64,000 nucleotides of DNA from a virus (taxonomy: Duplodnaviria; Caudoviricetes): positions 32,560 to 96,559 of the IMG/VR virus record IMGVR_UViG_3300012667_001143, one strand, 5' to 3'. This document shows positions 1-64,000 of the stretch, in pieces. Each line of letters opens with the position of its first letter. Positions within the stretch are counted from its first letter, which is position 1. The notes below the pieces were generated by a model. The model worked only from the letters and a program-made list of their open reading frames with translations. It did no database searches and was not told the DNA's origin. The position numbers were made by a program, and so were the translations under genes.

Positions 1-495
1 AAGAACGATAGATATATCAAATGGGACAACCTTCAGGTCTCAGAAGGTGCCGCCAAGATCACTGGATTTTCTGAAGAACAGTATCTCCGCAGGGCGGAAG
101 ATCCAAAGAAGGTTTGGAGAGATCTTTCTAAATATCTGTTCGATCCAGAATATATCGTTATTGGCCAAAACATTTTGGGCTTCGATGTTTATATGTTGAA
201 TATTTGGCTGAAGGGTATTGGTCAAAACAGTGATTATTCTTATTTGCCAAGAGTGATTGATACGAAGTCTTTATCTACAGCTATTTTTAAAAATATCTTG
301 CCAGATCGTCAAAACTTTTTATCTTGGCAGTATAAACTACTCAATCATAAAGAAAAAGGCTTGAAGACATCTCAGGCTAGTATGCTTAAGCATTACAATA
401 TTCCTCATGATCCCAAAAAACTGCACGATGCTCTTTATGACATCGAAATGACTTTCCAAATTTTCCTAAAACAAATCTACGATATCGAAGTATGA
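1..495 (+). CDS. DEDDh 3'-5' exonuclease (Pol III epsilon-like), 5' partial
   Basis: Frame open from base 1; ExoII GQNILGFD and ExoIII LHDALYD motifs; abuts dnaE. Confidence 0.85.
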   Translation, partial: KNDRYIKWDNLQVSEGAAKITGFSEEQYLRRAEDPKKVWRDLSKYLFDPEYIVIGQNILGFDVYMLNIWLKGIGQNSDYSYLPRVIDTKSLSTAIFKNILPDRQNFLSWQYKLLNHKEKGLKTSQASMLKHYNIPHDPKKLHDALYDIEMTFQIFLKQIYDIEV

Positions 496-3050
496 AAGAG
501 CTATTTACTGAATACCAAAATCCATTTCCAGCGGGCGTTAAACTGCCAACTATTCACATCGAGCAGAAGTATTACGACTTGCTTGGTTGTAGTTCTGAAA
601 TCAGCAATTTCAACTTCTTGAGAAAGCTTTGTTTTTGGGGTGTTAAGAATCGTAGTATTGACAAGCTGAAAAACAAACAAGAATACTATGATCGTCTCAC
701 TATGGAGCTTTCTGTGTTTGAAGAACTAGGTTTCGTGGACTATGTTCTTTTGAATTGGGACGTTCTTAATTTCTGTCACGAATCTGGAATTCCTACTGGT
801 GCTGGTCGAGGCAGTGCCGCTGGTTCTCTTGTTCTTTATGTGGTTGGCGTAACTAATATCGATCCAATCAAATACGATCTATTCTTCGAAAGATTTGTTT
901 CTAAGAGTCGAGCCAAAAAGATCTTCTCTAATGGGGAAGAATTCCTTGATGGAAGTCTTGCTCCAGACGTAGACAACGACATCAGCTATGATCGTCGTCA
1001 AGAAGTTATCGATTATATTAATAATAAATACAAAGGCAAAACATCCAAGATCCTCACTCTCAATACCCTTAGTAGCAAATTGTGCATTAAGGAGTGTGGC
1101 AAGATTGTCGGAGAAATGTCTGAATCTTCTGTAAACGAAGTTAGTGATACTATTCCAAAGAAGTTCGGAAAAGTCGCTAAGTTGAGCGATGCCTTTGCTG
1201 AAAGCGAATCCTTTAAAAGCTTCGCTTTGCAGAACAAAAAGATTTATAGTATTGCTAAGAAAATCGAAGGACTAACAAAGAATACTGGTGTTCATCCTTC
1301 TGGTATCGCAATCAGCTATTATAAAATGGATGATATTATGCCGATGCAAAGCACTGGCGAAGGAGCCATTATGTCTGGATACGACATGAATAACGTTTCA
1401 GAGCTTTCTGTTAAATTTGATATTCTTGGGCTTAGAACTCTCTCTGTCGTTCACGACGTATGCCGCCAGATCGGTATAAAGGCATCAGAAATCGATGTAG
1501 ACCATCCGAGTATCTATGCCGCACTACAGACTCTCAAAGCGCCTAGCGGGCTGTTCCAGATCGAAGCTGATACCAATTTTAAGGTAGCTCAGAAAGTTGC
1601 TCCAAAAAACCTTGAGCAGTTGTCTGCTGTGGTTGCTATTGCAAGACCAGGCGCTCTTGATTTCATGGATCGGTATGCTGATTATGCTCGCAATGGAGAG
1701 TTCCAATCTGTTCATCCATTCTTCGACGATGTTCTCAGTTATACAGGAGGAATTCCTCTTTATCAGGAACAGTTGATGAAGATGGCAACAAAGGTTGGAT
1801 TCAGCTTGGATGAATCTGAGCAGCTTCGTCGAATTGTTGGCAAAAAGAAGGTCGATCAAATGGTTGCTTGGCAGCAAAAAATCAGAGACAAGGTTCTTGA
1901 GAATAATCTAGATCCAGTCATTGCTGACGTTCTTTGGAAAGTCGCAGAAGACTCTGCAAATTATTCTTTCAATAAGAGCCATAGTATCTCATATGCCAAT
2001 CTTGCGGCTATTACTCTTTATTTGAAATTTAATTATCCTCAAGAATTCTTCCTTAGCTTGTTGAAGTATGCTCAGTTCGAGCCTAATCCTCACGAAGAAA
2101 TTCATAAGATTACACAGGAGCTTAGTTATTTCGACATTAAGCTTTTACCTCCAGATCTTTCTAAGTCTCAAATTGACTTCTGTATCGAAGGCAAGGATAT
2201 TCGTTATGGACTGAATACAATCAAGGGTGTGTCAACTAAGGTTCTAGAGTCTCTTCTAGAATTTAGAGAGTCTGAATTCGCGAATAAATACGAAGTCTTT
2301 ATTGCCGCTAAGCAAGTTGGTGTAAATATTGGTGTTCTTTCTGCGCTTATTCAAGCAGGTGTGCTAGACGCTTTTGTTAAGAAAGATCGTTGCCGTCTTG
2401 TGTTAGAAGCTCAAACCTTCAACACTCTAACAGATAGAGAAAAAAGAAACTTTATCTCACTTGGCGAAAAATACGATTTCGATATTCTTGAATCAATCAG
2501 CGCTTCGGTGAAAGATTCTTTGATTGGAGACGATAACAAAAAGATCTTTTCTGAGAAAAGATTTGAGACCTTTAAAAAGAAATACAATCCATATAAAGAA
2601 ATCTACGAGAAGAACAAAAAGCATTTGAAGTTTGCTAATTGGCATTTCGAATCAAAGCTTCTTGGCTATAGCTATTCGCAGAATATTCGGGAGATTTTCA
2701 AAAATGAAATTGGTGGAGATCTCGTTTCGTCTAACACTGTTTCCAATCAGGAAAATAATAGCGTCGTGAGATTTGTCGGCACTGTCTTGGATGTGATTTC
2801 CAGAACAAGCGCCAACGGAAATAAATATGCTAGAATTGAACTTTCGGATGAAACTGGAAATCTAACAGCCCTGCTACTGGATTCTGCGCGTGAGGCAAAA
2901 TACTCTCAATATATTCAATCTGGTAAAACGCTGCCCAAAAAAGGAGGAATCGTTATTTTGATTGGCAAGAAAAACAACGATATTGTCATTATCGATAAAA
3001 TGTCCTTGCTTGAAGACAAAATCTATATGAAACTTTCGGAAGTCAAATAA
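492..3050 (+). CDS. dnaE: DNA polymerase III alpha lacking the N-terminal PHP domain
   Basis: GRGSAAGSLV, PDVDND, HPSG, KFDILGL, FNKSH motifs; C-terminal OB fold; 852 aa. Confidence 0.95.
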   Translation: MKELFTEYQNPFPAGVKLPTIHIEQKYYDLLGCSSEISNFNFLRKLCFWGVKNRSIDKLKNKQEYYDRLTMELSVFEELGFVDYVLLNWDVLNFCHESGIPTGAGRGSAAGSLVLYVVGVTNIDPIKYDLFFERFVSKSRAKKIFSNGEEFLDGSLAPDVDNDISYDRRQEVIDYINNKYKGKTSKILTLNTLSSKLCIKECGKIVGEMSESSVNEVSDTIPKKFGKVAKLSDAFAESESFKSFALQNKKIYSIAKKIEGLTKNTGVHPSGIAISYYKMDDIMPMQSTGEGAIMSGYDMNNVSELSVKFDILGLRTLSVVHDVCRQIGIKASEIDVDHPSIYAALQTLKAPSGLFQIEADTNFKVAQKVAPKNLEQLSAVVAIARPGALDFMDRYADYARNGEFQSVHPFFDDVLSYTGGIPLYQEQLMKMATKVGFSLDESEQLRRIVGKKKVDQMVAWQQKIRDKVLENNLDPVIADVLWKVAEDSANYSFNKSHSISYANLAAITLYLKFNYPQEFFLSLLKYAQFEPNPHEEIHKITQELSYFDIKLLPPDLSKSQIDFCIEGKDIRYGLNTIKGVSTKVLESLLEFRESEFANKYEVFIAAKQVGVNIGVLSALIQAGVLDAFVKKDRCRLVLEAQTFNTLTDREKRNFISLGEKYDFDILESISASVKDSLIGDDNKKIFSEKRFETFKKKYNPYKEIYEKNKKHLKFANWHFESKLLGYSYSQNIREIFKNEIGGDLVSSNTVSNQENNSVVRFVGTVLDVISRTSANGNKYARIELSDETGNLTALLLDSAREAKYSQYIQSGKTLPKKGGIVILIGKKNNDIVIIDKMSLLEDKIYMKLSEVK

Positions 3051-3054
3051 CTCT

Positions 3055-3069
3055 GTGTAAATTAATATA
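3055..3069 (+). promoter_or_regulatory. GTGTA(A/T)-N8-9-ATG motif (putative late promoter)
   Basis: One of about 11 copies at fixed distance from a start codon. Confidence 0.6.
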
Positions 3070-5334
3070 ATGGATATTCAAAAAATCAACTTTACTTCTA
3101 GTGCTTCTAGATCTATTGATCAACTAGAAGATTATGCAAATCTTAAGCATCATGCATATCCAGATGCTGTTCACTTGTTCTACTTGTGTTTCAAAAATTC
3201 TAGCGGGTGCTTTTTAAACTTTCTTGTCAGCAGGGGCATTGATATTTCATTTCTCAAGCTAGAAAAGTGTTTGGAGAAATTTGTCAAAGAATCAGGCGCA
3301 AATGAAAAGCCAAGTAAAAACACAAAGATCTCAAAAAATTTAGAAAAGCTTATAAAAGCATCCTATTCTCTTTGCAAGAAATATGAACACGCTTACGTTG
3401 GAACTGAGCATATTATTTACGGCTTTTTAGAAAACACTGATAAGTTTTGTGATATGCTTCTGTCAATGGATATTGACACTGAGCATTTGAAGCTTTCTGT
3501 CTTGGCGTTTCTTGCTGGAGAAAATCCAAACACTGGATTTGGCGACGAAGGATTTGCTTTTGATGAGGATGAAGAAGACGAAGATGAATTTGCCGAATCT
3601 GATGTAAGCCACTTAAATAAGTATTGCTTGCTTTTGAATGAGCATGTAAAAAATCCATCGTTCCCAATTATTTCTGGTAGAGACAAAGAAATCAATCTGA
3701 TGCAGGAGGTTCTGTGTCGTAAACAAAAAAGCAATTGTATTTTAATTGGCGAAGCTGGAACAGGCAAAACAACAATCGTCGAAGGATTGACTCAGTTGAT
3801 TGAAAGCCCAAATTACGATGGTCCACTACTCAATAAAAAGGTATATTCACTTGATTTGGGTTCTTTGATTGCAGGAACTAAATACCGAGGGCAATTCGAA
3901 GCTCGATTCAGTAAGCTTCTTTCTGAGTTAAAGGAAACACCAAACAGTATTTTATTCATTGATGAAATTCACACTATTATTGGAGCTGGCGGCAAAGAAG
4001 GTTCTCAGGATTTTGCCAATATGATTAAGCCAGCTTTGGCTAGAGGAGAAATCAAATGCATTGGAGCCACGACATCTGCTGAATATAAAAAGCATTTTGA
4101 AAAGGATGCCGCTTTGACTCGACGATTTCATCCTGTCTACGTAGAAGAACCTTCGATTGAAGATGTTGCTTCAATGGTCAAGGGCGCTCTTCCTAGCTAT
4201 GAATCTCATCATAATGTAAAGTTTTCGCCTTCGCTTGCTTCTTTGTCTATTAAGCTTTGTGAAACTTATTTGCCGAATCAGCGTTTCCCAGATAAAGTTT
4301 TTGATGTGATTGATCAATCCTCTTCAAAAGCTAGAATTAGAAATAAAAAGAAATCCGCCAAGGTATTGATTGATGATGTTTATTCTGTCATCGCTGATAA
4401 AATCAACGTTGATGTTCAAACGATCAAAGAGTCCAATAATAAAAAATTCCACACATTCGAGTCTTCTTTGAACGATAGTATTTTCGGTCAGAAGAATAAC
4501 GTTTCTAAGATTTATGATTTGTTGGCTTGTGCAAAAGCTGGACTGCAAAATCCAGACAAGCCTATTGCCAGTTTCTTCTTCGTTGGACCAACAAGCGTTG
4601 GAAAAACCTTTACTGCAAAACAAATAGCTAAGCAGTTCTATGGAAACGAAAAAAGCTTTTTGCAATTGAATATGAGCGAGTATCAAGAGCAGGCTTCTAT
4701 CTCTAGGCTCATTGGAGCAAGTGCTGGCTATGTTGGTTATGAAGAAGGAGGTATTCTAACAGAATTTGTTCGAAAGAATCCGAACAGTCTTATTCTTTTT
4801 GATGAAGCTGAAAAATGCAATCCAAACGTTCTTAATTTACTGCTTCAGATTTTGGACGAAGCTTGCTTGAACGATAACCTTAATCGCTCTATCGATTTTT
4901 CTAGATGCATTGTCGTAATGACTAGCAACATCGGTGTCGCGCAGGCAGATTCTCCTCAATTAGGCTTTGCTCCGCAGCAGATTGATAAAGAGCAGTCTTA
5001 CAAGGATTCCGTGAAGAAGTCTCTGCCTCCAGAGCTTATTTCCAGAATCGATGAGCTTATTGTTTTTGACTCTCTCGACAAAGAATCTATTTGCAAGATC
5101 TTTCAATCAAGACTGAATGATATCAGCAAAAAAACTGAATTAAATAACATCAAGCTCAATTTTGAGATCAGTGCTTCTGATTTTATTGATTTTAATATGA
5201 ATGATCACGCTAGAGACATCAAAAAAATCGTTCGCCAAGGAATCGAGATTCCCCTCGCAAAATTCTTGGTTCAGAATTCGAAACTGAGCGAAGTCTCTGT
5301 GAAAATGCTTGACGGAAAGCTGAACATCTGCTAA
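3070..5334 (+). CDS. ClpA/ClpC-type AAA+ ATPase
   Basis: Clp N domain, Walker A GEAGTGKT and GPTSVGKT, FIDEIH, GYVGY pore loop, LGF ClpP-docking loop. Confidence 0.92.
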   Translation: MDIQKINFTSSASRSIDQLEDYANLKHHAYPDAVHLFYLCFKNSSGCFLNFLVSRGIDISFLKLEKCLEKFVKESGANEKPSKNTKISKNLEKLIKASYSLCKKYEHAYVGTEHIIYGFLENTDKFCDMLLSMDIDTEHLKLSVLAFLAGENPNTGFGDEGFAFDEDEEDEDEFAESDVSHLNKYCLLLNEHVKNPSFPIISGRDKEINLMQEVLCRKQKSNCILIGEAGTGKTTIVEGLTQLIESPNYDGPLLNKKVYSLDLGSLIAGTKYRGQFEARFSKLLSELKETPNSILFIDEIHTIIGAGGKEGSQDFANMIKPALARGEIKCIGATTSAEYKKHFEKDAALTRRFHPVYVEEPSIEDVASMVKGALPSYESHHNVKFSPSLASLSIKLCETYLPNQRFPDKVFDVIDQSSSKARIRNKKKSAKVLIDDVYSVIADKINVDVQTIKESNNKKFHTFESSLNDSIFGQKNNVSKIYDLLACAKAGLQNPDKPIASFFFVGPTSVGKTFTAKQIAKQFYGNEKSFLQLNMSEYQEQASISRLIGASAGYVGYEEGGILTEFVRKNPNSLILFDEAEKCNPNVLNLLLQILDEACLNDNLNRSIDFSRCIVVMTSNIGVAQADSPQLGFAPQQIDKEQSYKDSVKKSLPPELISRIDELIVFDSLDKESICKIFQSRLNDISKKTELNNIKLNFEISASDFIDFNMNDHARDIKKIVRQGIEIPLAKFLVQNSKLSEVSVKMLDGKLNIC

Positions 5335-5345
5335 TATACTCGTAT

Positions 5346-5561
5346 ATGAATAATACTGAAACCAACATCGTTAATGCAATGCGTCAGAGCAAGGGTCGCT
5401 TCTTCAGCCTCTCCACCAAGAACGGAAGCGTTTTTAATGCTCAGTTCTCTTATGAAACTCCAAAGACCGTTGTTATTTATGACCGAAACAACTTCTCCCA
5501 TCGTCGATTGAATAAGTCGAGTTTGACCCGCCTCGGAATGGGTAAGATTCAAGTCGGTTAA
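5346..5561 (+). CDS. small hypothetical protein
   Basis: ORF between TTGACG-17-TAATAT promoter and terminator. Confidence 0.75.
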   Translation: MNNTETNIVNAMRQSKGRFFSLSTKNGSVFNAQFSYETPKTVVIYDRNNFSHRRLNKSSLTRLGMGKIQVG

Positions 5562-5574
5562 TAAATTCTTAACG

Positions 5575-5602
5575 ACCCCAGTCGAAAGACTGGGGTTTTT
5601 TT
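5575..5602 (+). terminator. intrinsic terminator
   Basis: ACCCCAGTC-GAAA-GACTGGGGT then T-run. Confidence 0.9.
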
Positions 5603-5614
5603 GTATCATAAAAT

Positions 5615-6682
5615 ATGAATTCAGACTCCATTTATAAACATCAGCCGTATTTTTTTGAAATAGAAAAAGACCAATTCGAGAATAATGGAGAAATCGTTAA
5701 AAGTATTTTAGATGAGGTGTCTATTGGAGGAAGAGACGTTTCCGTTTCTTTCTTGGCTTCAAATTATAATCACGATGTATATAAAGCCATCGTTGATGGA
5801 AAGTTTTATTGCGTTAAATACAGCTTAGATCCAAACAATACGGGTTTAAAAACAGAGTTCAATATCATTAAACAACTCTCAAATGATTGTTCGTGCAAAG
5901 CGTTTCATTATGGACGGGAGCTTTTTGGGGAAAAGATTCATTATTTAGTATCCTCTTATGAGAAAGGTGAGAGCTTGAAAAATTCTGGAGCTTTTTCTTT
6001 CATGAATAACATTGACGAGTTTTTCTTCAAATACTCTTTGATTCAAAATGGAAAAGCAGATGCTGTATTTTTCAATGAATACATCAACGACTTTCTGAAT
6101 TCGGCGCGTCTAGATCAGTTTCCAGAGGATGGTATTGAGGCAATGAGCGCTCACACAGACATTGAAATTATTAAAGAAACAATAAAATCAATAGAACTGG
6201 AAATATTTTCTCTTTGCAGCCCAAAAGTAATTAAAAAGAATCAGTTATGCCACGGTAAATTAAAACCGTCTAATGTATTGTTTAAGAATGAAACTTTTAA
6301 ATTTATAGATTTTACCGAATCTTATATTGGAAACATTTATTTAGACATTGCTGGTTTATGCATTTACTATGGATTTGACGAGCAAAAAGAAAAGTTTGTT
6401 CTAGATAAGTTCATGCAAATCAATGGCATTGATCCAACTCAAGATCAATACGCCGAGTATGAAGTTTGTAGCCAGATAATGAGAAGAAAAATCTTTTTAG
6501 ATATTCTCACTGAATACTTAAAAGAGGTTTACGTTTTCTCGTCTTCTAGGCCGATGAGAATTGCCGAAATAATTAATTTGTTTGCAATGAACAGTAAGAA
6601 ATTTTTTAGAATACCAACGGTTAATAAACACTATGAGTTTTTGTATAAGTGTATATTAGAACCGATTACTTCTGAAAATTAA
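5615..6682 (+). CDS. APH/choline kinase-fold protein, probable pseudokinase
   Basis: HGKLKPSN (HGD expected) and FIDF motifs. Confidence 0.7.
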   Translation: MNSDSIYKHQPYFFEIEKDQFENNGEIVKSILDEVSIGGRDVSVSFLASNYNHDVYKAIVDGKFYCVKYSLDPNNTGLKTEFNIIKQLSNDCSCKAFHYGRELFGEKIHYLVSSYEKGESLKNSGAFSFMNNIDEFFFKYSLIQNGKADAVFFNEYINDFLNSARLDQFPEDGIEAMSAHTDIEIIKETIKSIELEIFSLCSPKVIKKNQLCHGKLKPSNVLFKNETFKFIDFTESYIGNIYLDIAGLCIYYGFDEQKEKFVLDKFMQINGIDPTQDQYAEYEVCSQIMRRKIFLDILTEYLKEVYVFSSSRPMRIAEIINLFAMNSKKFFRIPTVNKHYEFLYKCILEPITSEN

Positions 6683-6873
6683 CCAAAAACAATAGAAGCT
6701 AATATCAAAGAAGAATCGTTGACATTTATAGAGCCGCCACCTCCTCCCTCTAGAGCTAATCCAGTTCCATTGACTGTTGGAATTTCATTGAAACTAACTG
6801 GTTTATTAAAAGGAATCCCAGTTAAAGAATTTAATCCAAAAAGTTGTAAATTTTCGCTCTGTTGTTGTGGCAT
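6679..6873 (-). CDS. short fibre-fragment-like protein
   Basis: C-terminus DSSLILASIVFG resembles that of 9822..10145. Confidence 0.55.
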   Translation of the reverse strand: MPQQQSENLQLFGLNSLTGIPFNKPVSFNEIPTVNGTGLALEGGGGGSINVNDSSLILASIVFG

Positions 6874-6879
6874 AATGGT

Positions 6880-7056
6880 TTATTGGTTTTTGTAAAACTC
6901 TTCCGCTGCTTCTAAACTATCGAACCAATACCATTCATCTATTGGGTATTCGTATACATCTTTATCCTGAATTACCAATACATAACCATTACCCTCTACG
7001 TAATTGGGGGCATGCAGTAGTTCACCGTTTTGTTGTTTATAAAATCCCTCTGTCAT
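6880..7056 (-). CDS. 58-aa partner of LRR protein (not in ORF track)
   Basis: MTEGFYKQQ...EWYWFDSLEAAEEFY, similar to 10149..10532 (YYKKQ...GWKWFDTPEAAYAYF). Confidence 0.75.
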   Translation of the reverse strand: MTEGFYKQQNGELLHAPNYVEGNGYVLVIQDKDVYEYPIDEWYWFDSLEAAEEFYKNQ

Positions 7057-7060
7057 AAAA

Positions 7061-9436
7061 TTAGCCTGTTACTGCCCAGCCTTTTAATAGTGCTGTTCCT
7101 GTTCTTAATTGTCTAAATGATAATGAACTAGCAGTACCGCTTGTCATTGGTCTAGACACTGTAACACTTGTATTTGTAAGAATACTTTCAACTTGTGTTC
7201 TATAGCGCAATGTTCCACTTCCGTTTGTCGTTAGTGCTAGAGCTGGTCCTCCAACGGTAGCAGCTACTCGAAATGTATCTGTAGCGCTATTCACTACGTA
7301 GTATATTCTATTTGCTACTATACCAGTTGTAGTAGTAATTGTCGCAAATGAAACTTCGTCACCATTTTGTAAGCCATGCCCCCCTAGAGTTACTGTATCT
7401 CCAGTGTCTTGAAATGTTACTGATCTTACTGTTGTCAACGGTGAGCCAGTTCCTGTAACTTGCATACCAGCAATAATTCCAGTAGTGTCGGCCATTGTTA
7501 TTGTTTTCCCGCCAACTGATGGAGTGCCTGTTCGTGTTACTGGTGTAGGAGCGCCCCAATTGTTTGTAATAGTCAGGGTTTGAGATGCCGCGCCAATTGT
7601 ATCAAGATTGTCGAATACGCTTTCAAGCTCTTCTCTTGATAATTTACAACCGCTATAAGATAATGTGTATTCGGCATTTTTTAACACACCCCTTGTTAAA
7701 GAAGGACAAGCTGTAAATATATTTGAAAATTTACTAGTCAACGTGCCAGCGCCTGTTGTATTTGTAAAATTAACGGTAATTAAAGAAGCACAAAATCTAA
7801 ACATGCTAGTCATATTTGTCACAGATGTTGTATTGAACAATGGAACCGAGATTAATGAGATACAACCGTCAAACATAAAAGACATATCTGTTACTGCATC
7901 TGTGACAAATGTTGTTGGTGTTGTCGGAAGCGAAATCAAAGATGTACAATTGCTAAACATGGCGGACATATTTATCACAGAAGCCGTGTTAAATAACGGA
8001 ACTGAGGTTAATACGGAGCAAGTGTTAAACGTAGCATTCATATTTGTCACAGATGCAGTGTTAAAATGTGGAACTGATGTTAATGCGGTACAATTGCTAA
8101 ACATAGTAGACATATTTTGCACAGATGTGGTATTGAACAATGGCACTGATGATAAAGACCTGCAATTATTAAACATGCTAGACATATTTGTCACAGATGC
8201 AGTGTTAAAATGTGGAACTGAGGTTAATGCGGAACAGTTATTAAATATGCCATTCATATTTGTCACAGATGCGGTATTGAACAATGGCACTGATGTTAAT
8301 GCGGTACAACCGTTAAACATACTAGACATATCTGTCACAGATCCCGTGTTAAATAACGGAACTGAGGTTAAAGATAAGCAAGCGGTTAACATACTAGACA
8401 TACTTGTCACGGATTTTGTGTCGAACAATGGTACCGAGCTTAAAGATAAGCAAGAGTTAAACATTTGAATCATACTTGTCACAGACTTAGTATTAAATAG
8501 TGGTACTAATGTTAAAGATCTACAAGCGTTAAACATAAAAGACATATTTATCACAGAAGCCGTGTTAAATAACGGAACTGATGTTAATGAGGAGCAAGCG
8601 CTAAACATAGCAGTCATATTTGTCACAGATGCAGTGTTAAAATGTGGAACTGATTTTAATGCGGTACAACTGCTAAACATACTAGTCATATTTTGCACAG
8701 ATGCGGTATTGAACAATGGCACTGACTGTAAAGATGTACAACTATTAAACATGCTTTCCATGCTCGTTACAGTAGATGGGATATTTAATGAAATATTTTC
8801 GAGAGATCTTAAGTTTGCAAATAGACCAGCGGCACTAGCCATATTTCCTAAATTTAAACCTACAAAATTAATTAAATTTTTGCAAAAAACAGCAGATTCT
8901 GTAGTATTTCCTAAAAATATACTAGTACTTGATTGAAGATTCGGGCAAGATAATATTATCTCAAGTATTGGAGATACATTAGGAAATGTAGATCCAGTTA
9001 AAGCATACTTTTGATTAAAGTCAATCGATATTATATTATTACCTACTTGTGGAGTAATAACAACAATTGCCATTTTATAACCATCTGATGTTTCGTCTTG
9101 GCTATCAAAATATGCGTTTGTAAAAGAATATTCATGTTGAGCTTTTTGAAGACTTGCAAAGTTTTCAGGTGCGCTACCATCACCCCAATCGACAGTGTAA
9201 CTACCGCTGACATTGAAAGCTAAGAAATTTGAGCCTTGTGGGAAAATAGGCATTAATAATGCTATTTTCTGTTCAGATGGTGTTATGGTTGGCATTGTAA
9301 GCCAATCAGCAGGACGTGTCCAAGCTGACTTATTAATTGGCTGTTTAATTCTCAATCGATCAAACCTATCTTTCTTAAAGAAAGACGATTTTTGTGTCAC
9401 CAATGGACCTACTTTGTTTCCATATCTAGCGCTCAT
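7061..9436 (-). CDS. DUF285/BspA-like LRR protein, putative receptor-binding
   Basis: Tandem 22-aa PLFNTxSVTNMxxMFxxCxxLxSV repeats; YTVDWGDG; tail cluster context. Confidence 0.8.
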   Translation of the reverse strand: MSARYGNKVGPLVTQKSSFFKKDRFDRLRIKQPINKSAWTRPADWLTMPTITPSEQKIALLMPIFPQGSNFLAFNVSGSYTVDWGDGSAPENFASLQKAQHEYSFTNAYFDSQDETSDGYKMAIVVITPQVGNNIISIDFNQKYALTGSTFPNVSPILEIILSCPNLQSSTSIFLGNTTESAVFCKNLINFVGLNLGNMASAAGLFANLRSLENISLNIPSTVTSMESMFNSCTSLQSVPLFNTASVQNMTSMFSSCTALKSVPHFNTASVTNMTAMFSACSSLTSVPLFNTASVINMSFMFNACRSLTLVPLFNTKSVTSMIQMFNSCLSLSSVPLFDTKSVTSMSSMLTACLSLTSVPLFNTGSVTDMSSMFNGCTALTSVPLFNTASVTNMNGIFNNCSALTSVPHFNTASVTNMSSMFNNCRSLSSVPLFNTTSVQNMSTMFSNCTALTSVPHFNTASVTNMNATFNTCSVLTSVPLFNTASVINMSAMFSNCTSLISLPTTPTTFVTDAVTDMSFMFDGCISLISVPLFNTTSVTNMTSMFRFCASLITVNFTNTTGAGTLTSKFSNIFTACPSLTRGVLKNAEYTLSYSGCKLSREELESVFDNLDTIGAASQTLTITNNWGAPTPVTRTGTPSVGGKTITMADTTGIIAGMQVTGTGSPLTTVRSVTFQDTGDTVTLGGHGLQNGDEVSFATITTTTGIVANRIYYVVNSATDTFRVAATVGGPALALTTNGSGTLRYRTQVESILTNTSVTVSRPMTSGTASSLSFRQLRTGTALLKGWAVTG

Positions 9437-9440
9437 AATA

Positions 9441-9806
9441 TTAACTGATTCTATTTACATAACCGAAGATATTGACTCCGCTTGGAACGGAAACATTGCC
9501 ATAAATAGGAAATTCGGAAGATCCATCCCCTTTGGCTATTAAACCTGGGCAAATCAAAACGTTTCCAGCATATGCTTCTATAACGCCTTCAAATAATATA
9601 TCTGTTGTAAAATTTGTTCCTCCATATAAAATGTTCAACATTACATCTGAAGTTGTTGGGTTTGAAGCATATAACCAAACTTCGTCAATTATACCACTGT
9701 TAGTTTCAGTGCTATGAATTAGTGTGGTGTTTGTGCCAGTTGCTGTTATAGTTATTGATTTACCGTTGTTACTTTGTGATAAGAGTTGTTTTGTATAAGT
9801 TGCCAT
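9441..9806 (-). CDS. small beta-rich virion adaptor protein
   Basis: Between fibre fragment and LRR gene. Confidence 0.6.
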   Translation of the reverse strand: MATYTKQLLSQSNNGKSITITATGTNTTLIHSTETNSGIIDEVWLYASNPTTSDVMLNILYGGTNFTTDILFEGVIEAYAGNVLICPGLIAKGDGSSEFPIYGNVSVPSGVNIFGYVNRIS

Positions 9807-9821
9807 AATATTATTATTTTA

Positions 9822-10145
9822 TTATATAAACATCGAAATTCCAATTATTGAACTAACATTATCAGCTATGTAGTATCTTTCGTCAGCTAATTGGAGTGTG
9901 AGAATGCTATCTGATGTATTTACTGTTTGATTTGGTAATCTATTAGCAGTACCATTACCTACAATATTGTCGCTAAATGTTTTTACACCAGCAATCGATT
10001 GATCGCCTGTATTATAAACTAAGTTATTAGCAGTTACTGTTCCACTAGCGCTAATATTACCAGAAACAGTTAAACGTTCATTTGGAGTTGCCGTACCAAT
10101 GCCGACATTTCCAGCATTTAAAGATGGTATAGGTTTATGAGACAT
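9822..10145 (-). CDS. truncated fibre C-terminal cassette
   Basis: AGNVGIGTxTPNERLTVSGNISASG shared with 12146..14524. Confidence 0.65.
   Translation of the reverse strand: MSHKPIPSLNAGNVGIGTATPNERLTVSGNISASGTVTANNLVYNTGDQSIAGVKTFSDNIVGNGTANRLPNQTVNTSDSILTLQLADERYYIADNVSSIIGISMFI
10041..10116. repeat. 76-bp direct repeat, copy A
   Basis: 70/76 identical to 12953..13028 by manual alignment. Confidence 0.9.
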
Positions 10146-10148
10146 GTT

Positions 10149-10532
10149 TTATAAATTTTTTGCTTGGTTGAAGATCTCGTTGACATCATCTTCTGTTTTA
10201 TTCAGTGCATCAGCTAATACATAAATCAACGGATTACTCTTAGATATACTCGTAGTGTATTCCCATTCAATAAGAGCAGATTCGTTGTCTTTCAACATAT
10301 CTGTTATTACACTTGGATTTATACCATTATTTAATAAACTCAATCTAAATTGACGAGGAGTTACATCATCAGTTGAGTTGCTGAAATAAGCATATGCTGC
10401 TTCAGGAGTATCAAACCATTTCCAACCATCGTGTGATTGATCGATTGTAGTTTCATCCAGTGTGAAATCAGGACCATAAATAGTTTCACCCACTGATACG
10501 GAATTGTCTTGTTGTTTTTTATAGTAACTCAT
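10149..10532 (-). CDS. LRR partner / fibre chaperone-like protein
   Basis: GWKWFD motif; VTPRQFRL..L C-terminal domain. Confidence 0.65.
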   Translation of the reverse strand: MSYYKKQQDNSVSVGETIYGPDFTLDETTIDQSHDGWKWFDTPEAAYAYFSNSTDDVTPRQFRLSLLNNGINPSVITDMLKDNESALIEWEYTTSISKSNPLIYVLADALNKTEDDVNEIFNQAKNL

Positions 10533-10536
10533 ATAT

Positions 10537-12144
10537 TTATCCAATTATTGTCCATCCTTTTGATGTGGCTATTAGTCGATCAGTGGCAGTTAAGTTTGTT
10601 ACACCGATGTTGCCAGTTATTGTGATTGTAGCACCAGATGCTGCTGTTCCTAGATTATTAAATATTTTTACAATTTCAGGTGTTCCTAGATTACAGTTGA
10701 TATAAGATATCGTCTGAGTAGTACCAGATAAAGCTGCATCTGCTAGTGATCGACATGTGTTAAATATACTTGCATTATCAGCAGATGTTACAACAGCACT
10801 TACATTTAACGAAGGAACACTTTGTAATACGGTACACCCGTTGAACATAGAAGTCATAATTATAACATTTTGTGTATTGAACAATGGAACACTTTGTAGA
10901 GAATAGCAGCTTTGAAACATAGAAGTCATAATTGTGACATTTTGTGTATTAAACAGTGGTACGCTTTGTAGAGAAAAGCAGTTTAGAAACATAGCTTGCA
11001 TATTGGTAACACTTTGTGTATTAAACAGTGGTACGCTTTGTAATGCAAGACAAGCGTTGAACATAGAACTCATGTTCGTAACACTTTGTGTATTAAACAG
11101 TGGTACGCTTTGTAATGAACGGCAACCGTCAAATGTTTGACTCATGTTCGTAACACTTTGTGTATTAAACAGTGGTACGCTTTGTAGAGAATAGCAGTTA
11201 ACAAACATTTGACTCATACTAGTAACACTCTGTGTATTGAACAGAGGTACGCTTTGTAGAGGATAGCAGTTAACAAACATTTGACTCATACTAGTAACAT
11301 TCTGTGTATTGAACAGAGGTACGCTTTGTAGAGGATAGCAGTTATTAAACATACCACTCATATTAGTAACATTCTGTGTATTAAAAAGTGGAATGCTTTG
11401 TAGAGAATAGCAGTTTTGAAACATATAACTCATATTAGTAACACTCTGTGTATTAAAAAGTGGAATGCTTTGTAGAGAATAGCAGTTATTAAACATACCA
11501 CTCATATTAGTAACATTCTGTGTATTAAAAAGTGGAATGCTTTGTAGAGAATTGCAGTTTTGAAACATATAACTCATATTAGTAACATTTCCAACACTCT
11601 TAATCTCACATCGTTCCATAAGAGAAGGTGATATAATAGTATCACCGAATCTTAAAGATGTACAAGATGGTACGCTCATAACTATATCCAGTATTTTTGG
11701 TGTATAGTTTTGTGTAAATCCGCTATGTCTAACATTAAAAATCACACTTGTTAAATTACTACCAGATTGTGGTGTAATTGTAATAATAACTTGTCTACAG
11801 ATTTCGTTATTAATAACTGTTTCTGTGGATGGATCACATTCAGTAAATGTAAAATTACGTTCAGCTCTCACATTACTAGCATAGTTAGTAACAGTTCCTT
11901 GGCCCCAATCAACTGTATAGTTACCTTGCATTGTGAAGGCAACTGGATTGGATTCGTAATTACCAACAGCAAACAATACAACTATTTTTTGCTCGGTTGA
12001 TGTTACCGCTGGCATTGGTAGCCAATTTGAATCTCTCACCCACCCTTGTGAGTATACATTCTCAGTAGAACTACGACGAACACCATTTAGTATGCTTGCT
12101 ATAGTTCCAATGTTTTGTGTTCCTATTTTTAATTGAGTTGCCAT
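10537..12144 (-). CDS. DUF285/BspA-like LRR protein, putative receptor-binding
   Basis: Tandem 22-aa PLFNTQxVTNMSxMFxNCxxLQS repeats; N-terminus paralogous to 7061..9436. Confidence 0.8.
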   Translation of the reverse strand: MATQLKIGTQNIGTIASILNGVRRSSTENVYSQGWVRDSNWLPMPAVTSTEQKIVVLFAVGNYESNPVAFTMQGNYTVDWGQGTVTNYASNVRAERNFTFTECDPSTETVINNEICRQVIITITPQSGSNLTSVIFNVRHSGFTQNYTPKILDIVMSVPSCTSLRFGDTIISPSLMERCEIKSVGNVTNMSYMFQNCNSLQSIPLFNTQNVTNMSGMFNNCYSLQSIPLFNTQSVTNMSYMFQNCYSLQSIPLFNTQNVTNMSGMFNNCYPLQSVPLFNTQNVTSMSQMFVNCYPLQSVPLFNTQSVTSMSQMFVNCYSLQSVPLFNTQSVTNMSQTFDGCRSLQSVPLFNTQSVTNMSSMFNACLALQSVPLFNTQSVTNMQAMFLNCFSLQSVPLFNTQNVTIMTSMFQSCYSLQSVPLFNTQNVIIMTSMFNGCTVLQSVPSLNVSAVVTSADNASIFNTCRSLADAALSGTTQTISYINCNLGTPEIVKIFNNLGTAASGATITITGNIGVTNLTATDRLIATSKGWTIIG

Positions 12145-12145
12145 A

Positions 12146-14524
12146 TTATAGTATTATCCAGCCTACGCCGTCTGATTGAATCGTAAAACTTTCGTATTGT
12201 GTGTTTGAAGTCAATGTTGAAATACCGTCTATATTTTCACCAGCAGCAGCAGATACCGTAACGGTTCCAGTTGATACATTTTTAATGTTGTATAATCTCC
12301 CACCAGCTCCTATTGCTGTTGGAAGTGATAATGAAGCAGTTGTCGTAATTTTAAGTGTATAATCTTGCTCGGTTATCGTGTAATCTCCATTAATTGCTTT
12401 TATGGGGAATGATACTGGACCATATTGATCAGCATCTGTGATTATGTAAAAAGTCGATGCATCAGGCGTTAAAGAGTCATATTCAGCTTGAGTTACTTGA
12501 GCTATTTCAGATATATCGTCTGATACAATTACGGGTTTGGAATTTGAATAAATATCAGCGGCTGAAAGATTTCCACTAGCGCTGATATTACCTGATGCTG
12601 TTATATTCGTTAGAGAGATAGATCCACTTGTATCTCCCAACACACCATTTCCAATGGCTAGAACTCCTGCACTCAATCGGGTAATCCGTGTATCTATAGT
12701 GCCTGCATATACACTATCAGTGAAGGCTAACCCGCCACCAGAACCTACTCTAAACCCTAATGCAGGACCACCTACAGTTGTAGAATTGTTCCAACTCCAC
12801 TGCCCTGCTAAATTAGCGTTATTGTTGTTGTAAAATTGATGATTTCTTATGTTTATCGTTCCAGATGCAGTGATTCCTAAATCTCCCAATGAATTGTTTA
12901 AACTAGGAGCTTGCACGCCACTAATAGCGTTTAGATTGGTAGTATTAATATCTCCACTAGCGCTAATATTACCAGAAACTGTTAAACGTTCATTAGGTGT
13001 AGATGTACCAATGCCGACATTTCCAGCAACGATCAATCCATTTGTTGGAGCTGCTATGTTTGAGTAAGGTGTTCCAATCGATGTATTTCCGTGAACTGTT
13101 AATTTTGAAGCGGGATTTCCTATAACTGTGCCTACACCGATGTTTTGAGTTGGTTGAATTAAAAGATTTCCAGCTGCCCCTGTTCCAATATACAACGTGT
13201 TAAATGGATTCATGTGAGCAACACTTCTAGGTACTCCATTGTTATCTCTGACAGATATTGATCTATTATTATCTACAACAATTCCAGATGATGAACTAAT
13301 GCTGCCAGTAGCACTGATGCTACCCTGAACTATTAAATTTCCATTTATAGTTCCTCCAGTTGTATATAATATATTTTCTATTCCAGTGATGAATCCACTT
13401 GGATTTGAACTTGAATAAAACTGACCACTTTCACTAGCTAAAACATAGCTTCCAGTTGCGCTGTTTAGCGTAGAAATTTGTGCTTGCAAACCACCACTGA
13501 TACCAGTTACATCTTCAAAAGAAGCTATCGTATCTAAAACACTCAAATCGCTTGCTCTAGTTCCAATGCCAAATTTAAATTTATCAGAATGATCAAAGCC
13601 AATAATCGCGCCAGAATCATTTATTCCAGTTAATCCAGATCCAGTGACAAAGAAAATACCACCATCAACTGCTCCACCAGTTAAGTTGAGCATCAAGTAG
13701 TTACTTGCGACGTTTGTGTTTGTTGTGTTTACTATCGTTTCAACACCAGTAACATACAAACTATTGATATATACTTTATCGTGGAAAGTTTTATCTCCAA
13801 GGATTGTTTCTGCGCCAGTTGTATTTACATATCTGGATTCAGATTCTGTTTTCGTATAGTAGTTGCCAGAGAATGATAAATCAACTCCAGTAATATAACC
13901 TGAAGGATTAGTTATAGGGTAAAAAGAACCAGTTTGATTATTTAAAACAGTGATTTGATCTTGAAGATTGCCGCTCACTCCAGTCACGTAACCAGTTGGA
14001 GTATATCCACTTGGATTACTAGATGAATAAAACTGTCCTGTTTGGCTTTGCGTAATAAAGTTTCCAGTCTGAGACTTTAAAACATAATTGCCTGTTTGAT
14101 TATTTAAATCTAATATTTGGTTCTGTAAAGAACCACTAATGCCAGTTGTGTAAGAAAGCGTGGCATAGTTTGATAAATCAACTCCAGTGATGAATCCACT
14201 AGGATTCGACGCTGCGTAAAACGCACCCGTTTCGTCTTTAGCGACAAAAACACCAGTTTCATTTGGTCTAACAACTTGACCAGTAACCAAGTTCGCATAT
14301 TCGTCAGAGCTTAAATGATAAAATTGTCCAGAAACTCCTCCTTGTAAGCCTCCCAAAGAATTGTGAGACAATTCATCGCTGCCTCCACTGATATGAGTAA
14401 CTGAGTGGTTTATGACTCCTTCATTTAATGATATAGGATTTATATAAACGTTTTGATCCTGCTCTTCGACATTTAAATCAAAAGCAGGATCTGGCGTGAT
14501 GTTTATTGTAATTTGATCACTCAT
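12146..14524 (-). CDS. tail fibre-like protein
   Basis: NPSG(F/Y)ITG repeats, GNVGIGT motif, TQAEYDSL...TFYII motif. Confidence 0.75.
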   Translation of the reverse strand: MSDQITINITPDPAFDLNVEEQDQNVYINPISLNEGVINHSVTHISGGSDELSHNSLGGLQGGVSGQFYHLSSDEYANLVTGQVVRPNETGVFVAKDETGAFYAASNPSGFITGVDLSNYATLSYTTGISGSLQNQILDLNNQTGNYVLKSQTGNFITQSQTGQFYSSSNPSGYTPTGYVTGVSGNLQDQITVLNNQTGSFYPITNPSGYITGVDLSFSGNYYTKTESESRYVNTTGAETILGDKTFHDKVYINSLYVTGVETIVNTTNTNVASNYLMLNLTGGAVDGGIFFVTGSGLTGINDSGAIIGFDHSDKFKFGIGTRASDLSVLDTIASFEDVTGISGGLQAQISTLNSATGSYVLASESGQFYSSSNPSGFITGIENILYTTGGTINGNLIVQGSISATGSISSSSGIVVDNNRSISVRDNNGVPRSVAHMNPFNTLYIGTGAAGNLLIQPTQNIGVGTVIGNPASKLTVHGNTSIGTPYSNIAAPTNGLIVAGNVGIGTSTPNERLTVSGNISASGDINTTNLNAISGVQAPSLNNSLGDLGITASGTINIRNHQFYNNNNANLAGQWSWNNSTTVGGPALGFRVGSGGGLAFTDSVYAGTIDTRITRLSAGVLAIGNGVLGDTSGSISLTNITASGNISASGNLSAADIYSNSKPVIVSDDISEIAQVTQAEYDSLTPDASTFYIITDADQYGPVSFPIKAINGDYTITEQDYTLKITTTASLSLPTAIGAGGRLYNIKNVSTGTVTVSAAAGENIDGISTLTSNTQYESFTIQSDGVGWIIL
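12953..13028. repeat. 76-bp direct repeat, copy B
   Basis: 70/76 identical to 10041..10116. Confidence 0.9.
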
Positions 14525-14856
14525 AGATTAGTAACATTTTTGATTAAATAAACAGGTCCGTACATCAACTTGTCTGGGCATTCATTTTCTTTAACGGCAA
14601 AAAGATCCCAACTGCAAGGAGCAAGATCTATTGCGGTTCCTTGATTACCACTTAAACTGATTTTCGCTGTGCCGCTTGGAATGCTTAATACTTCAGTTTT
14701 AAAAGTTGCTTGGAGAGCGTCGTCAAAATCTCTTCTGATTTGACCTGTCAATGTAACACCACTTAAATTATAAGTAGATCCATTTCTTGTAATGTTCAAT
14801 GTCAAATTAAAACACTCTCCTTGTTCAATAGTTATACCTGTATAAGCAGCACTCAT
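14521..14856 (-). CDS. BppU N-terminal-like fibre attachment protein
   Basis: ITIEQGECFNLTL pattern; upstream of fibre; late motif upstream. Confidence 0.55.
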   Translation of the reverse strand: MSAAYTGITIEQGECFNLTLNITRNGSTYNLSGVTLTGQIRRDFDDALQATFKTEVLSIPSGTAKISLSGNQGTAIDLAPCSWDLFAVKENECPDKLMYGPVYLIKNVTNL

Positions 14857-14865
14857 CTCTTTTTA

Positions 14866-15273
14866 TTACACCCAATCAATCTCTTTGGGTAAATATTTAC
14901 ATGTCAACTCCTCGCCAATTGCTATGTTTTTTATAGCATGAAAAGTGTCTGTTTGTAAATCGTGATATAAATTTGGAGCATCGGAATGATTCACATAATA
15001 AGCGGGTCCGACTTTATTAATTGAGCAGTCGATCCAAAAACCATAATCATCATGATTGCAAACACTTTTAATGTGCTTGTATATATTAGCTTCAATTCCC
15101 TTCAGACTTTCCCAAGGAATGAATTCGTTTTTTTCTGGTCGAAAAACTATCTCATCTTTTTCAATAGGCGTTAAAGTAAAAACTCCAACTCCAGCATTTT
15201 CTATTTTGCTTGGAGCTAATTTTACAACAATGTCGTATAGTATTTCTTTTTCAATCTTCTGTTTTGATGTCAT
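14866..15273 (-). CDS. SET-domain lysine methyltransferase
   Basis: AGVGVF, YVNHSDAPN, IAIGEELTCKY. Confidence 0.88.
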   Translation of the reverse strand: MTSKQKIEKEILYDIVVKLAPSKIENAGVGVFTLTPIEKDEIVFRPEKNEFIPWESLKGIEANIYKHIKSVCNHDDYGFWIDCSINKVGPAYYVNHSDAPNLYHDLQTDTFHAIKNIAIGEELTCKYLPKEIDWV

Positions 15274-15889
15274 AACTAAATTCGGTCATGTAACTATAAT
15301 CTGTATACTGAATACTTTTATTTTCTACGCTATAGACGTTGGTGTCTATTTGGTATCCTGGGTTTTTTGATATAGGCTCATCAACCCAAGCATCATCGTG
15401 CCATATGATTCTATTGTTCGGGTATGCATAGAAATTACCATTGTCCATTTTAAACAAGTGAGCGCATTTATGTTCGGGGGTTTCTGAGAAATTGGTATCT
15501 AAGATAGATTTGTTTTCCCATCCCCAATCTAAAGTAAACATGTATTCGCCCCATTCTTTTTGATTGTCTCTATCAATCAACTGAGCTTTTAGTCCTGCCA
15601 TTCTCGTTCTAATTTGAACATCAACATATGGACTGAAACAATTCCAATACATGGCTTTTTCCAGTGGAACTGGATCACAAGGCTTCCAGCAAAAAGCTGT
15701 AATTGGTCGCCTAGTCCAATTGACACCATTCGTCAAAAATGCTTCAAATAAAGGAACTCTTTTCTCTATAGATGCGACACTATGAACATCGCAAGATGTA
15801 TATTCTCCATGCCCCTTCTTATGATTATATAAAAATTCATTGCGAATGAAACATGTTATAGTTGGTATATTATGATTTAAATATGGCAC
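15251..15889 (-). CDS. hypothetical protein
   Basis: 212-aa ORF, GTG start. Confidence 0.75.
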   Translation of the reverse strand: MPYLNHNIPTITCFIRNEFLYNHKKGHGEYTSCDVHSVASIEKRVPLFEAFLTNGVNWTRRPITAFCWKPCDPVPLEKAMYWNCFSPYVDVQIRTRMAGLKAQLIDRDNQKEWGEYMFTLDWGWENKSILDTNFSETPEHKCAHLFKMDNGNFYAYPNNRIIWHDDAWVDEPISKNPGYQIDTNVYSVENKSIQYTDYSYMTEFSYDIKTED

Positions 15890-15942
15890 AATAAATTTTA
15901 CCTAAAAAATAGAATTTAACCAGTGATTTATTAACATACTTC

Positions 15943-16428
15943 ATGATTCAGCTATATAAGCCTAATTCAAAAAATCTTGGTTGCGCATTCTCTTTTAATC
16001 TTGGAACAACTGGTCGTGATAAAGAGCCATGTGTTTATATGAATGCCATTATGCAGCATTCTTGGAACGATAAAACAAAGAACGGCTCGTTTTCAGAAAA
16101 CGTAAAAAATCCAGATAAAACAATTATCGTAAAGCTCAATGAGTTTGAGCTTGGTGGATTTATTAATGCAATTGAAAACTATGGAGAATATAACGCATTT
16201 CATAGTTTCGAAGAAAATAAAACATCAATCCAATTCAAGCCATATACCAAGGCAAACGGTGCGAAAGCATTCTCACTGACTGTTACAAAAAACTCAGCTC
16301 TTAAATTCGGCATTGGATTGGAGATTGGAGAAGCTTATGCGATAAGAGAGTTCTTCAAAATGGTTCTCGCAAAGACTTTTCAATTCCGCATTTCGAATGC
16401 TTTCAACAGTGGCAAGTCAAATGAATAA
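15943..16428 (+). CDS. hypothetical protein
   Basis: 161-aa ORF heading a + strand operon. Confidence 0.7.
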   Translation: MIQLYKPNSKNLGCAFSFNLGTTGRDKEPCVYMNAIMQHSWNDKTKNGSFSENVKNPDKTIIVKLNEFELGGFINAIENYGEYNAFHSFEENKTSIQFKPYTKANGAKAFSLTVTKNSALKFGIGLEIGEAYAIREFFKMVLAKTFQFRISNAFNSGKSNE

Positions 16429-18304
16429 AAAAACAGTACTCATTCACAGCAATTTTTGCAAAGCTTTTACTGGTTTTGGAAAGAATAAGAAGAATATTCT
16501 TCGTTATCTATTCAAGACTGGAAAGTATAATATTGTTGAACTGGCAAATGGTCGCCATTGGAATGATCCAGAGCTTCAGCAAATGCCGTGGAAGTGCGCA
16601 GGATCTCTTCCAGACGCTCAAACGCTCTCTTCCTTAAGAGATGCAGCGGCACAGCGAAGCGCTGCCTACGGAGCCTACATGATCGATAATGCGATCAAGG
16701 AGTTTAAGCCTGATGTTTATATTGGCATCGAAGATATTTGGGCTTTTGATGGATTCGCTGAAAAGCCATGGTGGAATAAAATTAATTCCATGATTTGGAC
16801 TACCCTCGATAGCTTGCCAATTTTGCAGAGTGCTATTGATGCGGCACCAAAAGTAGACAACTATTATGTATGGGCTTCATTTGCGGAAAAAGCAATGAAG
16901 AAGATTGGTTACGATCACGTTAAAACTCTTCGTGGAAGCGTTGATGCAAATCAATTTTATCGTTTGAGCGATGAAGAAAGAAAGTCTTTAAGACAAAGAT
17001 TCAATTTGAGCGATGAATTTATCGTTGGCTTTGTTTTTAGAAATCAGCTTCGCAAAAGCGTTCCAAACATGCTTGAGGGATTCAAGAAGTTTAAAAAGGA
17101 AAACCCAAAAGCAAAACTTCTTCTTCACACTCATTGGTCAGAAGGATGGAATATCCCAGATTTATTAAAAGAAAAAGAAATCAATCCATCAGATATTCTA
17201 ACAACTTATTTCTGTCACAAATGCAAGCAGTATGAAATCAAGTCATTTTCTGGACAAGAATTAAATTGTTCATATTGCAATAGCTCAAAATCAGTCAATA
17301 CAACCAACATTAATCACGGAGTAAATGAAAACCAACTTAACGAAATCTATAATCTTATGGACGTTTATTGTCACCCTTTCACTAGCGGTGGTCAAGAAAT
17401 ACCCATCCAAGAAGCAAAGCTCACGGAATTAATAACTTTAGTCACAAGTTATTCGTGCGGAGAAGATTACTGCACACAAGAAAGCGGCGGATTTGATCTT
17501 AACTGGAATGAGTATAGAGAACCAGGTACTCAATTTATTAAAGCTTCTACATGCGCAGACGATATTGCTTTAAAGTTGAAAATGGTGAGTGATATGTCTC
17601 ATGAAGAAAGATCGTCTTTGGGGCAGATTGCTAGACAATTCGTTGTTGATAACTGCTCTATTGAGGCTATCGGCAAGCAGCTTGAAGAGATTATTGATTC
17701 AATGCCTTTTGTGGATCATGATTCAATTCCAAATGAAGCACAGGTAAATCCAGAATACCAAATTAATACAACTCTTTCTTTAGACGATTTTATCGTTGAC
17801 TGCTACAAAGGATTCTTAAATGAAAGAATAGACAAGAACAGTACTATTTTTAAACAATGGAAGAATATGTTCTCTAGTGGAACAGAACACTCCAAACTAA
17901 TTGAGCATCTTAAAAATACAACATCTGCAAAAAACAAAAAACCATTAGACTTTAGTGAAGTCTTGGATAAAGATGACGAAGGAAAAAGAATTGCGGTAGT
18001 CATTCCTCAATCAGAAACCGATGTGTTGTTGATTAATGGTTTGATGAGAGGTTTGAAAAAACAATATCCAAAGCATAATATTTATGTAATCACCCAGCCG
18101 AAATATTTTGAATATATTGAAGACAATGTTAATATCCATAAATGTATTCCCTATGCCGAAAGCATCGACAATGCTTTCATATTAGAGGGAGCTGGAGAAC
18201 ACAAAGGCTATTTTGACTTGGCGTTTTTCCCAAATACAACAACTCAAAAAACAATAACTTACGTCCACAACGGAAAAGACAAAATTCAATTTTCACTACA
18301 ATGA
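16421..18304 (+). CDS. GT4-like glycosyltransferase with zinc ribbon and extra C-terminal domain
   Basis: TGFG, RNQLRK, YNLMDVYCHP..GGQEIPIQEA; two CxxC. Confidence 0.8.
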   Translation: MNKKTVLIHSNFCKAFTGFGKNKKNILRYLFKTGKYNIVELANGRHWNDPELQQMPWKCAGSLPDAQTLSSLRDAAAQRSAAYGAYMIDNAIKEFKPDVYIGIEDIWAFDGFAEKPWWNKINSMIWTTLDSLPILQSAIDAAPKVDNYYVWASFAEKAMKKIGYDHVKTLRGSVDANQFYRLSDEERKSLRQRFNLSDEFIVGFVFRNQLRKSVPNMLEGFKKFKKENPKAKLLLHTHWSEGWNIPDLLKEKEINPSDILTTYFCHKCKQYEIKSFSGQELNCSYCNSSKSVNTTNINHGVNENQLNEIYNLMDVYCHPFTSGGQEIPIQEAKLTELITLVTSYSCGEDYCTQESGGFDLNWNEYREPGTQFIKASTCADDIALKLKMVSDMSHEERSSLGQIARQFVVDNCSIEAIGKQLEEIIDSMPFVDHDSIPNEAQVNPEYQINTTLSLDDFIVDCYKGFLNERIDKNSTIFKQWKNMFSSGTEHSKLIEHLKNTTSAKNKKPLDFSEVLDKDDEGKRIAVVIPQSETDVLLINGLMRGLKKQYPKHNIYVITQPKYFEYIEDNVNIHKCIPYAESIDNAFILEGAGEHKGYFDLAFFPNTTTQKTITYVHNGKDKIQFSLQ

Positions 18305-19464
18305 GCCATTTAATCGAAGAGTATTCTAAGAATTTAGGAGTTAAAATATCGAAGCCTCTTGTGTCCAAACATTTTTGGCCAATGGTTCCAGATAAATATG
18401 TTACTATTTGTGCAGACTCGCAAATTCCTTCTAAAAATTACAAGCACTATAATCTTGTTATTAATTTAATTAAAGAGTCTCTTGCGAAGAGAGGCATTAA
18501 AATAATTCAAATAGGAACATCCAGCAGTTTGAATCTGCAAAATGTAGATCAGCAGTTGTTTGATTTGCCATTTAAAAACATGGCTTATATTATTTCAAAA
18601 TCAATGCTTCATATTGGCGTTGACAATGTTTTTTCTCATTATGCCAGCTCGATTGAAACTCCAATGGTAACTATCTTTGGCAATGTTTACGAAACTGTGG
18701 CAAATGGATATTGGAGCAAAAATCAAATCAAGATAGAAGCTCCGTGGAAAGTAAAGCCATGTTTAAGCGCAAACGATTCGGAAGACACAATCAATAAAAT
18801 CAATCCAGAAGAAATAGCAAAAAAAATACTCGATCAATTAAAAATTCAAAACAAGATCAATATAAAAACAAAATTCATCGGTCGGTTTTACGACAATCAA
18901 GTGATTGAGCTTGTTCCAGATTTCTTTTCGCCAATCGAAAAGATTAGAAATCAGCATGTATTCATTCGCCCCGATTATGGCTTTGACGAACCAAGCTTTA
19001 TGAATTGGTGCAATTATCTGCAAAGTTATTCCATATTCGCGAATAAAGAATTAGATCTTCAGTTTTGCAGTCACTTTGCTTCAAAAATAAAAAACATTTC
19101 TTATATTTTGCATAAAGATTCGGCGGTGAGCTTGGATCATTTAGAAAAAATTCAAAACCTAAATATAGGAATCACTATCCTCTGCGAAAAAGAAGAGGAT
19201 CTTCCAGAAATGAGAGAAAGGTATTTTGATTTTAGTGTCCATCTTTATTACAAGCCAAATAAAAAAATACTCGGAGACGATATAAAATTCGATAATTTGT
19301 TTTTTAATTCCTCGAAAATCATTCTTTCTAAGGGAAATCAATACTCTTCTAAATACCATTTTCTTAATCAACAAAAAGATGTTGACAAAAACTTTAATTT
19401 AGAAGATAATGATGTCTTATTGGAAGAATTAGAACATTTTTATATTTATGAGCGAACAAAATAA
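18301..19464 (+). CDS. GT9-like glycosyltransferase
   Basis: KNYKHY, IIQIG, LHIGVDN...H.A, VTIFG. Confidence 0.65.
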   Translation: MSHLIEEYSKNLGVKISKPLVSKHFWPMVPDKYVTICADSQIPSKNYKHYNLVINLIKESLAKRGIKIIQIGTSSSLNLQNVDQQLFDLPFKNMAYIISKSMLHIGVDNVFSHYASSIETPMVTIFGNVYETVANGYWSKNQIKIEAPWKVKPCLSANDSEDTINKINPEEIAKKILDQLKIQNKINIKTKFIGRFYDNQVIELVPDFFSPIEKIRNQHVFIRPDYGFDEPSFMNWCNYLQSYSIFANKELDLQFCSHFASKIKNISYILHKDSAVSLDHLEKIQNLNIGITILCEKEEDLPEMRERYFDFSVHLYYKPNKKILGDDIKFDNLFFNSSKIILSKGNQYSSKYHFLNQQKDVDKNFNLEDNDVLLEELEHFYIYERTK

Positions 19465-20290
19465 TCAAGAAGAAGCCGATCCACAGGTCGAAGATTCGAG
19501 CGAAACACTGAAGCCTTATCAAAAGTATCGTCGAAACGATATCGGCTTAATTGATTCTGTGAATTACGTATTCAATGATGATGGTTCTGTTGATTGGAGA
19601 GCTATGATCAAGCCAGAGTTTCTTTACCCTAACAAAGATTGGTTCGAGCTTCGTAAGCTTGCCGTTCCAGCTTCTATAGAGGGTCTAGAAGACAAGCAGC
19701 TCCTAATCATGCTTGGTGGTATTAAAGAACTCGCAAAGCTCCGTGGCTTTCATTCTGTAAGCTACGATGTTCGCAACGAGCGTGAAAATTATGTTACTGC
19801 AAAATGCACAATTGAATGGATCGGTAATTATGAATCAGATCGCAAAATAGTTGTTTATGAAGACGTAGCGAATGCCACAGCATCAAATACAGATGATTTC
19901 TGCTTGAAGTTCTTGGAGAGTATTGCCTGCAATCGTGCATTTGTTCGATGCGTTAGAAACTTCTTGAATATCCATATTGTCGGAGCTGATGAAATTGATA
20001 AGTCAAAGAATCGCGTTGCTGAACCTATTGAAACTATTACGTCAAACGCTCTTCCTATTTCAGCACAGGGAACTCTTGAAAAAGCTGTTCATGAAAAGCT
20101 TAAGCTTGCAGATTTCGAAGCTTTTAAAGTTTACCTCAGAACCTTATGGAAGAAGGCTCAAGAAACAGAAGATTCTTCGACCTTGGCTCTTCTTCAAGAA
20201 GCTAAAGATTGGAAGCAATTCAAGGATGTGTCGGCAAAATCAGCTCGCGTATTGTTGAAGATTGTAAATGAAAATACAAAGGATAACTAA
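19448..20290 (+). CDS. putative ssDNA-annealing protein
   Basis: GGIKELA and IACNRAFVRCVR patterns. Confidence 0.45.
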   Translation: MSEQNNQEEADPQVEDSSETLKPYQKYRRNDIGLIDSVNYVFNDDGSVDWRAMIKPEFLYPNKDWFELRKLAVPASIEGLEDKQLLIMLGGIKELAKLRGFHSVSYDVRNERENYVTAKCTIEWIGNYESDRKIVVYEDVANATASNTDDFCLKFLESIACNRAFVRCVRNFLNIHIVGADEIDKSKNRVAEPIETITSNALPISAQGTLEKAVHEKLKLADFEAFKVYLRTLWKKAQETEDSSTLALLQEAKDWKQFKDVSAKSARVLLKIVNENTKDN

Positions 20291-20726
20291 TCCTACGGAT
20301 TTTTGTAGGTTAATCGATGACTTGAGTGAGTTGTTCTCAGAAGAGGATTCTCACTCAGGTCACACCCTGCTTCGTCACAATGCAGAAACAATCAAAGCCT
20401 CTTTTGGTCATGCTCAATTATTGAATTGGGATTTGTTTGTTTGGGCTTGCGAGAACGGTGGTAAATTCGACTCAGCTATTATGTTCTTTAATGAAAAGTC
20501 TCCAAAGTTTGGGGCGAGAATCTTTTCAGAATTTTTATGGTTATCAAAGAATCCAAAAGCTGGATATAAACTCTTTAGCGCTGCTGTAAAATTCGCTAGA
20601 CAAAATAAGTTCGATTATATAAGCATGTCAACGGTGACATCTCATCCTAAGCACGAAAAAATTAAATCATTCTATCAAAAAATGGGGTTTTTAAAAGACT
20701 CCGAAACTTACATATCAAAACTATGA
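20268..20726 (+). CDS. GNAT-like protein
   Basis: AGYKLF..A..FA and FYQKMGF. Confidence 0.6.
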   Translation: MKIQRITNPTDFCRLIDDLSELFSEEDSHSGHTLLRHNAETIKASFGHAQLLNWDLFVWACENGGKFDSAIMFFNEKSPKFGARIFSEFLWLSKNPKAGYKLFSAAVKFARQNKFDYISMSTVTSHPKHEKIKSFYQKMGFLKDSETYISKL

Positions 20727-20884
20727 ACCAAAGAAAAGCAAAAGAAATTAGATCAATTATTAATCCATCAGATCCTATCGGCAAGAGAAACTATCGTAGA
20801 GCTAAAAAGCGCTACGCTAAGTTATCGGCAGATGCAAAGCCTTTGTTTATTAAGTATCTTCGAGACATGATGAATCCATCATAA
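20723..20884 (+). CDS. 53-aa basic protein (not in ORF track)
   Basis: ATGA overlap; MNQRKAKEIR... Confidence 0.55.
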   Translation: MNQRKAKEIRSIINPSDPIGKRNYRRAKKRYAKLSADAKPLFIKYLRDMMNPS

Positions 20885-22057
20885 TGTTGTTTTATATATT
20901 TTGTAGGAGCTTGAAATCGGCGCTCCACTAACATATAAAAAATAATCATTCGCTACCTGGCCAACTGAGTAAATCAGTTGGCCAGTGTTTGTTATAGTGG
21001 ACTCTAATAAAGTCTGAGGATTATTTAAAACAAGCTTTAACTCTGAAGATATATAAGAATCTGTCCCTGTTTTTATTTGAGATGTATATAAAATAGTATG
21101 ACAAGATCCACTAGGTATTGTATCAAGTATAGTACTTTGCGGAGAAGGAAGAGTAACAACTCCTGTTAAAAGAGAAAAATCTACAGATTCTGTGCCATTA
21201 TTTATTTTAAATAAGTTTGTCTCTAAAAGAGTTTGAGGGTTTCTATCAGAGATTCCTGTAAATACTTTTGGGCCAAATTTTAAATGATTACCAGATCCAA
21301 ATACAGAATATGGAACCACAGTGAAGTAATAATCTGTATCGTATTCAAGACCAATTGGTTTAATAATTACAGTGTCAATATCTTCATAATCCTTTACTGT
21401 TTGAGTATATAAAAAGTAAGGGTGATTTGCTGGATTTAATTCTAAAGAATTGAATGGCTCTATATCATTTTCTGTAGATGCGTATATATCATATTTGATT
21501 ATGTCAATATAATTCAATGAGTTATCCAGCTGTACATTAACTAATATCTGGTCTAGTTGTTGTATGTTTTGGTATACAACTAATCCTTCGGCTGGATCTG
21601 CTCCATATACAGGAGGAGTATAAAGTAAAGTTGCTGATCCATCATATATAGTAGTAACTCCAGTATTTATTTGTGGAATATTGGCATAAAAATAAAACTC
21701 TGAAACATTTTTTGTTCCATCGTAAGCGGAGATAGTTGTTCTCACACCAAAATCTTTTTTATAAGATCCAAAAATACTGGCGTTTTCTATTTCTGTAAGC
21801 GTAAGGCTTCTACTTGTTGTTCCAGATTTATAGCCAGAAAACGCTACGCTTCCATCTATATTCAAGATATCAAAGCATACTGAATCTGCCAATGGATTGC
21901 TTATAAAATCAGAATCAGAAACTATTAAATTTCCATTCATATCCAATAAAGACAAAGAAAAAGTAACGTCTTTTTTTAGATGAACTCCACTGCCAGTATA
22001 AACTGCTCCTGTTAAATTGCCAGTATCTGGATTATAAACTGTTTCAAATTCGTACAT
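20879..22057 (-). CDS. tail-associated protein with FN3-like segment
   Basis: Follows gpJ; YYFTVVPYSVFGSG. Confidence 0.6.
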   Translation of the reverse strand: MYEFETVYNPDTGNLTGAVYTGSGVHLKKDVTFSLSLLDMNGNLIVSDSDFISNPLADSVCFDILNIDGSVAFSGYKSGTTSRSLTLTEIENASIFGSYKKDFGVRTTISAYDGTKNVSEFYFYANIPQINTGVTTIYDGSATLLYTPPVYGADPAEGLVVYQNIQQLDQILVNVQLDNSLNYIDIIKYDIYASTENDIEPFNSLELNPANHPYFLYTQTVKDYEDIDTVIIKPIGLEYDTDYYFTVVPYSVFGSGNHLKFGPKVFTGISDRNPQTLLETNLFKINNGTESVDFSLLTGVVTLPSPQSTILDTIPSGSCHTILYTSQIKTGTDSYISSELKLVLNNPQTLLESTITNTGQLIYSVGQVANDYFLYVSGAPISSSYKIYKTTL

Positions 22058-22060
22058 ATA

Positions 22061-25000
22061 TTAAGAAATTGTAATGTTAGTTGTATAGACGGCAGAAAAT
22101 TGGCGTTCCGAACCTGTTGGCGCTCTAAATATTCCAGATTTAGATGGATTTGATGTTAAGAATCTACCAGCATCTGATGGAGAAGCTTGAACAGAAAGAT
22201 TCCAAGTTCCATCTTGATCTGTAAATCCTGTTGTGTCAAAACTTGTTGAAGGCACTTCAAATTCTTTTTCTATGTAATAGTTAGAATTAGATATTTTGAC
22301 TATATAAGAAGAAGCATTATCAACGCCACTCCAACTGCCAGTGAATCCAAAAACAGAACCAGCTTTAAAAGCGAAATTAGTTATAACTGGACTGCTTAAT
22401 TGAGTCAAGTTAACAATAGGATTTTGGGTATTTGGCGAGGTTGCATAAAAAGTATCAGGAAGATAATCTGAAGTTATGTGCTTTTCTATTGATTCAAATT
22501 TACCAGTATCAAATTTTGAACAGTATACGCTGTATTCGTTTTGATTTTCTTCCCTAATGCTTATTATCTTGTATATTTGATCGCTCGCATTTTTCTTTTG
22601 AATGCGGTAAACGCCACCTTCAGGAATCATTGGAAGAAGATTGATATTAATATCGTTTTCGTCTATAAATAATTCACTGCCATAATTTTGATTTTGATGA
22701 CCTGTTACATTAAAAACAGTAATTTGTGGATTGTTTACAACATTAATTTCCTCGTTAAGAATGCCTTTGTAAGCATCAAACTCTACATCTATACGCCCAC
22801 TTATTGCTGCGCTTGGAGTGGTTCTTTTATCGCTTGCAGCGGAACTATAACGATAGCCAGTTATTAATTCTGCGCCAGAAACTCTCACAGAAGTAATGTC
22901 ACTAAATCCAGTATCGCATATTACTTTATTATAAGTATCACTATCTATTCCGTATTCGCCAGTAGAAAAAACAAAACCAGTAGCTCCAGTATTGTAATAG
23001 CAAAATATCTTTTGTAAAGATGGATAATTTGTACCAGTATACAAAGGAAACTGAACTGGTAATTTATTTATGTTTCCACTATTGTATCCTTGTGTGTATC
23101 TTGAGAAATAATATCTTCCAGTGAGTATATCGTCACTGCTATTAATTAATCCAGTAGTGACATCAAAATAAGGAACTCTATTTCTATTTGAATACGCAAT
23201 TTGTTCTATGTCTTCGCTTGAAGCAAAACCTGTTGGTGTATAAACAGTAACTTTTCCAGTGAAAGATCCACTGTCATACAAACCATCAATTCTTAGACTT
23301 TTGTTATTTAAATCAACATCTAAAATTCTACCGTAATTATTCAAAAGACTTTTCATTTCGTCTTCCACAATAATTAAGTCGCCAGGTCGGCAAAGCAAAG
23401 CATCCAAGCCAGCCATAAACTCAACACTTTGGTTTTCTCTGATTGTTTGATAAATCAAATGCTGCCCAATTCTTCTAGCCATAGCTCTAGAAGTAACACC
23501 GAGCGTGTTAATATCTGTTTTAAAAATACCTCTATTTCTTATGTCTGTTTCGTCTTGGATGTATTCTATTTTTGTTTGATAGTTATCAAATCTATCCAAG
23601 TAAGCGACTTCCACAGTATTAAACTGTTGATCTCTACGATTGTTAATGTAATTAAATAGTCCGTCTTTGACGTTTGAATTTGTGAAGATAGCTATTGGAT
23701 CTCTTGGTCTGTCATCCAAAAAGTGAATTTCTGAATTGCTGAAAAAGACGCTTCCTCTAAACAACGATGCTACGATATTAATAGCATCAAATATTTTAGT
23801 CTGCTCTTTAAACATTATATTACAAGAGTATCTTGGTTCTAAACCTCCGACACCATCAGAAACTCCAACGAAATATCCTTGTTCATCTACTGCATCACAA
23901 AATCTGCCAATTTTATAAAGCTCCCATTTATTGATTTGAGACTCCTCTATATAAGATCCTAAGCCATATCTTTTGCTAGTTAAAAGATCATAAATAATCC
24001 AAGCTGGATTATCTGTCCAACCTTCTTCGAATGTTCCATTCCAATCTCCATCATAAATTAAATCTTGGGTTGTGTATTCGGTCGCTGATTTTATATATCT
24101 TTTGTCTTTGCCATTATCAAGAGGTTTGTAATTGCTAGGGATTTTGATTTTTTTCAATCTGCAATCATATGTTCTCTCTGGAACAGATCCAAAAGTTCTT
24201 GCATCAATTTTTACTCCAACAACGCTAGAAAACGGATATGATAAATTGTTTTCAATTATTTCTGTGACTTTGTAAAGAGATGCTTCTTTGCTCAATAGAA
24301 TAGAATTCGTTTCCGCAGATAGTTTAGTTATTTTTATGTATCTTTTAACAACAGATGGATCTTCATTGTTATTGAGTTTTGGCAATTTAAATGGCTTGTT
24401 CAACTCTGATTCTTCAAATTGACCACCGCTTATATCTCTAACAGATTGCAAATCGCTCATTGGAGAATCTGGACTGCCAAAATCAATAAGCATTTGTCCC
24501 TCGACCATTCCTAAAATAGCAAACTTTTTCGTAACCTTGTCGGAGATTTTACCATTTGTGGTTTTCCCATATTCAACCTCAATCTCTAAAATTGCTGGCA
24601 ATCTATCTTGAGTGCTTCGATTTTCATTCGGAAAGTCAGTATGAGCCGTGTCTCTCAAAGAAGAAATAGCTAATGTAAAGAATACAGAAGAAACATTAGA
24701 GTTTTCAATAGTATGGGTTATTGGTATAGCGAGTTCATCATATATTTCTTCGTTATCGCTATTCCAATCTGAATAGTTAACATTTGTTTGAGTTCTTAAG
24801 TCTTGAGAACCTTCTGATTCAACAAGATCTTGATTCAATTCTGGATTGTTAGCTCCTCTTGTTTTATAACTACCTTGAATTCTTCTAACTCTTCCACTTG
24901 GAACAAAAGGCCCAATTAAAGATGTTCCATAATCAAAATCAATATAAATATTTTTAAAATCATTGAGCGTCTCTTGGTATTCATCGCCATTTCTAAAATC

Positions 25001-26260
25001 GCAAGCAATATTTGAAAAGTTGTATTTAGAAGCGGTTGGACCATCACTTGAATCTTCGACTCCCTTTTTGAAAATCAATTGTACGTTTTTTTCAGAGAAA
25101 GCTGACACGCTTTTTAATATCTGCCTATAATAATGATAGTCATCGCTAATAATTGAGCTGGCTCTTTGAGTTCCAATTTTTTGTATAAACTCTTCTGTTC
25201 TAACTTCTGTTTTAAGCTCTATGACTAAGCATCCATACATTTGATTAAGATACACAGAATCACTGCTATCTAAAATAGGAATTAAAAATCTATGTATTTG
25301 ATTTTGTCCAATAAATTGACTGAAATTTTTAATTTGAAAAGAGACTGGATTTGCTTTAAAATTTTTATTTTCTTGAAGACCATTGTCTAAAGCTACGGAA
25401 TCTTGTGAAGAAGATCCGAACTTCATGACAACATAAACGCTATTGGTTTTTTTCCAATCAAAAGACTTGTCTGCTAATGAACTTTGAAAATCAGATATCT
25501 TTGTTTGTATTGTAGAATTAATTGATTGTTGATTTGTCGCAGCTTTCGAATTTAAAGAATTTTGCAAGCTTCTTAATATTGAAGATTCTGAAAATAAGCT
25601 TATTGATGGGTTTTCATAGTGAACCTCCATCAGTAATTTAGTATCAATGGTTTTAAAGTATTTGGGAGAAGCAGGTTTATTTAAATCTCCAATCCACTGC
25701 CAACCATTTCCACTCGCACCAAGTTTTAAAGGTTTTTCGACAATAGGTGAATAATAAGATTCAGTTTTCGCTCCAACGACTAACGCATTAGAAGCTAAAA
25801 GTCTAGCTTCTTGGAATAACTTAGTATTTTTAATTTTATCACCAAGTTCTATGGTTTTTCCATCCTCTCCTCTGTGAAAGTCTAGAATATCTTTTCCATC
25901 TATTGGATCTCTATAAATATTTCCTAGTTGTTGTAGTCTATCTGAAATATTTATAAGCCCAATTACATCGCTATCATTAATTGGGTTTTGAGAACTGACA
26001 GAAGTTTGCTCTACAGGGGTGTTATCTAAATAAACGCCTTGCAATATACTAGACATTCCATTTTCACCAAGTATTTGATTGTTTTGATTAACAAGTCCTT
26101 CTATCGGACCATCAGAAATCAAATCAACAATCTCCGCAACGCTGTAAGAGTTTAATAGCTTATAAGCTCCAAGTTTTGGGGGTTTGAGAATAGGTGGTTG
26201 TGGCTTTGGTTTATTTTTACCACCTCCCTGAAATAAGTTTTTATTTATTAAGTGTTTCAT
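22061..26260 (-). CDS. tail tip / host specificity protein (gpJ-like)
   Basis: DLISDGPIEGL, WTDNPAWIIYDLLT..RYGLG, EPRYSCN. Confidence 0.9.
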   Translation of the reverse strand: MKHLINKNLFQGGGKNKPKPQPPILKPPKLGAYKLLNSYSVAEIVDLISDGPIEGLVNQNNQILGENGMSSILQGVYLDNTPVEQTSVSSQNPINDSDVIGLINISDRLQQLGNIYRDPIDGKDILDFHRGEDGKTIELGDKIKNTKLFQEARLLASNALVVGAKTESYYSPIVEKPLKLGASGNGWQWIGDLNKPASPKYFKTIDTKLLMEVHYENPSISLFSESSILRSLQNSLNSKAATNQQSINSTIQTKISDFQSSLADKSFDWKKTNSVYVVMKFGSSSQDSVALDNGLQENKNFKANPVSFQIKNFSQFIGQNQIHRFLIPILDSSDSVYLNQMYGCLVIELKTEVRTEEFIQKIGTQRASSIISDDYHYYRQILKSVSAFSEKNVQLIFKKGVEDSSDGPTASKYNFSNIACDFRNGDEYQETLNDFKNIYIDFDYGTSLIGPFVPSGRVRRIQGSYKTRGANNPELNQDLVESEGSQDLRTQTNVNYSDWNSDNEEIYDELAIPITHTIENSNVSSVFFTLAISSLRDTAHTDFPNENRSTQDRLPAILEIEVEYGKTTNGKISDKVTKKFAILGMVEGQMLIDFGSPDSPMSDLQSVRDISGGQFEESELNKPFKLPKLNNNEDPSVVKRYIKITKLSAETNSILLSKEASLYKVTEIIENNLSYPFSSVVGVKIDARTFGSVPERTYDCRLKKIKIPSNYKPLDNGKDKRYIKSATEYTTQDLIYDGDWNGTFEEGWTDNPAWIIYDLLTSKRYGLGSYIEESQINKWELYKIGRFCDAVDEQGYFVGVSDGVGGLEPRYSCNIMFKEQTKIFDAINIVASLFRGSVFFSNSEIHFLDDRPRDPIAIFTNSNVKDGLFNYINNRRDQQFNTVEVAYLDRFDNYQTKIEYIQDETDIRNRGIFKTDINTLGVTSRAMARRIGQHLIYQTIRENQSVEFMAGLDALLCRPGDLIIVEDEMKSLLNNYGRILDVDLNNKSLRIDGLYDSGSFTGKVTVYTPTGFASSEDIEQIAYSNRNRVPYFDVTTGLINSSDDILTGRYYFSRYTQGYNSGNINKLPVQFPLYTGTNYPSLQKIFCYYNTGATGFVFSTGEYGIDSDTYNKVICDTGFSDITSVRVSGAELITGYRYSSAASDKRTTPSAAISGRIDVEFDAYKGILNEEINVVNNPQITVFNVTGHQNQNYGSELFIDENDININLLPMIPEGGVYRIQKKNASDQIYKIISIREENQNEYSVYCSKFDTGKFESIEKHITSDYLPDTFYATSPNTQNPIVNLTQLSSPVITNFAFKAGSVFGFTGSWSGVDNASSYIVKISNSNYYIEKEFEVPSTSFDTTGFTDQDGTWNLSVQASPSDAGRFLTSNPSKSGIFRAPTGSERQFSAVYTTNITIS

Positions 26261-26269
26261 GTCTTATTT

Positions 26270-26944
26270 CTAGTTTCTTCTAAATGATGCATTTCCCTTG
26301 TTGTTTCTTATGTCTCCAGTAAGAGCTTTTTTCGTTTGATATTTTTGCGGATAAGATTTAATAGTGGATTGTATAATGTAACTTCCAACTCTCAATCTTC
26401 CATAACCAACTGGAACAGGAATACCTTGTTCTGCTAAGTTTCCTTTGGAGCTTATTAAAAATGATTCTTTTGTTCCACTGACAGTAGCTTCTGTTCTTTG
26501 TGGTTTTTCAGAGGGAGCTAATGCTTGTTGTATAACTGCCATTGCGACAGAGTTAAGCACTGTTCCTATCAACGTGCTTGCCCAGCCAGCAGATCCAATA
26601 GTACCCAACGCTCCACCGATAACACCTAATGCTCCACCAGCTCCAGCAAGAGCGCTACCAATGGCAGTTAATAAGGTCACAAATCCACGACCACAGATTA
26701 CTGGAGCAAAATCAATAACAGTGTTTTCTTTTTTTATCTCTAATTGATATTCGCTGACTATATTTTCACCATCGATCAAGATTGAATAATGTATTCCTTG
26801 TTGAGATAGTTCTAAAATTCTTTTTTTAAATAAAGCCTTGTTACACGTAATAGCGTCTATAACTTGTTTTGGTTTTTCAATTTCCATTAAAAACGAATCA
26901 CCGAATTCGTGAGCCAATATTCCATGTAAGTTAACAACTGTCAT
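26270..26944 (-). CDS. tail tip assembly protein (gpI-like)
   Basis: LHGIL..EFG; QGIPVPVGYG..RVGS. Confidence 0.88.
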   Translation of the reverse strand: MTVVNLHGILAHEFGDSFLMEIEKPKQVIDAITCNKALFKKRILELSQQGIHYSILIDGENIVSEYQLEIKKENTVIDFAPVICGRGFVTLLTAIGSALAGAGGALGVIGGALGTIGSAGWASTLIGTVLNSVAMAVIQQALAPSEKPQRTEATVSGTKESFLISSKGNLAEQGIPVPVGYGRLRVGSYIIQSTIKSYPQKYQTKKALTGDIRNNKGNASFRRN

Positions 26945-27351
26945 TTTAGTTTACCCTTAATCCTTTCTAATATACTTACATCATAATCTTTGTTTTGTGG
27001 TTCATAAATATTAAATTTGCGAGTATTTATCGAATAAATAACAAAAGACAAGCAGCAAGCCTCTGACATTTTAACGTCGAATTCAGACTCAGTTTCATTT
27101 CCAAGAATATGACTGTGAAAAACAGAAACTAAAGAATAGCTATTTTTAAATTTTAAATAACTCGCTGGATCAATAGAAAAGAAAGATTTCGTATCTGCTG
27201 CTTGATTTTTTTCAATAGTAGCTACGAAATCTTTTGATTCTTCATCATATCCAATAAACCCACATATTTCATTTATTGAGTTTCTGTTAGAGTGATTAAT
27301 CAAAAAATCTTTAATTGCCGCAAATGATTTGTTTTTTATTTTATCTTCCAT
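26941..27351 (-). CDS. JAB/MPN tail tip protein (gpK N-domain-like)
   Basis: EICG, VFHSH...SEFD; between L and I. Confidence 0.8.
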   Translation of the reverse strand: MEDKIKNKSFAAIKDFLINHSNRNSINEICGFIGYDEESKDFVATIEKNQAADTKSFFSIDPASYLKFKNSYSLVSVFHSHILGNETESEFDVKMSEACCLSFVIYSINTRKFNIYEPQNKDYDVSILERIKGKLK

Positions 27352-29704
27352 ATCTATCTGTTCCAGGGAACCCTCCAAATGGTAAAGAATTTTGCGATGT
27401 TTGAATTAATGTTGTTTCAAATTGCGTGATGTAATTTGTTTCTTGCAAATCTATACTTCCAGTATATTCTCCACTTAAGTTAATTTTTAAATTCTGATTA
27501 TTAGAAGCTGATACACTGTATGAAGATGTTCCAGTAATGTCCATATCCCACCAAGCAAATAATCCAGTTTTTAAAATTGGTTTGTTTTGACTTACTCCTG
27601 TAAATTCTGCGTATGTTCTAGGAATTGGGAACTTAATTTCTTTATTGTCATCTTCCCTATTAAAGAATTCTTTTCTGGCATCAATACCATCGAATCCAGT
27701 CCATATAGCAGTTGCTCCTAATTTAATATTACTAGTTAATTTAATATTAGAATATACTCCAGAATTTCTAGGATTTGGTGTGAATGTATCGCCGCTTGAA
27801 AACTGCCAATCATTGATTCCGAACTTAAGACTTGTTGTAGATCCAGTGTAACTTGGATTTTTAAACAAAAAGAATTCTCCAGAAAACTTTAATTGTGGAT
27901 TTCTAGGTTTTAATATGTATTCTGCAAAAGTAGAGCTATCCGCTCCGTACATTTTTATATAACCTTCTGGAAAAGAAGTTACGCCTGTTCCGCTGGTTTG
28001 ACCACCGAATGCCTCTAAATAAAACGGTTGATTTGTTTGGAAATCCCAAGGCATAGAAATAGACCTATTCACTGTTGTATATGAAGGGGTTGGCGCTCCA
28101 GAATATTGTCTTGTCGCAAAATCTAATACTAAATTACCTCCACTTGCATAAAGATTCAAACCGCTATACTGACAATTTGTTTTTACATTGTGAAAAATAT
28201 TAAGCAATTGATCGTTTCTAGTAACCCCATTTGGAAAACTAAAATATGAAGCGATATGTAAATCTTTCGAAGTTGCTATTCCGCTTGATAAAAAATCATC
28301 GTTATAAACAGCTAAACCAGAAGGCTCAAATATACATACTTCGCCAAGACCAGCATTGGTATCAGAACTTATACCACTAATAATTATTTGATCTATATAT
28401 GAAGCGTTGAACACATTTGTACTTCTAGATCCACTATTATACACTACAGATTCTAAGCTACCCTCTACATCTCCATTAAGAAGTAATTTTATAGATGCGT
28501 CTCCAAAATTGTTGTTTCCTTGCCTATCGTATAAATCGATTCTATTTATTAATCTTGGGCGATCCCAAGTGAATTGGATATAAGGATTTGCGGCTCCAGA
28601 ACTAACCCATGAGTAAGCAGTATCAACGTTCTTAACGGATACGCCAGTTAATCCATCTACAACGTTTCTGAAAGAAGAACCCGATAATACACTAGAACCA
28701 GTAATAGAAGCTTCTGAAGCAATGTTATTGCTATTGTATCTTGATTTGTGGGAGAAATTTATATAAGAATTTGTTATTGGGTAATTAGTAGTCTCTGAAG
28801 TTTGCAGTTCTCCGTTTGAAAATCTTTTTTTGCAACCATCTAATTTTTTATTGCATCCGTCTTTTAACCAGAATGTTTCATTATTATCTGGGGCATTATA
28901 TTCTGTAGAGACATGTCCGCTTTGAGAGACATACCATATTTTTGCGGGCCTACTTTTTTCTTTGGTACCTGGTCTTGGATTTATTGTAATTTTATTATTA
29001 AAACGAAACGCTGGAGTTCCGCTCTCATAATAAATACCAGTATCCCACTCACCAGTGCTGAAGATTGTATTCCATTTATTTTCAGAATCATTATTCAACT
29101 TTAAGGTTTGACCATATTCGGTTTCTATTGGAAGACCTTCATAATTGCAACCATTTCCTCTGTAATACCATGAACAGTATCTAGCTATAATCAATCTATT
29201 ATTGACTTCAAAGTTTTCTAAATCAAGAGGAGATGAAAGTTCGAATTCGACAAAAACTTTATTTTCTGCGGTTTTTTGACTGATAACAAAAGTATCTAAA
29301 CTTAATTCTGCTGATGAGTCTGCTTGTCCCCACGGATTACCACCATCAAAATTAATATCATCTAAGTATTTTACAAAAGTTCTTTTTCTGATTAATTTGC
29401 CAAATTGAAAATCCTTATTGTTTAATAAAGCTTGAGTGATAGCGTAATCTTTGTTGGATATTCTAATCTTTGGTCTTGGTAGTTGATTGCTTGCATTGAC
29501 TTCAAAACCTTCAGATTCTACAGGCAGACTTCCATATTTTTTACCTTGCCATGAAATCTCTCCTTCAAATATAGCTCCTCCATGAAACATCAAGATAGCA
29601 TCTGGTTTATCAATAGTATTGAAATGCAACTGAAATAACTCTACTATAGCAGTAGGCTGCAAATCAGTTAAACTTCTAGCAATTTTATCTTGTCCTTGTC
29701 CCAT
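27341..29704 (-). CDS. tail tip protein (gpL-like) with large insertion
   Basis: CSWYYRG.GC.Y, DGCNK.L.GCKKRF, terminal FGGFPG. Confidence 0.88.
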   Translation of the reverse strand: MGQGQDKIARSLTDLQPTAIVELFQLHFNTIDKPDAILMFHGGAIFEGEISWQGKKYGSLPVESEGFEVNASNQLPRPKIRISNKDYAITQALLNNKDFQFGKLIRKRTFVKYLDDINFDGGNPWGQADSSAELSLDTFVISQKTAENKVFVEFELSSPLDLENFEVNNRLIIARYCSWYYRGNGCNYEGLPIETEYGQTLKLNNDSENKWNTIFSTGEWDTGIYYESGTPAFRFNNKITINPRPGTKEKSRPAKIWYVSQSGHVSTEYNAPDNNETFWLKDGCNKKLDGCKKRFSNGELQTSETTNYPITNSYINFSHKSRYNSNNIASEASITGSSVLSGSSFRNVVDGLTGVSVKNVDTAYSWVSSGAANPYIQFTWDRPRLINRIDLYDRQGNNNFGDASIKLLLNGDVEGSLESVVYNSGSRSTNVFNASYIDQIIISGISSDTNAGLGEVCIFEPSGLAVYNDDFLSSGIATSKDLHIASYFSFPNGVTRNDQLLNIFHNVKTNCQYSGLNLYASGGNLVLDFATRQYSGAPTPSYTTVNRSISMPWDFQTNQPFYLEAFGGQTSGTGVTSFPEGYIKMYGADSSTFAEYILKPRNPQLKFSGEFFLFKNPSYTGSTTSLKFGINDWQFSSGDTFTPNPRNSGVYSNIKLTSNIKLGATAIWTGFDGIDARKEFFNREDDNKEIKFPIPRTYAEFTGVSQNKPILKTGLFAWWDMDITGTSSYSVSASNNQNLKINLSGEYTGSIDLQETNYITQFETTLIQTSQNSLPFGGFPGTDRYGR

Positions 29705-29737
29705 AAAGAAATTTACACTTTATAATAAATATTTAAC

Positions 29738-30172
29738 ATGAACTTTACACTAATAAAAAGCTTGGAAAGCAATCAAGAAAAACAAATAATAAGTTTCTTT
29801 TTGAAATCCAAACCTTATTCGTTTTGTTCTCTGCCGTCTCATTCTTTGTGCGTTTTTAAAATCAAAGAGTATTTGAATTTTCTTCTTGAAAATTGCGACG
29901 TATATATTTGCAAGGATTTTTTTGTGGCTGTTTCTATGGAAGCAGATACAGTGATTGTTGAATTTGTTTATGGATCACCTTTTAATGTCATAGGAGATTT
30001 TGAAAGATTTCGCAAATGGTTCAAATCAAAAAACAATCAAGTAACCCACTTCTATACAGAAATACAAAGAAAGCATAAACGCAAGTCTTTTCTGAAATTT
30101 ATTGAGAAGCGAGACAGAAATGCTCAAATAAAGCTTGACAATCAGAAAATCTGCGTATTATGGAATACATAA
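29738..30172 (+). CDS. hypothetical protein
   Basis: 144-aa ORF. Confidence 0.6.
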   Translation: MNFTLIKSLESNQEKQIISFFLKSKPYSFCSLPSHSLCVFKIKEYLNFLLENCDVYICKDFFVAVSMEADTVIVEFVYGSPFNVIGDFERFRKWFKSKNNQVTHFYTEIQRKHKRKSFLKFIEKRDRNAQIKLDNQKICVLWNT

Positions 30173-30684
30173 TGGCTTATAGAAATAAATACGATAAAGA
30201 TGGCTCCTCATTTAATCTGGGGTTGAACGCAGAAAATAGCTTTGTCGCAGCCGCGAAGAAAAACGGTATGGAAGTGAAGCAATCCTCTAGGGAGGATGAA
30301 TTCAATCATATTGATTTCTTTGTATCGAAGGACAACTTGAAGTTCTCTGTGGAAGTGAAGTCTCGCAAGAAAATCAAAAGAGCCGATTCTAAGGTTAACG
30401 ATGATTTGATTTGGATCGAGTTCAAGAATGTTAGGGGATCGCGTGGGTGGCTTTATGGTCACGCAGACGCTGTAGCATTCGAACGAGAGGATCACTTTGT
30501 AATTGTGGATCGAAAGCTTCTTGCAAGGCTCTGTGAGCGCTTGTGTGACCTAACTAAGATGAACACTGATGTTAAGATGCCTCTTTATGTGGGATACCAA
30601 CGTCGAGATCGCAAAGATGTTTTATCTTTGATTAAGATGACTGACATCATGACAAACATCAAGCATGTCATTCTTCCTAAATGA
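30172..30684 (+). CDS. PD-(D/E)XK nuclease
   Basis: HIDF...VEVKS; WIEFKNVRG..GWLYG. Confidence 0.75.
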   Translation: MAYRNKYDKDGSSFNLGLNAENSFVAAAKKNGMEVKQSSREDEFNHIDFFVSKDNLKFSVEVKSRKKIKRADSKVNDDLIWIEFKNVRGSRGWLYGHADAVAFEREDHFVIVDRKLLARLCERLCDLTKMNTDVKMPLYVGYQRRDRKDVLSLIKMTDIMTNIKHVILPK

Positions 30685-31346
30685 ATCCAGAAATCAGCTT
30701 CATACCAACCCAATCAAAACAGTGGGTTCTACATTTGATCTTTGTTCGCATTCCAAAAAATGCGAGCACTTCTATTTACCATCACTTAGGTAAATACAAT
30801 TTGGTTAAAAAATACGAACCATATTTTAAAAACAACTGTAACAATCCTCTGTATCGAAATTTCTTCGATACGACTCACGCCAAACCTGAAGAAATTAAAA
30901 AGATCATTCCAGCAAATGTAAATAATTACTTTTCTTTTTGTGTTGTTCGGAATCCGTGGGATCGGTTTGTTTCTATGTATTCCTTCTCTTTGAAGAATAA
31001 ACTTTGGAAGCTTTTTGGTCTCGATGAAGAACCATCTTTTTTAGAGTTTTGTAAAATCTGTGAACAACGAAAAGAAGATGGAGATCCTTATTTCTTTCCA
31101 ATTCAACAACAGTGTGAATGGCTTTCTGGTGGATTCGATGTTAAGAAAATTCTTACGTTTGAAAATTTAAAAACAGAATTCGCGGAAATGATTCAAGATA
31201 TTAATGCTTGCCATATATCTCCTCACCTGCCTCACATGAACGCGACAGATCATAAAAATTATCAACATTATTATAATGATTATACTAAAGATTTAGTCGC
31301 TGAACTTTATAATAAAGATATCGAACAATTTAATTACCAATTTTAA
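30681..31346 (+). CDS. sulfotransferase family 2 protein
   Basis: FVRIPKNASTS and VRNPWDRFVSMY PAPS-binding motifs. Confidence 0.85.
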   Translation: MNPEISFIPTQSKQWVLHLIFVRIPKNASTSIYHHLGKYNLVKKYEPYFKNNCNNPLYRNFFDTTHAKPEEIKKIIPANVNNYFSFCVVRNPWDRFVSMYSFSLKNKLWKLFGLDEEPSFLEFCKICEQRKEDGDPYFFPIQQQCEWLSGGFDVKKILTFENLKTEFAEMIQDINACHISPHLPHMNATDHKNYQHYYNDYTKDLVAELYNKDIEQFNYQF

Positions 31347-31600
31347 TGAAAATAAAAATCGCAGCTACAAACCCTGTTTTCGAAAATTTTTCTCTTGGAC
31401 AAGAGGTTTCTTTTTCTATTTCTGTTCTTGAGGATGGAATGCACCAAATTCTTCACGAAGGAATTAAATACATTTTTGAACCAAAGAATACTCTCATTAT
31501 CAATGAAAAATCAATTTTAATTGAGGGCTTCATCACCGACAATAAAAACGTTGGAATAATGGCTTTCGAATTTTTCGAAAAAGATCAGAAAAATGATTGA
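31346..31600 (+). CDS. hypothetical protein
   Basis: TAATG-coupled ORF. Confidence 0.55.
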   Translation: MKIKIAATNPVFENFSLGQEVSFSISVLEDGMHQILHEGIKYIFEPKNTLIINEKSILIEGFITDNKNVGIMAFEFFEKDQKND

Positions 31601-31666
31601 CATTTCGAGAAACTGGGTTTAAGATCTAAAACGTAACGATAAACAAACAACAAAAAGCAAGCAAAA

Positions 31667-31867
31667 ATGCAAAACAACAAGGAAACTAAGTATCGCGTGT
31701 TCGACTCCAAGGACAATTATCAGCAAACCTATAGCGCAAAGCTTAACGGTGCTTTTAGTTGGGCGCGGGATTGTGCCAAGCGCGTGAATGGTTATGTGGT
31801 AGAGATTCAACTTGAGAATGATAAGCATCTTTCGGAAGAAGTTGTTTTCACTACCAAAGGCAAGTGA
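31667..31867 (+). CDS. hypothetical protein
   Basis: Downstream of TTGACA-17-TAAGAT. Confidence 0.6.
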   Translation: MQNNKETKYRVFDSKDNYQQTYSAKLNGAFSWARDCAKRVNGYVVEIQLENDKHLSEEVVFTTKGK

Positions 31868-32157
31868 ATCTCACTCTAGATAAAAACGATGTTTTCCGAT
31901 ATGTTGTCGGGAACACATCTGTTCATCCAATCGAAGCTCTTATCGATTTCGATAATCGATACGAGGTCATGAACTTCGGAGTGTTTGATCATTCGAACTC
32001 TCGGTTGTACACCCAAGATGGAACTTATAATACAGCTTGTTTGTCTGTGGATTTTTTGAAATCTTCTGTTCAAAATCTTTCCAGAGATCAAATCGAGCTT
32101 GAGTGTGAAAAAATCTGCATTGATAGTTTTAATCTAGTTCTTGATAATGAAGGTTAA
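31864..32157 (+). CDS. hypothetical protein
   Basis: GTGA overlap. Confidence 0.55.
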   Translation: MNLTLDKNDVFRYVVGNTSVHPIEALIDFDNRYEVMNFGVFDHSNSRLYTQDGTYNTACLSVDFLKSSVQNLSRDQIELECEKICIDSFNLVLDNEG

Positions 32158-32815
32158 GAAAATCACTAAAGAAGTTGCTAATTCAGTTGTTTCTAACAAG
32201 CATTACTCACAAAGACTTGGTATTTTTTGGGAGGGCTTCGGCCTTTACAAAGATGACGTTCTTATTGGAGTGTGCTGTTATGGTCAACCATCGGCGGCAA
32301 TTCAGAAACATGCGTTTAAAAATCGAGACTTTCGATTGTATGAATTGACTCGTCTGGTTGTTGATGCAAACCATAAAAATGCAGCTTCTTTTTTGATTAG
32401 TAATTCCCTTAAAATGCTAAGCGATAAACCGTGCGCAGTAATCAGTTACGCTGACTCTGCGCACGGTCATAGCGGAATTGTTTATCAAGCTACTAATTGG
32501 CTTTATACAGGCTCCGTTGTTTCTCATGATTCTCTCTATTTGATTGATGGTGTTCCAACTCATCCAATGACTATTAGAGATCGTTTGGGAATCACTAAAC
32601 CTGCTCAGTATGCTAAAGAAAATAATCTAACAAAAATCAAACCATCTCCAAAGCATCGCTATTTTTATTTTGTTGGCTCAAAATCGGCAAAGAAAGAAAT
32701 AACGAAAAAACTTAATTACTCTATTATTAATCAGTATCCAAAATCAGAAAAGACCACTTATGATAGTGGGAATCTTTCCTGCATGGATTGCTTCAATCTT
32801 ATTCGCAAGCAATGA
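32147..32815 (+). CDS. Mom-like GNAT DNA-modification protein
   Basis: ELTRL, ASFLIS.SL, ISYAD..HGHSG.VYQATNW.YTG. Confidence 0.75.
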   Translation: MKVKKITKEVANSVVSNKHYSQRLGIFWEGFGLYKDDVLIGVCCYGQPSAAIQKHAFKNRDFRLYELTRLVVDANHKNAASFLISNSLKMLSDKPCAVISYADSAHGHSGIVYQATNWLYTGSVVSHDSLYLIDGVPTHPMTIRDRLGITKPAQYAKENNLTKIKPSPKHRYFYFVGSKSAKKEITKKLNYSIINQYPKSEKTTYDSGNLSCMDCFNLIRKQ

Positions 32816-33384
32816 ACTTCGTAAATTCAGAATCTAAAACCACATTGTTGCTTAACAATGCTTGGCAACCAATTACTACTATCACTGCGCGTGCAGCTTT
32901 TTCGCATATGTTGAAGCGGCATGTCACGGCTTTGGATAAGAATAGTAATTTGTTTCATTCTCTTGATACTTGGAATCAGCTTGCAGAATTTTATGATGAT
33001 CAACCTGTTTTGAGAAGTTCAAAAGCTGCGTGGAGAATTCCTACAATTATTATTGTAACCAGCAAGTTCTTCAATAAGCCAAAAAAGAAAAAGCTTACTC
33101 TTTTTGATCTTGCCAAAATCCATGGATATGTTTGCCAGTATTGCTTGATTAAACATCCGATCAGCGAATTGACTGTTGATCATGTTCATCCGAAGAGCAA
33201 AGGTGGATCTGATGATTACAGCAATAGAGTTTTGGCTTGTCGGTCATGCAATTGCAAAAAGGCATCTTATACTCCTTGGTACGATATCAACGGAAAAATT
33301 CCAGAACCTCCACCGATTCCATCTTTTATAATTGGTGCGAATAAAATTCGTAGTGAGTGGAAAAACTTTATTCAAAATTCATGA
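32812..33384 (+). CDS. HNH endonuclease
   Basis: CQYC, TVDHVHPKSKGG, N.V.AC..CN.KK. Confidence 0.88.
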   Translation: MNFVNSESKTTLLLNNAWQPITTITARAAFSHMLKRHVTALDKNSNLFHSLDTWNQLAEFYDDQPVLRSSKAAWRIPTIIIVTSKFFNKPKKKKLTLFDLAKIHGYVCQYCLIKHPISELTVDHVHPKSKGGSDDYSNRVLACRSCNCKKASYTPWYDINGKIPEPPPIPSFIIGANKIRSEWKNFIQNS

Positions 33385-33641
33385 CCATCCTATCTTCTTT
33401 AATTAAATCTTTGGAATTGTTTCTATCTTTAAAAAATAAACTTTTTTATTATGAAATCAGAGAAAAATCAAAAAACAGACAAAAAGAAATCATTGCTGAG
33501 ATTGAGAAATTGCGCAGTCGTGGCGACAGCAATTCTTCTGATGCCGCTGACATCTTGCGAGCTGAACTCGCCAGAGAAAAATCAGAAATTAAACATCTAT
33601 CAGACTTCTACTCTTCGTCTAAAGAAGGATCAGCCAATTGA
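33381..33641 (+). CDS. putative i-spanin
   Basis: Weakly hydrophobic N-terminus, helical; overlapped by lipoprotein ORF. Confidence 0.45.
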   Translation: MTILSSLIKSLELFLSLKNKLFYYEIREKSKNRQKEIIAEIEKLRSRGDSNSSDAADILRAELAREKSEIKHLSDFYSSSKEGSAN

Positions 33642-33735
33642 AACTGTTGATGGCATCTATACTCCGCAATCAGACGAGATTTGGCATTCTGACAGTAGAT
33701 TTAGGAAGCTAGAAAGAGATCTTTTTTATAAATAA
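33451..33735 (+). CDS. putative o-spanin lipoprotein
   Basis: Signal peptide with LTSC lipobox, +1 frame overlap. Confidence 0.55.
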   Translation: MKSEKNQKTDKKKSLLRLRNCAVVATAILLMPLTSCELNSPEKNQKLNIYQTSTLRLKKDQPIETVDGIYTPQSDEIWHSDSRFRKLERDLFYK

Positions 33736-33756
33736 TATTGATATTTGTTTTTTTAT

Positions 33757-33895
33757 GTGTATTATTAATTAATGAAGCAATATTCAGTCAGTTTTAATTC
33801 ACAAGCCTTTCCGAGAGGAAAAGGTTTTGTGGTTTGATGCTGGCGATAAAAAAAGACTTTATTTTTTTAAACCCAGCGAGTAGCTGGGTTTTTTT
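33757..33895 (+). promoter_or_regulatory. putative attenuator (21-aa leader ORF 33772..33837, alternative hairpins, terminator)
   Basis: GTGTAT-N9-ATG; MKQYSVSFNSQAFPRGKGFVV; GCTGG competes for terminator strand CCAGC. Confidence 0.55.
33869..33895 (+). terminator. intrinsic terminator
   Basis: AAACCCAGC-GAGTA-GCTGGGTTT plus T-run. Confidence 0.85.
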
Positions 33896-33966
33896 GTGCC
33901 TCGTCGTTCATTTAAAACCAAATAAAACCACCACTTCAAAAAATTCTAGATTCTTCGAAAAAGTCG

Positions 33967-33994
33967 TTGACATTTTCTCAATTCCTGTTATTCT
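33967..33994 (+). promoter_or_regulatory. sigma70-type promoter of tRNA array
   Basis: TTGACA-16-TATTCT. Confidence 0.7.
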
Positions 33995-34090
33995 TCAAAC
34001 ATCATCAGCGACGGCATCGCCGCCACCGAATGATACCAACCCGAAAGCGCGGTTGTTCAAAGTAGATCTTTCACATTCAAGTTTCAAAAC

Positions 34091-34162
34091 GCCCTCATCG
34101 TCTAACGGTTAGGACATCTGGTTTTCAACCAGAAGATCGGATTTCGATTATCCGTGAGGGTA
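34091..34162 (+). tRNA. tRNA-Glu(TTC)
   Basis: Full cloverleaf. Confidence 0.9.
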
Positions 34163-34167
34163 CTTTT

Positions 34168-34247
34168 TCAAACCAAAGGCTCATGACAAGGGAGTGCCTG
34201 AAACGCCCAAGTGTTCAGATAATCTGACATTGAAACTTTTGGTTTGG
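34168..34247 (+). ncRNA. unknown structured RNA
   Basis: 12-bp closing stem TCAAACCAAAGG/CTTTTGGTTTGG. Confidence 0.5.
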
Positions 34248-34263
34248 ATATTTAAATTTCAAT

Positions 34264-34339
34264 GCTTTCCTTCGTCTAATGAATAGGGCGCCCACCAGTT
34301 CGTGTGGGAAATCTAAGGTCGAGTCCTTAGAGGAAAGCG
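34264..34339 (+). tRNA. aberrant Glu-like tRNA
   Basis: 8-bp acceptor, 8-nt anticodon loop CAGTTCGT, altered T arm. Confidence 0.6.
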
Positions 34340-34345
34340 CTTAAT

Positions 34346-34379
34346 AGCGGGTAGGACAAGATGGTTAGTCGGCAGTCCT
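34346..34379 (+). pseudogene. 5' tRNA half (probably Met) broken at the anticodon loop
   Basis: Acceptor 5' strand, D arm, CAGTC-CT; TTAATAGCGGG shared with 34963. Confidence 0.65.
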
Positions 34380-34412
34380 TGAAATATATACTTTTACAAT
34401 TATCATGAGTAT

Positions 34413-34958
34413 ATGAGATATACAATTTACAAGATTACAAATAATCTTAATAAAAAGATTTATATAGGTAAACATCAGACAACAAATCCAAATGATACTT
34501 ACTTCAGCTCTGGTAAAGCAATCATAGATGCCATAAAAAAGTATGGCAGAAAAAACTTTACGAAAGAAGTACTATTTGACTTTGATAATGAATATGAAAT
34601 GAATCTTATGGAAAAAGCGCTCATCACTGAAGATTTCGTATCTCGTAGTGATACGTACAACCTTGGTATTGGAGGTGAAGGTGGTCCTCATTTTAAAGGT
34701 AAACAACATACAAAGGAAACAATCGATAAATTAAGATCTGTTGAAGTGTTGCAATCAACCAGAGACAAGCTATCTCAGATCCAATCAGGATCTACACACT
34801 TACCAGAAACCAAGAAGAAGATTTCCGAGTCAATGAAAGGAAAGACTCGTTCAGAAGAAACCAAGAAGAAGATTGCTGAATCTTTAAAAGGTAGAACTCG
34901 TTCAGAAGAAACTAAGAAAAAGATTGCTGATTCAATGAAAAAACTCAGAGAATATTAA
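34413..34958 (+). CDS. GIY-YIG homing endonuclease with NUMOD3 repeats
   Basis: TIYKITN...IYIG; SEETKKKI repeats. Confidence 0.9.
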   Translation: MRYTIYKITNNLNKKIYIGKHQTTNPNDTYFSSGKAIIDAIKKYGRKNFTKEVLFDFDNEYEMNLMEKALITEDFVSRSDTYNLGIGGEGGPHFKGKQHTKETIDKLRSVEVLQSTRDKLSQIQSGSTHLPETKKKISESMKGKTRSEETKKKIAESLKGRTRSEETKKKIADSMKKLREY

Positions 34959-34967
34959 AAATTTAAT

Positions 34968-35042
34968 AGCGGGGTAGTAGCAGTTCGGTAGCTCGTCAGT
35001 CTCATAAGCTGAAGGTCGTGGGTTCAAATCCCACCCCCGCCA
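34968..35042 (+). tRNA. tRNA-Met(CAT), initiator-like
   Basis: Cloverleaf; A1xC72 mismatch. Confidence 0.88.
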
Positions 35043-35046
35043 CCTT

Positions 35047-35133
35047 GGAAATATGACAGAGCGGTAATGTGTCAGTTTGCTAAACTGTAGCCACCTTTAA
35101 TCGGGTGCATTGGTTCGATTCCAATTATTTCCG
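35047..35133 (+). tRNA. tRNA-Ser(GCT)
   Basis: Cloverleaf, long variable arm. Confidence 0.92.
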
Positions 35134-35140
35134 CTTTTTA

Positions 35141-35212
35141 GGGCTACTCGTTCAACGGATAGGACATCTGGCTACGAACCAGAAAATCGAGGTTCGATTC
35201 CTTGGTAGCCCG
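35141..35212 (+). tRNA. tRNA-Arg(ACG)
   Basis: Cloverleaf. Confidence 0.92.
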
Positions 35213-35220
35213 CTTTCAAA

Positions 35221-35304
35221 GCGTTGTCGCCAGAGCAGGAGAGCTGGGATAGACTGTAAATCTATTGCTTTCGGGCTGAGTTGGTTCGATTCCAACACAA
35301 CGCA
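35221..35304 (+). tRNA. tRNA-Tyr(GTA)
   Basis: Cloverleaf, long variable arm. Confidence 0.9.
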
Positions 35305-35306
35305 TT

Positions 35307-35711
35307 TCAATAAACTTTAATTCCTAAAGAGCCTCTTCCTTTCCCTTTGTTTTTGGCTCTACAGGTGTCCAACTGAGAATCACAATTTGGACATATCAAT
35401 CTGAAATTTTGCCAGTGGTTATTCAAAGCGCATCCGTCAATATGGTCAACCCATAATCTTATTGGTTTTTCATTCCATTCGGTGATTCCGCAGATTTCAC
35501 AAAAGTTTCCCCTTTCTTGGACTAGATGTTTATAGACAGTGGTTCTATTTATTTGCTTCCCAACAAATTCTCCATTCTTTAGTTTGTCCAAATAAAGAGC
35601 GGCTTCAAAAGACCTTTGGCATTTGTTGCTACAATATTTTCCAGTGGAAGAGTATCCGAATAAAAAGTCTTGTTTGCAGTATAAACATCTTGACTTAAAC
35701 TTCTTTTTCAT
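35307..35711 (-). CDS. HNH homing endonuclease
   Basis: KYCSNKC, CEICG, VDHIDG...N.RLICPNC. Confidence 0.88.
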   Translation of the reverse strand: MKKKFKSRCLYCKQDFLFGYSSTGKYCSNKCQRSFEAALYLDKLKNGEFVGKQINRTTVYKHLVQERGNFCEICGITEWNEKPIRLWVDHIDGCALNNHWQNFRLICPNCDSQLDTCRAKNKGKGRGSLGIKVY

Positions 35712-35748
35712 GTATATATATACACGTTAGTTTTCATTTTTCAATTAT

Positions 35749-35822
35749 CCACGTATGGCTGAGGCGGACAAAGCACCTTCTTTATAAGGGGGATTTTGTG
35801 GGTTCGAACCCCACTGCGCGGA
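35749..35822 (+). tRNA. tRNA-Ile(TAT)
   Basis: Cloverleaf, one acceptor mismatch. Confidence 0.82.
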
Positions 35823-35828
35823 CTTAAA

Positions 35829-35900
35829 CCACACTAAGCTTTAATGGTGAAGCGTCTGTCTGAAGAACAGAAAAAGTCGATTCAAGCGCGACAGTGTGGA
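35829..35900 (+). tRNA. tRNA-Phe(GAA)
   Basis: Cloverleaf, T-stem mismatch. Confidence 0.82.
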
Positions 35901-35903
35901 CTT

Positions 35904-35967
35904 TATCGAGAAGAACTCGATACGACCATCAGGGTTTTGGTCTCCTGATGTAAAAGAAAAGACCGTA
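35904..35967 (+). ncRNA. hairpin plus H-type pseudoknot
   Basis: CATCAGG/CCTGATG; loop GGTCT pairs AGACC. Confidence 0.5.
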
Positions 35968-35976
35968 CAATTTCAA

Positions 35977-36044
35977 TGAGGGAAGATTCGACATGCATTC
36001 AGGATCGTAGCCTGAAACGGTCGCTGCGAAATCGGAACTCACCA
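35977..36044 (+). ncRNA. rod-like RNA ending in ACCA
   Basis: Nested stems, apical TTCAGG/CCTGAA. Confidence 0.45.
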
Positions 36045-36052
36045 ATTTCAAT

Positions 36053-36124
36053 GGGTCGTTCGTTCAACGGATAGGACTTTAGATTTCTACTCTAATAATG
36101 GGGGTTCGATTCCCTCACGACCTA
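36053..36124 (+). tRNA. tRNA-Arg(TCT)
   Basis: Cloverleaf. Confidence 0.92.
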
Positions 36125-36130
36125 CTTTAA

Positions 36131-36199
36131 TGCTCGCTGGAGTCCTGCATGTCGCGATCAGGATAGCCTGTGCTGTGCAAACCAGACGGTGAGCAACCA
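36131..36199 (+). ncRNA. tRNA-sized non-cloverleaf RNA with acceptor-like stem and ACCA
   Basis: TGCTCGCTG/CGGTGAGCA then ACCA. Confidence 0.6.
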
Positions 36200-36204
36200 A
36201 TTTC

Positions 36205-36275
36205 GCGGGATTAGTTTAATGGTAAAACAATAGCCTTCCAAGCTGAAGTCGAGAGTTCGATTCTCTCATCCCGCA
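36205..36275 (+). tRNA. tRNA-Gly(TCC)
   Basis: Cloverleaf. Confidence 0.92.
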
Positions 36276-36278
36276 CTT

Positions 36279-36435
36279 TTTGTCATGCCATATGCAGCAC
36301 AGACATGTATATGCGCGTATGCGGTGACGCGCTGCTAACCACAGTGCAATAGACGCAACGTAATCCGACGCATGGTGGTAAAGTCAGGTGGTTCTGAAAA
36401 TATCCATCCTCTGTGAATTTCGGTAGTATGACAAA
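36279..36435 (+). ncRNA. unknown multi-stem RNA
   Basis: Four nested stems. Confidence 0.6.
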
Positions 36436-36442
36436 GTTTTTT

Positions 36443-36516
36443 CTGGTATTAGCGAAGCTTGGTATCGCGCCTGATTTGGATTCAGGAGATCGTAGGTTCA
36501 AATCCTACATACCAGA
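36443..36516 (+). tRNA. tRNA-Pro(TGG)
   Basis: Cloverleaf. Confidence 0.92.
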
Positions 36517-36521
36517 CTTTT

Positions 36522-36586
36522 ATAATGCTCTCGTTGGAACGGAAACTTTGATTTGCAATATACAAGTCCCTCTGACGGGGTGTTAT
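36522..36586 (+). ncRNA. long GU-rich hairpin
   Basis: About 16-bp stem with one bulge. Confidence 0.4.
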
Positions 36587-36592
36587 TTTTTG

Positions 36593-36679
36593 GGGTGTGT
36601 GACAGAGTGGTCGATTGTGCTAGTCTTGAAAACTAGAGGGGTCTTAAAGCCTCCGTGGGTTCGAATCCTACCGCACCCG
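36593..36679 (+). tRNA. tRNA-Ser(TGA)
   Basis: Cloverleaf, long variable arm. Confidence 0.93.
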
Positions 36680-36686
36680 CTTTTTA

Positions 36687-36758
36687 CCGAGAGTAGCATA
36701 TGTGGTAATGTCTAGGATTGTGACTCCTACTAATCAGGTTCGAGTCCTGACTCGCGGA
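36687..36758 (+). tRNA. tRNA-His(GTG), atypical
   Basis: Cloverleaf; no G-1, A73. Confidence 0.8.
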
Positions 36759-36775
36759 TTTTTTATTTGTTTAAT

Positions 36776-36846
36776 TGGGGATTGGTGTAACGGCAGCACC
36801 GTAGATTTTGAATCTATTAGTGGGGGTTCGAATCCCTCATCCCCTG
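36776..36846 (+). tRNA. tRNA-Gln(TTG)
   Basis: Cloverleaf. Confidence 0.92.
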
Positions 36847-36848
36847 CT

Positions 36849-36945
36849 TTTTCTACCTGAAAAGAGCCTATAAGGAACGGTGATATAATGATCGTAGTGC
36901 TTCGGCCTGATTGTTTGAGTCGGGCGAATCCTGTGTGGTAGAAAG
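36849..36945 (+). ncRNA. unknown branched RNA
   Basis: TTTCTACC/GGTAGAAA enclosing hairpins. Confidence 0.5.
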
Positions 36946-36950
36946 TTTTT

Positions 36951-37023
36951 GGGAGTATAATTCAATTGGTAGAATACCTCACTTTTAATGAGTAAGTTTC
37001 GGGTTCAAGTCCCGATGCTCCCA
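36951..37023 (+). tRNA. tRNA-Lys(TTT)
   Basis: Cloverleaf. Confidence 0.92.
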
Positions 37024-37029
37024 CTGGAT

Positions 37030-37097
37030 GTCAGATTGCAACTGACTGATCTGGAATAAGCAGGAGAAGGTCCAGAAAGAATGATGAATAACCCTGC
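37030..37097 (+). ncRNA. hairpin plus H-type pseudoknot
   Basis: GTCAG/CTGAC; TCTGGA/TCCAGA; GCAGG/CCTGC. Confidence 0.45.
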
Positions 37098-37141
37098 ACA
37101 AATTTAGTTGACTTCTGTAGAAAATAGTCTAAAATGTATAT

Positions 37142-37504
37142 ATGAAGTTCGTAAACAGATTATGTAAAAAACACGGACATACAGAATTTGTATTAGAGAG
37201 TCGAGGGTATTATAGATGCAAACAATGTCGTTCTGAAAATGTTCAAAAAACTAGAAGATTAAATAAAAGCATTTTGGTAAAGGAGCATGGAGCGTGTTGT
37301 ATTATTTGTGGATATGATAAATATGTCGGAGCTTTACAATTTCACCATTTAGATCCTTCATTGAAAAGTTTTGGTCTTGCTCATAAAGGTAGGACATTGG
37401 GCATAGACTCTCTTAGAGAAGAAGCTAAAAAATGTATTTTATTATGTGCGAATTGCCATAGTGAAGTAGAAGGAGGAATTATAAAAATCCCAGTAACGCA
37501 CTAG
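37142..37504 (+). CDS. HNH homing endonuclease
   Basis: CKKHG, ALQFHHLDP, CILLCANCH; own TTGACT-16-TAAAAT promoter. Confidence 0.88.
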   Translation: MKFVNRLCKKHGHTEFVLESRGYYRCKQCRSENVQKTRRLNKSILVKEHGACCIICGYDKYVGALQFHHLDPSLKSFGLAHKGRTLGIDSLREEAKKCILLCANCHSEVEGGIIKIPVTH

Positions 37505-37559
37505 GTGTGCGGCCGCTCTGTTAAAGCGTGTGAGCTTGGTTCGATGCCAAGACTGGGAG
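37488..37559 (+). tRNA. tRNA-Asn(GTT)
   Basis: Cloverleaf; overlaps HNH stop codon. Confidence 0.85.
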
Positions 37560-37589
37560 CTTTTAAAGGAACCTTAATATAATTACAGT

Positions 37590-37895
37590 ATGAGCGGAGG
37601 ACATTTTGATTACAAACAATACGACATTTTCGAAATCGCTAGAGAGATTGAACGTCTCATTAAGTTCAATGATTCAGATCAGGTTAACGAATATGGTAAA
37701 AGAATCGGTAGAGACTTCAGCGGTGAAACAATTACAAAGTTCAAGATTGCCATTGACATCCTAAGCCAAGCTGCTATCATGGCACAAAGAATCGATTGGT
37801 TGGTTAGCGGTGACGATGGAGAAGAAACGTTCCATCAACGCTGGGATGAAGATCTAACAAATTTGCTTGGAGAGGGTCTGGAAGAGCATGCATAA
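37590..37895 (+). CDS. hypothetical protein
   Basis: GGAAC-N5-TATAAT upstream; IDWLVSGDDGEE. Confidence 0.75.
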   Translation: MSGGHFDYKQYDIFEIAREIERLIKFNDSDQVNEYGKRIGRDFSGETITKFKIAIDILSQAAIMAQRIDWLVSGDDGEETFHQRWDEDLTNLLGEGLEEHA

Positions 37896-37934
37896 TGAGG
37901 GGCAGTACCTCAAGACTCTACAAAAACTCCAAGC
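37865..37934 (+). ncRNA. anticodon-less tRNA-like element
   Basis: 7-bp stem with G3.U70, T arm with GGCAGTA loop, outer 8-bp stem. Confidence 0.55.
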
Positions 37935-37949
37935 GCCACTTTATAAATC

Positions 37950-38165
37950 CACGCTGACTCGTCACCAGCTAGTGTGTTCGCGATAGATGCTTGATGTAGA
38001 GACAACATTGAGACCACATGAAAGAAGCTAGTAATACTAGTAAAAATCGCAAGTCTAGGCTGAAGAGAGACGGTCAGCAAGGATGTCTCGGTTGCGTGAA
38101 ACTTGTTACATAACTGTTGGCTGGAGCGAAAGCTTTGAAGGTTGACAATCTTCTTCGGAAGAGTT
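37950..38165 (+). ncRNA. unknown pseudoknotted RNA, about 215 nt
   Basis: Several stems; cUUCGg and GAAA tetraloops. Confidence 0.6.
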
Positions 38166-38184
38166 ATGATCACGAAATTTTATT

Positions 38185-38271
38185 GCTGAAGTCGCATAGT
38201 GGTCGATTGCACCTGCCTTGTAAGCAGGATTGGTAAAACCAACTTCGTGGGTTCGAATCCCACCTTCAGCT
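38185..38271 (+). tRNA. tRNA-Thr(TGT) with long variable arm
   Basis: Cloverleaf; TTGGT-AAA-ACCAA extra arm. Confidence 0.88.
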
Positions 38272-38277
38272 CTTAAT

Positions 38278-38350
38278 AGATGCGTAGCTCAGATGGTAGA
38301 GCACGGCTTTGATAAAGCTGAGGTCGTTGGTTCGAGTCCAACCGTGTCTA
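38278..38350 (+). tRNA. tRNA-Ile(GAT)
   Basis: Cloverleaf. Confidence 0.93.
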
Positions 38351-38356
38351 CTTTAT

Positions 38357-38427
38357 ACCTCATTCGTCTAATGGTAAGACAATTGATTCCAAACTAATTA
38401 ACGTGCGTTCGATTCGTACATGAGGTG
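38357..38427 (+). tRNA. tRNA-Trp(CCA)
   Basis: Cloverleaf, weak anticodon stem. Confidence 0.85.
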
Positions 38428-38434
38428 CTTTTTA

Positions 38435-38506
38435 GGGGGTATAGCATAACGGTAATGCACCTGCTTTGCAAGCAGTAGATTGTCAGTTCGAATCTGACTA
38501 TCTCCA
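38435..38506 (+). tRNA. tRNA-Ala(TGC)
   Basis: Cloverleaf, G3.U70. Confidence 0.93.
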
Positions 38507-38514
38507 CTTTATAT

Positions 38515-38586
38515 GGCGTGATGGGTGAGGGGTTAATCGACAGTCTGCAAAACTGTCTTATGCTGGTTCGAGTCCAGCTCACGCCT
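38515..38586 (+). tRNA. tRNA-Cys(GCA)
   Basis: Cloverleaf, U73. Confidence 0.92.
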
Positions 38587-38592
38587 TTATAT

Positions 38593-38650
38593 GCGGGATT
38601 AGCGCAGCGGTAGCGCAGCTCCTTTACACGGAGAAGGTCGGGGGTTCAAA
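38593..38650 (+). pseudogene. tRNA-Val(TAC) truncated in T loop
   Basis: Intact to GGGGG-TTCAAA; no 3' T or acceptor strand. Confidence 0.85.
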
Positions 38651-38676
38651 AGTTCACTTTTAGTGTAAATACTAAT

Positions 38677-39372
38677 ATGAACTACTTAAAAATATATAAC
38701 GATCTCGTTGCTCACCGTAAGCAAAATCCAGCCAAGGGTTACACTGAAAATCATCATATCGTTATGAGAAGTATGGGTGGTAGTGATACCGCTGATAATT
38801 TAGTAAGGTTGACGGGTAGAGAGCATTGGGTTGCTCATTTACTACTCTATAAGATTCATCGCAATAGTCAGACTATTCACGCTTGTAATATGATGGCAAT
38901 GAGATGCGAAGAGCGAGGAATCGCATATATCAAAAATTCTAGAACATATGAAAAAATTCGTATTCAACACGCTAAACTTATAAGTGATCGTCACAAAATT
39001 TTACAAAAAGGAGAAGGAAATTCGCAATACGGCACAAAATGGATATGTAATTTAGATTTAAAACAAAATAAAAAAATATCTAAAGACGATTCAATTCCTA
39101 TTGGTTGGATAACTGGTCGAAATAAATGGAATCCTAAACCTAAAAAACAAAAAAAAGCTCGATTATTATCGGGTAAAACTTTGAAACAGCAAGCTCTACA
39201 TGAGCGGCAGACTAAAACATACTTAATAGATAATTTAGTATTTTTTGGTTTAAAGGAGGTGTGTAATTATTATAATCTATCACATCCAGCAGTTTTATAT
39301 AGAATTAAGTCTCTTAATTTTCCATCTTGGAGAATTAAAAGCGGGAGTGAGTCGAGTGGCGAAGACACCTGA
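38677..39372 (+). CDS. HNH homing endonuclease
   Basis: ENHHIV.RSMGG.D...NLV.LT.REH..AH. Confidence 0.9.
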   Translation: MNYLKIYNDLVAHRKQNPAKGYTENHHIVMRSMGGSDTADNLVRLTGREHWVAHLLLYKIHRNSQTIHACNMMAMRCEERGIAYIKNSRTYEKIRIQHAKLISDRHKILQKGEGNSQYGTKWICNLDLKQNKKISKDDSIPIGWITGRNKWNPKPKKQKKARLLSGKTLKQQALHERQTKTYLIDNLVFFGLKEVCNYYNLSHPAVLYRIKSLNFPSWRIKSGSESSGEDT

Positions 39373-39420
39373 TTTACATTCAGGCAATCACCGTGGGTTC
39401 GAGTCCCACCTCCCGTACCA
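39341..39420 (+). tRNA. tRNA-Val(TAC), replacement copy
   Basis: Cloverleaf with encoded ACCA. Confidence 0.88.
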
Positions 39421-39611
39421 TGAAAACAAAATATAGAATTCGAGAATTCATCAGACATAATGGCTCTAGATATTTTATTGCGCAGCGTAGCTTTTTTATT
39501 TTTTTTTGGGAAAACATGCATACTAGATATGCATCATATGAAGATGCTCTTGAAGCAATTGAAAAGTATCGAGGAATGGAAATCGTAGAAGCGAAAAATC
39601 ATAATGTCTGA
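39420..39611 (+). CDS. hypothetical protein
   Basis: ATG shares last A of tRNA CCA. Confidence 0.6.
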   Translation: MKTKYRIREFIRHNGSRYFIAQRSFFIFFWENMHTRYASYEDALEAIEKYRGMEIVEAKNHNV

Positions 39612-39804
39612 ACCAATTAAAAGAGAAGCTAGAACACCTGACTATGGTGACTTTAGTGAGACAGAAGTAGAGGAATTGCTAGAAGAATTTACAGCTAGTG
39701 TAAAGCGGGGCTCTACAGGTTGGGGTGTTAGTTTCAAAGACTGGCTATGGCTTCACGGGATCGCTGAACATGTAAAGCTTTTTAAGCTAAAACGGATTAA
39801 TTAG
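39604..39804 (+). CDS. hypothetical protein
   Basis: Coupled ORF. Confidence 0.55.
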   Translation: MSEPIKREARTPDYGDFSETEVEELLEEFTASVKRGSTGWGVSFKDWLWLHGIAEHVKLFKLKRIN

Positions 39805-40507
39805 ACACCGTATAATCCTCCGCATCTTCTAGCGCTTTGTATAAAGCTGCGGTCATTAATGGGTGGGTATAGTGAGGTCCAAATCCTTGATGAATTAAAG
39901 TTGTATGAGATATTACTTCTCCTTTTTCATTAAACCATGGAAGACCGCTATCTCCAGCCATTATTAATCTATCTGTTGATTTTCTATCTACTACTGCCGA
40001 ATTTTCATTTGTGTTTAAATGAGCTATCGACATAGTATCATCTTGGTGATAAGCTATCACCCAATCTTTATCTTTTGTTTTGTGAGCTAGAGAATATGCT
40101 TTGTGGGCAGTTGGTGCAGGTTTATCCAAAACGCAGATCGTTGTGTCGCTATTTAAAAGATTTTCATTGGTGGGTTTTGATAAAACCTGATCTCTAGACA
40201 TTGGAACATTTATAGTAAATGTTTTTATTATTCTTCTTTCTATAAAGCCGCCTTTTCCATCATTGAATCCAACAGTTGTTCCGATTGTTGGATTTGAATG
40301 CGTGCATGTGAAAATAATTCTTCTAGAAGGTGAATTATAAAGCCAGCCTTTCGAGTGTTCTTTTGTTAAAACTCCAGAAGTATTTATTATTTTTAAATCT
40401 GGTTTTAAAAAATTTCCAGAAGCGATTGAGTGCTTGTTAAGCACAATATCTCCGCATCCAATCAAAAAGAAAGAACAAATCAAGATAATAAACTTTTTAA
40501 TATTCAT
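39797..40507 (-). CDS. trypsin-like serine protease, lipoprotein
   Basis: LIGC lipobox; TCTH, DTTI, GDSG triad. Confidence 0.75.
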   Translation of the reverse strand: MNIKKFIILICSFFLIGCGDIVLNKHSIASGNFLKPDLKIINTSGVLTKEHSKGWLYNSPSRRIIFTCTHSNPTIGTTVGFNDGKGGFIERRIIKTFTINVPMSRDQVLSKPTNENLLNSDTTICVLDKPAPTAHKAYSLAHKTKDKDWVIAYHQDDTMSIAHLNTNENSAVVDRKSTDRLIMAGDSGLPWFNEKGEVISHTTLIHQGFGPHYTHPLMTAALYKALEDAEDYTVSN

Positions 40508-41829
40508 CTGCTTATCTCCTCCCAATCCATAGAACCATGCACAACTTCTGAATCAGTGCTTGCAGATACAACAAGTGTTAATTCATAAGCCTCGCCTGTA
40601 AGACTATTTCTTTCAAGCTGGAATTTAAATAAAGCTTCTTTTAAAATGTCTATGCTTGTAGCTCCTTGAGCATTGGAAGTAAGATAGCCAGAAGCTAACA
40701 CTCTACCTCCTGATATGCCAGTTCCGTTGAGTTTATATTGTACAGCGGAATTTCCTCCATCATCAGTCCAAGTGCCACCTGTTGTGGTTCCAGATGCAAT
40801 CACTTTCCAATTATAGATGCCAGTAGCAACGCCCATTACTGACAATGCTGTCAGAATCACAATAGCATCGAGTTTTGTTGATTTTAATTTTATGGAAATT
40901 ATAGGGTAATACGTACCAGCATTAGCGAGTGCCTTTGGCGCTGTTATTGTTGTTCCAACTGCCTGTTGAAGACCTCTTAGTTCGTAGCCGCCTTCTGAAA
41001 TTACAGAAGAGCATATTTGTTTTAATTTGCTAGCTCCAGAAGTAGCAGACGTATTTGCTATTTCATATCTAAGCGGTAAACAAGCAGTGGTTATGTAAGT
41101 TGAATCAATAATGTTGGCATGATGAAATGTATGGCACAAAATAAATTTGCCATTGATTACAAATCCCATTCTAACAGATCCAAGACCCAACCATTCAATA
41201 TCCATCCACAAAATTTGAGCTTTGGTGATATCTAGTGTAATTCCAGAAGCTCCAGTTCCATTTAATTTGTCGCCATTCCAGTTTGATTGAGGCACTCTTG
41301 TTTCTGTAGCTGGAGAGCCATCGACCAATGAGCGCTCAACAAAGCTTAATGTTGAATTGTCGAGTTCTAAATACATTCCATTATCAGTGCCAAAATAACC
41401 CACTCTTTGTCTCAAACCAGTTTTTGCTGGCGACATTACAAATGTATTTAAAACTAATAATGATTTTCCTGGCTGATAAGCAAAAACTTTTGTTGTTTCC
41501 CTAGTAACAAAAGAACCAGAAGCACTGGTTACATTCATTTCAATCAATCCCTCATTGCTATTAAATGAGCCGCTGCCACTTACTCCACTAGCCATTGACC
41601 AAAGATTATTGTCCGCATACCTATGGCTTGAATCAAACAATGTCAGTGGCTCAGAGACTCTCATACGACCAAATGCGTCAAAATTAGTTGATCCTGCTGT
41701 GTTGGCAAAACTCAAATCTTGTTGCTCTAAGGGTCTATAAACATCATTGATTCTATCAAAAATAAATGGAATTTGACCTGCGGAATGTGATAATTGAGCG
41801 ATATTGTCGAAAGTGTACTGCTGCGCCAT
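40504..41829 (-). CDS. putative virion protein
   Basis: Beta-rich, SG/TG-rich, late motif upstream. Confidence 0.65.
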   Translation of the reverse strand: MAQQYTFDNIAQLSHSAGQIPFIFDRINDVYRPLEQQDLSFANTAGSTNFDAFGRMRVSEPLTLFDSSHRYADNNLWSMASGVSGSGSFNSNEGLIEMNVTSASGSFVTRETTKVFAYQPGKSLLVLNTFVMSPAKTGLRQRVGYFGTDNGMYLELDNSTLSFVERSLVDGSPATETRVPQSNWNGDKLNGTGASGITLDITKAQILWMDIEWLGLGSVRMGFVINGKFILCHTFHHANIIDSTYITTACLPLRYEIANTSATSGASKLKQICSSVISEGGYELRGLQQAVGTTITAPKALANAGTYYPIISIKLKSTKLDAIVILTALSVMGVATGIYNWKVIASGTTTGGTWTDDGGNSAVQYKLNGTGISGGRVLASGYLTSNAQGATSIDILKEALFKFQLERNSLTGEAYELTLVVSASTDSEVVHGSMDWEEISR

Positions 41830-41923
41830 GTAGGAATTTACACTTTATTTTGCTCTCGAAAACAAGGAAAGATTTTTTCGATACAAAAATGCGCAATAGA
41901 TTGGTTTAAATGTGATTTAAAAA

Positions 41924-41997
41924 GGGCGAGTGACGGAATTGGTTTACGTATTACTCTTAGAAAGTAAGTTTTGAGGGTTCGAGTCCCTCCTCGCCCA
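41924..41997 (+). tRNA. tRNA-Leu(TAG), short variable loop
   Basis: Cloverleaf, 5-nt variable loop. Confidence 0.88.
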
Positions 41998-42005
41998 CTT
42001 TTTTG

Positions 42006-42033
42006 TTGACTTCTGAAAAATCCCTGCTATAAT
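42006..42033 (+). promoter_or_regulatory. sigma70-type promoter
   Basis: TTGACT-16-TATAAT with TG extension. Confidence 0.8.
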
Positions 42034-42044
42034 GAAGGAGTAAC

Positions 42045-42327
42045 GCCCATGTGGTGAAATGGTAAACACAGCAGACTTATAGTAAAATTGAGCTTTATAG
42101 AGGAAACTTTATAAATGTAACTCGTCAAATTCGGGGAAAGCTTTCAAATGCCAATCCCGAGCCAAGCCTGAGAAATCAGGAAGGTGTAGAGACTAGACGG
42201 CGAGCATCTAAGGAGAAATCTACGATGAAGGGATAGTCCAGACCACAAACAGCAATGGTAGTGAAAACTATAGTGGTAAGAAAATCTGCCGCTTTTTAGC
42301 TTGTCGGTTCGAGTCCGACCATGGGTA
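42045..42327 (+). tRNA. tRNA-Leu(TAA), exons 42045..42078 and 42281..42327
   Basis: Joined exons give GCAGA-CTTAAAA-TCTGC. Confidence 0.92.
42079..42280 (+). mobile_element. group I intron (IC3-like, no ORF)
   Basis: AAATTCGGGGAAA, AATCCCGAGC, GTAGAGACTA, GATAGTCC; terminal G; U.G splice pair. Confidence 0.93.
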
Positions 42328-42429
42328 CTTTAAAAACTTTTTCTCCTTCTCCAAGTTGGGGTTAAAGCGTGGCAATTGCAGCATAACAATTTTAAATTTA
42401 AATAATCATTAAACAGTATAATCAATCGT

Positions 42430-42552
42430 ATGAGCAAGCAAGTAAAACAAGAAAAAAAGCGCGTCAAGCGAAAGGGAGTTCACGCCAAGAGCAAAACTTC
42501 TAATCTAAAGAATTCTAAAAACTACAAGAAGTCCTATAGGGGACAAGGCTAA
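42430..42552 (+). CDS. 40-aa basic protein ending YRGQG (not in ORF track)
   Basis: MSKQVKQEKKRVKRKGVHAKSKTSNLKNSKNYKKSYRGQG; TATAAT upstream. Confidence 0.7.
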   Translation: MSKQVKQEKKRVKRKGVHAKSKTSNLKNSKNYKKSYRGQG

Positions 42553-42562
42553 TCTTTTTAAT

Positions 42563-42634
42563 GCACTTATAGCTCAATGGCAGAGCATGGCTCTCATAAA
42601 GCTGGGGTTATTGGTTCGAGTCCAATTGGGTGTA
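42563..42634 (+). tRNA. tRNA-CAT (elongator Met or Ile2)
   Basis: Cloverleaf. Confidence 0.9.
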
Positions 42635-42642
42635 CTTTTTTT

Positions 42643-42903
42643 ATGAAAATCAACGCTACCGCACAGATGGAAGTCGTTCTTACTGAAGCTCAAGTAAGGG
42701 AGATTTCTTTGAATTATCTTTCTAACTCTCTAGATTGGAAACATAACTATTTTATTGAAGATGAAAAGGTTTGTTACAACGCTACTTACTCCAGTAGTCA
42801 TAGTTGGAGTTCTGTAAAGATAGTTAGAGAAGCCTCTGACGAAGATTATTTCGCCGATGCAATTTTTAAAATCCTAAAGCAAAAATCAAATGGACAAAAT
42901 TAG
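42643..42903 (+). CDS. hypothetical protein
   Basis: Start moved downstream of tRNA. Confidence 0.65.
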   Translation: MKINATAQMEVVLTEAQVREISLNYLSNSLDWKHNYFIEDEKVCYNATYSSSHSWSSVKIVREASDEDYFADAIFKILKQKSNGQN

Positions 42904-43534
42904 CAAAACCCTTGAAGGGTGCAGCAAAAACTTCCGTAGGTTTTTTGATTGGTCTTTGGATTACTTGTGCGAACATCACAAGAAGGTCCAGATTGTGAAT
43001 CGCAGGCATGTTATCATGAACGATTCTCAAAAATGTTCTGGATGGTGTGACGGTTCTGAAATTGTGGTTGCCCGCAAAAATCCTTTGTTTGAGCAAGTTT
43101 ATGTTCATGAGTTTTCCCACATGACGCAGGCTGTCGAAGAATCTCCTTTGTGGGAAGAGGAATTTGATTTCTGGAATCTTCTTTATGGCAAGGGTTTGCT
43201 TGTTCAGGATTATGAACGTGTTTTTGATGTGATTGCTTTGGAAAGAGATTGCGAAAAACGAAGCGTATCCTTCTCTAAAAAATGGAAGCTATTCGATGAA
43301 GAGCAGTATGCGCGACAAGCAAACGTTTACTTGCACTACTATCAATATCTTTTTTTGACTAATAAATGGATCAATTCAACCTCCATTTATCACCCTTTGT
43401 TGCTTCAATATGCGCCAGAAAAAATTCAGCCTCTTCATAAATTCAAAAATATTGACATGGATTTGATGAAACTATTTTATAATTGTTTGGATAAAAAAGG
43501 TGAGTTTTATCAAAAGGGCTTTAAGAATAAATGA
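42890..43534 (+). CDS. HEXXH metallopeptidase-like protein
   Basis: VHEFSH then LERDC. Confidence 0.6.
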   Translation: MDKISKTLEGCSKNFRRFFDWSLDYLCEHHKKVQIVNRRHVIMNDSQKCSGWCDGSEIVVARKNPLFEQVYVHEFSHMTQAVEESPLWEEEFDFWNLLYGKGLLVQDYERVFDVIALERDCEKRSVSFSKKWKLFDEEQYARQANVYLHYYQYLFLTNKWINSTSIYHPLLLQYAPEKIQPLHKFKNIDMDLMKLFYNCLDKKGEFYQKGFKNK

Positions 43535-43553
43535 TTTTCGTGTAATATAGATT

Positions 43554-43775
43554 ATGCCTATTCCAAAAGTAAAGAATAAAGAAAAAAGAAGCGAGTATGT
43601 CGGACGCTGCGTATCTGCAATTTCCAGTGAATACGAAAACAATAAGCAGGCAGTTGCTATTTGCTACAATTCTTTCAAAGAGGCAAAAGCTGCGGCGAAT
43701 GGAGTTGTTGAACTTGGAGACGATGAAATGCTTCTCATGAAAGAGGAGGAAGACGAAAGCGGCGAAGAAGAGTAA
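43554..43775 (+). CDS. hypothetical protein
   Basis: GTGTAA-N8-ATG upstream. Confidence 0.7.
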   Translation: MPIPKVKNKEKRSEYVGRCVSAISSEYENNKQAVAICYNSFKEAKAAANGVVELGDDEMLLMKEEEDESGEEE

Positions 43776-43782
43776 ATTTTTT

Positions 43783-44136
43783 GGGCCTACATAGATTCGA
43801 TCTTACGAAGGATTTGTTAACTAGCATGTAGGAGTTGATCGAAAGGCTCCTTAAAAATTCGATCAAAAAAAACAAACGGCAAAAATAATATTGTCACCTT
43901 CCGCAAGCCAGCTTTCAGCCGCAAGGCTGTTGCTCTTACTGCGTAAGTAAAGCGCTCAGGGATACGCTCGCTCTACCCTGAGTTCAAACCGAGCAAAAAA
44001 CATTTTTTATTAGTTTTTGATGTGTAAAAATTAATGATCAGAATTGCTCACTGAAACGAGCTAAAATATAAACATGTTTGAAGGTTAATGAGAATGAGTA
44101 AGGGACAGCGGGGGCAGTTCCCGCTTAGGTCCACCA
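43783..44136 (+). ncRNA. ssrA: tmRNA
   Basis: GGGCCTA/TAGGTCC-ACCA with G3.U70; GATTCGA; tag frame 43878..43946 GKNNIVTFRKPAFSRKAVALTA. Confidence 0.92.
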
Positions 44137-44178
44137 TTTTTTTGTCACATCCACCGCATTTAAATGTAATAACTGTTA

Positions 44179-44718
44179 ATGAAAACAGTAATTTTGAAGT
44201 GTGGTAATTGTGGCAGCGAGTTCTTGAGAAGAGCGGCAGAGGCTAAAAGATGTGCAACTAAAGGTTTTTCTGTAGCATGTAGTCGGAGCTGTGGAAAAAC
44301 CCTAGCAAATAAAAGATATCCAGAGAAATTCTGCAATGCAGAACACTTACCAAAAGGTAATTTGGGTTATAAAAAATCTTTAGATGGTTTCAGCGCATTC
44401 AGATACTTTTTAAAAAAAGCTCGTTCGAAAGAACGTTGTGTTAAATATGGAGAGACTGATTTGACATTAGAATATTTAAAGTCTCTGTGGATGAGTCAAA
44501 ATGGCATTTGCCCATATACTGGAAAATTAATGTCTTTGCCAGAAAGTTCTTCAAAAAGAGACCAGCAAAAACAGCCTCCTAATGGCGCTAGTTTGGACCG
44601 TATAGATTCAACAAAAGGATATATTCAAGGTAACGTAGAGTTCGTTTGTTTAGCTGTGAATTATGCCAAGAATAAATTTGGTAAAGAGGAAATGATAAAT
44701 TTTTTTAAGAGTCATTAA
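44179..44718 (+). CDS. zinc-finger HNH-like endonuclease
   Basis: CPYTG, SLDRIDSTKGY..GNV.FVC..VN..K. Confidence 0.85.
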   Translation: MKTVILKCGNCGSEFLRRAAEAKRCATKGFSVACSRSCGKTLANKRYPEKFCNAEHLPKGNLGYKKSLDGFSAFRYFLKKARSKERCVKYGETDLTLEYLKSLWMSQNGICPYTGKLMSLPESSSKRDQQKQPPNGASLDRIDSTKGYIQGNVEFVCLAVNYAKNKFGKEEMINFFKSH

Positions 44719-44729
44719 TCTATTTGACA

Positions 44730-44752
44730 GTTCGACTCCCATTGGGTCCACC
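44730..44752 (+). pseudogene. remnant tmRNA 3' end
   Basis: GTTCGACT-CCCAT-TGGGTCC-ACC; pairs with tmRNA 5' end. Confidence 0.75.
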
Positions 44753-44810
44753 TTTTAAAGATAAAGAAAATTAAATATAAATTTATACTACTGAAAGTGT
44801 AAAAATGATC

Positions 44811-45047
44811 ATGGGACCAAGAAATCTCCAATCTGAAATACACTCTAGTTATATAACAGGATCGGGCGTTTGGTCTGATTATAGAAGTCAGATTAAAACC
44901 ATGTATGATTCTTCTTCTTCTAAAGAAGATTTTAACGATCATTTAATTCGCGAATACAATAGAAAAATCGACAGATTAAATCAACCTTCTGGTTTGTATA
45001 TAACTCCTTTCGATGGTGGTTTTAGATTTATCGGGGATTCTATATAA
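44811..45047 (+). CDS. small hypothetical, possibly virion
   Basis: GTGTAA-N8-ATG fixes start. Confidence 0.65.
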   Translation: MGPRNLQSEIHSSYITGSGVWSDYRSQIKTMYDSSSSKEDFNDHLIREYNRKIDRLNQPSGLYITPFDGGFRFIGDSI

Positions 45048-45077
45048 AAAAGCTAAGCAAAAAGTGTAAAGACAATT

Positions 45078-45560
45078 ATGAAATTGTCTGAAAAACTTGT
45101 CAGTTTAGCTAAAAAAGAAATTGGCGTAGAAGAAGTAAATGGCTCTAATTGCGGGCCAAGAGTAGATGAATACAAAGCTGCTACATGGTTGAATCCAAAA
45201 AAGGGTTGGCCATGGTGTGCAGCTTTTATTTGTTGGTTGTTTAGAGAGGGAATGAAAGGCGGCAAATTTTCTTTTAAAAGACCTAGAACAGCAGGAGCTT
45301 GGGATTTTGAAAACTGGTGCTTACAACAAGACAATTCTGTTGTTTTAAAGAAACCCCATAAGGGAGATATCGAGGCTGGAGACATTATCGTATTTACTTT
45401 CTCTCATATTGGCATCGCTACTGGACCTCCTGATTCTTCAGGATTAGTGCCAACCATCGAGGGAAATACCGATGGTCAAGGCAGTCGTGAAGGTGGAGCT
45501 GTTTTAGCAAAAAAAAGAAGACTTTCTCAAATAAGAAGCGTCATAAAAGTAAATGTATAG
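45078..45560 (+). CDS. CHAP-domain endolysin
   Basis: PWCAAF, HIGI, TIEGN. Confidence 0.88.
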   Translation: MKLSEKLVSLAKKEIGVEEVNGSNCGPRVDEYKAATWLNPKKGWPWCAAFICWLFREGMKGGKFSFKRPRTAGAWDFENWCLQQDNSVVLKKPHKGDIEAGDIIVFTFSHIGIATGPPDSSGLVPTIEGNTDGQGSREGGAVLAKKRRLSQIRSVIKVNV

Positions 45561-45573
45561 TGTAAAAAACACT

Positions 45574-45891
45574 ATGGAAGCTGAAAAATCTCTTTTTAAA
45601 GAATTCGTAGAAGGCGGGTGGATCATACCCATGATAGGAGGCGCAGCAATGTTGGCTAGACTTCTTTCCAGTTCTACGAAAATAACTTTTGTTGAGTATT
45701 TTAAAAAAATAACAAGCGCTGCAATTGCTTCTGGCATTGCTTGGTTTATTCTTGAGCAAACAGATATTCCTTCTCTTTACAAAGCTGTAACTTATGGCAT
45801 CATCGGCGTCGTAAGTCCAGAAATAATCAATGGAATTGTCAAACTAGGCAAAAAATTTCAATCAGATCCATCAAAATTCGTAAAAAAATGA
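45574..45891 (+). CDS. holin-like membrane protein
   Basis: Three hydrophobic segments next to endolysin. Confidence 0.6.
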   Translation: MEAEKSLFKEFVEGGWIIPMIGGAAMLARLLSSSTKITFVEYFKKITSAAIASGIAWFILEQTDIPSLYKAVTYGIIGVVSPEIINGIVKLGKKFQSDPSKFVKK

Positions 45892-46029
45892 AAATCTTGG
45901 CATGGTTTTTGTTCTTCTTTAAAAAGAAAAAGAAAAAAGGCATATCAAAAGAAGCTTTGAAGCAGCTCCTCCAAATCAAAGAAAGAGATAAAAAAGAACA
46001 AAGTTCAATTTAAAAGTGTAAATATTATT

Positions 46030-46212
46030 ATGCAAGACATTATTCAACTCCTAGTTTCTAATCCTTGGTTCAATGTAGCTACCGCTGTTGTCACTTTAGC
46101 TTCTACTGTTGCAGCAGTTACACCAACCCCAAAAAAAGGATCTTTCTTAGCTCAGCTTTATAAAATCATTGATTTTGCCGCAATCAACATCGGCAAAGCG
46201 AAGCAGAAATAA
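46030..46212 (+). CDS. small holin-like protein
   Basis: Hydrophobic helix, TPTPK motif. Confidence 0.55.
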   Translation: MQDIIQLLVSNPWFNVATAVVTLASTVAAVTPTPKKGSFLAQLYKIIDFAAINIGKAKQK

Positions 46213-46247
46213 TCTTGACATACAACAAAAACCCTATATACTGAGTC

Positions 46248-46478
46248 GTGATGAACAAAAACATTACGACTCAGTTTTTTTTGCGCTACGTGCCAAAAGA
46301 CAAAAACAAAACAGGTGCAACTCTTTTTGTCTCTAGTAGCAAAGAAGATATTTTTGAGAAATATATGCGCCAAAGCGAATCGAATCCAAAAGACGATTAC
46401 CGCATTGATAAAGTCACGACTCAAATCGAAGTCATCGCTCAAACAACTGATTTCCGCCAAGCTACTTTCGATTTTTAA
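46248..46478 (+). CDS. hypothetical protein
   Basis: TTGACA-16-TATACT directly upstream. Confidence 0.65.
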   Translation: MMNKNITTQFFLRYVPKDKNKTGATLFVSSSKEDIFEKYMRQSESNPKDDYRIDKVTTQIEVIAQTTDFRQATFDF

Positions 46479-46542
46479 TTCATTTAAAACTTTTCTTGAA
46501 AAAAGTTTGACACGAAGTTGAAACTGTATAGACTCAGTATAT

Positions 46543-48453
46543 ATGAAGACTGCTGTTATTTCCTCTCCATTGATCGCATCCAGCAACATGCAAAGCTCAA
46601 TCATGGGCATGGATGAAGCTGGCATGAATACTGCAACGTATTTCATGCGGGACAAAATCTACACAGACAAAATTCAAGCTGTAGTGCGGGAATATATTTG
46701 CAATGCTGTTGATGAGCATCAAAAATATAAAATTTCAAAGCCTGTTCTTGTCGGTCTTCGCACTAAGAATTCATCCACCGAGTTTTATGTTCGGGATTCT
46801 GCCAAAGGATTGAGTGAAGAAGGTGTTCGTAGCATTTTCGGAATGTATTTCCGAAGCACGAAATCAAAATCCAATGATTCTATTGGTGGTTTTGGCGTTG
46901 GTTCCAAGGCTGGACATTGCTACACTGACACCTTCTTTGTTACTTCTCACTACGAAGGCGTAAAATCGACATACACTTGTATGCTTGGTGGTGGAGATTC
47001 TGGTGTTCCAGTTGGTCATATTTACAAGATCGACGAATCTCCCACTGAAGAAACTGGCATCGAGGTATCTTTGGAGATTAATCAAGATGATTATCAAGGT
47101 TTCGATGATAGAATTTCGGAATTTGTAACTTTTTCTCCATTTAATATCGAATTTTTGTCGCGTAAAGGTACGCTCAAGCCTGCAAAAGCTACTTTTGAGA
47201 AGCAGCTTGGACGCTTTAATATTAGGTTGGTGGAGTGTGCTGGTCATAACCTTCGATCAAAGATTCAAATGGGTGGCGTTACATATCAGAGTATTCGCTG
47301 GAATATTCCATATAAGGTAAAAAAGGATCATTGTTTGATTATTGATCTACCAATTGGGACCATGAGCATTCCGATTAGTCGGGAAAGTTTTGAGGCTACC
47401 GCAAATAATGAAAAAGTCTTGACTGAAATTCATTCTTTGATTAAAGAGTTTTCCGAAAATGATTTGCTGAAGTTTAAAAATAAAACTATCATGGATCTCT
47501 TGAGGGAAAAATCAAGCAGCTTGCATGATATTAAATACGTCGGAGAGGTTTTTGAGTCGTCTCCTTATGTTTTGTATGACAAGGAGATCGTCGTTGCGGG
47601 TTCTATTCTTCAGTCATTTAGCTCTGAACCTGTACAGACAGAAACTTCTTCTTGTGGTAAGAGGGCAAAGCCTGTTTTGATTATCCTGCCGAATCAATCC
47701 TCTTATTGGAAAAGTAAAATCTGCTCTTATTGCGAAAATAATAAAATCAATTTTTATTATACAGCAAGCGAGCATTCTGATTTGCGTCAAATTTGTGAAG
47801 ATTTCTTTGTTATTAAAAGCATTAAAACTCTGAAATTTCCCAAAATCGAAAAGCAGCATCAGAAATACACTGTATGGGGCCGAACTTTTAGAGTTGGACT
47901 GTTTAATGCAAGCGAATTCAATAAATTTATTCTGAAAGACATCCACAAAATCTCAGAAGATGACATTCCAAGTAATGTCGTAACTGAAGAAGATTTTTAT
48001 AAATTCAACAGAGAAAAATTCTCCAAGGTCTCTAATTTTTCGGAATTGAAAGGTTTTGTTTTTTGTGGATACAATCACTTGTCTAAAACTAGGGATGTTC
48101 ACTATTACACATCTTCCAAAATTCTTACTGAAGAACTGAAAAAATACGGCTGGATCGAACACAATAGCCCCGAGTATATCAGCGCTGTTTCTAAAATTAC
48201 AAATAAAATCACTCAAGAAAACGAGATCAAAGAAAAAAGACATTCTGCTCGTAGGAATTGGGTTATTTATAATAATAAAACGTCTGAAAAAATCGAATCA
48301 AACCCTGACTTCGCTGAAAAAATTGGATCTTTTTGGCAAAAAGTCTTGAAAGAAAACTCTGTTCGTGGTAAGATCTTTTCGTGCATGAATAAAACTTATT
48401 CGCCGCCGAAACTAAACCGTGCTGAAATTCGTCAAATCCTAAAGCTGAAATAA
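46543..48453 (+). CDS. rIIA: rIIA-like protein (GHKL ATPase N-domain)
   Basis: IYTDK..AVVREYICNAVD, YFRSTK..SND.IGGFG.GSK. Confidence 0.9.
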   Translation: MKTAVISSPLIASSNMQSSIMGMDEAGMNTATYFMRDKIYTDKIQAVVREYICNAVDEHQKYKISKPVLVGLRTKNSSTEFYVRDSAKGLSEEGVRSIFGMYFRSTKSKSNDSIGGFGVGSKAGHCYTDTFFVTSHYEGVKSTYTCMLGGGDSGVPVGHIYKIDESPTEETGIEVSLEINQDDYQGFDDRISEFVTFSPFNIEFLSRKGTLKPAKATFEKQLGRFNIRLVECAGHNLRSKIQMGGVTYQSIRWNIPYKVKKDHCLIIDLPIGTMSIPISRESFEATANNEKVLTEIHSLIKEFSENDLLKFKNKTIMDLLREKSSSLHDIKYVGEVFESSPYVLYDKEIVVAGSILQSFSSEPVQTETSSCGKRAKPVLIILPNQSSYWKSKICSYCENNKINFYYTASEHSDLRQICEDFFVIKSIKTLKFPKIEKQHQKYTVWGRTFRVGLFNASEFNKFILKDIHKISEDDIPSNVVTEEDFYKFNREKFSKVSNFSELKGFVFCGYNHLSKTRDVHYYTSSKILTEELKKYGWIEHNSPEYISAVSKITNKITQENEIKEKRHSARRNWVIYNNKTSEKIESNPDFAEKIGSFWQKVLKENSVRGKIFSCMNKTYSPPKLNRAEIRQILKLK

Positions 48454-48463
48454 TAAAAAAAAT

Positions 48464-49456
48464 ATGAAGTATATTGCAAACCACACAGGAATCGTTTTCT
48501 TCTTTGACAACAAGCCAGTCAAGGTCGAAAAAGACACTCATCAATACGCCAAAATCATCAAGGCTTTTGATTTGCCATTGGAAGATCAAGAAAAGGTGAT
48601 CATTGAAATTCTTAAGCAGAATTCTGGCAGTTTCGAAAAAGATGGATTCTCTATCATCTCAGAAGAGGTTCTTTATCAAGGAGAAAGGCTTCCGTCTGTT
48701 CTTTCTGAAAAGGTTCGATCTCTTGTCCGAGATGGTCTGCCAATTTCTCTCTTTGGCAAGTTTTGGGAAAATGTGAAGCAGAATCCTTCTAGCTCTTCAG
48801 TTCGCGAACTCTATGACTTCCTTGCTTACAAGGAGCTTCCAATCACTGAAGATGGATGCTTCCTAGCATACAAGGGGCTGGCTGATAACTATTGGAGTAT
48901 CTCTGGCAACACTAAGACTCTCGTTGTCAAGGGTAAGGCTAACAATGCTGGAAAGATCTTCAACGGTATCGGAGAAGAAATTGAAGTGGTTCGTCGCGAT
49001 GTAGATGATAATCGAAACAATCATTGTTCTTTTGGTTTGCATGTTGGCTCGCTCGATTATGCACAAGGCTTCTCTCGCGGCAAGGTTGTCGTTGTGAAGG
49101 TGAATCCAAAAGATGTTGTTTCTGTTCCTTCTGACTACAACTGTCAAAAGTGCCGAGTTTCTGCATACAAAGTGGTGAGTGATTTTAAATCAGAAATTAA
49201 GGCTTCGGTTGCTGATGAAGAAGGCGAAGCAGTTATCTCAAATGAAAAGGCAGAACGTTCTGATTTTGTTGATCGTATTGATCGATATTTGACCAAGAAG
49301 TATCAGCAAGGCTTCTGCGAAGTTACTGTTAAGTCTATTCAAGGATCTTTCTCTCCAGAGTGTCCATCTGCGCTTAGGATCAAGGATGCTGTTGAGCAGC
49401 TTGGATATAACTGGAACTACAGTGATACTGGAGCTATGATTGTCATCATTCGTTAA
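48464..49456 (+). CDS. rIIB: rIIB-like protein
   Basis: PITEDGCFLAYK, CSFGLH, VKVNPKDVVSVP.DY. Confidence 0.92.
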   Translation: MKYIANHTGIVFFFDNKPVKVEKDTHQYAKIIKAFDLPLEDQEKVIIEILKQNSGSFEKDGFSIISEEVLYQGERLPSVLSEKVRSLVRDGLPISLFGKFWENVKQNPSSSSVRELYDFLAYKELPITEDGCFLAYKGLADNYWSISGNTKTLVVKGKANNAGKIFNGIGEEIEVVRRDVDDNRNNHCSFGLHVGSLDYAQGFSRGKVVVVKVNPKDVVSVPSDYNCQKCRVSAYKVVSDFKSEIKASVADEEGEAVISNEKAERSDFVDRIDRYLTKKYQQGFCEVTVKSIQGSFSPECPSALRIKDAVEQLGYNWNYSDTGAMIVIIR

Positions 49457-49463
49457 CAAACAC

Positions 49464-49496
49464 AAAAAAAAAGGGGGGGCGCAAGCCCCCTTTTTT
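49464..49496. terminator. intrinsic terminator, possibly bidirectional
   Basis: A-run, GGGGGC-GCAA-GCCCCC, T-run. Confidence 0.88.
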
Positions 49497-49506
49497 ATTT
49501 TAAAAA

Positions 49507-49782
49507 ATGAAATATACAGTAGAGATTAGCCGAGGTTGCGTGGCAGATGCTTTCAGAATTAATGGTAAGGATTGGAATGGTGAGTATGAACCTAATCTTA
49601 TGACCGAAGCAGAGCGATCTGAATTCTTAGATCATGTATTTTCTGAATTAAGAAAAGGTTTAGATGAAAGTACCGTTCTTCTAGAAGAAATAATGCATTG
49701 TTTACAATGCGATGAGCGAGAGTTTAGTGAACCTTGCGGTCAATGTGGAGACAGCGTTGAAACGATCACTTGGGAAATTTGA
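49507..49782 (+). CDS. hypothetical protein
   Basis: 91-aa ORF, CxxC. Confidence 0.6.
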   Translation: MKYTVEISRGCVADAFRINGKDWNGEYEPNLMTEAERSEFLDHVFSELRKGLDESTVLLEEIMHCLQCDEREFSEPCGQCGDSVETITWEI

Positions 49783-49818
49783 TCTTGACTTTTTGATGAA
49801 AAAAGGCATGATGGTTGC

Positions 49819-50265
49819 ATGCTCAGCGCATTCGGAAAGATTCACGTAAACAAATCAGCGAAGCGAGTTGTCGTTGATTTGTCTCCTGACTTTGTGCCTT
49901 ATTACATCTGGCATTTCAAGAAGACACATTGGCTAAATCTTCATAGTCCAATGCATTGTGGGCATATTACATTGGCAAACTCAAAGCTGCATCCTAAAGC
50001 AGACTATCAACAAGCTGCTGATATTTTTCATGGTCAGGTAGTGTCGTTTGATTATGATCCTCATATCATTCGTGGTGGTCGAACCAAAGGCTTTGAAATG
50101 TTCTATATGAAAGTCTTTTCCCGTGAACTAGATCGTATCAAGCGAAAGATTAAAGTCGTTGATAATGCTGGTTATCGTGGCTTGCATATTACTCTTGGAA
50201 ACCTAAACAAAAGTGGCCAAACACCAATGCAGTATTGGCCTGAAATGATTGAAATTAAAAAATGA
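49819..50265 (+). CDS. 2H phosphoesterase
   Basis: Two HITL motifs. Confidence 0.72.
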   Translation: MLSAFGKIHVNKSAKRVVVDLSPDFVPYYIWHFKKTHWLNLHSPMHCGHITLANSKLHPKADYQQAADIFHGQVVSFDYDPHIIRGGRTKGFEMFYMKVFSRELDRIKRKIKVVDNAGYRGLHITLGNLNKSGQTPMQYWPEMIEIKK

Positions 50266-50672
50266 AAACTGTAATTCTACTCCGTTCTGTATCTGGTGCT
50301 GGTAAAAGCACTCTCGCTGACCTTCTTGCCTCCAATGAGGGGTGGGTTAGTGTTTGTGCTGATTATTACTTCGAAGATGATGCTGGTAATTATAACTTTG
50401 ATGCTAGTAAGCTGGGTGAAGCTCACCGTATGTGTCAGGAAAACTTCATGTATTGGTTGACACATACTAATGTCGATTGTATCATCGTTGCCAATACCAA
50501 CACCAAAGAAAAGGACTTTGCTTTTTACGAGAAAGCTTCTAAAGAGCATGGTGCCATGTTTATCAGCTTGATTGTTGAGAACAGGCACGGCAATACCGAT
50601 GTTCATAATGTGCCAAGCTTTGCCAAAGAGCATCAAGCAATGAATATCATGAACAGTATCAAACTCATCTAA
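50262..50672 (+). CDS. P-loop polynucleotide kinase-like protein
   Basis: SGAGKST, SVCAD.YF, EAH..C, VANTN, HNVP. Confidence 0.85.
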   Translation: MKTVILLRSVSGAGKSTLADLLASNEGWVSVCADYYFEDDAGNYNFDASKLGEAHRMCQENFMYWLTHTNVDCIIVANTNTKEKDFAFYEKASKEHGAMFISLIVENRHGNTDVHNVPSFAKEHQAMNIMNSIKLI

Positions 50673-50866
50673 TGATACATACAGCATTTCGATTAACATG
50701 TGATCGCTGTAATAGGCGAGGATTTGACAAAGGTGATGAATCTGAAGATGATGTGTACGCTAATGCTCAAATGCATGGATGGACATTTCAAAAAGTTCAA
50801 AATGGAGCAATTTGGGATGTTTGTCCTAAATGCACAATAATTTATAAAAATGAAAAAACTACATAA
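50672..50866 (+). CDS. zinc-finger protein
   Basis: CDRC...CPKC. Confidence 0.6.
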   Translation: MIHTAFRLTCDRCNRRGFDKGDESEDDVYANAQMHGWTFQKVQNGAIWDVCPKCTIIYKNEKTT

Positions 50867-51251
50867 AATTCCAGCATGGTTTTACCACTGGCGAAAACCC
50901 ACTCTCTATAAACAAGAACCCTCGAAACTAGATGTATTGGAGGTTCGTTTCGAAAGCAGAGAGGTATCTGAGTATGATGTTATCTTTGAAAATGACTCTG
51001 AAATTTGGAGACTTGACGTAGGTTATGATAATCAAGTTTATCTTGAGAAATATAAGAAAAAGACCAGCGTAAATAAACAATACAAGAAACAGCTTGTAGC
51101 TTACGAAAAAGAGAAAGCTGAAATTGAAAAGCAAGCTGTTCAGTGGGATGAAGTAAACAAGCTCTATCATGAGAATCAAAAGATTCAAGCCGAAAATGAA
51201 CAGCAAAAATTGTATCTGGCTTTGAAAAAGAAGTTTGAAAAGAAGGATTAA
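50850..51251 (+). CDS. hypothetical protein
   Basis: Coupled ORF. Confidence 0.6.
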   Translation: MKKLHKIPAWFYHWRKPTLYKQEPSKLDVLEVRFESREVSEYDVIFENDSEIWRLDVGYDNQVYLEKYKKKTSVNKQYKKQLVAYEKEKAEIEKQAVQWDEVNKLYHENQKIQAENEQQKLYLALKKKFEKKD

Positions 51252-51254
51252 TAA

Positions 51255-51295
51255 GGAACTACAGTAGAATACTCTCAACGGAACTCTTATATAAT
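51255..51295 (+). promoter_or_regulatory. tandem GGAAC-N5-TA(T/G)AAT motifs
   Basis: Also at 37568, 51561, 53948. Confidence 0.7.
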
Positions 51296-51298
51296 ACC

Positions 51299-51559
51299 AT
51301 GATAATAACACTCACAAAAAACATTCACATTTGTTTCGGTGCCGCTGGTAAGACTACAAATGAAGTTTTCGAGCAATGGGAGCTAGATGCACCAACTCGT
51401 CCAAGGTTTGGACGTAATTGGTGGTTTTGGAAACCTACTTTTCGTACAAACGGTGGTCGATTTAAATCACATCAAAACACAGACATTAATTTTCATTGGT
51501 TATGCTTTTATGCATCTTTTACTGTCTTTTCATGGAAGTGTAAGATGCAAGAAGAATAA
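51299..51559 (+). CDS. hypothetical protein
   Basis: Follows GGAAC motif. Confidence 0.55.
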   Translation: MIITLTKNIHICFGAAGKTTNEVFEQWELDAPTRPRFGRNWWFWKPTFRTNGGRFKSHQNTDINFHWLCFYASFTVFSWKCKMQEE

Positions 51560-51582
51560 AGGAACTCTTATATAATAACAAT

Positions 51583-52692
51583 ATGCAACTTCCTCTGAAA
51601 GAAGAATTTAATTTCAAAGACTGTACGATTGCTGGCGATGAATGCTGGTTGATCACCCCGAAAGATATGAGTACGAAGTGGTTTGACGATAATGCCCGCT
51701 TCCGTTCTTGTATTATTCGTAAGAGTGATCATACTGTAGTCTCTCAGGGATTCTCTAAGTTTACCAACTTCCATGAGCGTCCTGAATTTCAACCTTGGGA
51801 TAATTCTTGGAAAATCGAAGCTCGTCACAAACTAGATGGATCGCTCTTGATTGTGTCCAAGTATAAGGGTGAGCTTATTGTTCGTACCCGTGGCACTGTT
51901 GATGCTCGTAACATGCCTAATGGTCATGAGATTGATGAACTGATCTCTAAGTATCCAGAGGTTTTTGACAATGAACTTCTCGATGCAGGTTATTCGGTAT
52001 TGTTGGAATGGACTACACCAAGCAACATTATTGTTCTTCGTGAACATAATACTCCTACCTTGACTCTAATTGGAATTGTTTATAATCAAGATGCTTATTA
52101 TGCATCACAAACCTACTTAGACGGTATTGCCGAGGAATGGAATATTGAACGTCCTAAGAGCTATTACTATAACACTATTGAAGAATGTATTCTTGATGTT
52201 GATGCATGGCGTGGTAAGGAAGGTGTTGTTCTTTATTCTCCTGATGGTCAGACTCTCAAGAAGATCAAAGGTGCTGAATACAATGAACTTCATAAACTAG
52301 CTACTGGTATTAAAACCGTCGCTCAAGTGATGGATTTGTTTATTGCTTCTCCTCGTTTTGATAGTGAAGAAAGCTTCTACAAGTACATAGCAAATACACT
52401 TGATTATGAGATCGCAGAGAAGATCAAAGATGATATCTCTACTGTGGTACGAGCTTATTGTAACTATACTTACAAGCTGCATCGACTGACTGATGTTGTA
52501 AATGATCTTTCCTTTTGTGAGACACGTAAGGAACAGGCAATTGTAATCACTTCACGCTACGACGATTGGCGACGAGCTTTTGCATTTAAAATGCTTGACA
52601 ATCAAGAGATTGATGATACACTAGAGGCCAAAGCATTACACTACGAACTACAAGAACAATTAAAAAATGAAACTACTACTAGCAACCTCTAA
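51583..52692 (+). CDS. RNA ligase (T4 Rnl1-like)
   Basis: KF.N..E, KLDGSL, EGVV, KIK. Confidence 0.88.
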   Translation: MQLPLKEEFNFKDCTIAGDECWLITPKDMSTKWFDDNARFRSCIIRKSDHTVVSQGFSKFTNFHERPEFQPWDNSWKIEARHKLDGSLLIVSKYKGELIVRTRGTVDARNMPNGHEIDELISKYPEVFDNELLDAGYSVLLEWTTPSNIIVLREHNTPTLTLIGIVYNQDAYYASQTYLDGIAEEWNIERPKSYYYNTIEECILDVDAWRGKEGVVLYSPDGQTLKKIKGAEYNELHKLATGIKTVAQVMDLFIASPRFDSEESFYKYIANTLDYEIAEKIKDDISTVVRAYCNYTYKLHRLTDVVNDLSFCETRKEQAIVITSRYDDWRRAFAFKMLDNQEIDDTLEAKALHYELQEQLKNETTTSNL

Positions 52693-52900
52693 ATTCTGCG
52701 GTCCCTGTCATATGCTCAAACGAAAGCTTGATGATGAAAAGCTTCAAGTTAGCATGATTGATATGGAAGAAGATACCGATACTTTTAGAAAGTATGGCGT
52801 ACGAGCAGTACCAACTCTTTTGGTATTGCAAGATGATGAAGTCCTTGAAAAGATTCAAGGCACGAATGATATTTTTAATAAGATTAAAGAAAATGCTTAA
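52667..52900 (+). CDS. thioredoxin
   Basis: CGPC; VRAVPT. Confidence 0.88.
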   Translation: MKLLLATSKFCGPCHMLKRKLDDEKLQVSMIDMEEDTDTFRKYGVRAVPTLLVLQDDEVLEKIQGTNDIFNKIKENA

Positions 52901-53540
52901 GGTATACAAAAAGCGCGAAAACTATCGCAGCATCAAGATTTGCAGTGATCTACATTATGGTCACGACAAAGAGTTCTTGTATATTCCGCGAGGCTTCAAG
53001 AGTGGGCAAGAACATAATGATTGGATTGATGCTCAAATTCGAACCTTGCAGCATGATGATCTTCTAATCTGCTTGGGTGATGTCGGTCTTAGCGTTGGAC
53101 CTGAAGCTATCATGCGTTTTCTTGATCGTATTCCATGTGAAACTCTCATGGTTTGGGGAAATCATAACTCAGGTGTCATGCAGGCATACAAAAACAATCT
53201 ACCAATTGGATTTGAAAACCGAGAAGTTTATCCGCTGAAAATTACCCACAATATTACTATGATGGGTGAATCGTTTATGCTTAACGTGGATCGTGATCGC
53301 TTCTTTTGCACTCATATGAGTCCTCTGATTTATCACGAACAAAACCGTAATCGGGTTTGTATCTGTGGTCATTCGCATGGTAATCTAAAGCAAATTAATC
53401 CTGATCGTGATGACTTTGGAAAGATTCTTGATTGTGGTGTTGAGAATGCTAAGGCATATAATGGTACCGCTTTCTTTGATATTGATGAAGTTGTAAAGAT
53501 CATGTCCAATAAAAAGAATTCTAACTTTGACCATCATTAA
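52893..53540 (+). CDS. calcineurin-like metallophosphoesterase
   Basis: SDLH, LGD, GNH, GHSH. Confidence 0.88.
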   Translation: MLKVYKKRENYRSIKICSDLHYGHDKEFLYIPRGFKSGQEHNDWIDAQIRTLQHDDLLICLGDVGLSVGPEAIMRFLDRIPCETLMVWGNHNSGVMQAYKNNLPIGFENREVYPLKITHNITMMGESFMLNVDRDRFFCTHMSPLIYHEQNRNRVCICGHSHGNLKQINPDRDDFGKILDCGVENAKAYNGTAFFDIDEVVKIMSNKKNSNFDHH

Positions 53541-53947
53541 TGAACACGAAGCAAGTCATTGTAATACGCAAAGATTTAAATATGAGGCGCGGGAAGCAAA
53601 TTGCCCAAGGCAGTCATGCCAGCATGGCTTTCCTAACTAAAGGAATGGAATGTTTTCAATCAAATGATGGATATGAATTTGCTACAGAAACAATTTATAT
53701 TGAACGAGCTGAAGAAATTGAGCATTGGCTCCAAAATTCCTTTCGTAAGATTTGTGTGTATGTGAACAGTGAAGAAGAACTTGTAGCAGTTCATCAAAAA
53801 GCTATTGACTCTGGACTTATTTCCCATCTCATTATAGATAATGGGAAAACAGAATTCCACAATATTCCGACAGCAACATGCTTGGCAGTCGGACCAGCTT
53901 GGGATTACAAGTTTAGTGGCATAACAGATCATCTTCCTCTCCTCTGA
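53540..53947 (+). CDS. pth2: peptidyl-tRNA hydrolase type 2
   Basis: KQVIVIRKDL.M..GK..AQ.SHA, D.G.TE, T.LAVGP. Confidence 0.92.
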   Translation: MNTKQVIVIRKDLNMRRGKQIAQGSHASMAFLTKGMECFQSNDGYEFATETIYIERAEEIEHWLQNSFRKICVYVNSEEELVAVHQKAIDSGLISHLIIDNGKTEFHNIPTATCLAVGPAWDYKFSGITDHLPLL

Positions 53948-53968
53948 GGAACTCTAATATAATAAATT

Positions 53969-54193
53969 ATGAAAGATTGGATTGTTAAATTTAAAACTTA
54001 TCATGAATCTTTTAAGGGTTATGATTTGTGTGATGGTTGGAGTGAATATAAAGTTTTTGCAAAGGATTCAACATCAGCAGAAAATAAGGCTAGGAAATTG
54101 TGGAAAAAACAGTTTCCAGCTAGATGCTGGATTCAAAACACATCGATTATGATTGCCGAACCAGTTACAGCAGAAACTGTATACGAGCTATAA
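53969..54193 (+). CDS. hypothetical protein
   Basis: Follows GGAAC motif. Confidence 0.6.
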   Translation: MKDWIVKFKTYHESFKGYDLCDGWSEYKVFAKDSTSAENKARKLWKKQFPARCWIQNTSIMIAEPVTAETVYEL

Positions 54194-54195
54194 TT

Positions 54196-54669
54196 ATGAA
54201 GAAGCCTAAAAAACTAACTCCACCTCCTGTTGATAATCGTAAAGAACTACACGTTGAAATTAAATCATCTTGTGTTTATGATGAATGTGAAGGTGTTCAA
54301 TTCGGATCTTGGGAAAAAAAGTTTGATGAAACTGTCGTTAAAATCTCAAGAGATTACAAAATTTTGAACAGGTTCGTCTTCTCATCTTACAAGGTACCTG
54401 ATGAGGTTTATAATGCTACTTATGTTTATATTGTAGCTGTAACATATTCTTCTGGTGATACGTTCGGTAGTTCATCTGGCAATACAGCTATTGCTTTTAT
54501 TACAGAAAATCCAGAAGAAGCATTGAAAGCAAAAGATGCTGTTGAGTGTAATTGGAGTAAACCAGAATGGAGCAAGCATCCAAAAAATGTAGCTCAATAT
54601 CCCTCATGGACTGGATACTTTGAAAGTGTAGAAAATGTTAAAATTGTGTTCCTACCAGTAATTGGATAA
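54196..54669 (+). CDS. hypothetical protein
   Basis: YSSGDTFG, WTGYFE. Confidence 0.65.
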   Translation: MKKPKKLTPPPVDNRKELHVEIKSSCVYDECEGVQFGSWEKKFDETVVKISRDYKILNRFVFSSYKVPDEVYNATYVYIVAVTYSSGDTFGSSSGNTAIAFITENPEEALKAKDAVECNWSKPEWSKHPKNVAQYPSWTGYFESVENVKIVFLPVIG

Positions 54670-55042
54670 AAATATGAAACCACTATATACTAAAATCCTC
54701 ACGCTCAACAATGATGGTGAAACTCTAGCAAAATCATTCAGGAGTCTAATTAATAAATGGGCAGAAGAAAATGAAATTGAACAATATAATCCAATTGAGC
54801 TATCGTTTCTTCTTAAAGAAGAATTGGAGGTAATTCTATGCTATTATTATTGTGATGCTGTCGAAGGCTTACAAACTAATCCTAAAACGAGAGAAGCTTG
54901 GGTAATAGATGAGCTGGCAAATGCCGTTAAATTCGTTCTTGATGATAACGACAGTGAAAGCGGAATGTATTGGCCTGATGTGATTAAAGCATGTAAAGCT
55001 GCTTACGAAAAGAAACTAAAACTAGACAAAGGTGACTACTGA
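54662..55042 (+). CDS. hypothetical protein
   Basis: ORF in operon; start uncertain. Confidence 0.55.
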   Translation: MDKNMKPLYTKILTLNNDGETLAKSFRSLINKWAEENEIEQYNPIELSFLLKEELEVILCYYYCDAVEGLQTNPKTREAWVIDELANAVKFVLDDNDSESGMYWPDVIKACKAAYEKKLKLDKGDY

Positions 55043-55180
55043 CATTTATTATACATACGCTAGTAAGCAAGAATTGCTTGACATTGGAGCAGATCCGTCT
55101 ACAATCTACGAAGACATTAGCGAGTCTTACGAGAATCTTGATGAAGAACCTAATGGACTCACACAAGTAGAACTACTAAA

Positions 55181-55396
55181 ATGAGCAATCAAAAATACTA
55201 CACCATTGAATTTTATATGCCCCCACCTGTTGACAAATGGGCTATAATGATTAGCTTTGCTTACATGAGAAAGTCCTTTGCTGAAGGAGCATGGGCTATG
55301 TTAAAAGCTCATTATAATCAACAATTTGAACATCGGCTATTGTGTAATGGAGAGGTCGTAGATACAATTTCAAAACAAACAATCAAATTAAACTAA
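55181..55396 (+). CDS. hypothetical protein
   Basis: Coupled ORF. Confidence 0.6.
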   Translation: MSNQKYYTIEFYMPPPVDKWAIMISFAYMRKSFAEGAWAMLKAHYNQQFEHRLLCNGEVVDTISKQTIKLN

Positions 55397-55785
55397 TGAG
55401 ACCAATTAAATTTAGATTCTGGAATAAAATGGCTTGGAGATTTCAACCTCCTAGCAAGTATGCTATTGATGGTGAAGGTAAGCTCGTAGCATATGATTAT
55501 GAGATGGGAGCATATGAAGATCCCACCGACTTCTCCGATACTATTATCGTACCACAGCAATATACTGGTTTGAAGGATAAGAACGGTAAGGAGATTTACG
55601 AAGGTGATATTGTAAAGATTGAAGCCTATCGTGGAGCAATTCGTCATGTCCAAGTAAGATGGGAATCAGTTGATGGCTCCGATGATATGGGGACAGATAT
55701 GATTGGATTTCCTAGATATAGTGAATATGGAGAGCCTGAAGTAATCGGAAACATCTTCGAAAATCCAGAACTACTAAAGCAATGA
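55396..55785 (+). CDS. YopX family protein
   Basis: IKFR.W, QYTGLKDKNGKEIYEGDI, EVIGNIFENPELL. Confidence 0.9.
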   Translation: MRPIKFRFWNKMAWRFQPPSKYAIDGEGKLVAYDYEMGAYEDPTDFSDTIIVPQQYTGLKDKNGKEIYEGDIVKIEAYRGAIRHVQVRWESVDGSDDMGTDMIGFPRYSEYGEPEVIGNIFENPELLKQ

Positions 55786-55967
55786 GCGGTAACGAACTAA
55801 TAACAATTACAATCGAAGATCCTCATACAAAGAGGGTGTTGTCATGTAGATATGACCTATTAAGTGCTGATTTTTATAAGGGAACTAAAGGAAAATATCA
55901 TTTGATGATGTTGGATAATTTAGTTGAACGATTTAATAAACGTAAAAATGAGAAACCTAAAATTTAA
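55782..55967 (+). CDS. hypothetical protein
   Basis: ATGA overlap. Confidence 0.55.
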   Translation: MSGNELITITIEDPHTKRVLSCRYDLLSADFYKGTKGKYHLMMLDNLVERFNKRKNEKPKI

Positions 55968-56310
55968 AATTTGGGATAAAGCTGACCAAGAATGGACTTC
56001 CTATGCTCCCGTCTTTAGTTCTGCTCACGGTAAAATCTTTGAATTTTTCTTATCTCAATACCAAGTGGAAAATTTAGTGATTCAACAATCCACTGGTCTG
56101 AAAGATAAGAATAATAAAGAAATCTACGAGGGGGATATTGTTAAAGGATTTTTCTTTGACACTGATTACATGTGTAATGAAGTTTTAATATGTCCTGTCC
56201 AATGGAGTAATCGAACGGCATCTTTTAATATTGGACATAGATACTGGGACTCGAAATCTATGGAAGTTGTTGGAAATATCTTTGAGAACTCCGAACTATT
56301 AAAGCAATGA
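55948..56310 (+). CDS. YopX family protein
   Basis: TGLKDKN.KEIYEGDI, EVVGNIFEN. Confidence 0.9.
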   Translation: MRNLKFKIWDKADQEWTSYAPVFSSAHGKIFEFFLSQYQVENLVIQQSTGLKDKNNKEIYEGDIVKGFFFDTDYMCNEVLICPVQWSNRTASFNIGHRYWDSKSMEVVGNIFENSELLKQ

Positions 56311-56558
56311 AATTAAAACCTATAAAGTTAACTTCAATGAAACTAACACCAGAGCAACTAAAGAAAGCAGCATATGAATATTGCCGCTTGATGAAATTAG
56401 ATCCAGAACAATCAATAGGTCACAGTCCTCCACCAAACGAGGATGGCAGTGTTTATCTATCGTGTCGTTGGAGTCCACAATGGAAGATTGTAGCAGATGA
56501 ATTGAATCATTATTGTATTATTAAATCAAGTATAGAATATGGACTCACGGAAGATTAA
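56307..56558 (+). CDS. hypothetical protein
   Basis: ATGA overlap. Confidence 0.55.
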   Translation: MKLKPIKLTSMKLTPEQLKKAAYEYCRLMKLDPEQSIGHSPPPNEDGSVYLSCRWSPQWKIVADELNHYCIIKSSIEYGLTED

Positions 56559-56970
56559 ATTTAGAGTATGGGATGGTGAGAAATTTCTAATGTCTAGCAC
56601 CAGCAGAAAATCAGATGCTGAAAATATAAGTTTAAAAATCGAAGGTGGGATTTTACCTATACACGGTGGCAGATCTAATTATCATAATAATCTCTCGGTT
56701 CAACAATTCACTGGTCTGACGGACAAGAACGGCAAGGAAATCTACGAAGGTGATATTATTGAGGTTGAATTATACGAGAAATGGTCGAGTGAAGAACCCT
56801 TCAAAGCGATCCATGTTGTATTTTATAATTCTAATCGAGGTGCTTTTGTTCATGCTAAAGACCCAAAAACATTTCCATCTGGAATGGTATTTGATCCATA
56901 TACTTTTGATCCTATGCCTTGTGAAGTCATCGGAAACATCTTCGAAACTCCTGAACTCTTAAAACAATGA
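56539..56970 (+). CDS. YopX family protein
   Basis: QFTGLTDKNGKEIYEGDI, EVIGNIFE. Confidence 0.9.
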   Translation: MDSRKIKFRVWDGEKFLMSSTSRKSDAENISLKIEGGILPIHGGRSNYHNNLSVQQFTGLTDKNGKEIYEGDIIEVELYEKWSSEEPFKAIHVVFYNSNRGAFVHAKDPKTFPSGMVFDPYTFDPMPCEVIGNIFETPELLKQ

Positions 56971-57209
56971 AAACAGCAGCATTAAGAGGAACTAAAGCAA
57001 AATTCGTAAAACCAATCACTCACCATTGGTTCACCAATCTTGTAGAAGACCAAAAACTTCTGGAGATTGGAAAAGAATATACGGTTGAAAAGGTCGAAAT
57101 TGCTAGTTCAGGAACATATCTCTGGCTACAAGAAATTCCAATCTATGACGAAGAAAGAGATCTTCCGTTTTTTAACTATCACAGCTTTGAAATACTAAAT
57201 GAAAATTAA
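56967..57209 (+). CDS. hypothetical protein
   Basis: ATGA overlap. Confidence 0.6.
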   Translation: MKTAALRGTKAKFVKPITHHWFTNLVEDQKLLEIGKEYTVEKVEIASSGTYLWLQEIPIYDEERDLPFFNYHSFEILNEN

Positions 57210-57501
57210 CGAACATGATTCACTGAAGCAGCTTCTAATTCTCAAAGAGCTGTGTAACAAGATCTATATTGCTCGAAACATCTCATTGAGTAATGATGAT
57301 GTGATCCGACAATTAGAACTCATTGATAATCTATTTAAAGACAGCGATGGACAAGGAAACTAAGCAACAATTATCAGTACCTTTATTTGGCTGAGTTAAA
57401 ATTGGTATGTTTCCAATTCAACACATCATGGACATGATCCAAATCGCTATTGCTCCAAAAGTTTACATTCTCGAACAAGCATCACAACTAGTTAAAGAAC
57501 A

Positions 57502-57948
57502 ATGAAATTTAAACGACTCTTCAGTCCATTTTTCTGGAAATACGATGTTTGGTATTCACTTTGTGCTTGGTTTAATCCTCGTCAAAAGTGGTTGACTAAA
57601 CATATTCCCAATACATGGAAAGACAAACCTGAGCTTATTCAAGATATTCTTTTTGCTTGTTTGATTCATTATGTAGAGGAAGAAAAAGGTCTACGAGACG
57701 CTTCATTTTATGAAGAAGATCTCAAGGATGGTCATTTGTCTCAGGAACACTATGATCAGTCTGTAACACTCAACAATGATCTTAGAGAGGTCTATGACTA
57801 TATTAAGGTAGAGCGTCCAGTTTTAGAATCAAACGTTAATCATCAAACTGATGTAGTTGTTTGGCTCAATGCTGAAAACACTCTGTATGATAAAGACATT
57901 TGGGCAATGTCTGTTATCGTAAAATACAGCAAATATCTATGGACCTAA
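57502..57948 (+). CDS. hypothetical protein
   Basis: 148-aa ORF. Confidence 0.7.
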   Translation: MKFKRLFSPFFWKYDVWYSLCAWFNPRQKWLTKHIPNTWKDKPELIQDILFACLIHYVEEEKGLRDASFYEEDLKDGHLSQEHYDQSVTLNNDLREVYDYIKVERPVLESNVNHQTDVVVWLNAENTLYDKDIWAMSVIVKYSKYLWT

Positions 57949-58709
57949 AAAACCTAGAACAAACCTACCTCAAACCATGTGGTGGTAAAGTTGTAGCCTC
58001 TTTGATCGGAGGTTCCACTTTATATGGATTAAATACTCCGTCGAGTGACATTGACTATCGTGGTATTTATGTAGCCACTGATAAAAAGTATATCGCTGGA
58101 TTTGAGAGCATGGACAGCGTTGTGCTGTCACCTCATGCTGGAGATAATGAAGATGCTACTTATTATGAGATTGGTCATTATCTTAAACTATTGCGCAAAA
58201 CTAATACTCAAGTGATGGAGATATTGTTTGCTCCAGAGTCGTCTTTTGTTTATAAGCATCCATTTTTCGATCAAATTCGAGCGCATGCATACAGCTTGAT
58301 TGACAGCGAAAAACTAAAGAGTTCTATTCTAGGTTATGTTCATAGTGAACTACGACTAGCAACTGGAGAACGTAGCGGTCAACTTGGAAGCAAACGTAAA
58401 GCTGATGTTGAGAGGTATGGATTTAGTCCTAAAAACTTTGTTCAGATCTTTCGTTTGATTCGTGTGGGCATTCAATTCTTCGACACTGGAGTTTATATGG
58501 TGAACGTGCAAGAACACTCCCCAATTCTTCATGCTTGGTTAATGGCTGTTAAAACTAATCCTTCTGAATACACCTGCGAAGGATTGAAGGAATTAGTATT
58601 ATGTGATTTGGAAGCTTTGGAAGTTTCAATTAAAAAGAGCAAAGTTGATTTAAAGTTTGACATTGATCTTGCTTCTGATATAATTTGTTCAATCCCAAAA
58701 ATCTTTTAA
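57939..58709 (+). CDS. Pol-beta superfamily nucleotidyltransferase (RlaP-like)
   Basis: GSTLYGLNTP.SDIDYRG. Confidence 0.85.
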   Translation: MDLKNLEQTYLKPCGGKVVASLIGGSTLYGLNTPSSDIDYRGIYVATDKKYIAGFESMDSVVLSPHAGDNEDATYYEIGHYLKLLRKTNTQVMEILFAPESSFVYKHPFFDQIRAHAYSLIDSEKLKSSILGYVHSELRLATGERSGQLGSKRKADVERYGFSPKNFVQIFRLIRVGIQFFDTGVYMVNVQEHSPILHAWLMAVKTNPSEYTCEGLKELVLCDLEALEVSIKKSKVDLKFDIDLASDIICSIPKIF

Positions 58710-58873
58710 AAATGAATTTTGAAAATATAGTAGTGTTTTGTGTGTTTGTCTTGTATTCAATCGTAGCTATTTCACATGCCATGAAAGGTAACTATGCATG
58801 GGCTTGTGTGTGGGGTGGCTATGCAGTAGCCAATGTTGGCTTGATTATCGCTCAATCTAAATAAAATAATAAA

Positions 58874-59518
58874 ATGGGAATGTTTGATTATATCAGATGT
58901 AAGATGCCTCTGCCAAAATGGCCCGAGGGCATGAAACAGTGTACTCTGCAAACGAAAAGTTTCGATCATCCTTGTATGAATGATTACGAGATTGAAGACG
59001 GCTTTCTTTATGTTTGCAGCCAAGAGTTTGACTATCAAAAAAATGATTCTGTAACTGGAATTGCTTATCAAGCACTGCCAACAAAGCGTTATGTTGTAAC
59101 TCATTTCAGTGGTGTCATTAAGTTTTATCACTATTATAATCATCCTAATTACACATATGAAGAAGCACACTACTTTGAAGGTGGAAACATTGATTATGAA
59201 GTTAATGTAAAGGAAGGTGTGGTTGGTGAAATTCGATGCGTTTCAAAGGTAGAACCAAAAGAACTGTCTGATGAAGAGGTAGCAGCCAAGGTTGAAAAAT
59301 ATCGTGAGCAGGTTAAAGCTAACCGTGAAAGAATGATCCAACATCGTAAGGAAAATCCATCACCAACTGAAAAATTTGTTGATGATCTTTCCGATATTAT
59401 TTTACCTAAAACAGCAATCACTGATGTGAGTGATTACATTAAGATCATTAATGAAGTTGAGAAGCGTATTAAAGAATGGCGAGTAGAACATGACCCTTGG
59501 TTTTTTCATGAAAAATAA
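58874..59518 (+). CDS. hypothetical protein
   Basis: MGMFD.I.C...QTK. Confidence 0.7.
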   Translation: MGMFDYIRCKMPLPKWPEGMKQCTLQTKSFDHPCMNDYEIEDGFLYVCSQEFDYQKNDSVTGIAYQALPTKRYVVTHFSGVIKFYHYYNHPNYTYEEAHYFEGGNIDYEVNVKEGVVGEIRCVSKVEPKELSDEEVAAKVEKYREQVKANRERMIQHRKENPSPTEKFVDDLSDIILPKTAITDVSDYIKIINEVEKRIKEWRVEHDPWFFHEK

Positions 59519-59640
59519 AAAGTACAAATATAGAGGCAAGATCATTGAATGTGAAGAACATATCATCAAGCAATTAAACCTTGCATTAGCAATGAACCGT
59601 TCTCAAGATCGTTACGTTGAACTAAAACCAAAAAAGCAAA

Positions 59641-59919
59641 ATGGCAGCAAAGAATGACATTACAGGCGACGAGATCAAAAGCAAAGGTCTCTCAAGCAAA
59701 GGGCGAGATAATTGGGATCGTATTTTCAAAAAGCAATCAGCATATGATTGGTTGAAGGAACTTGGATATGATGAAGACACAATCATTGATCCTGATGGGT
59801 GGCGCTATGATGATGTAACTCTCGATGCCCCCATTACTCGCAGTGATTTCTTCACACGATTCAACCAATCAACCGTAGCGTTACCATTACCTAATCTAAA
59901 TGAAAATAAACAACTTTAA
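59641..59919 (+). CDS. hypothetical protein
   Basis: NDITGD.I.SK...NWDRIF plus IIDPDGW. Confidence 0.65.
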   Translation: MAAKNDITGDEIKSKGLSSKGRDNWDRIFKKQSAYDWLKELGYDEDTIIDPDGWRYDDVTLDAPITRSDFFTRFNQSTVALPLPNLNENKQL

Positions 59920-60313
59920 ATTATTCCTCGACGACATACGGAAACCAAAGGATGGATTTCTTTATGGTGAACAGAAGTATCTATTGGATTACTCTCACAC
60001 ACAAAACTGTGAATGGGAAGTAGTTCGTAATTACGAAGACTTTTGTGAATTCCTTGACAAGTTTGGAATTCCTGCTATGGTTAGTTTTGATCACGATTTG
60101 CACTTCGAGCATATGAGACATTATCATGATGTCACATCCAAAACAGGTGTTATTGAATATGGTAATTTAAAACATAAAACAGGAAAGCATTGCGCCGAAT
60201 ACTTTATGGAAAAGTGGCGAGAAGCTGGCAAACCAAACGTTGGTATTTATGTTCACAGCGCTAATCGTTGGGGGCAAGTCGAAATCAAAAACGTACTAAA
60301 GGAAGCATTATGA
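59900..60313 (+). CDS. cyclic-phosphate-processing receiver-like protein
   Basis: LFLDDIR.P, SFDHDL, TG, VHSAN..G. Confidence 0.8.
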   Translation: MKINNFKLFLDDIRKPKDGFLYGEQKYLLDYSHTQNCEWEVVRNYEDFCEFLDKFGIPAMVSFDHDLHFEHMRHYHDVTSKTGVIEYGNLKHKTGKHCAEYFMEKWREAGKPNVGIYVHSANRWGQVEIKNVLKEAL

Positions 60314-60843
60314 TTAATCGTATTTATTGGGATATAGACGAGACCCTCATTCATACAATGATGAGGCCACCAAACCAAACCCATACCGCTTTCAGCTTGG
60401 AAGATGGTATGTATTATACTATGATTCGACCATGCTCGAAAGAGCTGATTGAATTTAGTCGCGAACTTGTTGGAGAGGATAATGTTCATATTCTTACCGC
60501 TGCGACACGCGATTATACGATGGAAATTAATCGTATTGGTGAGTGGGATTTTAAACCAGAAAATATCTTTGCGCGGGAAGATACTAAACAACATACGTTG
60601 TATAGACCAACTATTTATGGTGGTTCTCTCTATGAAGTATTTCCGCATTCATTTGCTCACAAAGATAACGTTCTGATTGATAATCTGCCTCCTCGCGAAA
60701 ATGATTTGAAGACATCTTTTATTGGCATCAATCCAACTACCAATTATTTGATGGTTCATGATTATTACGGCGTGAATAACATAGAACATGATTTCATTAA
60801 ACAAGTAAAAGACTTCCTAATTAAAAAACACAATGAAAACTAA
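60310..60843 (+). CDS. HAD phosphatase (FCP1/NIF-like)
   Basis: DIDETLIH, IRP, LTAA, LIDN. Confidence 0.8.
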   Translation: MINRIYWDIDETLIHTMMRPPNQTHTAFSLEDGMYYTMIRPCSKELIEFSRELVGEDNVHILTAATRDYTMEINRIGEWDFKPENIFAREDTKQHTLYRPTIYGGSLYEVFPHSFAHKDNVLIDNLPPRENDLKTSFIGINPTTNYLMVHDYYGVNNIEHDFIKQVKDFLIKKHNEN

Positions 60844-61171
60844 AATCATCACTATTATTTGCTGGCTTGCTTTTTGTTTGTCTTGTTTTGCAGAAACTGG
60901 AAAAGCTTCTCATTATTCTACTCAGACTGGCAGTAGAACCGCAAGCGGAGAGCGTTTAAACGATAATGCTTATACAGCGGCTCATAGAACTTTAAAATTC
61001 GGAACAAAAGTCAAAGTCGTTAATCTACAAAATGGCAATGAAGTAATCGTTAGAATCAATGATCGCGGTCCTTTTAAAAAGGGTAGAATTATTGACGTTT
61101 CTCGCGCAGCGGCAAAAGCTTTAGGTTTCTATAATCAAGGACTGACAAAGGTTAAAATTTATGTATTATAA
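60833..61171 (+). CDS. rlpA: RlpA-like lytic transglycosylase
   Basis: TASGE, TAAHRTL.FGT, INDRGPF, IIDVS. Confidence 0.9.
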   Translation: MKTKIITIICWLAFCLSCFAETGKASHYSTQTGSRTASGERLNDNAYTAAHRTLKFGTKVKVVNLQNGNEVIVRINDRGPFKKGRIIDVSRAAAKALGFYNQGLTKVKIYVL

Positions 61172-61181
61172 TATATAAAAA

Positions 61182-63659
61182 ATGGATATAATTGAATTCG
61201 CCAAGGGGTACAATGAAGTTTATGTATTGAAAAATATAGGCAATCGCGGAGATAAGCTTATTGAATTGGGAATGCTCCAATATTTTTCTAATTATAAAAT
61301 AAAAGTTAACTTATTAGAATTCAACGACACATCTAAAGAGGGAGATCTATTGTTTGTCAGTGGTGGTGGGGCATTTTGCAACAATTGGTCCCACATGATT
61401 CAGGCTGTAAAAAAAAGATACCATCAATTCAAAAAAATAGTATTACTGCCTTCTACTTTTGATTTGTCATCTAAAACTGTTCGTGATTGGGCAAGTAATC
61501 TTCCTGATCATGTAACAGTTTTTTGCCGTGAGGAAGAAAGCTATAAACAAATGTCTCAGGTAGCGAAGAATGTTTATTTATCGATAGACACGGCTTTCTA
61601 TTTTAATTTTGAAAAATACAAAAAACAAGGATACGGTAATCTCGTTTGCTTCAGAAAAGATTCCGAATCTTCTCGCAACGTTCCATTTATAAAAGACTGT
61701 CACCATAGAGAGGATTTGTCTTCTGGAAACAGTGAAGATTATAAGTATTTTTTAAACACAATAGCTAAATATGAAAATGTTTATACAGACAGGTTGCATG
61801 TAGCTATAGCAGCAACGATGTTGGGTAAAAACGTGATTTTGTATTCTAATTCTTATTTTAAAAATGAGTCTATTTTTAATTACTCCCTGAGACACTATCC
61901 AAATGTTAAATTTGAATACTTGGAGACTGTTTCTTCCGCAGGTCATGTTTCTATTGTATGTGCAATAATGAATAGAGAAGATATGTTGAGAACATCTTTG
62001 TTCTCTTGGTTAAAATTCAAAGAGATTGGCGAGATTATTATTGTTGATTGGTCTTCCAAAAAAGATTTATCTTGGGTTTTGGACATTGATGAAAGAGTTA
62101 AGTATATCCGAGTCGAGGGGGAGGATTATTTCAACATATCTCAAGCCTATAATTTAGGCGCAGATCATGTGACCAAAGATTATATTTTAAAAATGGATGT
62201 CGATTATTTATTAAATCCATATTATAATTTCTTTGATACCAATCCCGTTATGAACGGTTGTTTTTATGCTGGTAATACTTCTGATCAACAAATAGGATGG
62301 GATAACCCTATTTTTAGTTATTTAAATGGAATACTTTATACCAAAACAGAGGATTTTAAAAAAATAGAAGGATACAACGAAAACTTTCAGGGTTATGGCT
62401 ATGATGACGATGAAATATACGAAAATCTACAAAAGATAGGATTGGATAGATTAGATATTTCATATGATTACTCAGTTATGCATGTTCCACATCCTTCAAA
62501 TTTTAGAACATCTAATTATCAAAAAAATCTTCCTGATAATAGAAGTGTTATTTTTAAAAAAAGAAGGATTGTGGAATGGGACTTGTGCGAAAAATCCAAT
62601 AGATATACTTTAGCAAAGATCAAGCCATTTGGAATATCTATAGATAAAAAAAATGATTCAAACTGGTATAAATTTGAGGACGAAGAAGAATATGATTACA
62701 CCTCTGCATGCTTAGAAGGCGATATTGATTATTGGGGCCTGCATCTAAAAGGGAAAATGCCAGAAAATGGTATTTACAAAATAGAAAGCGGCATTGTTTT
62801 TGATGATGGAATGAGCATTTGCCCCAAAACATTAAAACCGTTTATTGATATTTATTGGTTTACTGATAATAGACACGAAAAATTATCTAAAAAACTATAC
62901 AACAGAAAAACGAATAATTTAATTTACAAAAGTGGCAAATGTTTAAATTTGTGCAGTCCTTGGGCTGATATTAATTATGGTCATTTCGTACTAGACTCTA
63001 TAACAAAGTTAGAGATTGTGGAGGGTTGCTGTCCATTAAAGATTGATGAGTTCAATTATATATTGATGCCGACTTTTAAAAGTAAAGAATCTGGTATGTT
63101 GATTGATTTTTTTAAAATACCACGAAATAAAATTCTTTATCCAACTTCTGATCGTCAATATCAATTTGATGAATTATATACTCCGTCTCTTCGCGGTGGT
63201 CCAGCAATTACAAAACCTAAATCAGTAGATAAGATTAGAGAAGCTTTCGATGTAAAAAATAGAAAACCAACAAAAAAACTTTACATTAGTAGAAAAGGTT
63301 TTTCTCGCAATATCGCAAATGAGGAGTCTGTATGGAGCGTTTTAAAAGATTATGGTTTTGAAAAGATAAATCCAAAAGAAGTAGAAGACTGTCCACAATT
63401 ATTCAATGAAGCGTCTATCATTGTTGGACCACATGGAGCAGGATTAACCAATATGATTTTCTGTCAATCAAACACGAAAATAATAGAATTAATGCCCCAT
63501 TCCCACCGATACACTTGGTATTTAAGTTTGGCTCATGCCTGTGGTTTGCCTTATCATGGTTTGATCTGTGGAGATCAAGATTCTTTTCTTGTAAATATAG
63601 AGAAACTTAAAAACATTTTAGATTCAACGCTCGAAGAAAAAAACGCTGAAAATTCTTGA
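61182..63659 (+). CDS. fusion: polysaccharide pyruvyltransferase + GT2/GT7-like + GT61
   Basis: GNRGD, GGG, TDRLH; VDW, DVD, GYGYDD; NYGHF, YISR, GPHGAGLTN. Confidence 0.85.
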   Translation: MDIIEFAKGYNEVYVLKNIGNRGDKLIELGMLQYFSNYKIKVNLLEFNDTSKEGDLLFVSGGGAFCNNWSHMIQAVKKRYHQFKKIVLLPSTFDLSSKTVRDWASNLPDHVTVFCREEESYKQMSQVAKNVYLSIDTAFYFNFEKYKKQGYGNLVCFRKDSESSRNVPFIKDCHHREDLSSGNSEDYKYFLNTIAKYENVYTDRLHVAIAATMLGKNVILYSNSYFKNESIFNYSLRHYPNVKFEYLETVSSAGHVSIVCAIMNREDMLRTSLFSWLKFKEIGEIIIVDWSSKKDLSWVLDIDERVKYIRVEGEDYFNISQAYNLGADHVTKDYILKMDVDYLLNPYYNFFDTNPVMNGCFYAGNTSDQQIGWDNPIFSYLNGILYTKTEDFKKIEGYNENFQGYGYDDDEIYENLQKIGLDRLDISYDYSVMHVPHPSNFRTSNYQKNLPDNRSVIFKKRRIVEWDLCEKSNRYTLAKIKPFGISIDKKNDSNWYKFEDEEEYDYTSACLEGDIDYWGLHLKGKMPENGIYKIESGIVFDDGMSICPKTLKPFIDIYWFTDNRHEKLSKKLYNRKTNNLIYKSGKCLNLCSPWADINYGHFVLDSITKLEIVEGCCPLKIDEFNYILMPTFKSKESGMLIDFFKIPRNKILYPTSDRQYQFDELYTPSLRGGPAITKPKSVDKIREAFDVKNRKPTKKLYISRKGFSRNIANEESVWSVLKDYGFEKINPKEVEDCPQLFNEASIIVGPHGAGLTNMIFCQSNTKIIELMPHSHRYTWYLSLAHACGLPYHGLICGDQDSFLVNIEKLKNILDSTLEEKNAENS

Positions 63660-63691
63660 CTCAGCGATTATTTTGGAGTAAAGTCTCCATA

Positions 63692-64000
63692 ATGAAAAAG
63701 AAGACACTGCTCCGAGAAAACAAGAAGGATATTTCTCGGTGTCCCACATATATTTTGGGCGACAATCACGGCAAATATGACTCGCTTATCAACAAACTCG
63801 AATCCTACGATATTAAGGATTGTACCCTCATTCATGTTGGTGATGGAGGTGAAGGATTTATCAGTCCTGAAAAACAACTACGTCAGTTTGAATTGCTGAA
63901 CAATCGTTTCAAAAAGCGTAATATTCATTACCTGAGCATTCGAGGTAATCATAGTGATCCTGCTTATTTTAAGGGTCAAGTTGCTCTTTCCAATTTTGAA
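63692..64000 (+). CDS. metallophosphoesterase, 3' partial
   Basis: GDNHG, HVGD, IRGNH. Confidence 0.8.
   Translation, partial: MKKKTLLRENKKDISRCPTYILGDNHGKYDSLINKLESYDIKDCTLIHVGDGGEGFISPEKQLRQFELLNNRFKKRNIHYLSIRGNHSDPAYFKGQVALSNFE

What the first reader, a model, noticed from the sequence alone, without database searches (positions are those of the whole stretch)
12146..31346. Candidate proteoglycan-like virion coat: [S/T]-G sequons plus a phage glycan toolkit
Seen: virion proteins are strongly enriched in SG/TG. By hand, about 34 occur in the first ~390 aa of the 792-aa fibre (roughly two thirds of its Gly), with dense runs in the gpL insertion, gpJ C-terminus, 20879..22057, 14521..14856 and 40504..41829; DnaE, Clp and rII show no such pattern by eye. 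The window encodes GT4-like, GT9-like, GT2/GT7-like, GT61, pyruvyltransferase and family-2 sulfotransferase domains. Known: Ser-Gly is the glycosaminoglycan attachment motif in animals, GT61 includes protein O-GlcNAc transferases, and some mycobacteriophages glycosylate their virions. Inference: [S/T]G is a sequon for a sulfated/pyruvylated glycan coat.
Basis: partly seen in the sequence, partly recalled or inferred. Interest (0 to 1): 0.88.

Follow-up and report, generated by a model that had tools for sequence, protein, structure and literature searches.

The report
Ser/Thr-Gly excess in phage tail proteins
The outer tail and fibre modules of this uncultured 96.5-kb aquatic phage carry two to three times too many Ser-Gly and Thr-Gly pairs, in loops and laid over unrelated folds, which looks like a recognition tag (possibly for the phage's own sugar-adding enzymes), but no enzyme gene tracks the excess and the proposed proteoglycan-like sulfated coat is not supported.

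Summary
[S/T]-G is the most over-represented ordered dipeptide in the tail module (TG rank 1, SG rank 4 of 400). It survives 20-residue block shuffles, acts at protein level rather than DNA level, and has sharp domain limits: 53-68% of Gly follow Ser/Thr in the outer modules of gpL, gpJ and the fibre, against 0-5% in their conserved cores. Lambda, T5 and T4 structural proteins lack it. In 243 distant homologues of the lectin-like gpL domain the ratio is 0.96, so the excess is specific to this lineage and the fold does not require it.

It does not track the excess. The Zn-ribbon GT4 plus split GT9 cassette is core to the whole phage family, including sister clades with no excess. The sulfotransferase and the pyruvyltransferase-GT2-GT61 protein are sporadic and are missing from relatives that have the full excess. 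No hallmark of glycosaminoglycan attachment is present.

Best reading, about 0.35: acceptor loops for O-glycosylation by the conserved soluble glycosyltransferases. The main rival, about 0.3, is a structural loop habit with no modification.

This scan has flagged similar Ser-Gly-type excesses in other uncultured aquatic phages. No chemistry exists for any of them.

The parts
12146..14524 (-). 792-aa tail fibre. The N-terminal shaft holds four copies of a repeat of about 45 aa with [ST]G at fixed positions (short motifs such as NPSG[FY] and [QE]TGx[FY]).
   Evidence: 46/22.6 [ST]G, z 5.8. 34 of 50 Gly in residues 1-400 follow S/T. 21 sites lie in the 4 repeat copies. Weak Phage_tail_C hit.
14521..14856 (-). 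111-aa fibre-assembly-like protein.
   Evidence: phrog_1084 and L-shaped tail fibre assembly phrog_3304. 5/1.6 [ST]G, z 3.0.
20879..22057 (-). 392-aa tail protein directly after gpJ, family unknown.
   Evidence: 14/5.5, z 4.4. Homologues in relatives reach z 5.6-7.3. No profile similarity to the gpL insert or the J C-terminus.
22064..23290 (-). gpJ C-terminal outer region, residues 991-1399. The whole gpJ gene spans 22061-26260.
   Evidence: 21 of 32 Gly follow S/T here, against 3 of 63 in residues 1-990. 19 alignment columns are mostly [ST]G across 32 homologues. Phage-tail_3 core at residues 819-969.
27344..29089 (-). gpL insertion/extension, residues 206-787, including a lectin-like (F-type lectin / CBM32 / DUF7402) beta-sandwich. 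The whole gpL gene spans 27341-29704.
   Evidence: 27 of 51 Gly follow S/T, against 0 of 16 in the gpL core. AF2 model: 24 of 27 site glycines lie in non-regular structure. Foldseek TM about 0.8 to fucose-binding lectin and CBM32 domains. Distant homologues have ratio 0.96.
40504..41829 (-). 441-aa virion structural protein (phrog_1645), mildly enriched.
   Evidence: 15/8.7, z 2.5. 65-69% identical to a virion structural protein of T4-like cyanophages, whose own z is 0.5-1.8.
15943..20726 (+). Five-gene cassette conserved across the phage family: a 161-aa protein; a 635-aa Zn-ribbon GT4-like enzyme carrying a GT9 N-lobe; a 387-aa protein that starts with the GT9 C-lobe; a 280-aa protein with no GT signal; and a 152-aa GNAT-like protein.
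   Evidence: Pfam and NCBIfam. AF2 pLDDT 84 with GT4 fold hits, best 3oy2, E 3e-16. Present in 80 IMG/VR loci and in 5 of 5 further records. The cassette proteins themselves have 9 [ST]G against 8.8 expected.
30681..31346 (+). 221-aa family-2 sulfotransferase, an accessory gene.
   Evidence: Sulfotransfer_2, E 4.8e-16. Missing at the same position in L003 and L005 and absent from complete G004.
61182..63659 (+). 825-aa three-domain enzyme: polysaccharide pyruvyltransferase + GT2/GT7C + GT61. An accessory gene.
   Evidence: Pfam 65.6, 31.8/40.9 and 89.2 bits. Only partial matches in 3 of 17 related records.

Best explanation
[S/T]-Gly is a selected surface-loop motif laid over the outer, receptor-binding modules of the tail tip and fibres: a lectin-like beta-sandwich in gpL, the gpJ C-terminus, the 392-aa protein and the fibre shaft repeats.

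The single most likely mechanism is that these loops are acceptor sites for cytoplasmic O-glycosylation of Ser/Thr before virion assembly. The enzymes would be the family's conserved soluble GT-B proteins (the Zn-ribbon GT4 and the split GT9), using phage-made nucleotide sugars. Strain-specific tailoring enzymes could extend the glycan in this phage: GT11, GT25 and FkbM methyltransferase upstream of the window, plus the pyruvyltransferase-GT2-GT61 protein and the sulfotransferase.

Shown: the excess, its domain limits, its loop location, its independence from fold, and the presence of the enzymes. Inferred: that anything is attached, which enzyme does it, and what the glycan is. It is not a proteoglycan-type (glycosaminoglycan) system.
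For: 1. The excess is ordered and chemically specific. Ser and Thr are both enriched, while N, D, GS and GT are not.
2. It acts at protein level. The DNA word [C/G]TGG is enriched only in the one matching frame, 10.4 against 4.8 per kb.
3. It covers modules with no detectable mutual profile similarity in one phage (hhalign probability below 1%). The enriched proteins of the 80 related loci plus this phage fall into 11 BLAST-unrelated groups. It stops at the edge of the conserved cores.
4. The fold does not require it. 243 DUF7402/CBM32-like stretches from 126 distant proteins have ratio 0.96. The phage's sites come from D/N-G becoming [ST]-G and from [ST]-A/V becoming [ST]-G, so the dipeptide was reached from both sides. 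A milder version of the same pattern appears in the 441-aa protein compared with cyanophage homologues.
5. 24 of 27 site glycines lie in loops of the gpL model.
6. Sites persist at 30-45% identity with frequent S/T interchange, and lineage-specific sites also appear.
7. The toolkit has at least 12 glycan genes, including two sugar-nucleotide enzymes.
8. Precedent: Aah/TibC heptosyltransferases modify Ser/Thr at the start of a loop in a strand-loop-strand motif (PMC3835316, read).
Against: - No glycosyltransferase co-varies with the excess. The core cassette (GT4-like 53-66% identical) is present in clades whose fibres have ratio 0.87-1.06. The accessory enzymes are sporadic.
- No gene found by BLAST is shared by all enriched lineages and absent from the non-enriched ones.
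- Within single relatives some large gpL inserts are not enriched while the fibre has z 8-11. This phage's own LRR tail proteins are not enriched.
- The cassette lies on the strand of the replication genes and follows DnaE-Clp directly in many relatives. Its Pfam families are typical of enzymes that build lipid-linked LPS or capsule, so the host surface is an equally natural target.
- About half the sites are strictly conserved, as structural residues would be.
- A caveat on the negative evidence: the 'non-enriched' fibres still carry 2-2.7 [ST]G per 100 aa from composition alone, against about 0.8 in ordinary ORFs of this phage.
Confidence: 0.35

Rival explanations
1. A structural loop habit with no modification. 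In this lineage's pool of exchangeable adhesin modules, Ser/Thr-Gly (side-chain-capped turn plus flexible Gly) has replaced the D-G, N-G and G-T turn signatures of other phage fibres. It travels with the modules when they are swapped between phages. The glycan genes serve another purpose.
For: The excess is a property of modules, not of whole phages. About half the sites are strictly conserved. The fibre sites are multiplied by a tandem shaft repeat. Coliphage fibres and non-enriched relatives instead enrich DG and GT. At conserved Gly positions the phage has S/T where distant homologues have D/N. No enzyme co-varies.
Against: Modules with no detectable sequence or profile similarity share it while the same fold elsewhere has ratio 0.96. 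Some sites arose by [ST]-A/V becoming [ST]-G, which a turn requirement does not predict. In the gpL model most sites lie in longer loops: only 6 of 27 are within two residues of a strand end. N and D are not used although they serve as well in such turns.
Confidence: 0.3
2. Binding-surface composition. The [ST]G-rich loops are the carbohydrate- or receptor-contacting loops of lectin-like adhesin modules, rich in small hydroxyl and flexible residues, much as antibody binding loops are.
For: The gpL insert contains a fucose-lectin/CBM32-like domain. The excess is restricted to distal receptor-binding modules. The sites lie in loops.
Against: It does not explain the strict order, since GS and GT are not enriched. 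It does not explain the fibre shaft repeats. Bacterial CBM32-like homologues that bind glycans show no excess.
Confidence: 0.12
3. Another modification or a host enzyme: phosphorylation by the conserved APH/kinase-like protein (5615-6682), or modification by a host cytoplasmic enzyme present only in the hosts of the enriched clades.
For: The hydroxyl specificity fits. The APH-like gene is conserved next to the cassette in many relatives. A host factor would explain why no phage gene co-varies.
Against: There is no precedent for kinase tagging of phage fibres. The APH-like gene also occurs in the non-enriched G014. The hosts are unknown.
Confidence: 0.08
4. Chemical durability. Asn-Gly (deamidation-prone) and Asp-Gly (isomerisation-prone) turns have been replaced by Ser/Thr-Gly in long-lived extracellular particles.
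For: NG is depleted in the predefined tail module (35/60, z -3.4). D/N-G positions of distant homologues are S/T-G in the phage.
Against: NG and DG are at expectation in the strongly enriched proteins. It does not explain [ST]-A/V becoming [ST]-G. Sister clades with the same core genes (their habitats were not checked) and coliphages do not show it.
Confidence: 0.07
5. Chance, composition or a DNA-level artefact.
For: The fibre is rich in S, T and G, and repeats inflate the counts.
Against: The excess survives block shuffles, removal of the fibre, a gene set defined beforehand, and a frame test. It recurs in dozens of relatives with z up to 12.
Confidence: 0.01

Closest known systems
Bacterial autotransporter heptosyltransferases (Aah/TibC) acting on AIDA-I, TibA and Ag43
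   Same: Soluble cytoplasmic enzymes related to GT9. [quoted passage not shown] Here a GT9-like enzyme is core to the family, and the [ST]G sites lie in loops of adhesin modules.
   Different: The phage GT9 is split over two genes, with its N-lobe fused to a Zn-ribbon GT4. No transfer has been shown. The enzyme also occurs in clades without the excess. Only the C-terminal lobe of GT9 (profile positions 104-245 of 247) matches.
Virion glycosylation of mycobacteriophages by phage-encoded glycosyltransferases (Freeman et al. 2023; known to me from memory and from citing papers such as PMC11256854, not read here)
   Same: Phage-encoded glycosyltransferases near structural genes are proposed or shown to glycosylate virion proteins.
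   Different: There the capsid and tail-tube proteins are modified and the chemistry is known. Here the candidates are distal tail modules with a dipeptide signature, the host is unknown, and no chemistry exists.
Chlorovirus (PBCV-1) capsid glycosylation by virus-encoded soluble enzymes
   Same: A virus carries its own cytoplasmic set of glycosyltransferases, a methyltransferase and sugar-nucleotide enzymes. The best fold match of the 635-aa GT4 is a chlorovirus NY2A glycosyltransferase (3oy2).
   Different: The chlorovirus glycans are N-linked at unusual Asn sites on the major capsid protein (from memory). The fold match is generic GT4 at 14% identity.
Animal proteoglycan Ser-Gly xylosylation and EOGT (GT61) O-GlcNAc on EGF repeats
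   Same: Both use a Ser/Thr-Gly context.
   Different: No GT14 xylosyltransferase was seen among the ORFs scanned. Thr is as common as Ser. There is no acidic flank and no EGF-type Cys frame. GT61 is confined to this phage while the excess is clade-wide.
Phage or host LPS/capsule remodelling enzymes (GT9, GT25, GT11, GT4, FkbM, pyruvyl- and sulfotransferases acting on lipid-linked glycans)
   Same: Every enzyme family in the toolkit has its best-known members in LPS or polysaccharide synthesis. The core-plus-variable-island layout resembles serotype loci.
   Different: That function would leave the [ST]G excess unexplained.

Membership tests
Proteoglycan-type (glycosaminoglycan) Ser-Gly attachment | Acceptor is Ser only, in Ser-Gly with nearby acidic residues | tested here: not met
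   TG is as enriched as SG or more (66 and 65 sites, z 7.5 and 5.5; TG z 15.6 in distant relatives). No D/E enrichment within 6 residues of the sites.
Proteoglycan-type (glycosaminoglycan) Ser-Gly attachment | Initiating xylosyltransferase (GT14) and linker enzymes | tested here: not met
   No such family in the Pfam/NCBIfam/PHROG scans of the ORFs examined. Not every small ORF was scanned.
Proteoglycan-type (glycosaminoglycan) Ser-Gly attachment | Sulfotransferase travels with the acceptor signature | tested here: not met
   The sulfotransferase is absent from complete G004 and from L003/L005, which keep the full excess. A 30%-identical copy occurs in the non-enriched G015.
EOGT-type GT61 protein O-GlcNAc transfer | GT61 enzyme present wherever the sequon is used | tested here: not met
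   The GT61 domain sits in the 825-aa protein of this phage. Among 17 related records the GT61 region matches only two short pieces, in non-enriched records G011 and G015.
Autotransporter heptosyltransferase (BAHT, Aah/TibC) | Single-chain GT9-like GT-B enzyme | tested here: not met
   Only the GT9 C-lobe lies in the 387-aa protein (Pfam positions 104-245 of 247). The N-lobe-like Rossmann unit sits at the end of the 635-aa GT4 (TIGR02201, E 0.05; AF2 strands and helices at 531-623).
Autotransporter heptosyltransferase (BAHT, Aah/TibC) | Acceptor Ser/Thr at the start of a loop between strands of a beta-rich adhesin | tested here: inconclusive
   21 of 27 gpL sites lie wholly in loops, but only 6 of 27 are within two residues after a strand end. 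Flanks are enriched in beta-type residues in relatives.
Autotransporter heptosyltransferase (BAHT, Aah/TibC) | Heptose transfer to protein | not testable with these tools
   Needs biochemistry.
Phage virion glycosylation (mycobacteriophage type) | Phage-encoded glycosyltransferases next to structural genes | tested here: met
   The cassette at 15943-20726 lies between the gpJ/392-aa genes and the fibre genes, and borders fibre genes in most relatives. It is, however, transcribed on the strand of the replication genes.
Phage virion glycosylation (mycobacteriophage type) | Glycan detected on virion proteins | not testable with these tools
   The phage is uncultured. There is no match to the fibre or to the 635-aa GT in 50,697 cultured phage records.
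Phage virion glycosylation (mycobacteriophage type) | Acceptor signature co-varies with the enzymes among relatives | tested here: not met
   The enzymes are universal in the family. The excess needs at least 6 changes on the GT4 tree and is absent from a 20-member sister clade.

The most novel reading that the evidence does not exclude
A widespread family of uncultured aquatic siphophages tags the loops of its outer tail adhesin modules with Ser/Thr-Gly. It O-glycosylates them in the cytoplasm with a conserved two-chain GT4/GT9 enzyme complex, and strain-specific tailoring islands diversify the glycan. This would be a phage counterpart of autotransporter hyper-glycosylation, and possibly the same phenomenon behind the Ser-Gly-type excesses this scan has flagged in unrelated aquatic phage lineages.
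Probability: 0.3. Interest if true: 0.85.

Novelty: new variant of a known kind. Interest (0 to 1): 0.62.

Why it matters
If the pairs are modification sites, virion glycosylation would not be a peculiarity of mycobacteriophages and giant algal viruses. It would be common in environmental phages, with a sequence signature that could be read straight from metagenomes. It would also give a purpose to the many glycosyltransferase genes of aquatic phages, whose function is still unexplained.

If they are not modification sites, the result still shows a strong, heritable, order-specific dipeptide bias laid over unrelated folds. Current knowledge of turn and loop preferences does not predict this. 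It could also serve to flag distal receptor-binding modules in uncultured phages.

Either way, the report shows that glycan genes lying next to tail genes are not evidence that the two are functionally linked.

Tried and rejected
- Composition artefact: rejected by whole-protein, 40-residue and 20-residue block shuffles.
- Selection bias: rejected with a tail module defined beforehand.
- DNA-level motif (Chi-like or methylase-type word): rejected. Only the matching frame is enriched. The preference for T-ending Ser/Thr codons before GGN may be ordinary codon context, for example avoidance of A|GG; this was not tested.
- Generic property of phage fibres: rejected with 41 lambda, T5 and T4 structural proteins (maximum z 3.2; they enrich DG and GT instead).
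- Fold-intrinsic signature: rejected for the lectin-like gpL domain. hhalign found no hidden homology among the gpL insert, the J C-terminus and the 392-aa protein.
- Co-occurrence with the 825-aa enzyme, the sulfotransferase or the core cassette: none found.
- Gene-content comparison of 3 enriched against 3 non-enriched genomes: returned only structural genes, a SET protein, a 212-aa protein and small ORFs. The comparison is confounded by relatedness. The 212-aa gene tracks only one enriched clade.
- Searches of cultured phages with the fibre and with the GT4 found nothing.
- Sequence and profile searches of the PDB did not identify the 635-aa, 280-aa or 212-aa proteins.
- The promoter/terminator scan was no better than shuffled sequence.
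- The genome-contig scan returned only MAG contigs that look like mis-binned phage, so no bacterial gene context was obtained.
- The tape measure's mild excess comes largely from a Gly/Ser-rich tail and is uninformative.
- Burial of the sites could not be computed because model coordinates are not exposed.

Full report
**What the DNA is.** The window is bases 32560-96559 of a single 96,559-bp virus record. It is a siphophage with lambda-type tail-tip genes on the minus strand:
- gpL, 27341-29704 (Phage_tail_L, E 5e-41);
- a gpK-like JAB protein;
- a gpI-like protein (phrog_32);
- gpJ, 22061-26260 (Phage-tail_3).

After these come a 392-aa protein and, further on, a 792-aa fibre with a small fibre-assembly-like partner. 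DnaE, a ClpB-like ATPase, a Mom-family protein, homing nucleases and RNA-repair genes fill the rest. No cultured phage matches the fibre or the large glycosyltransferase.

**Checking the observation.**
- Shuffling each protein gives [ST]G observed/expected of 46/22.6 for the fibre, 27/12.0 for gpL, 14/5.5 for the 392-aa protein, 5/1.6 for the 111-aa protein, 24/15.5 for gpJ and 15/8.7 for the 441-aa virion protein. Replication and other non-virion proteins sit at expectation.
This holds when shuffling is confined to 20-residue blocks and when the fibre is left out. NG, DG, GS and GT are not enriched.
- To remove selection bias I defined the tail module beforehand by position and strand. TG is rank 1 (z 7.3) and SG rank 4 (z 5.7) there, against ranks 50 and 41 in all other ORFs.
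- The DNA word behind the dipeptide is enriched only in the matching reading frame, so the effect is on the protein.
- The excess has sharp limits. In gpJ, 3 of 63 Gly follow Ser/Thr in residues 1-990 but 21 of 32 do in 991-1399. In gpL the figures are 0 of 16 in the core and 27 of 51 in the insertion.
- About 21 of the fibre's 46 sites are copies within a four-fold shaft repeat.

**Is it ordinary for phage tails?** No. Forty-one structural proteins of lambda, T5 and T4 have ratios near 1 (maximum z 3.2). As a set, their fibres enrich DG and GT, the classical hairpin signatures.

**Relatives.**
- Six close relatives found through gpJ keep the excess in gpL, gpJ and the 392-aa homologue at 42-50% identity.
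- Eighty loci found through the GT9-like protein show z up to 12 in fibres, and strong excess in proteins with no BLAST similarity to this phage. Pooled, those have TG 135 against 44 expected (z 15.6) and SG 113 against 51.
- The enriched proteins fall into 11 BLAST-unrelated groups.
- The gpL insert, the J C-terminus and the 392-aa family show no profile similarity to one another.

**Is it imposed by the fold?**
- The AF2 model of gpL is confident over the insertion. It places 24 of 27 site glycines in non-regular structure, mostly in longer loops rather than two-residue hairpins.
- Part of the insertion is a fucose-lectin/CBM32-like beta-sandwich.
- A full HMMER search with that domain returned 243 homologous stretches in 126 distant proteins. 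Their [ST]G ratio is 0.96, and 21% of their Gly follow Ser/Thr, equal to their Ser+Thr content.
- At the phage's sites these homologues mostly have D-G, N-G or A-G where Gly is conserved, and T-A or T-V where Ser/Thr is conserved. The dipeptide was therefore reached from both sides. This points to selection on the pair itself rather than on a turn position.
- The 441-aa protein shows a milder version of the same pattern against its 65-69% identical cyanophage homologues.

**The glycan toolkit.**
- The 635-aa protein is a GT4-type GT-B enzyme with a Cys4 insertion. AF2 gives pLDDT 84, and Foldseek's best hit is a chlorovirus glycosyltransferase followed by many GT4 enzymes. It ends in a Rossmann unit resembling a GT9 N-lobe. 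The next gene begins with the GT9 C-lobe.
- The 280-aa gene gave no glycosyltransferase signal. Its nearest named neighbours in the ESM Atlas are annealing-protein families.
- The pyruvyltransferase, GT2/GT7C and GT61 domains are one 825-aa protein at 61182-63659.
- Upstream of the window the genome adds a conserved 357-aa GT, two sugar-nucleotide epimerase/dehydratase-type enzymes, a second GT4, GT25, GT11, an FkbM methyltransferase and a DegT-like fragment.

**Does the toolkit track the excess?** It does not.
- The cassette at 15943-20726, the 357-aa GT and one of the two sugar-nucleotide enzymes (376 aa) are found in every family member examined.
- That includes genomes whose large ORFs have a pooled ratio of 0.87-1.06, against 1.4-1.5 in this phage and two enriched relatives. 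It also includes loci whose 1,500-2,900-aa fibres have z between -1.4 and +0.7.
- On a tree of the GT4 protein, a 26-member clade is enriched throughout (24 scored as enriched, 2 could not be scored). Its 20-member sister clade contains no enriched member (6 scored as non-enriched, 14 could not be scored). At least six changes of state are needed overall.
- The accessory enzymes are sporadic. The complete genome G004 is strongly enriched but lacks the sulfotransferase and has only a GT2 piece of the 825-aa protein. G001 lacks the 825-aa protein altogether.
- No gene detectable by BLAST separates all enriched lineages from the others.
- Within single relatives, large gpL inserts can be neutral while the fibre has z 8-11. 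This phage's own two LRR tail proteins are neutral.
- One caveat weakens this negative result. The 'neutral' fibres are so rich in Ser, Thr and Gly that they still carry 2-2.7 such pairs per 100 residues, about three times the density in ordinary proteins of this phage.

**Verdict.**
- A recognition or acceptor role for the pair is the best single reading (about 0.35). Aah/TibC-type adhesin glycosylation is the nearest precedent (PMC3835316).
- Nothing ties the pair to any particular enzyme.
- The sulfated/pyruvylated proteoglycan analogy fails each feature that could be tested.
- A structural loop habit carried by exchangeable modules remains nearly as likely (about 0.3).
- The toolkit could equally act on host surface glycans.

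**Earlier notes of this scan.** Notes on other genomes report similar Ser-Gly-type excesses in unrelated aquatic phages, and the same split GT9/GT4 pair. I used them as leads only.

Noticed in passing
window 16397-19464: A GT9-type enzyme is split over two coupled genes that overlap by 4 nt. Its N-lobe-like Rossmann unit forms residues ~531-623 of the 635-aa Zn-ribbon GT4, and its C-lobe starts the 387-aa protein. The split is kept in all 80 related loci. Earlier notes of the scan describe the same arrangement in other phages.
   Followed up: partly
window 19448-20290: The 280-aa gene inside the 'glycan' cassette shows no glycosyltransferase signal. Its nearest named neighbours in the ESM Atlas are single-strand annealing protein families, so the cassette may not be purely about glycans.
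   Followed up: partly
window 27341-29704, gpL residues ~327-459: The gpL insertion contains a fucose-lectin/CBM32-like domain (TM about 0.8), while the same genome encodes a GT11 (fucosyltransferase family) enzyme and sugar-nucleotide dehydratase/epimerase-type enzymes. A possible link between what the tail binds and what the phage synthesises was not explored.
   Followed up: no
genome 19402-26136 (L002:4403-11137), upstream of the window: A variable glycan island: GT4, GT25, FkbM methyltransferase, GT11, a DegT-like fragment and a 324-aa sugar-nucleotide enzyme. Its GT and tailoring genes are mostly absent from the seven relatives compared; the flanking 376-aa SDR is found in all of them and the 324-aa one has only 35-40% matches. 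The layout resembles a serotype locus: conserved core plus swappable tailoring genes.
   Followed up: partly
window 15251-15889 (-): A 212-aa protein (phrog_3704, labelled 'ferredoxin', no Pfam or PDB match) is 78-90% identical across relatives whose other proteins are 45-65% identical. It always lies next to the cassette and is confined to the 26-member enriched clade.
   Followed up: partly
window 14866-15273 (-): A SET-domain protein (E 3.7e-11) sits between the 212-aa gene and the fibre-assembly/fibre genes and is conserved there in relatives. It is a candidate protein lysine methyltransferase of virion proteins.
   Followed up: no
window 40504-41829 (-): The 441-aa virion structural protein is 65-69% identical to a virion structural protein of T4-like Synechococcus myoviruses (S-RIM8, S-RIM50, S-SRM01). 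This implies gene exchange with cyanophages or a cyanobacterial host. By contrast, 9 of 20 MAG contigs carrying the GT4 were binned with Bacteroidota.
   Followed up: partly
window 12146-29704, [ST]G sites: Ser/Thr codons before Gly end in T in 76% of cases, against 45% elsewhere. TCA and ACA are avoided, perhaps because A|GG(A) resembles a ribosome-binding site.
   Followed up: partly
tail module, genome-wide: Asn-Gly is depleted in the predefined tail module (35 observed, 60 expected, z -3.4). Much of this comes from the tape measure and the LRR proteins.
   Followed up: no
window 7061-9436 and 10537-12144 (-): Two DUF285 (BspA-like leucine-rich repeat) tail proteins with 23-28% Ser+Thr show no [ST]G excess here, but their homologues in L139 and L142 do (z 3.4-4.0).
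   Followed up: no

Follow-up and report, generated by a model that had tools for sequence, protein, structure and literature searches.

What function the stable RNAs encoded in phage tRNA clusters serve has been a question since the 1970s and 1980s, when T4 and T5 were studied. The locus described here raises this question again: what are the segments which separate the tRNA genes of an uncultured freshwater phage, and how would they leave the transcript? The window, i.e., the whole stretch of 64,000 nt that was analysed (IMG/VR record IMGVR_UViG_3300012667_001143), contains tRNA genes strung together with eight or nine further small folded RNA genes. A first-pass annotation had proposed about ten structured non-tRNA RNAs within the tRNA array and their release by tRNA processing. 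We favor the reading, with a probability of about 0.6, that the region is a phage tRNA operon of the T4/T5 type with eight or nine non-tRNA structured RNA genes (U1, U4, U5, U6, U7, U9, U11a, the U11 core and the U10 motif), which would be released by tRNA processing.

Layout of the array

From tRNA-Glu (34091) to tRNA-Thr (38185), 15 tRNAs, four ORFs and about twelve segments that are neither tRNA nor ORF were found along one strand. The number of segments agrees with the "about ten" of the first-pass annotation, and the observation was confirmed with corrections: U3 turned out to consist of a tRNA remnant and a promoter, U8 is without homologue, and U10 occurs outside tRNA arrays as well. 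The title of the annotation omitted the four ORFs, which occupy the four large gaps of the array. With ARAGORN and Rfam, 15 tRNAs on the + strand were located within 34091-37560 and five more from 38185 on. Neighboring tRNAs are 2-17 nt apart, many of them abutting with just 2-8 nt between, and the spacers consist mostly of T/A, as had been described. In nearly all tRNAs the discriminator base is followed by C and then a run of T, and none of the 20 encodes CCA. A scan of the array detected no strong or convincing terminator. All features are listed in Table 1.

Table 1. Segments, ORFs and promoters in and around the tRNA array (positions in the window)
Feature	Position	Strand	Description
Array promoter	33967-33994		TTGACA..TATTCT; promoter scan
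U0	33995..34085	+	Structured leader of about 90 nt between array promoter and tRNA-Glu; outside the range of the first-pass annotation
U1	34170..34250	+	RNA with conserved 38-nt core (34178-34215)
U2	34264..34339	+	Aberrant tRNA-like RNA; 8-bp acceptor stem, 8-nt anticodon loop, non-canonical T arm
U3	34341..34412	+	5' half of tRNA(CAT)-like gene plus promoter of GIY-YIG cassette; alignment
GIY-YIG cassette promoter	34379-34406		Promoter scan
GIY-YIG endonuclease ORF	34413-34958		
HNH endonuclease ORF	35307-35711	-	
U4	35905..35965	+	5' hairpin and H-type pseudoknot; covariation
U5	35978..36044	+	67-nt three-helix RNA; paired ends, then ACCA; U at position -1
U6	36131..36199	+	69-nt RNA; closing stem of 8-9 bp, then ACCA
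U7	36281..36437	+	Four-way-junction RNA of about 160-165 nt directly after tRNA-Gly; covariation
U8	36518..36592	+	Orphan 75-nt segment; weak terminator-like hairpin (36566-36581), promoter-like site
U9	36851..36945	+	95-nt RNA; 7-bp closing stem, three predicted hairpins
U10	37030..37099	+	Covarying hairpin (37030-37046) and invariant H-type pseudoknot
HNH endonuclease ORF	37142-37504		
101-aa protein ORF	37590-37895		Stop codon 37893-37895
U11a	37865..37938	+	Extended hairpin; 8-bp outer helix, 7-bp inner helix, 5-bp hairpin; ends G/U-CCA
U11 core	37950..38140	+	Multi-hairpin RNA of about 190 nt ending at promoter of Thr-Ile-Trp-Ala-Cys cluster
Promoter of Thr-Ile-Trp-Ala-Cys cluster	38142-38170		TTGACA-17-TATGAT; scores 11/12; promoter scan

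The arrays are very mosaic, the tRNAs that neighbor the units being 36 to 100% identical across relatives, and the units change position between arrays like cassettes. Depending on the array, U5 follows U4, follows U7 or replaces U7, and U1 stands before or after tRNA-Glu; in other relatives U1 lies upstream of the array promoter. The GIY-YIG cassette splits the tRNA(CAT)-like gene, of which U3 is the 5' half, in its anticodon loop, and the full-length gene is present in the related loci L014, L082, L165 and L003; U3 was rejected as an independent RNA unit. A tRNA-Val is likewise cut, at 38593-39420.

Conserved folded RNAs between the tRNAs

The units share the strand of the tRNAs and adjoin their 3' ends. 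Most of the units have paired 5' and 3' ends and U-rich trailers like those of the tRNAs, and are found 1-10 nt from a tRNA end. The eight or nine RNA genes are conserved and, judged by their G-U pairs, read from the + strand. In six of them (U7, U5, U4, U10, U11a and the U11 core) conservation is accompanied by compensatory base-pair changes by which the helices are preserved; this covariation derives mainly from a small clade of close relatives (4-13 sequences). Two further units, U6 and U9, are conserved yet nearly invariant, and their folds are thermodynamic predictions because there is hardly any variation and thus no covariation. Folding of single sequences was better than that of shuffled controls only to a moderate degree (z of -0.2 to -2.9), and conservation and covariation in relatives are the stronger evidence. 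Among the non-coding slots between tRNAs of 16 related arrays, 46 of 70 have a closing helix of at least 6 bp vs. 131 of 700 shuffles, homologous slots being counted repeatedly.

None of the units matched a family of Rfam 15 (among them riboswitches, ribozymes, GOLLD, ROOL and HEARO), either at the gathering threshold or at E<=5; the searches returned only tRNAs, tmRNA and one group I intron. Neither a tRNA T-loop nor an Rfam tRNA score is present in U4, U5, U6, U7, U9, U10, U11a or the U11 core, and no unit except the aberrant U2 resembles a tRNA anticodon arm. The RNA families are new and uncatalogued; the layout of the T4/T5 kind is already known.

In U7, 31 pairs are 99% paired with 11 compensatory changes (13 sequences; 24-54% paired when slid). 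A tRNA 3' end always adjoins this RNA, and its covariance model (R1) picks up distant copies in L009 and L003. In U4, helix P1 pairs 35927-35933 with 35944-35950, the loop 35938-35942 pairs with 35961-35965, and an A-rich linker joins the two; of its 12 pairs 97.5% of cells are paired (20-40% when slid), with four compensatory changes contributed chiefly by L003 and L201. The U11 core has 58 predicted pairs and six compensatory changes in five sequences. In U10 four of the six hairpin pairs covary (17 sequences), and the pseudoknot is formed by CTGGA (37051-55) with TCCAG (37071-75) and GCAGG (37060-64) with CCTGC (37093-97). U9 is 92-96% identical in six relatives, with one hairpin weakened in most of them; it was not found outside this clade and is absent from 185,579 species genomes.

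Three units carry an encoded NCCA after their paired ends, which none of the tRNAs does. The first-pass annotation had noticed two ends in ACCA; these are U5 and U6, in every homologue of which the ACCA is preserved, and U11a with its G/U-CCA is a third. In U5 (19 pairs, six compensatory changes in four sequences) the bases past ACCA vary among homologues. U6 is 93-99% identical in seven relatives, and a 20-codon frame within it is broken in L195 and L082. U11a, in which 20 pairs are 98.8% paired with three compensatory changes and one invariant G-U pair, overlaps the end of the 101-aa ORF, and its internal loop always contains the stop codon of this ORF; it is retained also next to a different upstream coding sequence. 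In all three, G(+1)...N73-CCA is arranged as in substrates of RNase P, and position -1 is occupied by a pyrimidine or by A.

For the remaining segments the picture is mixed. The U1 core is 87-100% identical in six relatives; L201 alone shares the 13-bp closing stem of this phage (fold z -2.9), so that U1 is classified as a conserved core only, its fold being a prediction. The U0 leader is conserved at 71-84% in eight relatives, and its CAACC/GGTTG hairpin covaries. U2 did not qualify as a tRNA (RF00005): with an 8-nt anticodon loop and a T loop of 6 nt it was called neither by ARAGORN nor by Rfam at E<=5. Its sole homologue, in L201, differs in the anticodon loop, and changes in the anticodon stem are compensated. 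No homologue of U8 was detected in any locus examined, and in the relatives its slot is filled by a 102-nt tRNA-like RNA.

Release from the transcript and other readings

In the favored reading, the main promoter and a few internal ones would give rise to a long + strand transcript comprising tRNAs, homing-endonuclease cassettes and the non-tRNA structured RNAs, from which host tRNA-maturation enzymes would excise the units as discrete small RNAs. RNase P would cut each closing helix at its 5' side; the 3' side would be processed by RNase E, RNase Z or exonucleases. The specificities of RNase P and RNase Z are established, and on this basis the encoded NCCA of U5, U6 and U11a would aid RNase P on a helix without tRNA elbow and block RNase Z. 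Excision of this kind is suggested by the paired ends, the distance of 1-10 nt to tRNA ends and the tRNA-like U-rich trailers; the tRNA strand, the RNase P-like layout, the lack of a terminator and the precedent of T4 and T5 also speak for release by tRNA processing. What the annotation had claimed on this point thus stands as a probable reading of the anatomy, and we infer co-transcription, excision and stability of the units from it.

An origin of the segments as debris, i.e., decayed tRNA genes together with scars of homing-endonuclease insertion and recombination that have no function of their own, applies to U3, which is a by-product of tRNA decay or cassette insertion, and possibly to the aberrant U2 and the orphan U8; the interrupted tRNA-Val and the mosaic arrays are in line with it. 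For the set as a whole it is very improbable. It is refuted by conservation and covariation for six to eight units: compensatory changes maintain the helices of U4, U5, U7, U10, U11a and the U11 core, U6 and U9 surpass most tRNAs in conservation, and none of these eight has a T-loop or an Rfam tRNA score. A minor possibility is that the units work in cis, the target being the precursor or neighboring mRNAs, with units serving as folding insulators or processing guides placed between tRNAs, as leaders controlling the ORFs downstream (U10, U0) or, in U11a, as an element for the 3' end or stop codon of the 101-aa gene. U10 and U11a may indeed be mRNA elements rather than released RNAs, because U10 occurs elsewhere between protein genes, 10-35 nt upstream of start codons in at least 20 other phages, and U11a overlaps an ORF end with the stop codon always in its internal loop; moreover, U0 is a leader behind a promoter and the U11 core ends at one. 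However, plain spacers require neither the near-invariant sequence of U6 and U9 nor a 160-nt four-way junction as in U7, many tRNAs abut without any insulator, and the gene 3' of U10 varies among phages.

The first-pass annotation itself had suggested decoys for anticodon nucleases, antitoxin mimics or synthetase ligands. The corresponding reading, in which the released RNAs would be decoys or mimics directed at host factors with a specificity for tRNA ends or bodies (a tRNA-targeting defense nuclease, RNase P, a synthetase, EF-Tu or the CCA-adding enzyme), we regard as improbable. Three CCA-ended minihelices among tRNAs that encode no CCA, the invariant G-U pair of U11a and the non-decoding tRNA shape of U2, whose anticodon loop differs between two relatives, are compatible with this idea, and phage tRNAs are known to counteract tRNA-targeting defenses (PMC11464382; discussion in PMC13096335). 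Yet tRNA-like features are missing from U7, U9, U4 and the U11 core, and the phage record encodes no partner protein: no genes for Ro60, RtcB, RNA ligase or CCA-adding enzyme were found in it. It is similarly doubtful that U5, U6 and U11a mimic the tRNA acceptor end, either being charged or titrating a host reader of 3' ends (defense nuclease, synthetase, CCA enzyme or RNase P), and that an RNase P cut directed by U11a, 28 nt before the stop codon of the 101-aa mRNA, produces a non-stop message for the phage's own tmRNA. If they were such mimics, the array, with U7, U9 and others, would be a multi-RNA operon for host takeover or counter-defense and not a codon-supply locus.

Comparison with known RNAs and phage tRNA clusters

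Non-tRNA substrates of RNase P with an acceptor-like helix and 3' RCCA include the 4.5S RNA precursor, tmRNA, the C4 RNA of phages P1/P7 and model hairpins (see also PMC12710915). U5, U6 and U11a share with them a terminal helix and a single-stranded N-CCA tail; their sequences are new and their cleavage is predicted. Y RNA-like RNAs (YrlA) are non-coding, often phage-borne RNAs with a long terminal helix and tRNA-like features (PMC4201824). The units were not assigned to them: RF02553 gave no match, sub-threshold YrlA matches occurred only over true tRNAs, and the 96.6-kb record, with a completeness of 87%, contains no Ro60/TROVE gene (PF05731).

Closer counterparts are found in T4, where RNAC and RNAD (rnaC, rnaD; species 1 and 2 RNAs) are arranged head-to-tail with tRNAs. 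In the T4 record they measure 139 and 119 nt, directly follow tRNA-Arg and have paired ends; they are expressed and stable, and their role is unknown (PMC3014915, PMC9697503). Like the array described here, the T4 cluster contains a GIY-YIG homing endonuclease (segB). In contrast to these units, T4 RNAC possesses a canonical tRNA T arm, and T4 has two such RNAs instead of eight or nine. In T5, 24 tRNAs are interleaved with HNH homing endonucleases, small ORFs and several promoters, and its record lists eight features of 73-719 nt as "stable RNA with unknown functions" (RNAI, RNAIII, RNAIV, RNA1, RNA2, RNA2H, RNA3 and RNAX), some of which abut tRNAs. T5 and the phage described here are unrelated at the DNA level, and for T5 the RNA species themselves were observed, whereas the present units are predictions. 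For the 12 units nhmmer yielded no matches at E<=10 in the T4 and T5 clusters, nor did the U7 covariance model. As conserved folded non-tRNA RNAs that are encoded within a phage tRNA cluster, next to tRNAs and in their orientation, the units probably belong with the stable RNAs of such clusters as a kind, not as a homologous family.

The value of the array is limited, as the phage is uncultured. It adds several new covariation-supported RNA families, and eight or nine RNAs in about 4 kb are more than in T4 and about as many as in T5. Encoded CCA on non-tRNAs only represents a clear contrast, and the defined structures and alignments provide a base for models, wider searches and processing assays. 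U10 is common to unrelated large phages in another genomic context: 27 viral contigs carry it, in most cases between ORFs of DNA-polymerase-to-UvsX replication modules of large T4-like phages.

Layout of the tRNA array and its relatives

The 96.6-kb virus record was taken from IMG/VR (completeness estimate 87%), the window comprises its bases 32560-96559, and the encoded genes include an rIIA homologue and one for a lambda-J-like tail fibre. At the DNA level it has no close relative among cultured phages: when the entire region was compared with 50,697 phage records by megablast, only single tRNAs gave matches. With ARAGORN and Rfam 22-23 tRNAs were identified, and the G+C content, about 36% in the window, amounts to 42-45% over the array. 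Between tRNA-Glu and tRNA-Thr there are 15 tRNAs, one of which, tRNA-Phe(GAA), was detected by Rfam only. Adjacent tRNAs are spaced by 2-17 nt, and in nearly all array tRNAs the discriminator base is followed by a C and a run of T. Four protein genes fill the large gaps; after their gaps and the tRNAs had been set aside, twelve segments were left that are neither tRNA nor ORF, designated U1 to U11, with U11 divided into U11a and a U11 core. In a promoter scan of the array, internal promoters were recognized for the endonuclease cassettes as well as for the Thr cluster. Within the array no convincing terminator was found, a weak hairpin in U8 being the sole exception. Ahead of the first tRNA the array promoter is followed by a leader, U0, of about 90 nt, which is structured and conserved and in which one hairpin shows covariation across relatives.

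Features in and downstream of the tRNA array (window positions; strand where reported)
Feature	Position	Strand	Description
Array promoter	33967-33994		
U0	33995-34085		Structured leader
tRNA region	34091-42635	+	22-23 tRNAs
tRNA-Glu	34091-34163	+	
GIY-YIG/tRNA(CAT) region	34341-35044		
GIY-YIG endonuclease	34413-34958		Fills large gap
HNH endonuclease	35307-35711	-	Fills large gap
tRNA-Phe(GAA)	35829-35900	+	
U4	35905-35965		12 pairs, 97.5% paired, 4 compensatory, mostly owed to two divergent sequences
U5	35978-36044		19 predicted pairs, 6 compensatory (only 4 sequences)
U6	36131-36199		92-99% identical in every relative possessing it
U7	36281-36437		31 pairs, 99% paired, 11 compensatory (13 sequences); 24-54% paired with partners slid
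U9	36851-36945		92-99% identical in every relative possessing it
U10	37030-37099		Hairpin, 4 of 6 pairs covary (17 sequences); then invariant pseudoknot
HNH endonuclease	37142-37504		Fills large gap
101-aa ORF	37590-37895		Fills large gap; no Pfam match
U11a	37865-37938		20 pairs, 98.8% paired, 3 compensatory, invariant G-U pair
U11 core	37950-38140		58 predicted pairs, 6 compensatory (5 sequences)
tRNA-Thr	38185 (start)	+	
Truncated tRNA-Val(TAC) region	38593-39420		
Homing-endonuclease ORF	38677-39372		
Virion structural protein gene	40504-41829	-	Inside tRNA region
tRNA-Leu(UAA) region	42007-42327		
tRNA-Leu(UAA) promoter	42007-42034		TTGACT..TATAAT
Group I intron	42069-42261		RF00028
40-aa ORF	42430-42552		Very basic (Lys/Arg-rich); no Pfam match
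tmRNA	43783-44136		RF00023, 73 bits

The first-pass annotation had described the array as interleaved with structured RNAs and had proposed to examine these by Rfam, shuffled controls and covariation. None of the units matched an Rfam family, neither at the gathering threshold nor at E<=5. The expected advantage over shuffled controls stood in part: single sequences folded better than their shuffles, yet only moderately so (z -0.2 to -2.9), and the units were therefore judged from relatives. Protein-anchored and pattern searches retrieved some 20 different related arrays, each of freshwater or environmental origin. They are highly mosaic, with tRNA orthologues that share 36-100% identity with their counterparts in the window and whole units shifting position from array to array. 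A closing helix is predicted on folding in 46 of 70 non-coding inter-tRNA slots from 16 arrays (homologous slots counted more than once), compared to 19% of shuffles. Within the window the units have no paralogous or antisense matches, and the junction word AATTTCAAT is not enriched, with seven occurrences across the window against five expected, three of the seven at unit junctions.

RNA units conserved in related arrays

Conservation and covariation in the relatives bore out the interleaved RNA units, with corrections for U2, U3, U8 and U10; compensatory changes were detected in U4, U5, U7, U10, U11a and the U11 core (Table). U7 folds into a four-way junction closed by a helix, its loops are highly conserved in sequence, and it starts 1-3 nt past a tRNA 3' end in every alignable case; its covariance model recovered diverged copies in two further arrays. 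U4 is an H-type pseudoknot, in which the hairpin loop pairs with a downstream segment over an A-rich linker. U11a is retained even where the coding sequence upstream differs, and the stop codon of the 101-aa ORF is always located within its internal loop; a search 3' of more remote homologues of the 101-aa gene revealed no U11a-like element. The strong promoter of the next tRNA cluster lies 3' of the U11 core.

U6 and U9 are confined to this clade and match or surpass the best-conserved tRNAs in sequence identity, and because they hardly vary their folds are predictions only. Short peptide genes are an unlikely explanation for either of them: in U6 the 20-codon frame is disrupted in two relatives, through an indel in the related locus L195 and through loss of the stop codon in L082, and the changes in the 17-codon frame of U9 are mostly non-synonymous. 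In U1 a core of 38 nt is 87-100% conserved while flanks and position vary, and a fold was not demonstrated.

Segments of other origin and a motif shared with T4-like phages

The corrections concern segments which turned out to be of a different nature. U3 represents the 5' half of a tRNA(CAT)-like gene which the GIY-YIG cassette interrupts in the anticodon loop; in four relatives this gene is intact. The cassette's promoter is likewise carried in U3. The same cassette logic is seen further downstream, where a tRNA-Val(TAC) truncated in the T loop (27 bits) is followed by a homing-endonuclease ORF and then by a complete, different tRNA-Val. U2 is an aberrant tRNA-like RNA found in one other contig only. 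For U8 no homologue was found. Its slot in relatives holds a tRNA-like RNA of 102 nt, of which U8 could have been a decayed copy; no similarity between the two was found. This RNA is located between tRNA-Pro and tRNA-Ser(TGA) (L014:13155-13256 and L005:6577-6678, both minus strand), has a greatly extended anticodon arm and scores 41-42 bits with the Rfam tRNA model, while ARAGORN misses it.

U10 is not specific for the array. It is present in 27 viral contigs, in most of which two small ORFs flank it within the DNA polymerase-to-UvsX stretch of large T4-like phages, 10-35 nt upstream of a start codon. In the contigs of 150-200 kb T4-like phages (loci L172-L193) hairpin and pseudoknot are near-identical base for base, and the neighboring ORFs encode 79 and 83 aa. 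A role of U10 as leader of the 101-aa gene family was considered and rejected: in other phages U10 is followed by an unrelated ORF, and the loci concerned lack any homologue of the 101-aa protein. Among cultured phages, U10 gave no blastn match in the 50,697 records, and it belongs to no Rfam family. Patterns of U9 and U10 were additionally searched for host mimicry; U9 was absent from 185,579 species genomes, and U10 matched one MAG contig, by chance, as the remainder of the motif fails to align.

Proposed processing, comparison with cultured phages and downstream features

According to the proposed mechanism, the units would be co-transcribed with the tRNAs from the array promoter and the internal promoters and would be excised from the transcript by the tRNA-maturation machinery. 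The promoters, the lack of a convincing terminator and the excess of closing helices point to such co-transcription and excision, and release of the units by tRNA processing appears plausible from this analysis and is not without precedent. In U5 and U6 the closing helix is immediately followed by a terminal ACCA; every homologue retains this ACCA, whereas the bases beyond it vary. The 3' end of U11a is G/U-CCA; in contrast, none of the 20 tRNAs between 34091 and 38586 has an encoded CCA. A 3' RCCA is read by RNase P and counts most for substrates without the tRNA elbow, and CCA is an anti-determinant for RNase Z. From this we infer that the contrast between units and tRNAs fits RNAs processed without a tRNA body. 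Partner enzymes were looked for in the 96.6-kb record: PF01743, PF05731, PF01139 and PF09414 are all absent, and neither Ro60, RtcB, an RNA ligase nor a CCA-adding enzyme is encoded.

The architecture of the array is the same as in T4 and T5. In the T4 record rnaD and rnaC follow tRNA-Arg head-to-tail with segB within the cluster, and the T5 record contains eight features annotated as 'stable RNA with unknown functions' interspersed with 24 tRNAs, three HNH genes and numerous promoters; the RNAs described here, by comparison, are known as predictions from sequence. Homology of the units to the T4 or T5 RNAs was rejected, since neither nhmmer nor the U7 covariance model found anything. The units represent RNA families that are new, within a kind known for a long time. 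The function of the T4 RNAs RNAC and RNAD is still unknown (PMC3014915, PMC9697503).

Downstream in the tRNA region, the virion structural protein has its best cultured-phage matches in T4-like cyanophages (S-RIM50, 69%), and a tRNA-Leu(UAA) with its own promoter carries a group I intron in its anticodon loop; ARAGORN does not detect this split gene. As the virion protein matches cyanophages and this tRNA bears an intron, the sequence hints at a possibly cyanobacterial host. The same intron adjoins tRNA-Leu in the relative L005. The 40-aa ORF is located between the intron-bearing tRNA-Leu and tRNA-Met. Just 3' of the array a phage tmRNA is encoded, which is also present in the relatives L005, L014, L011 and L017.
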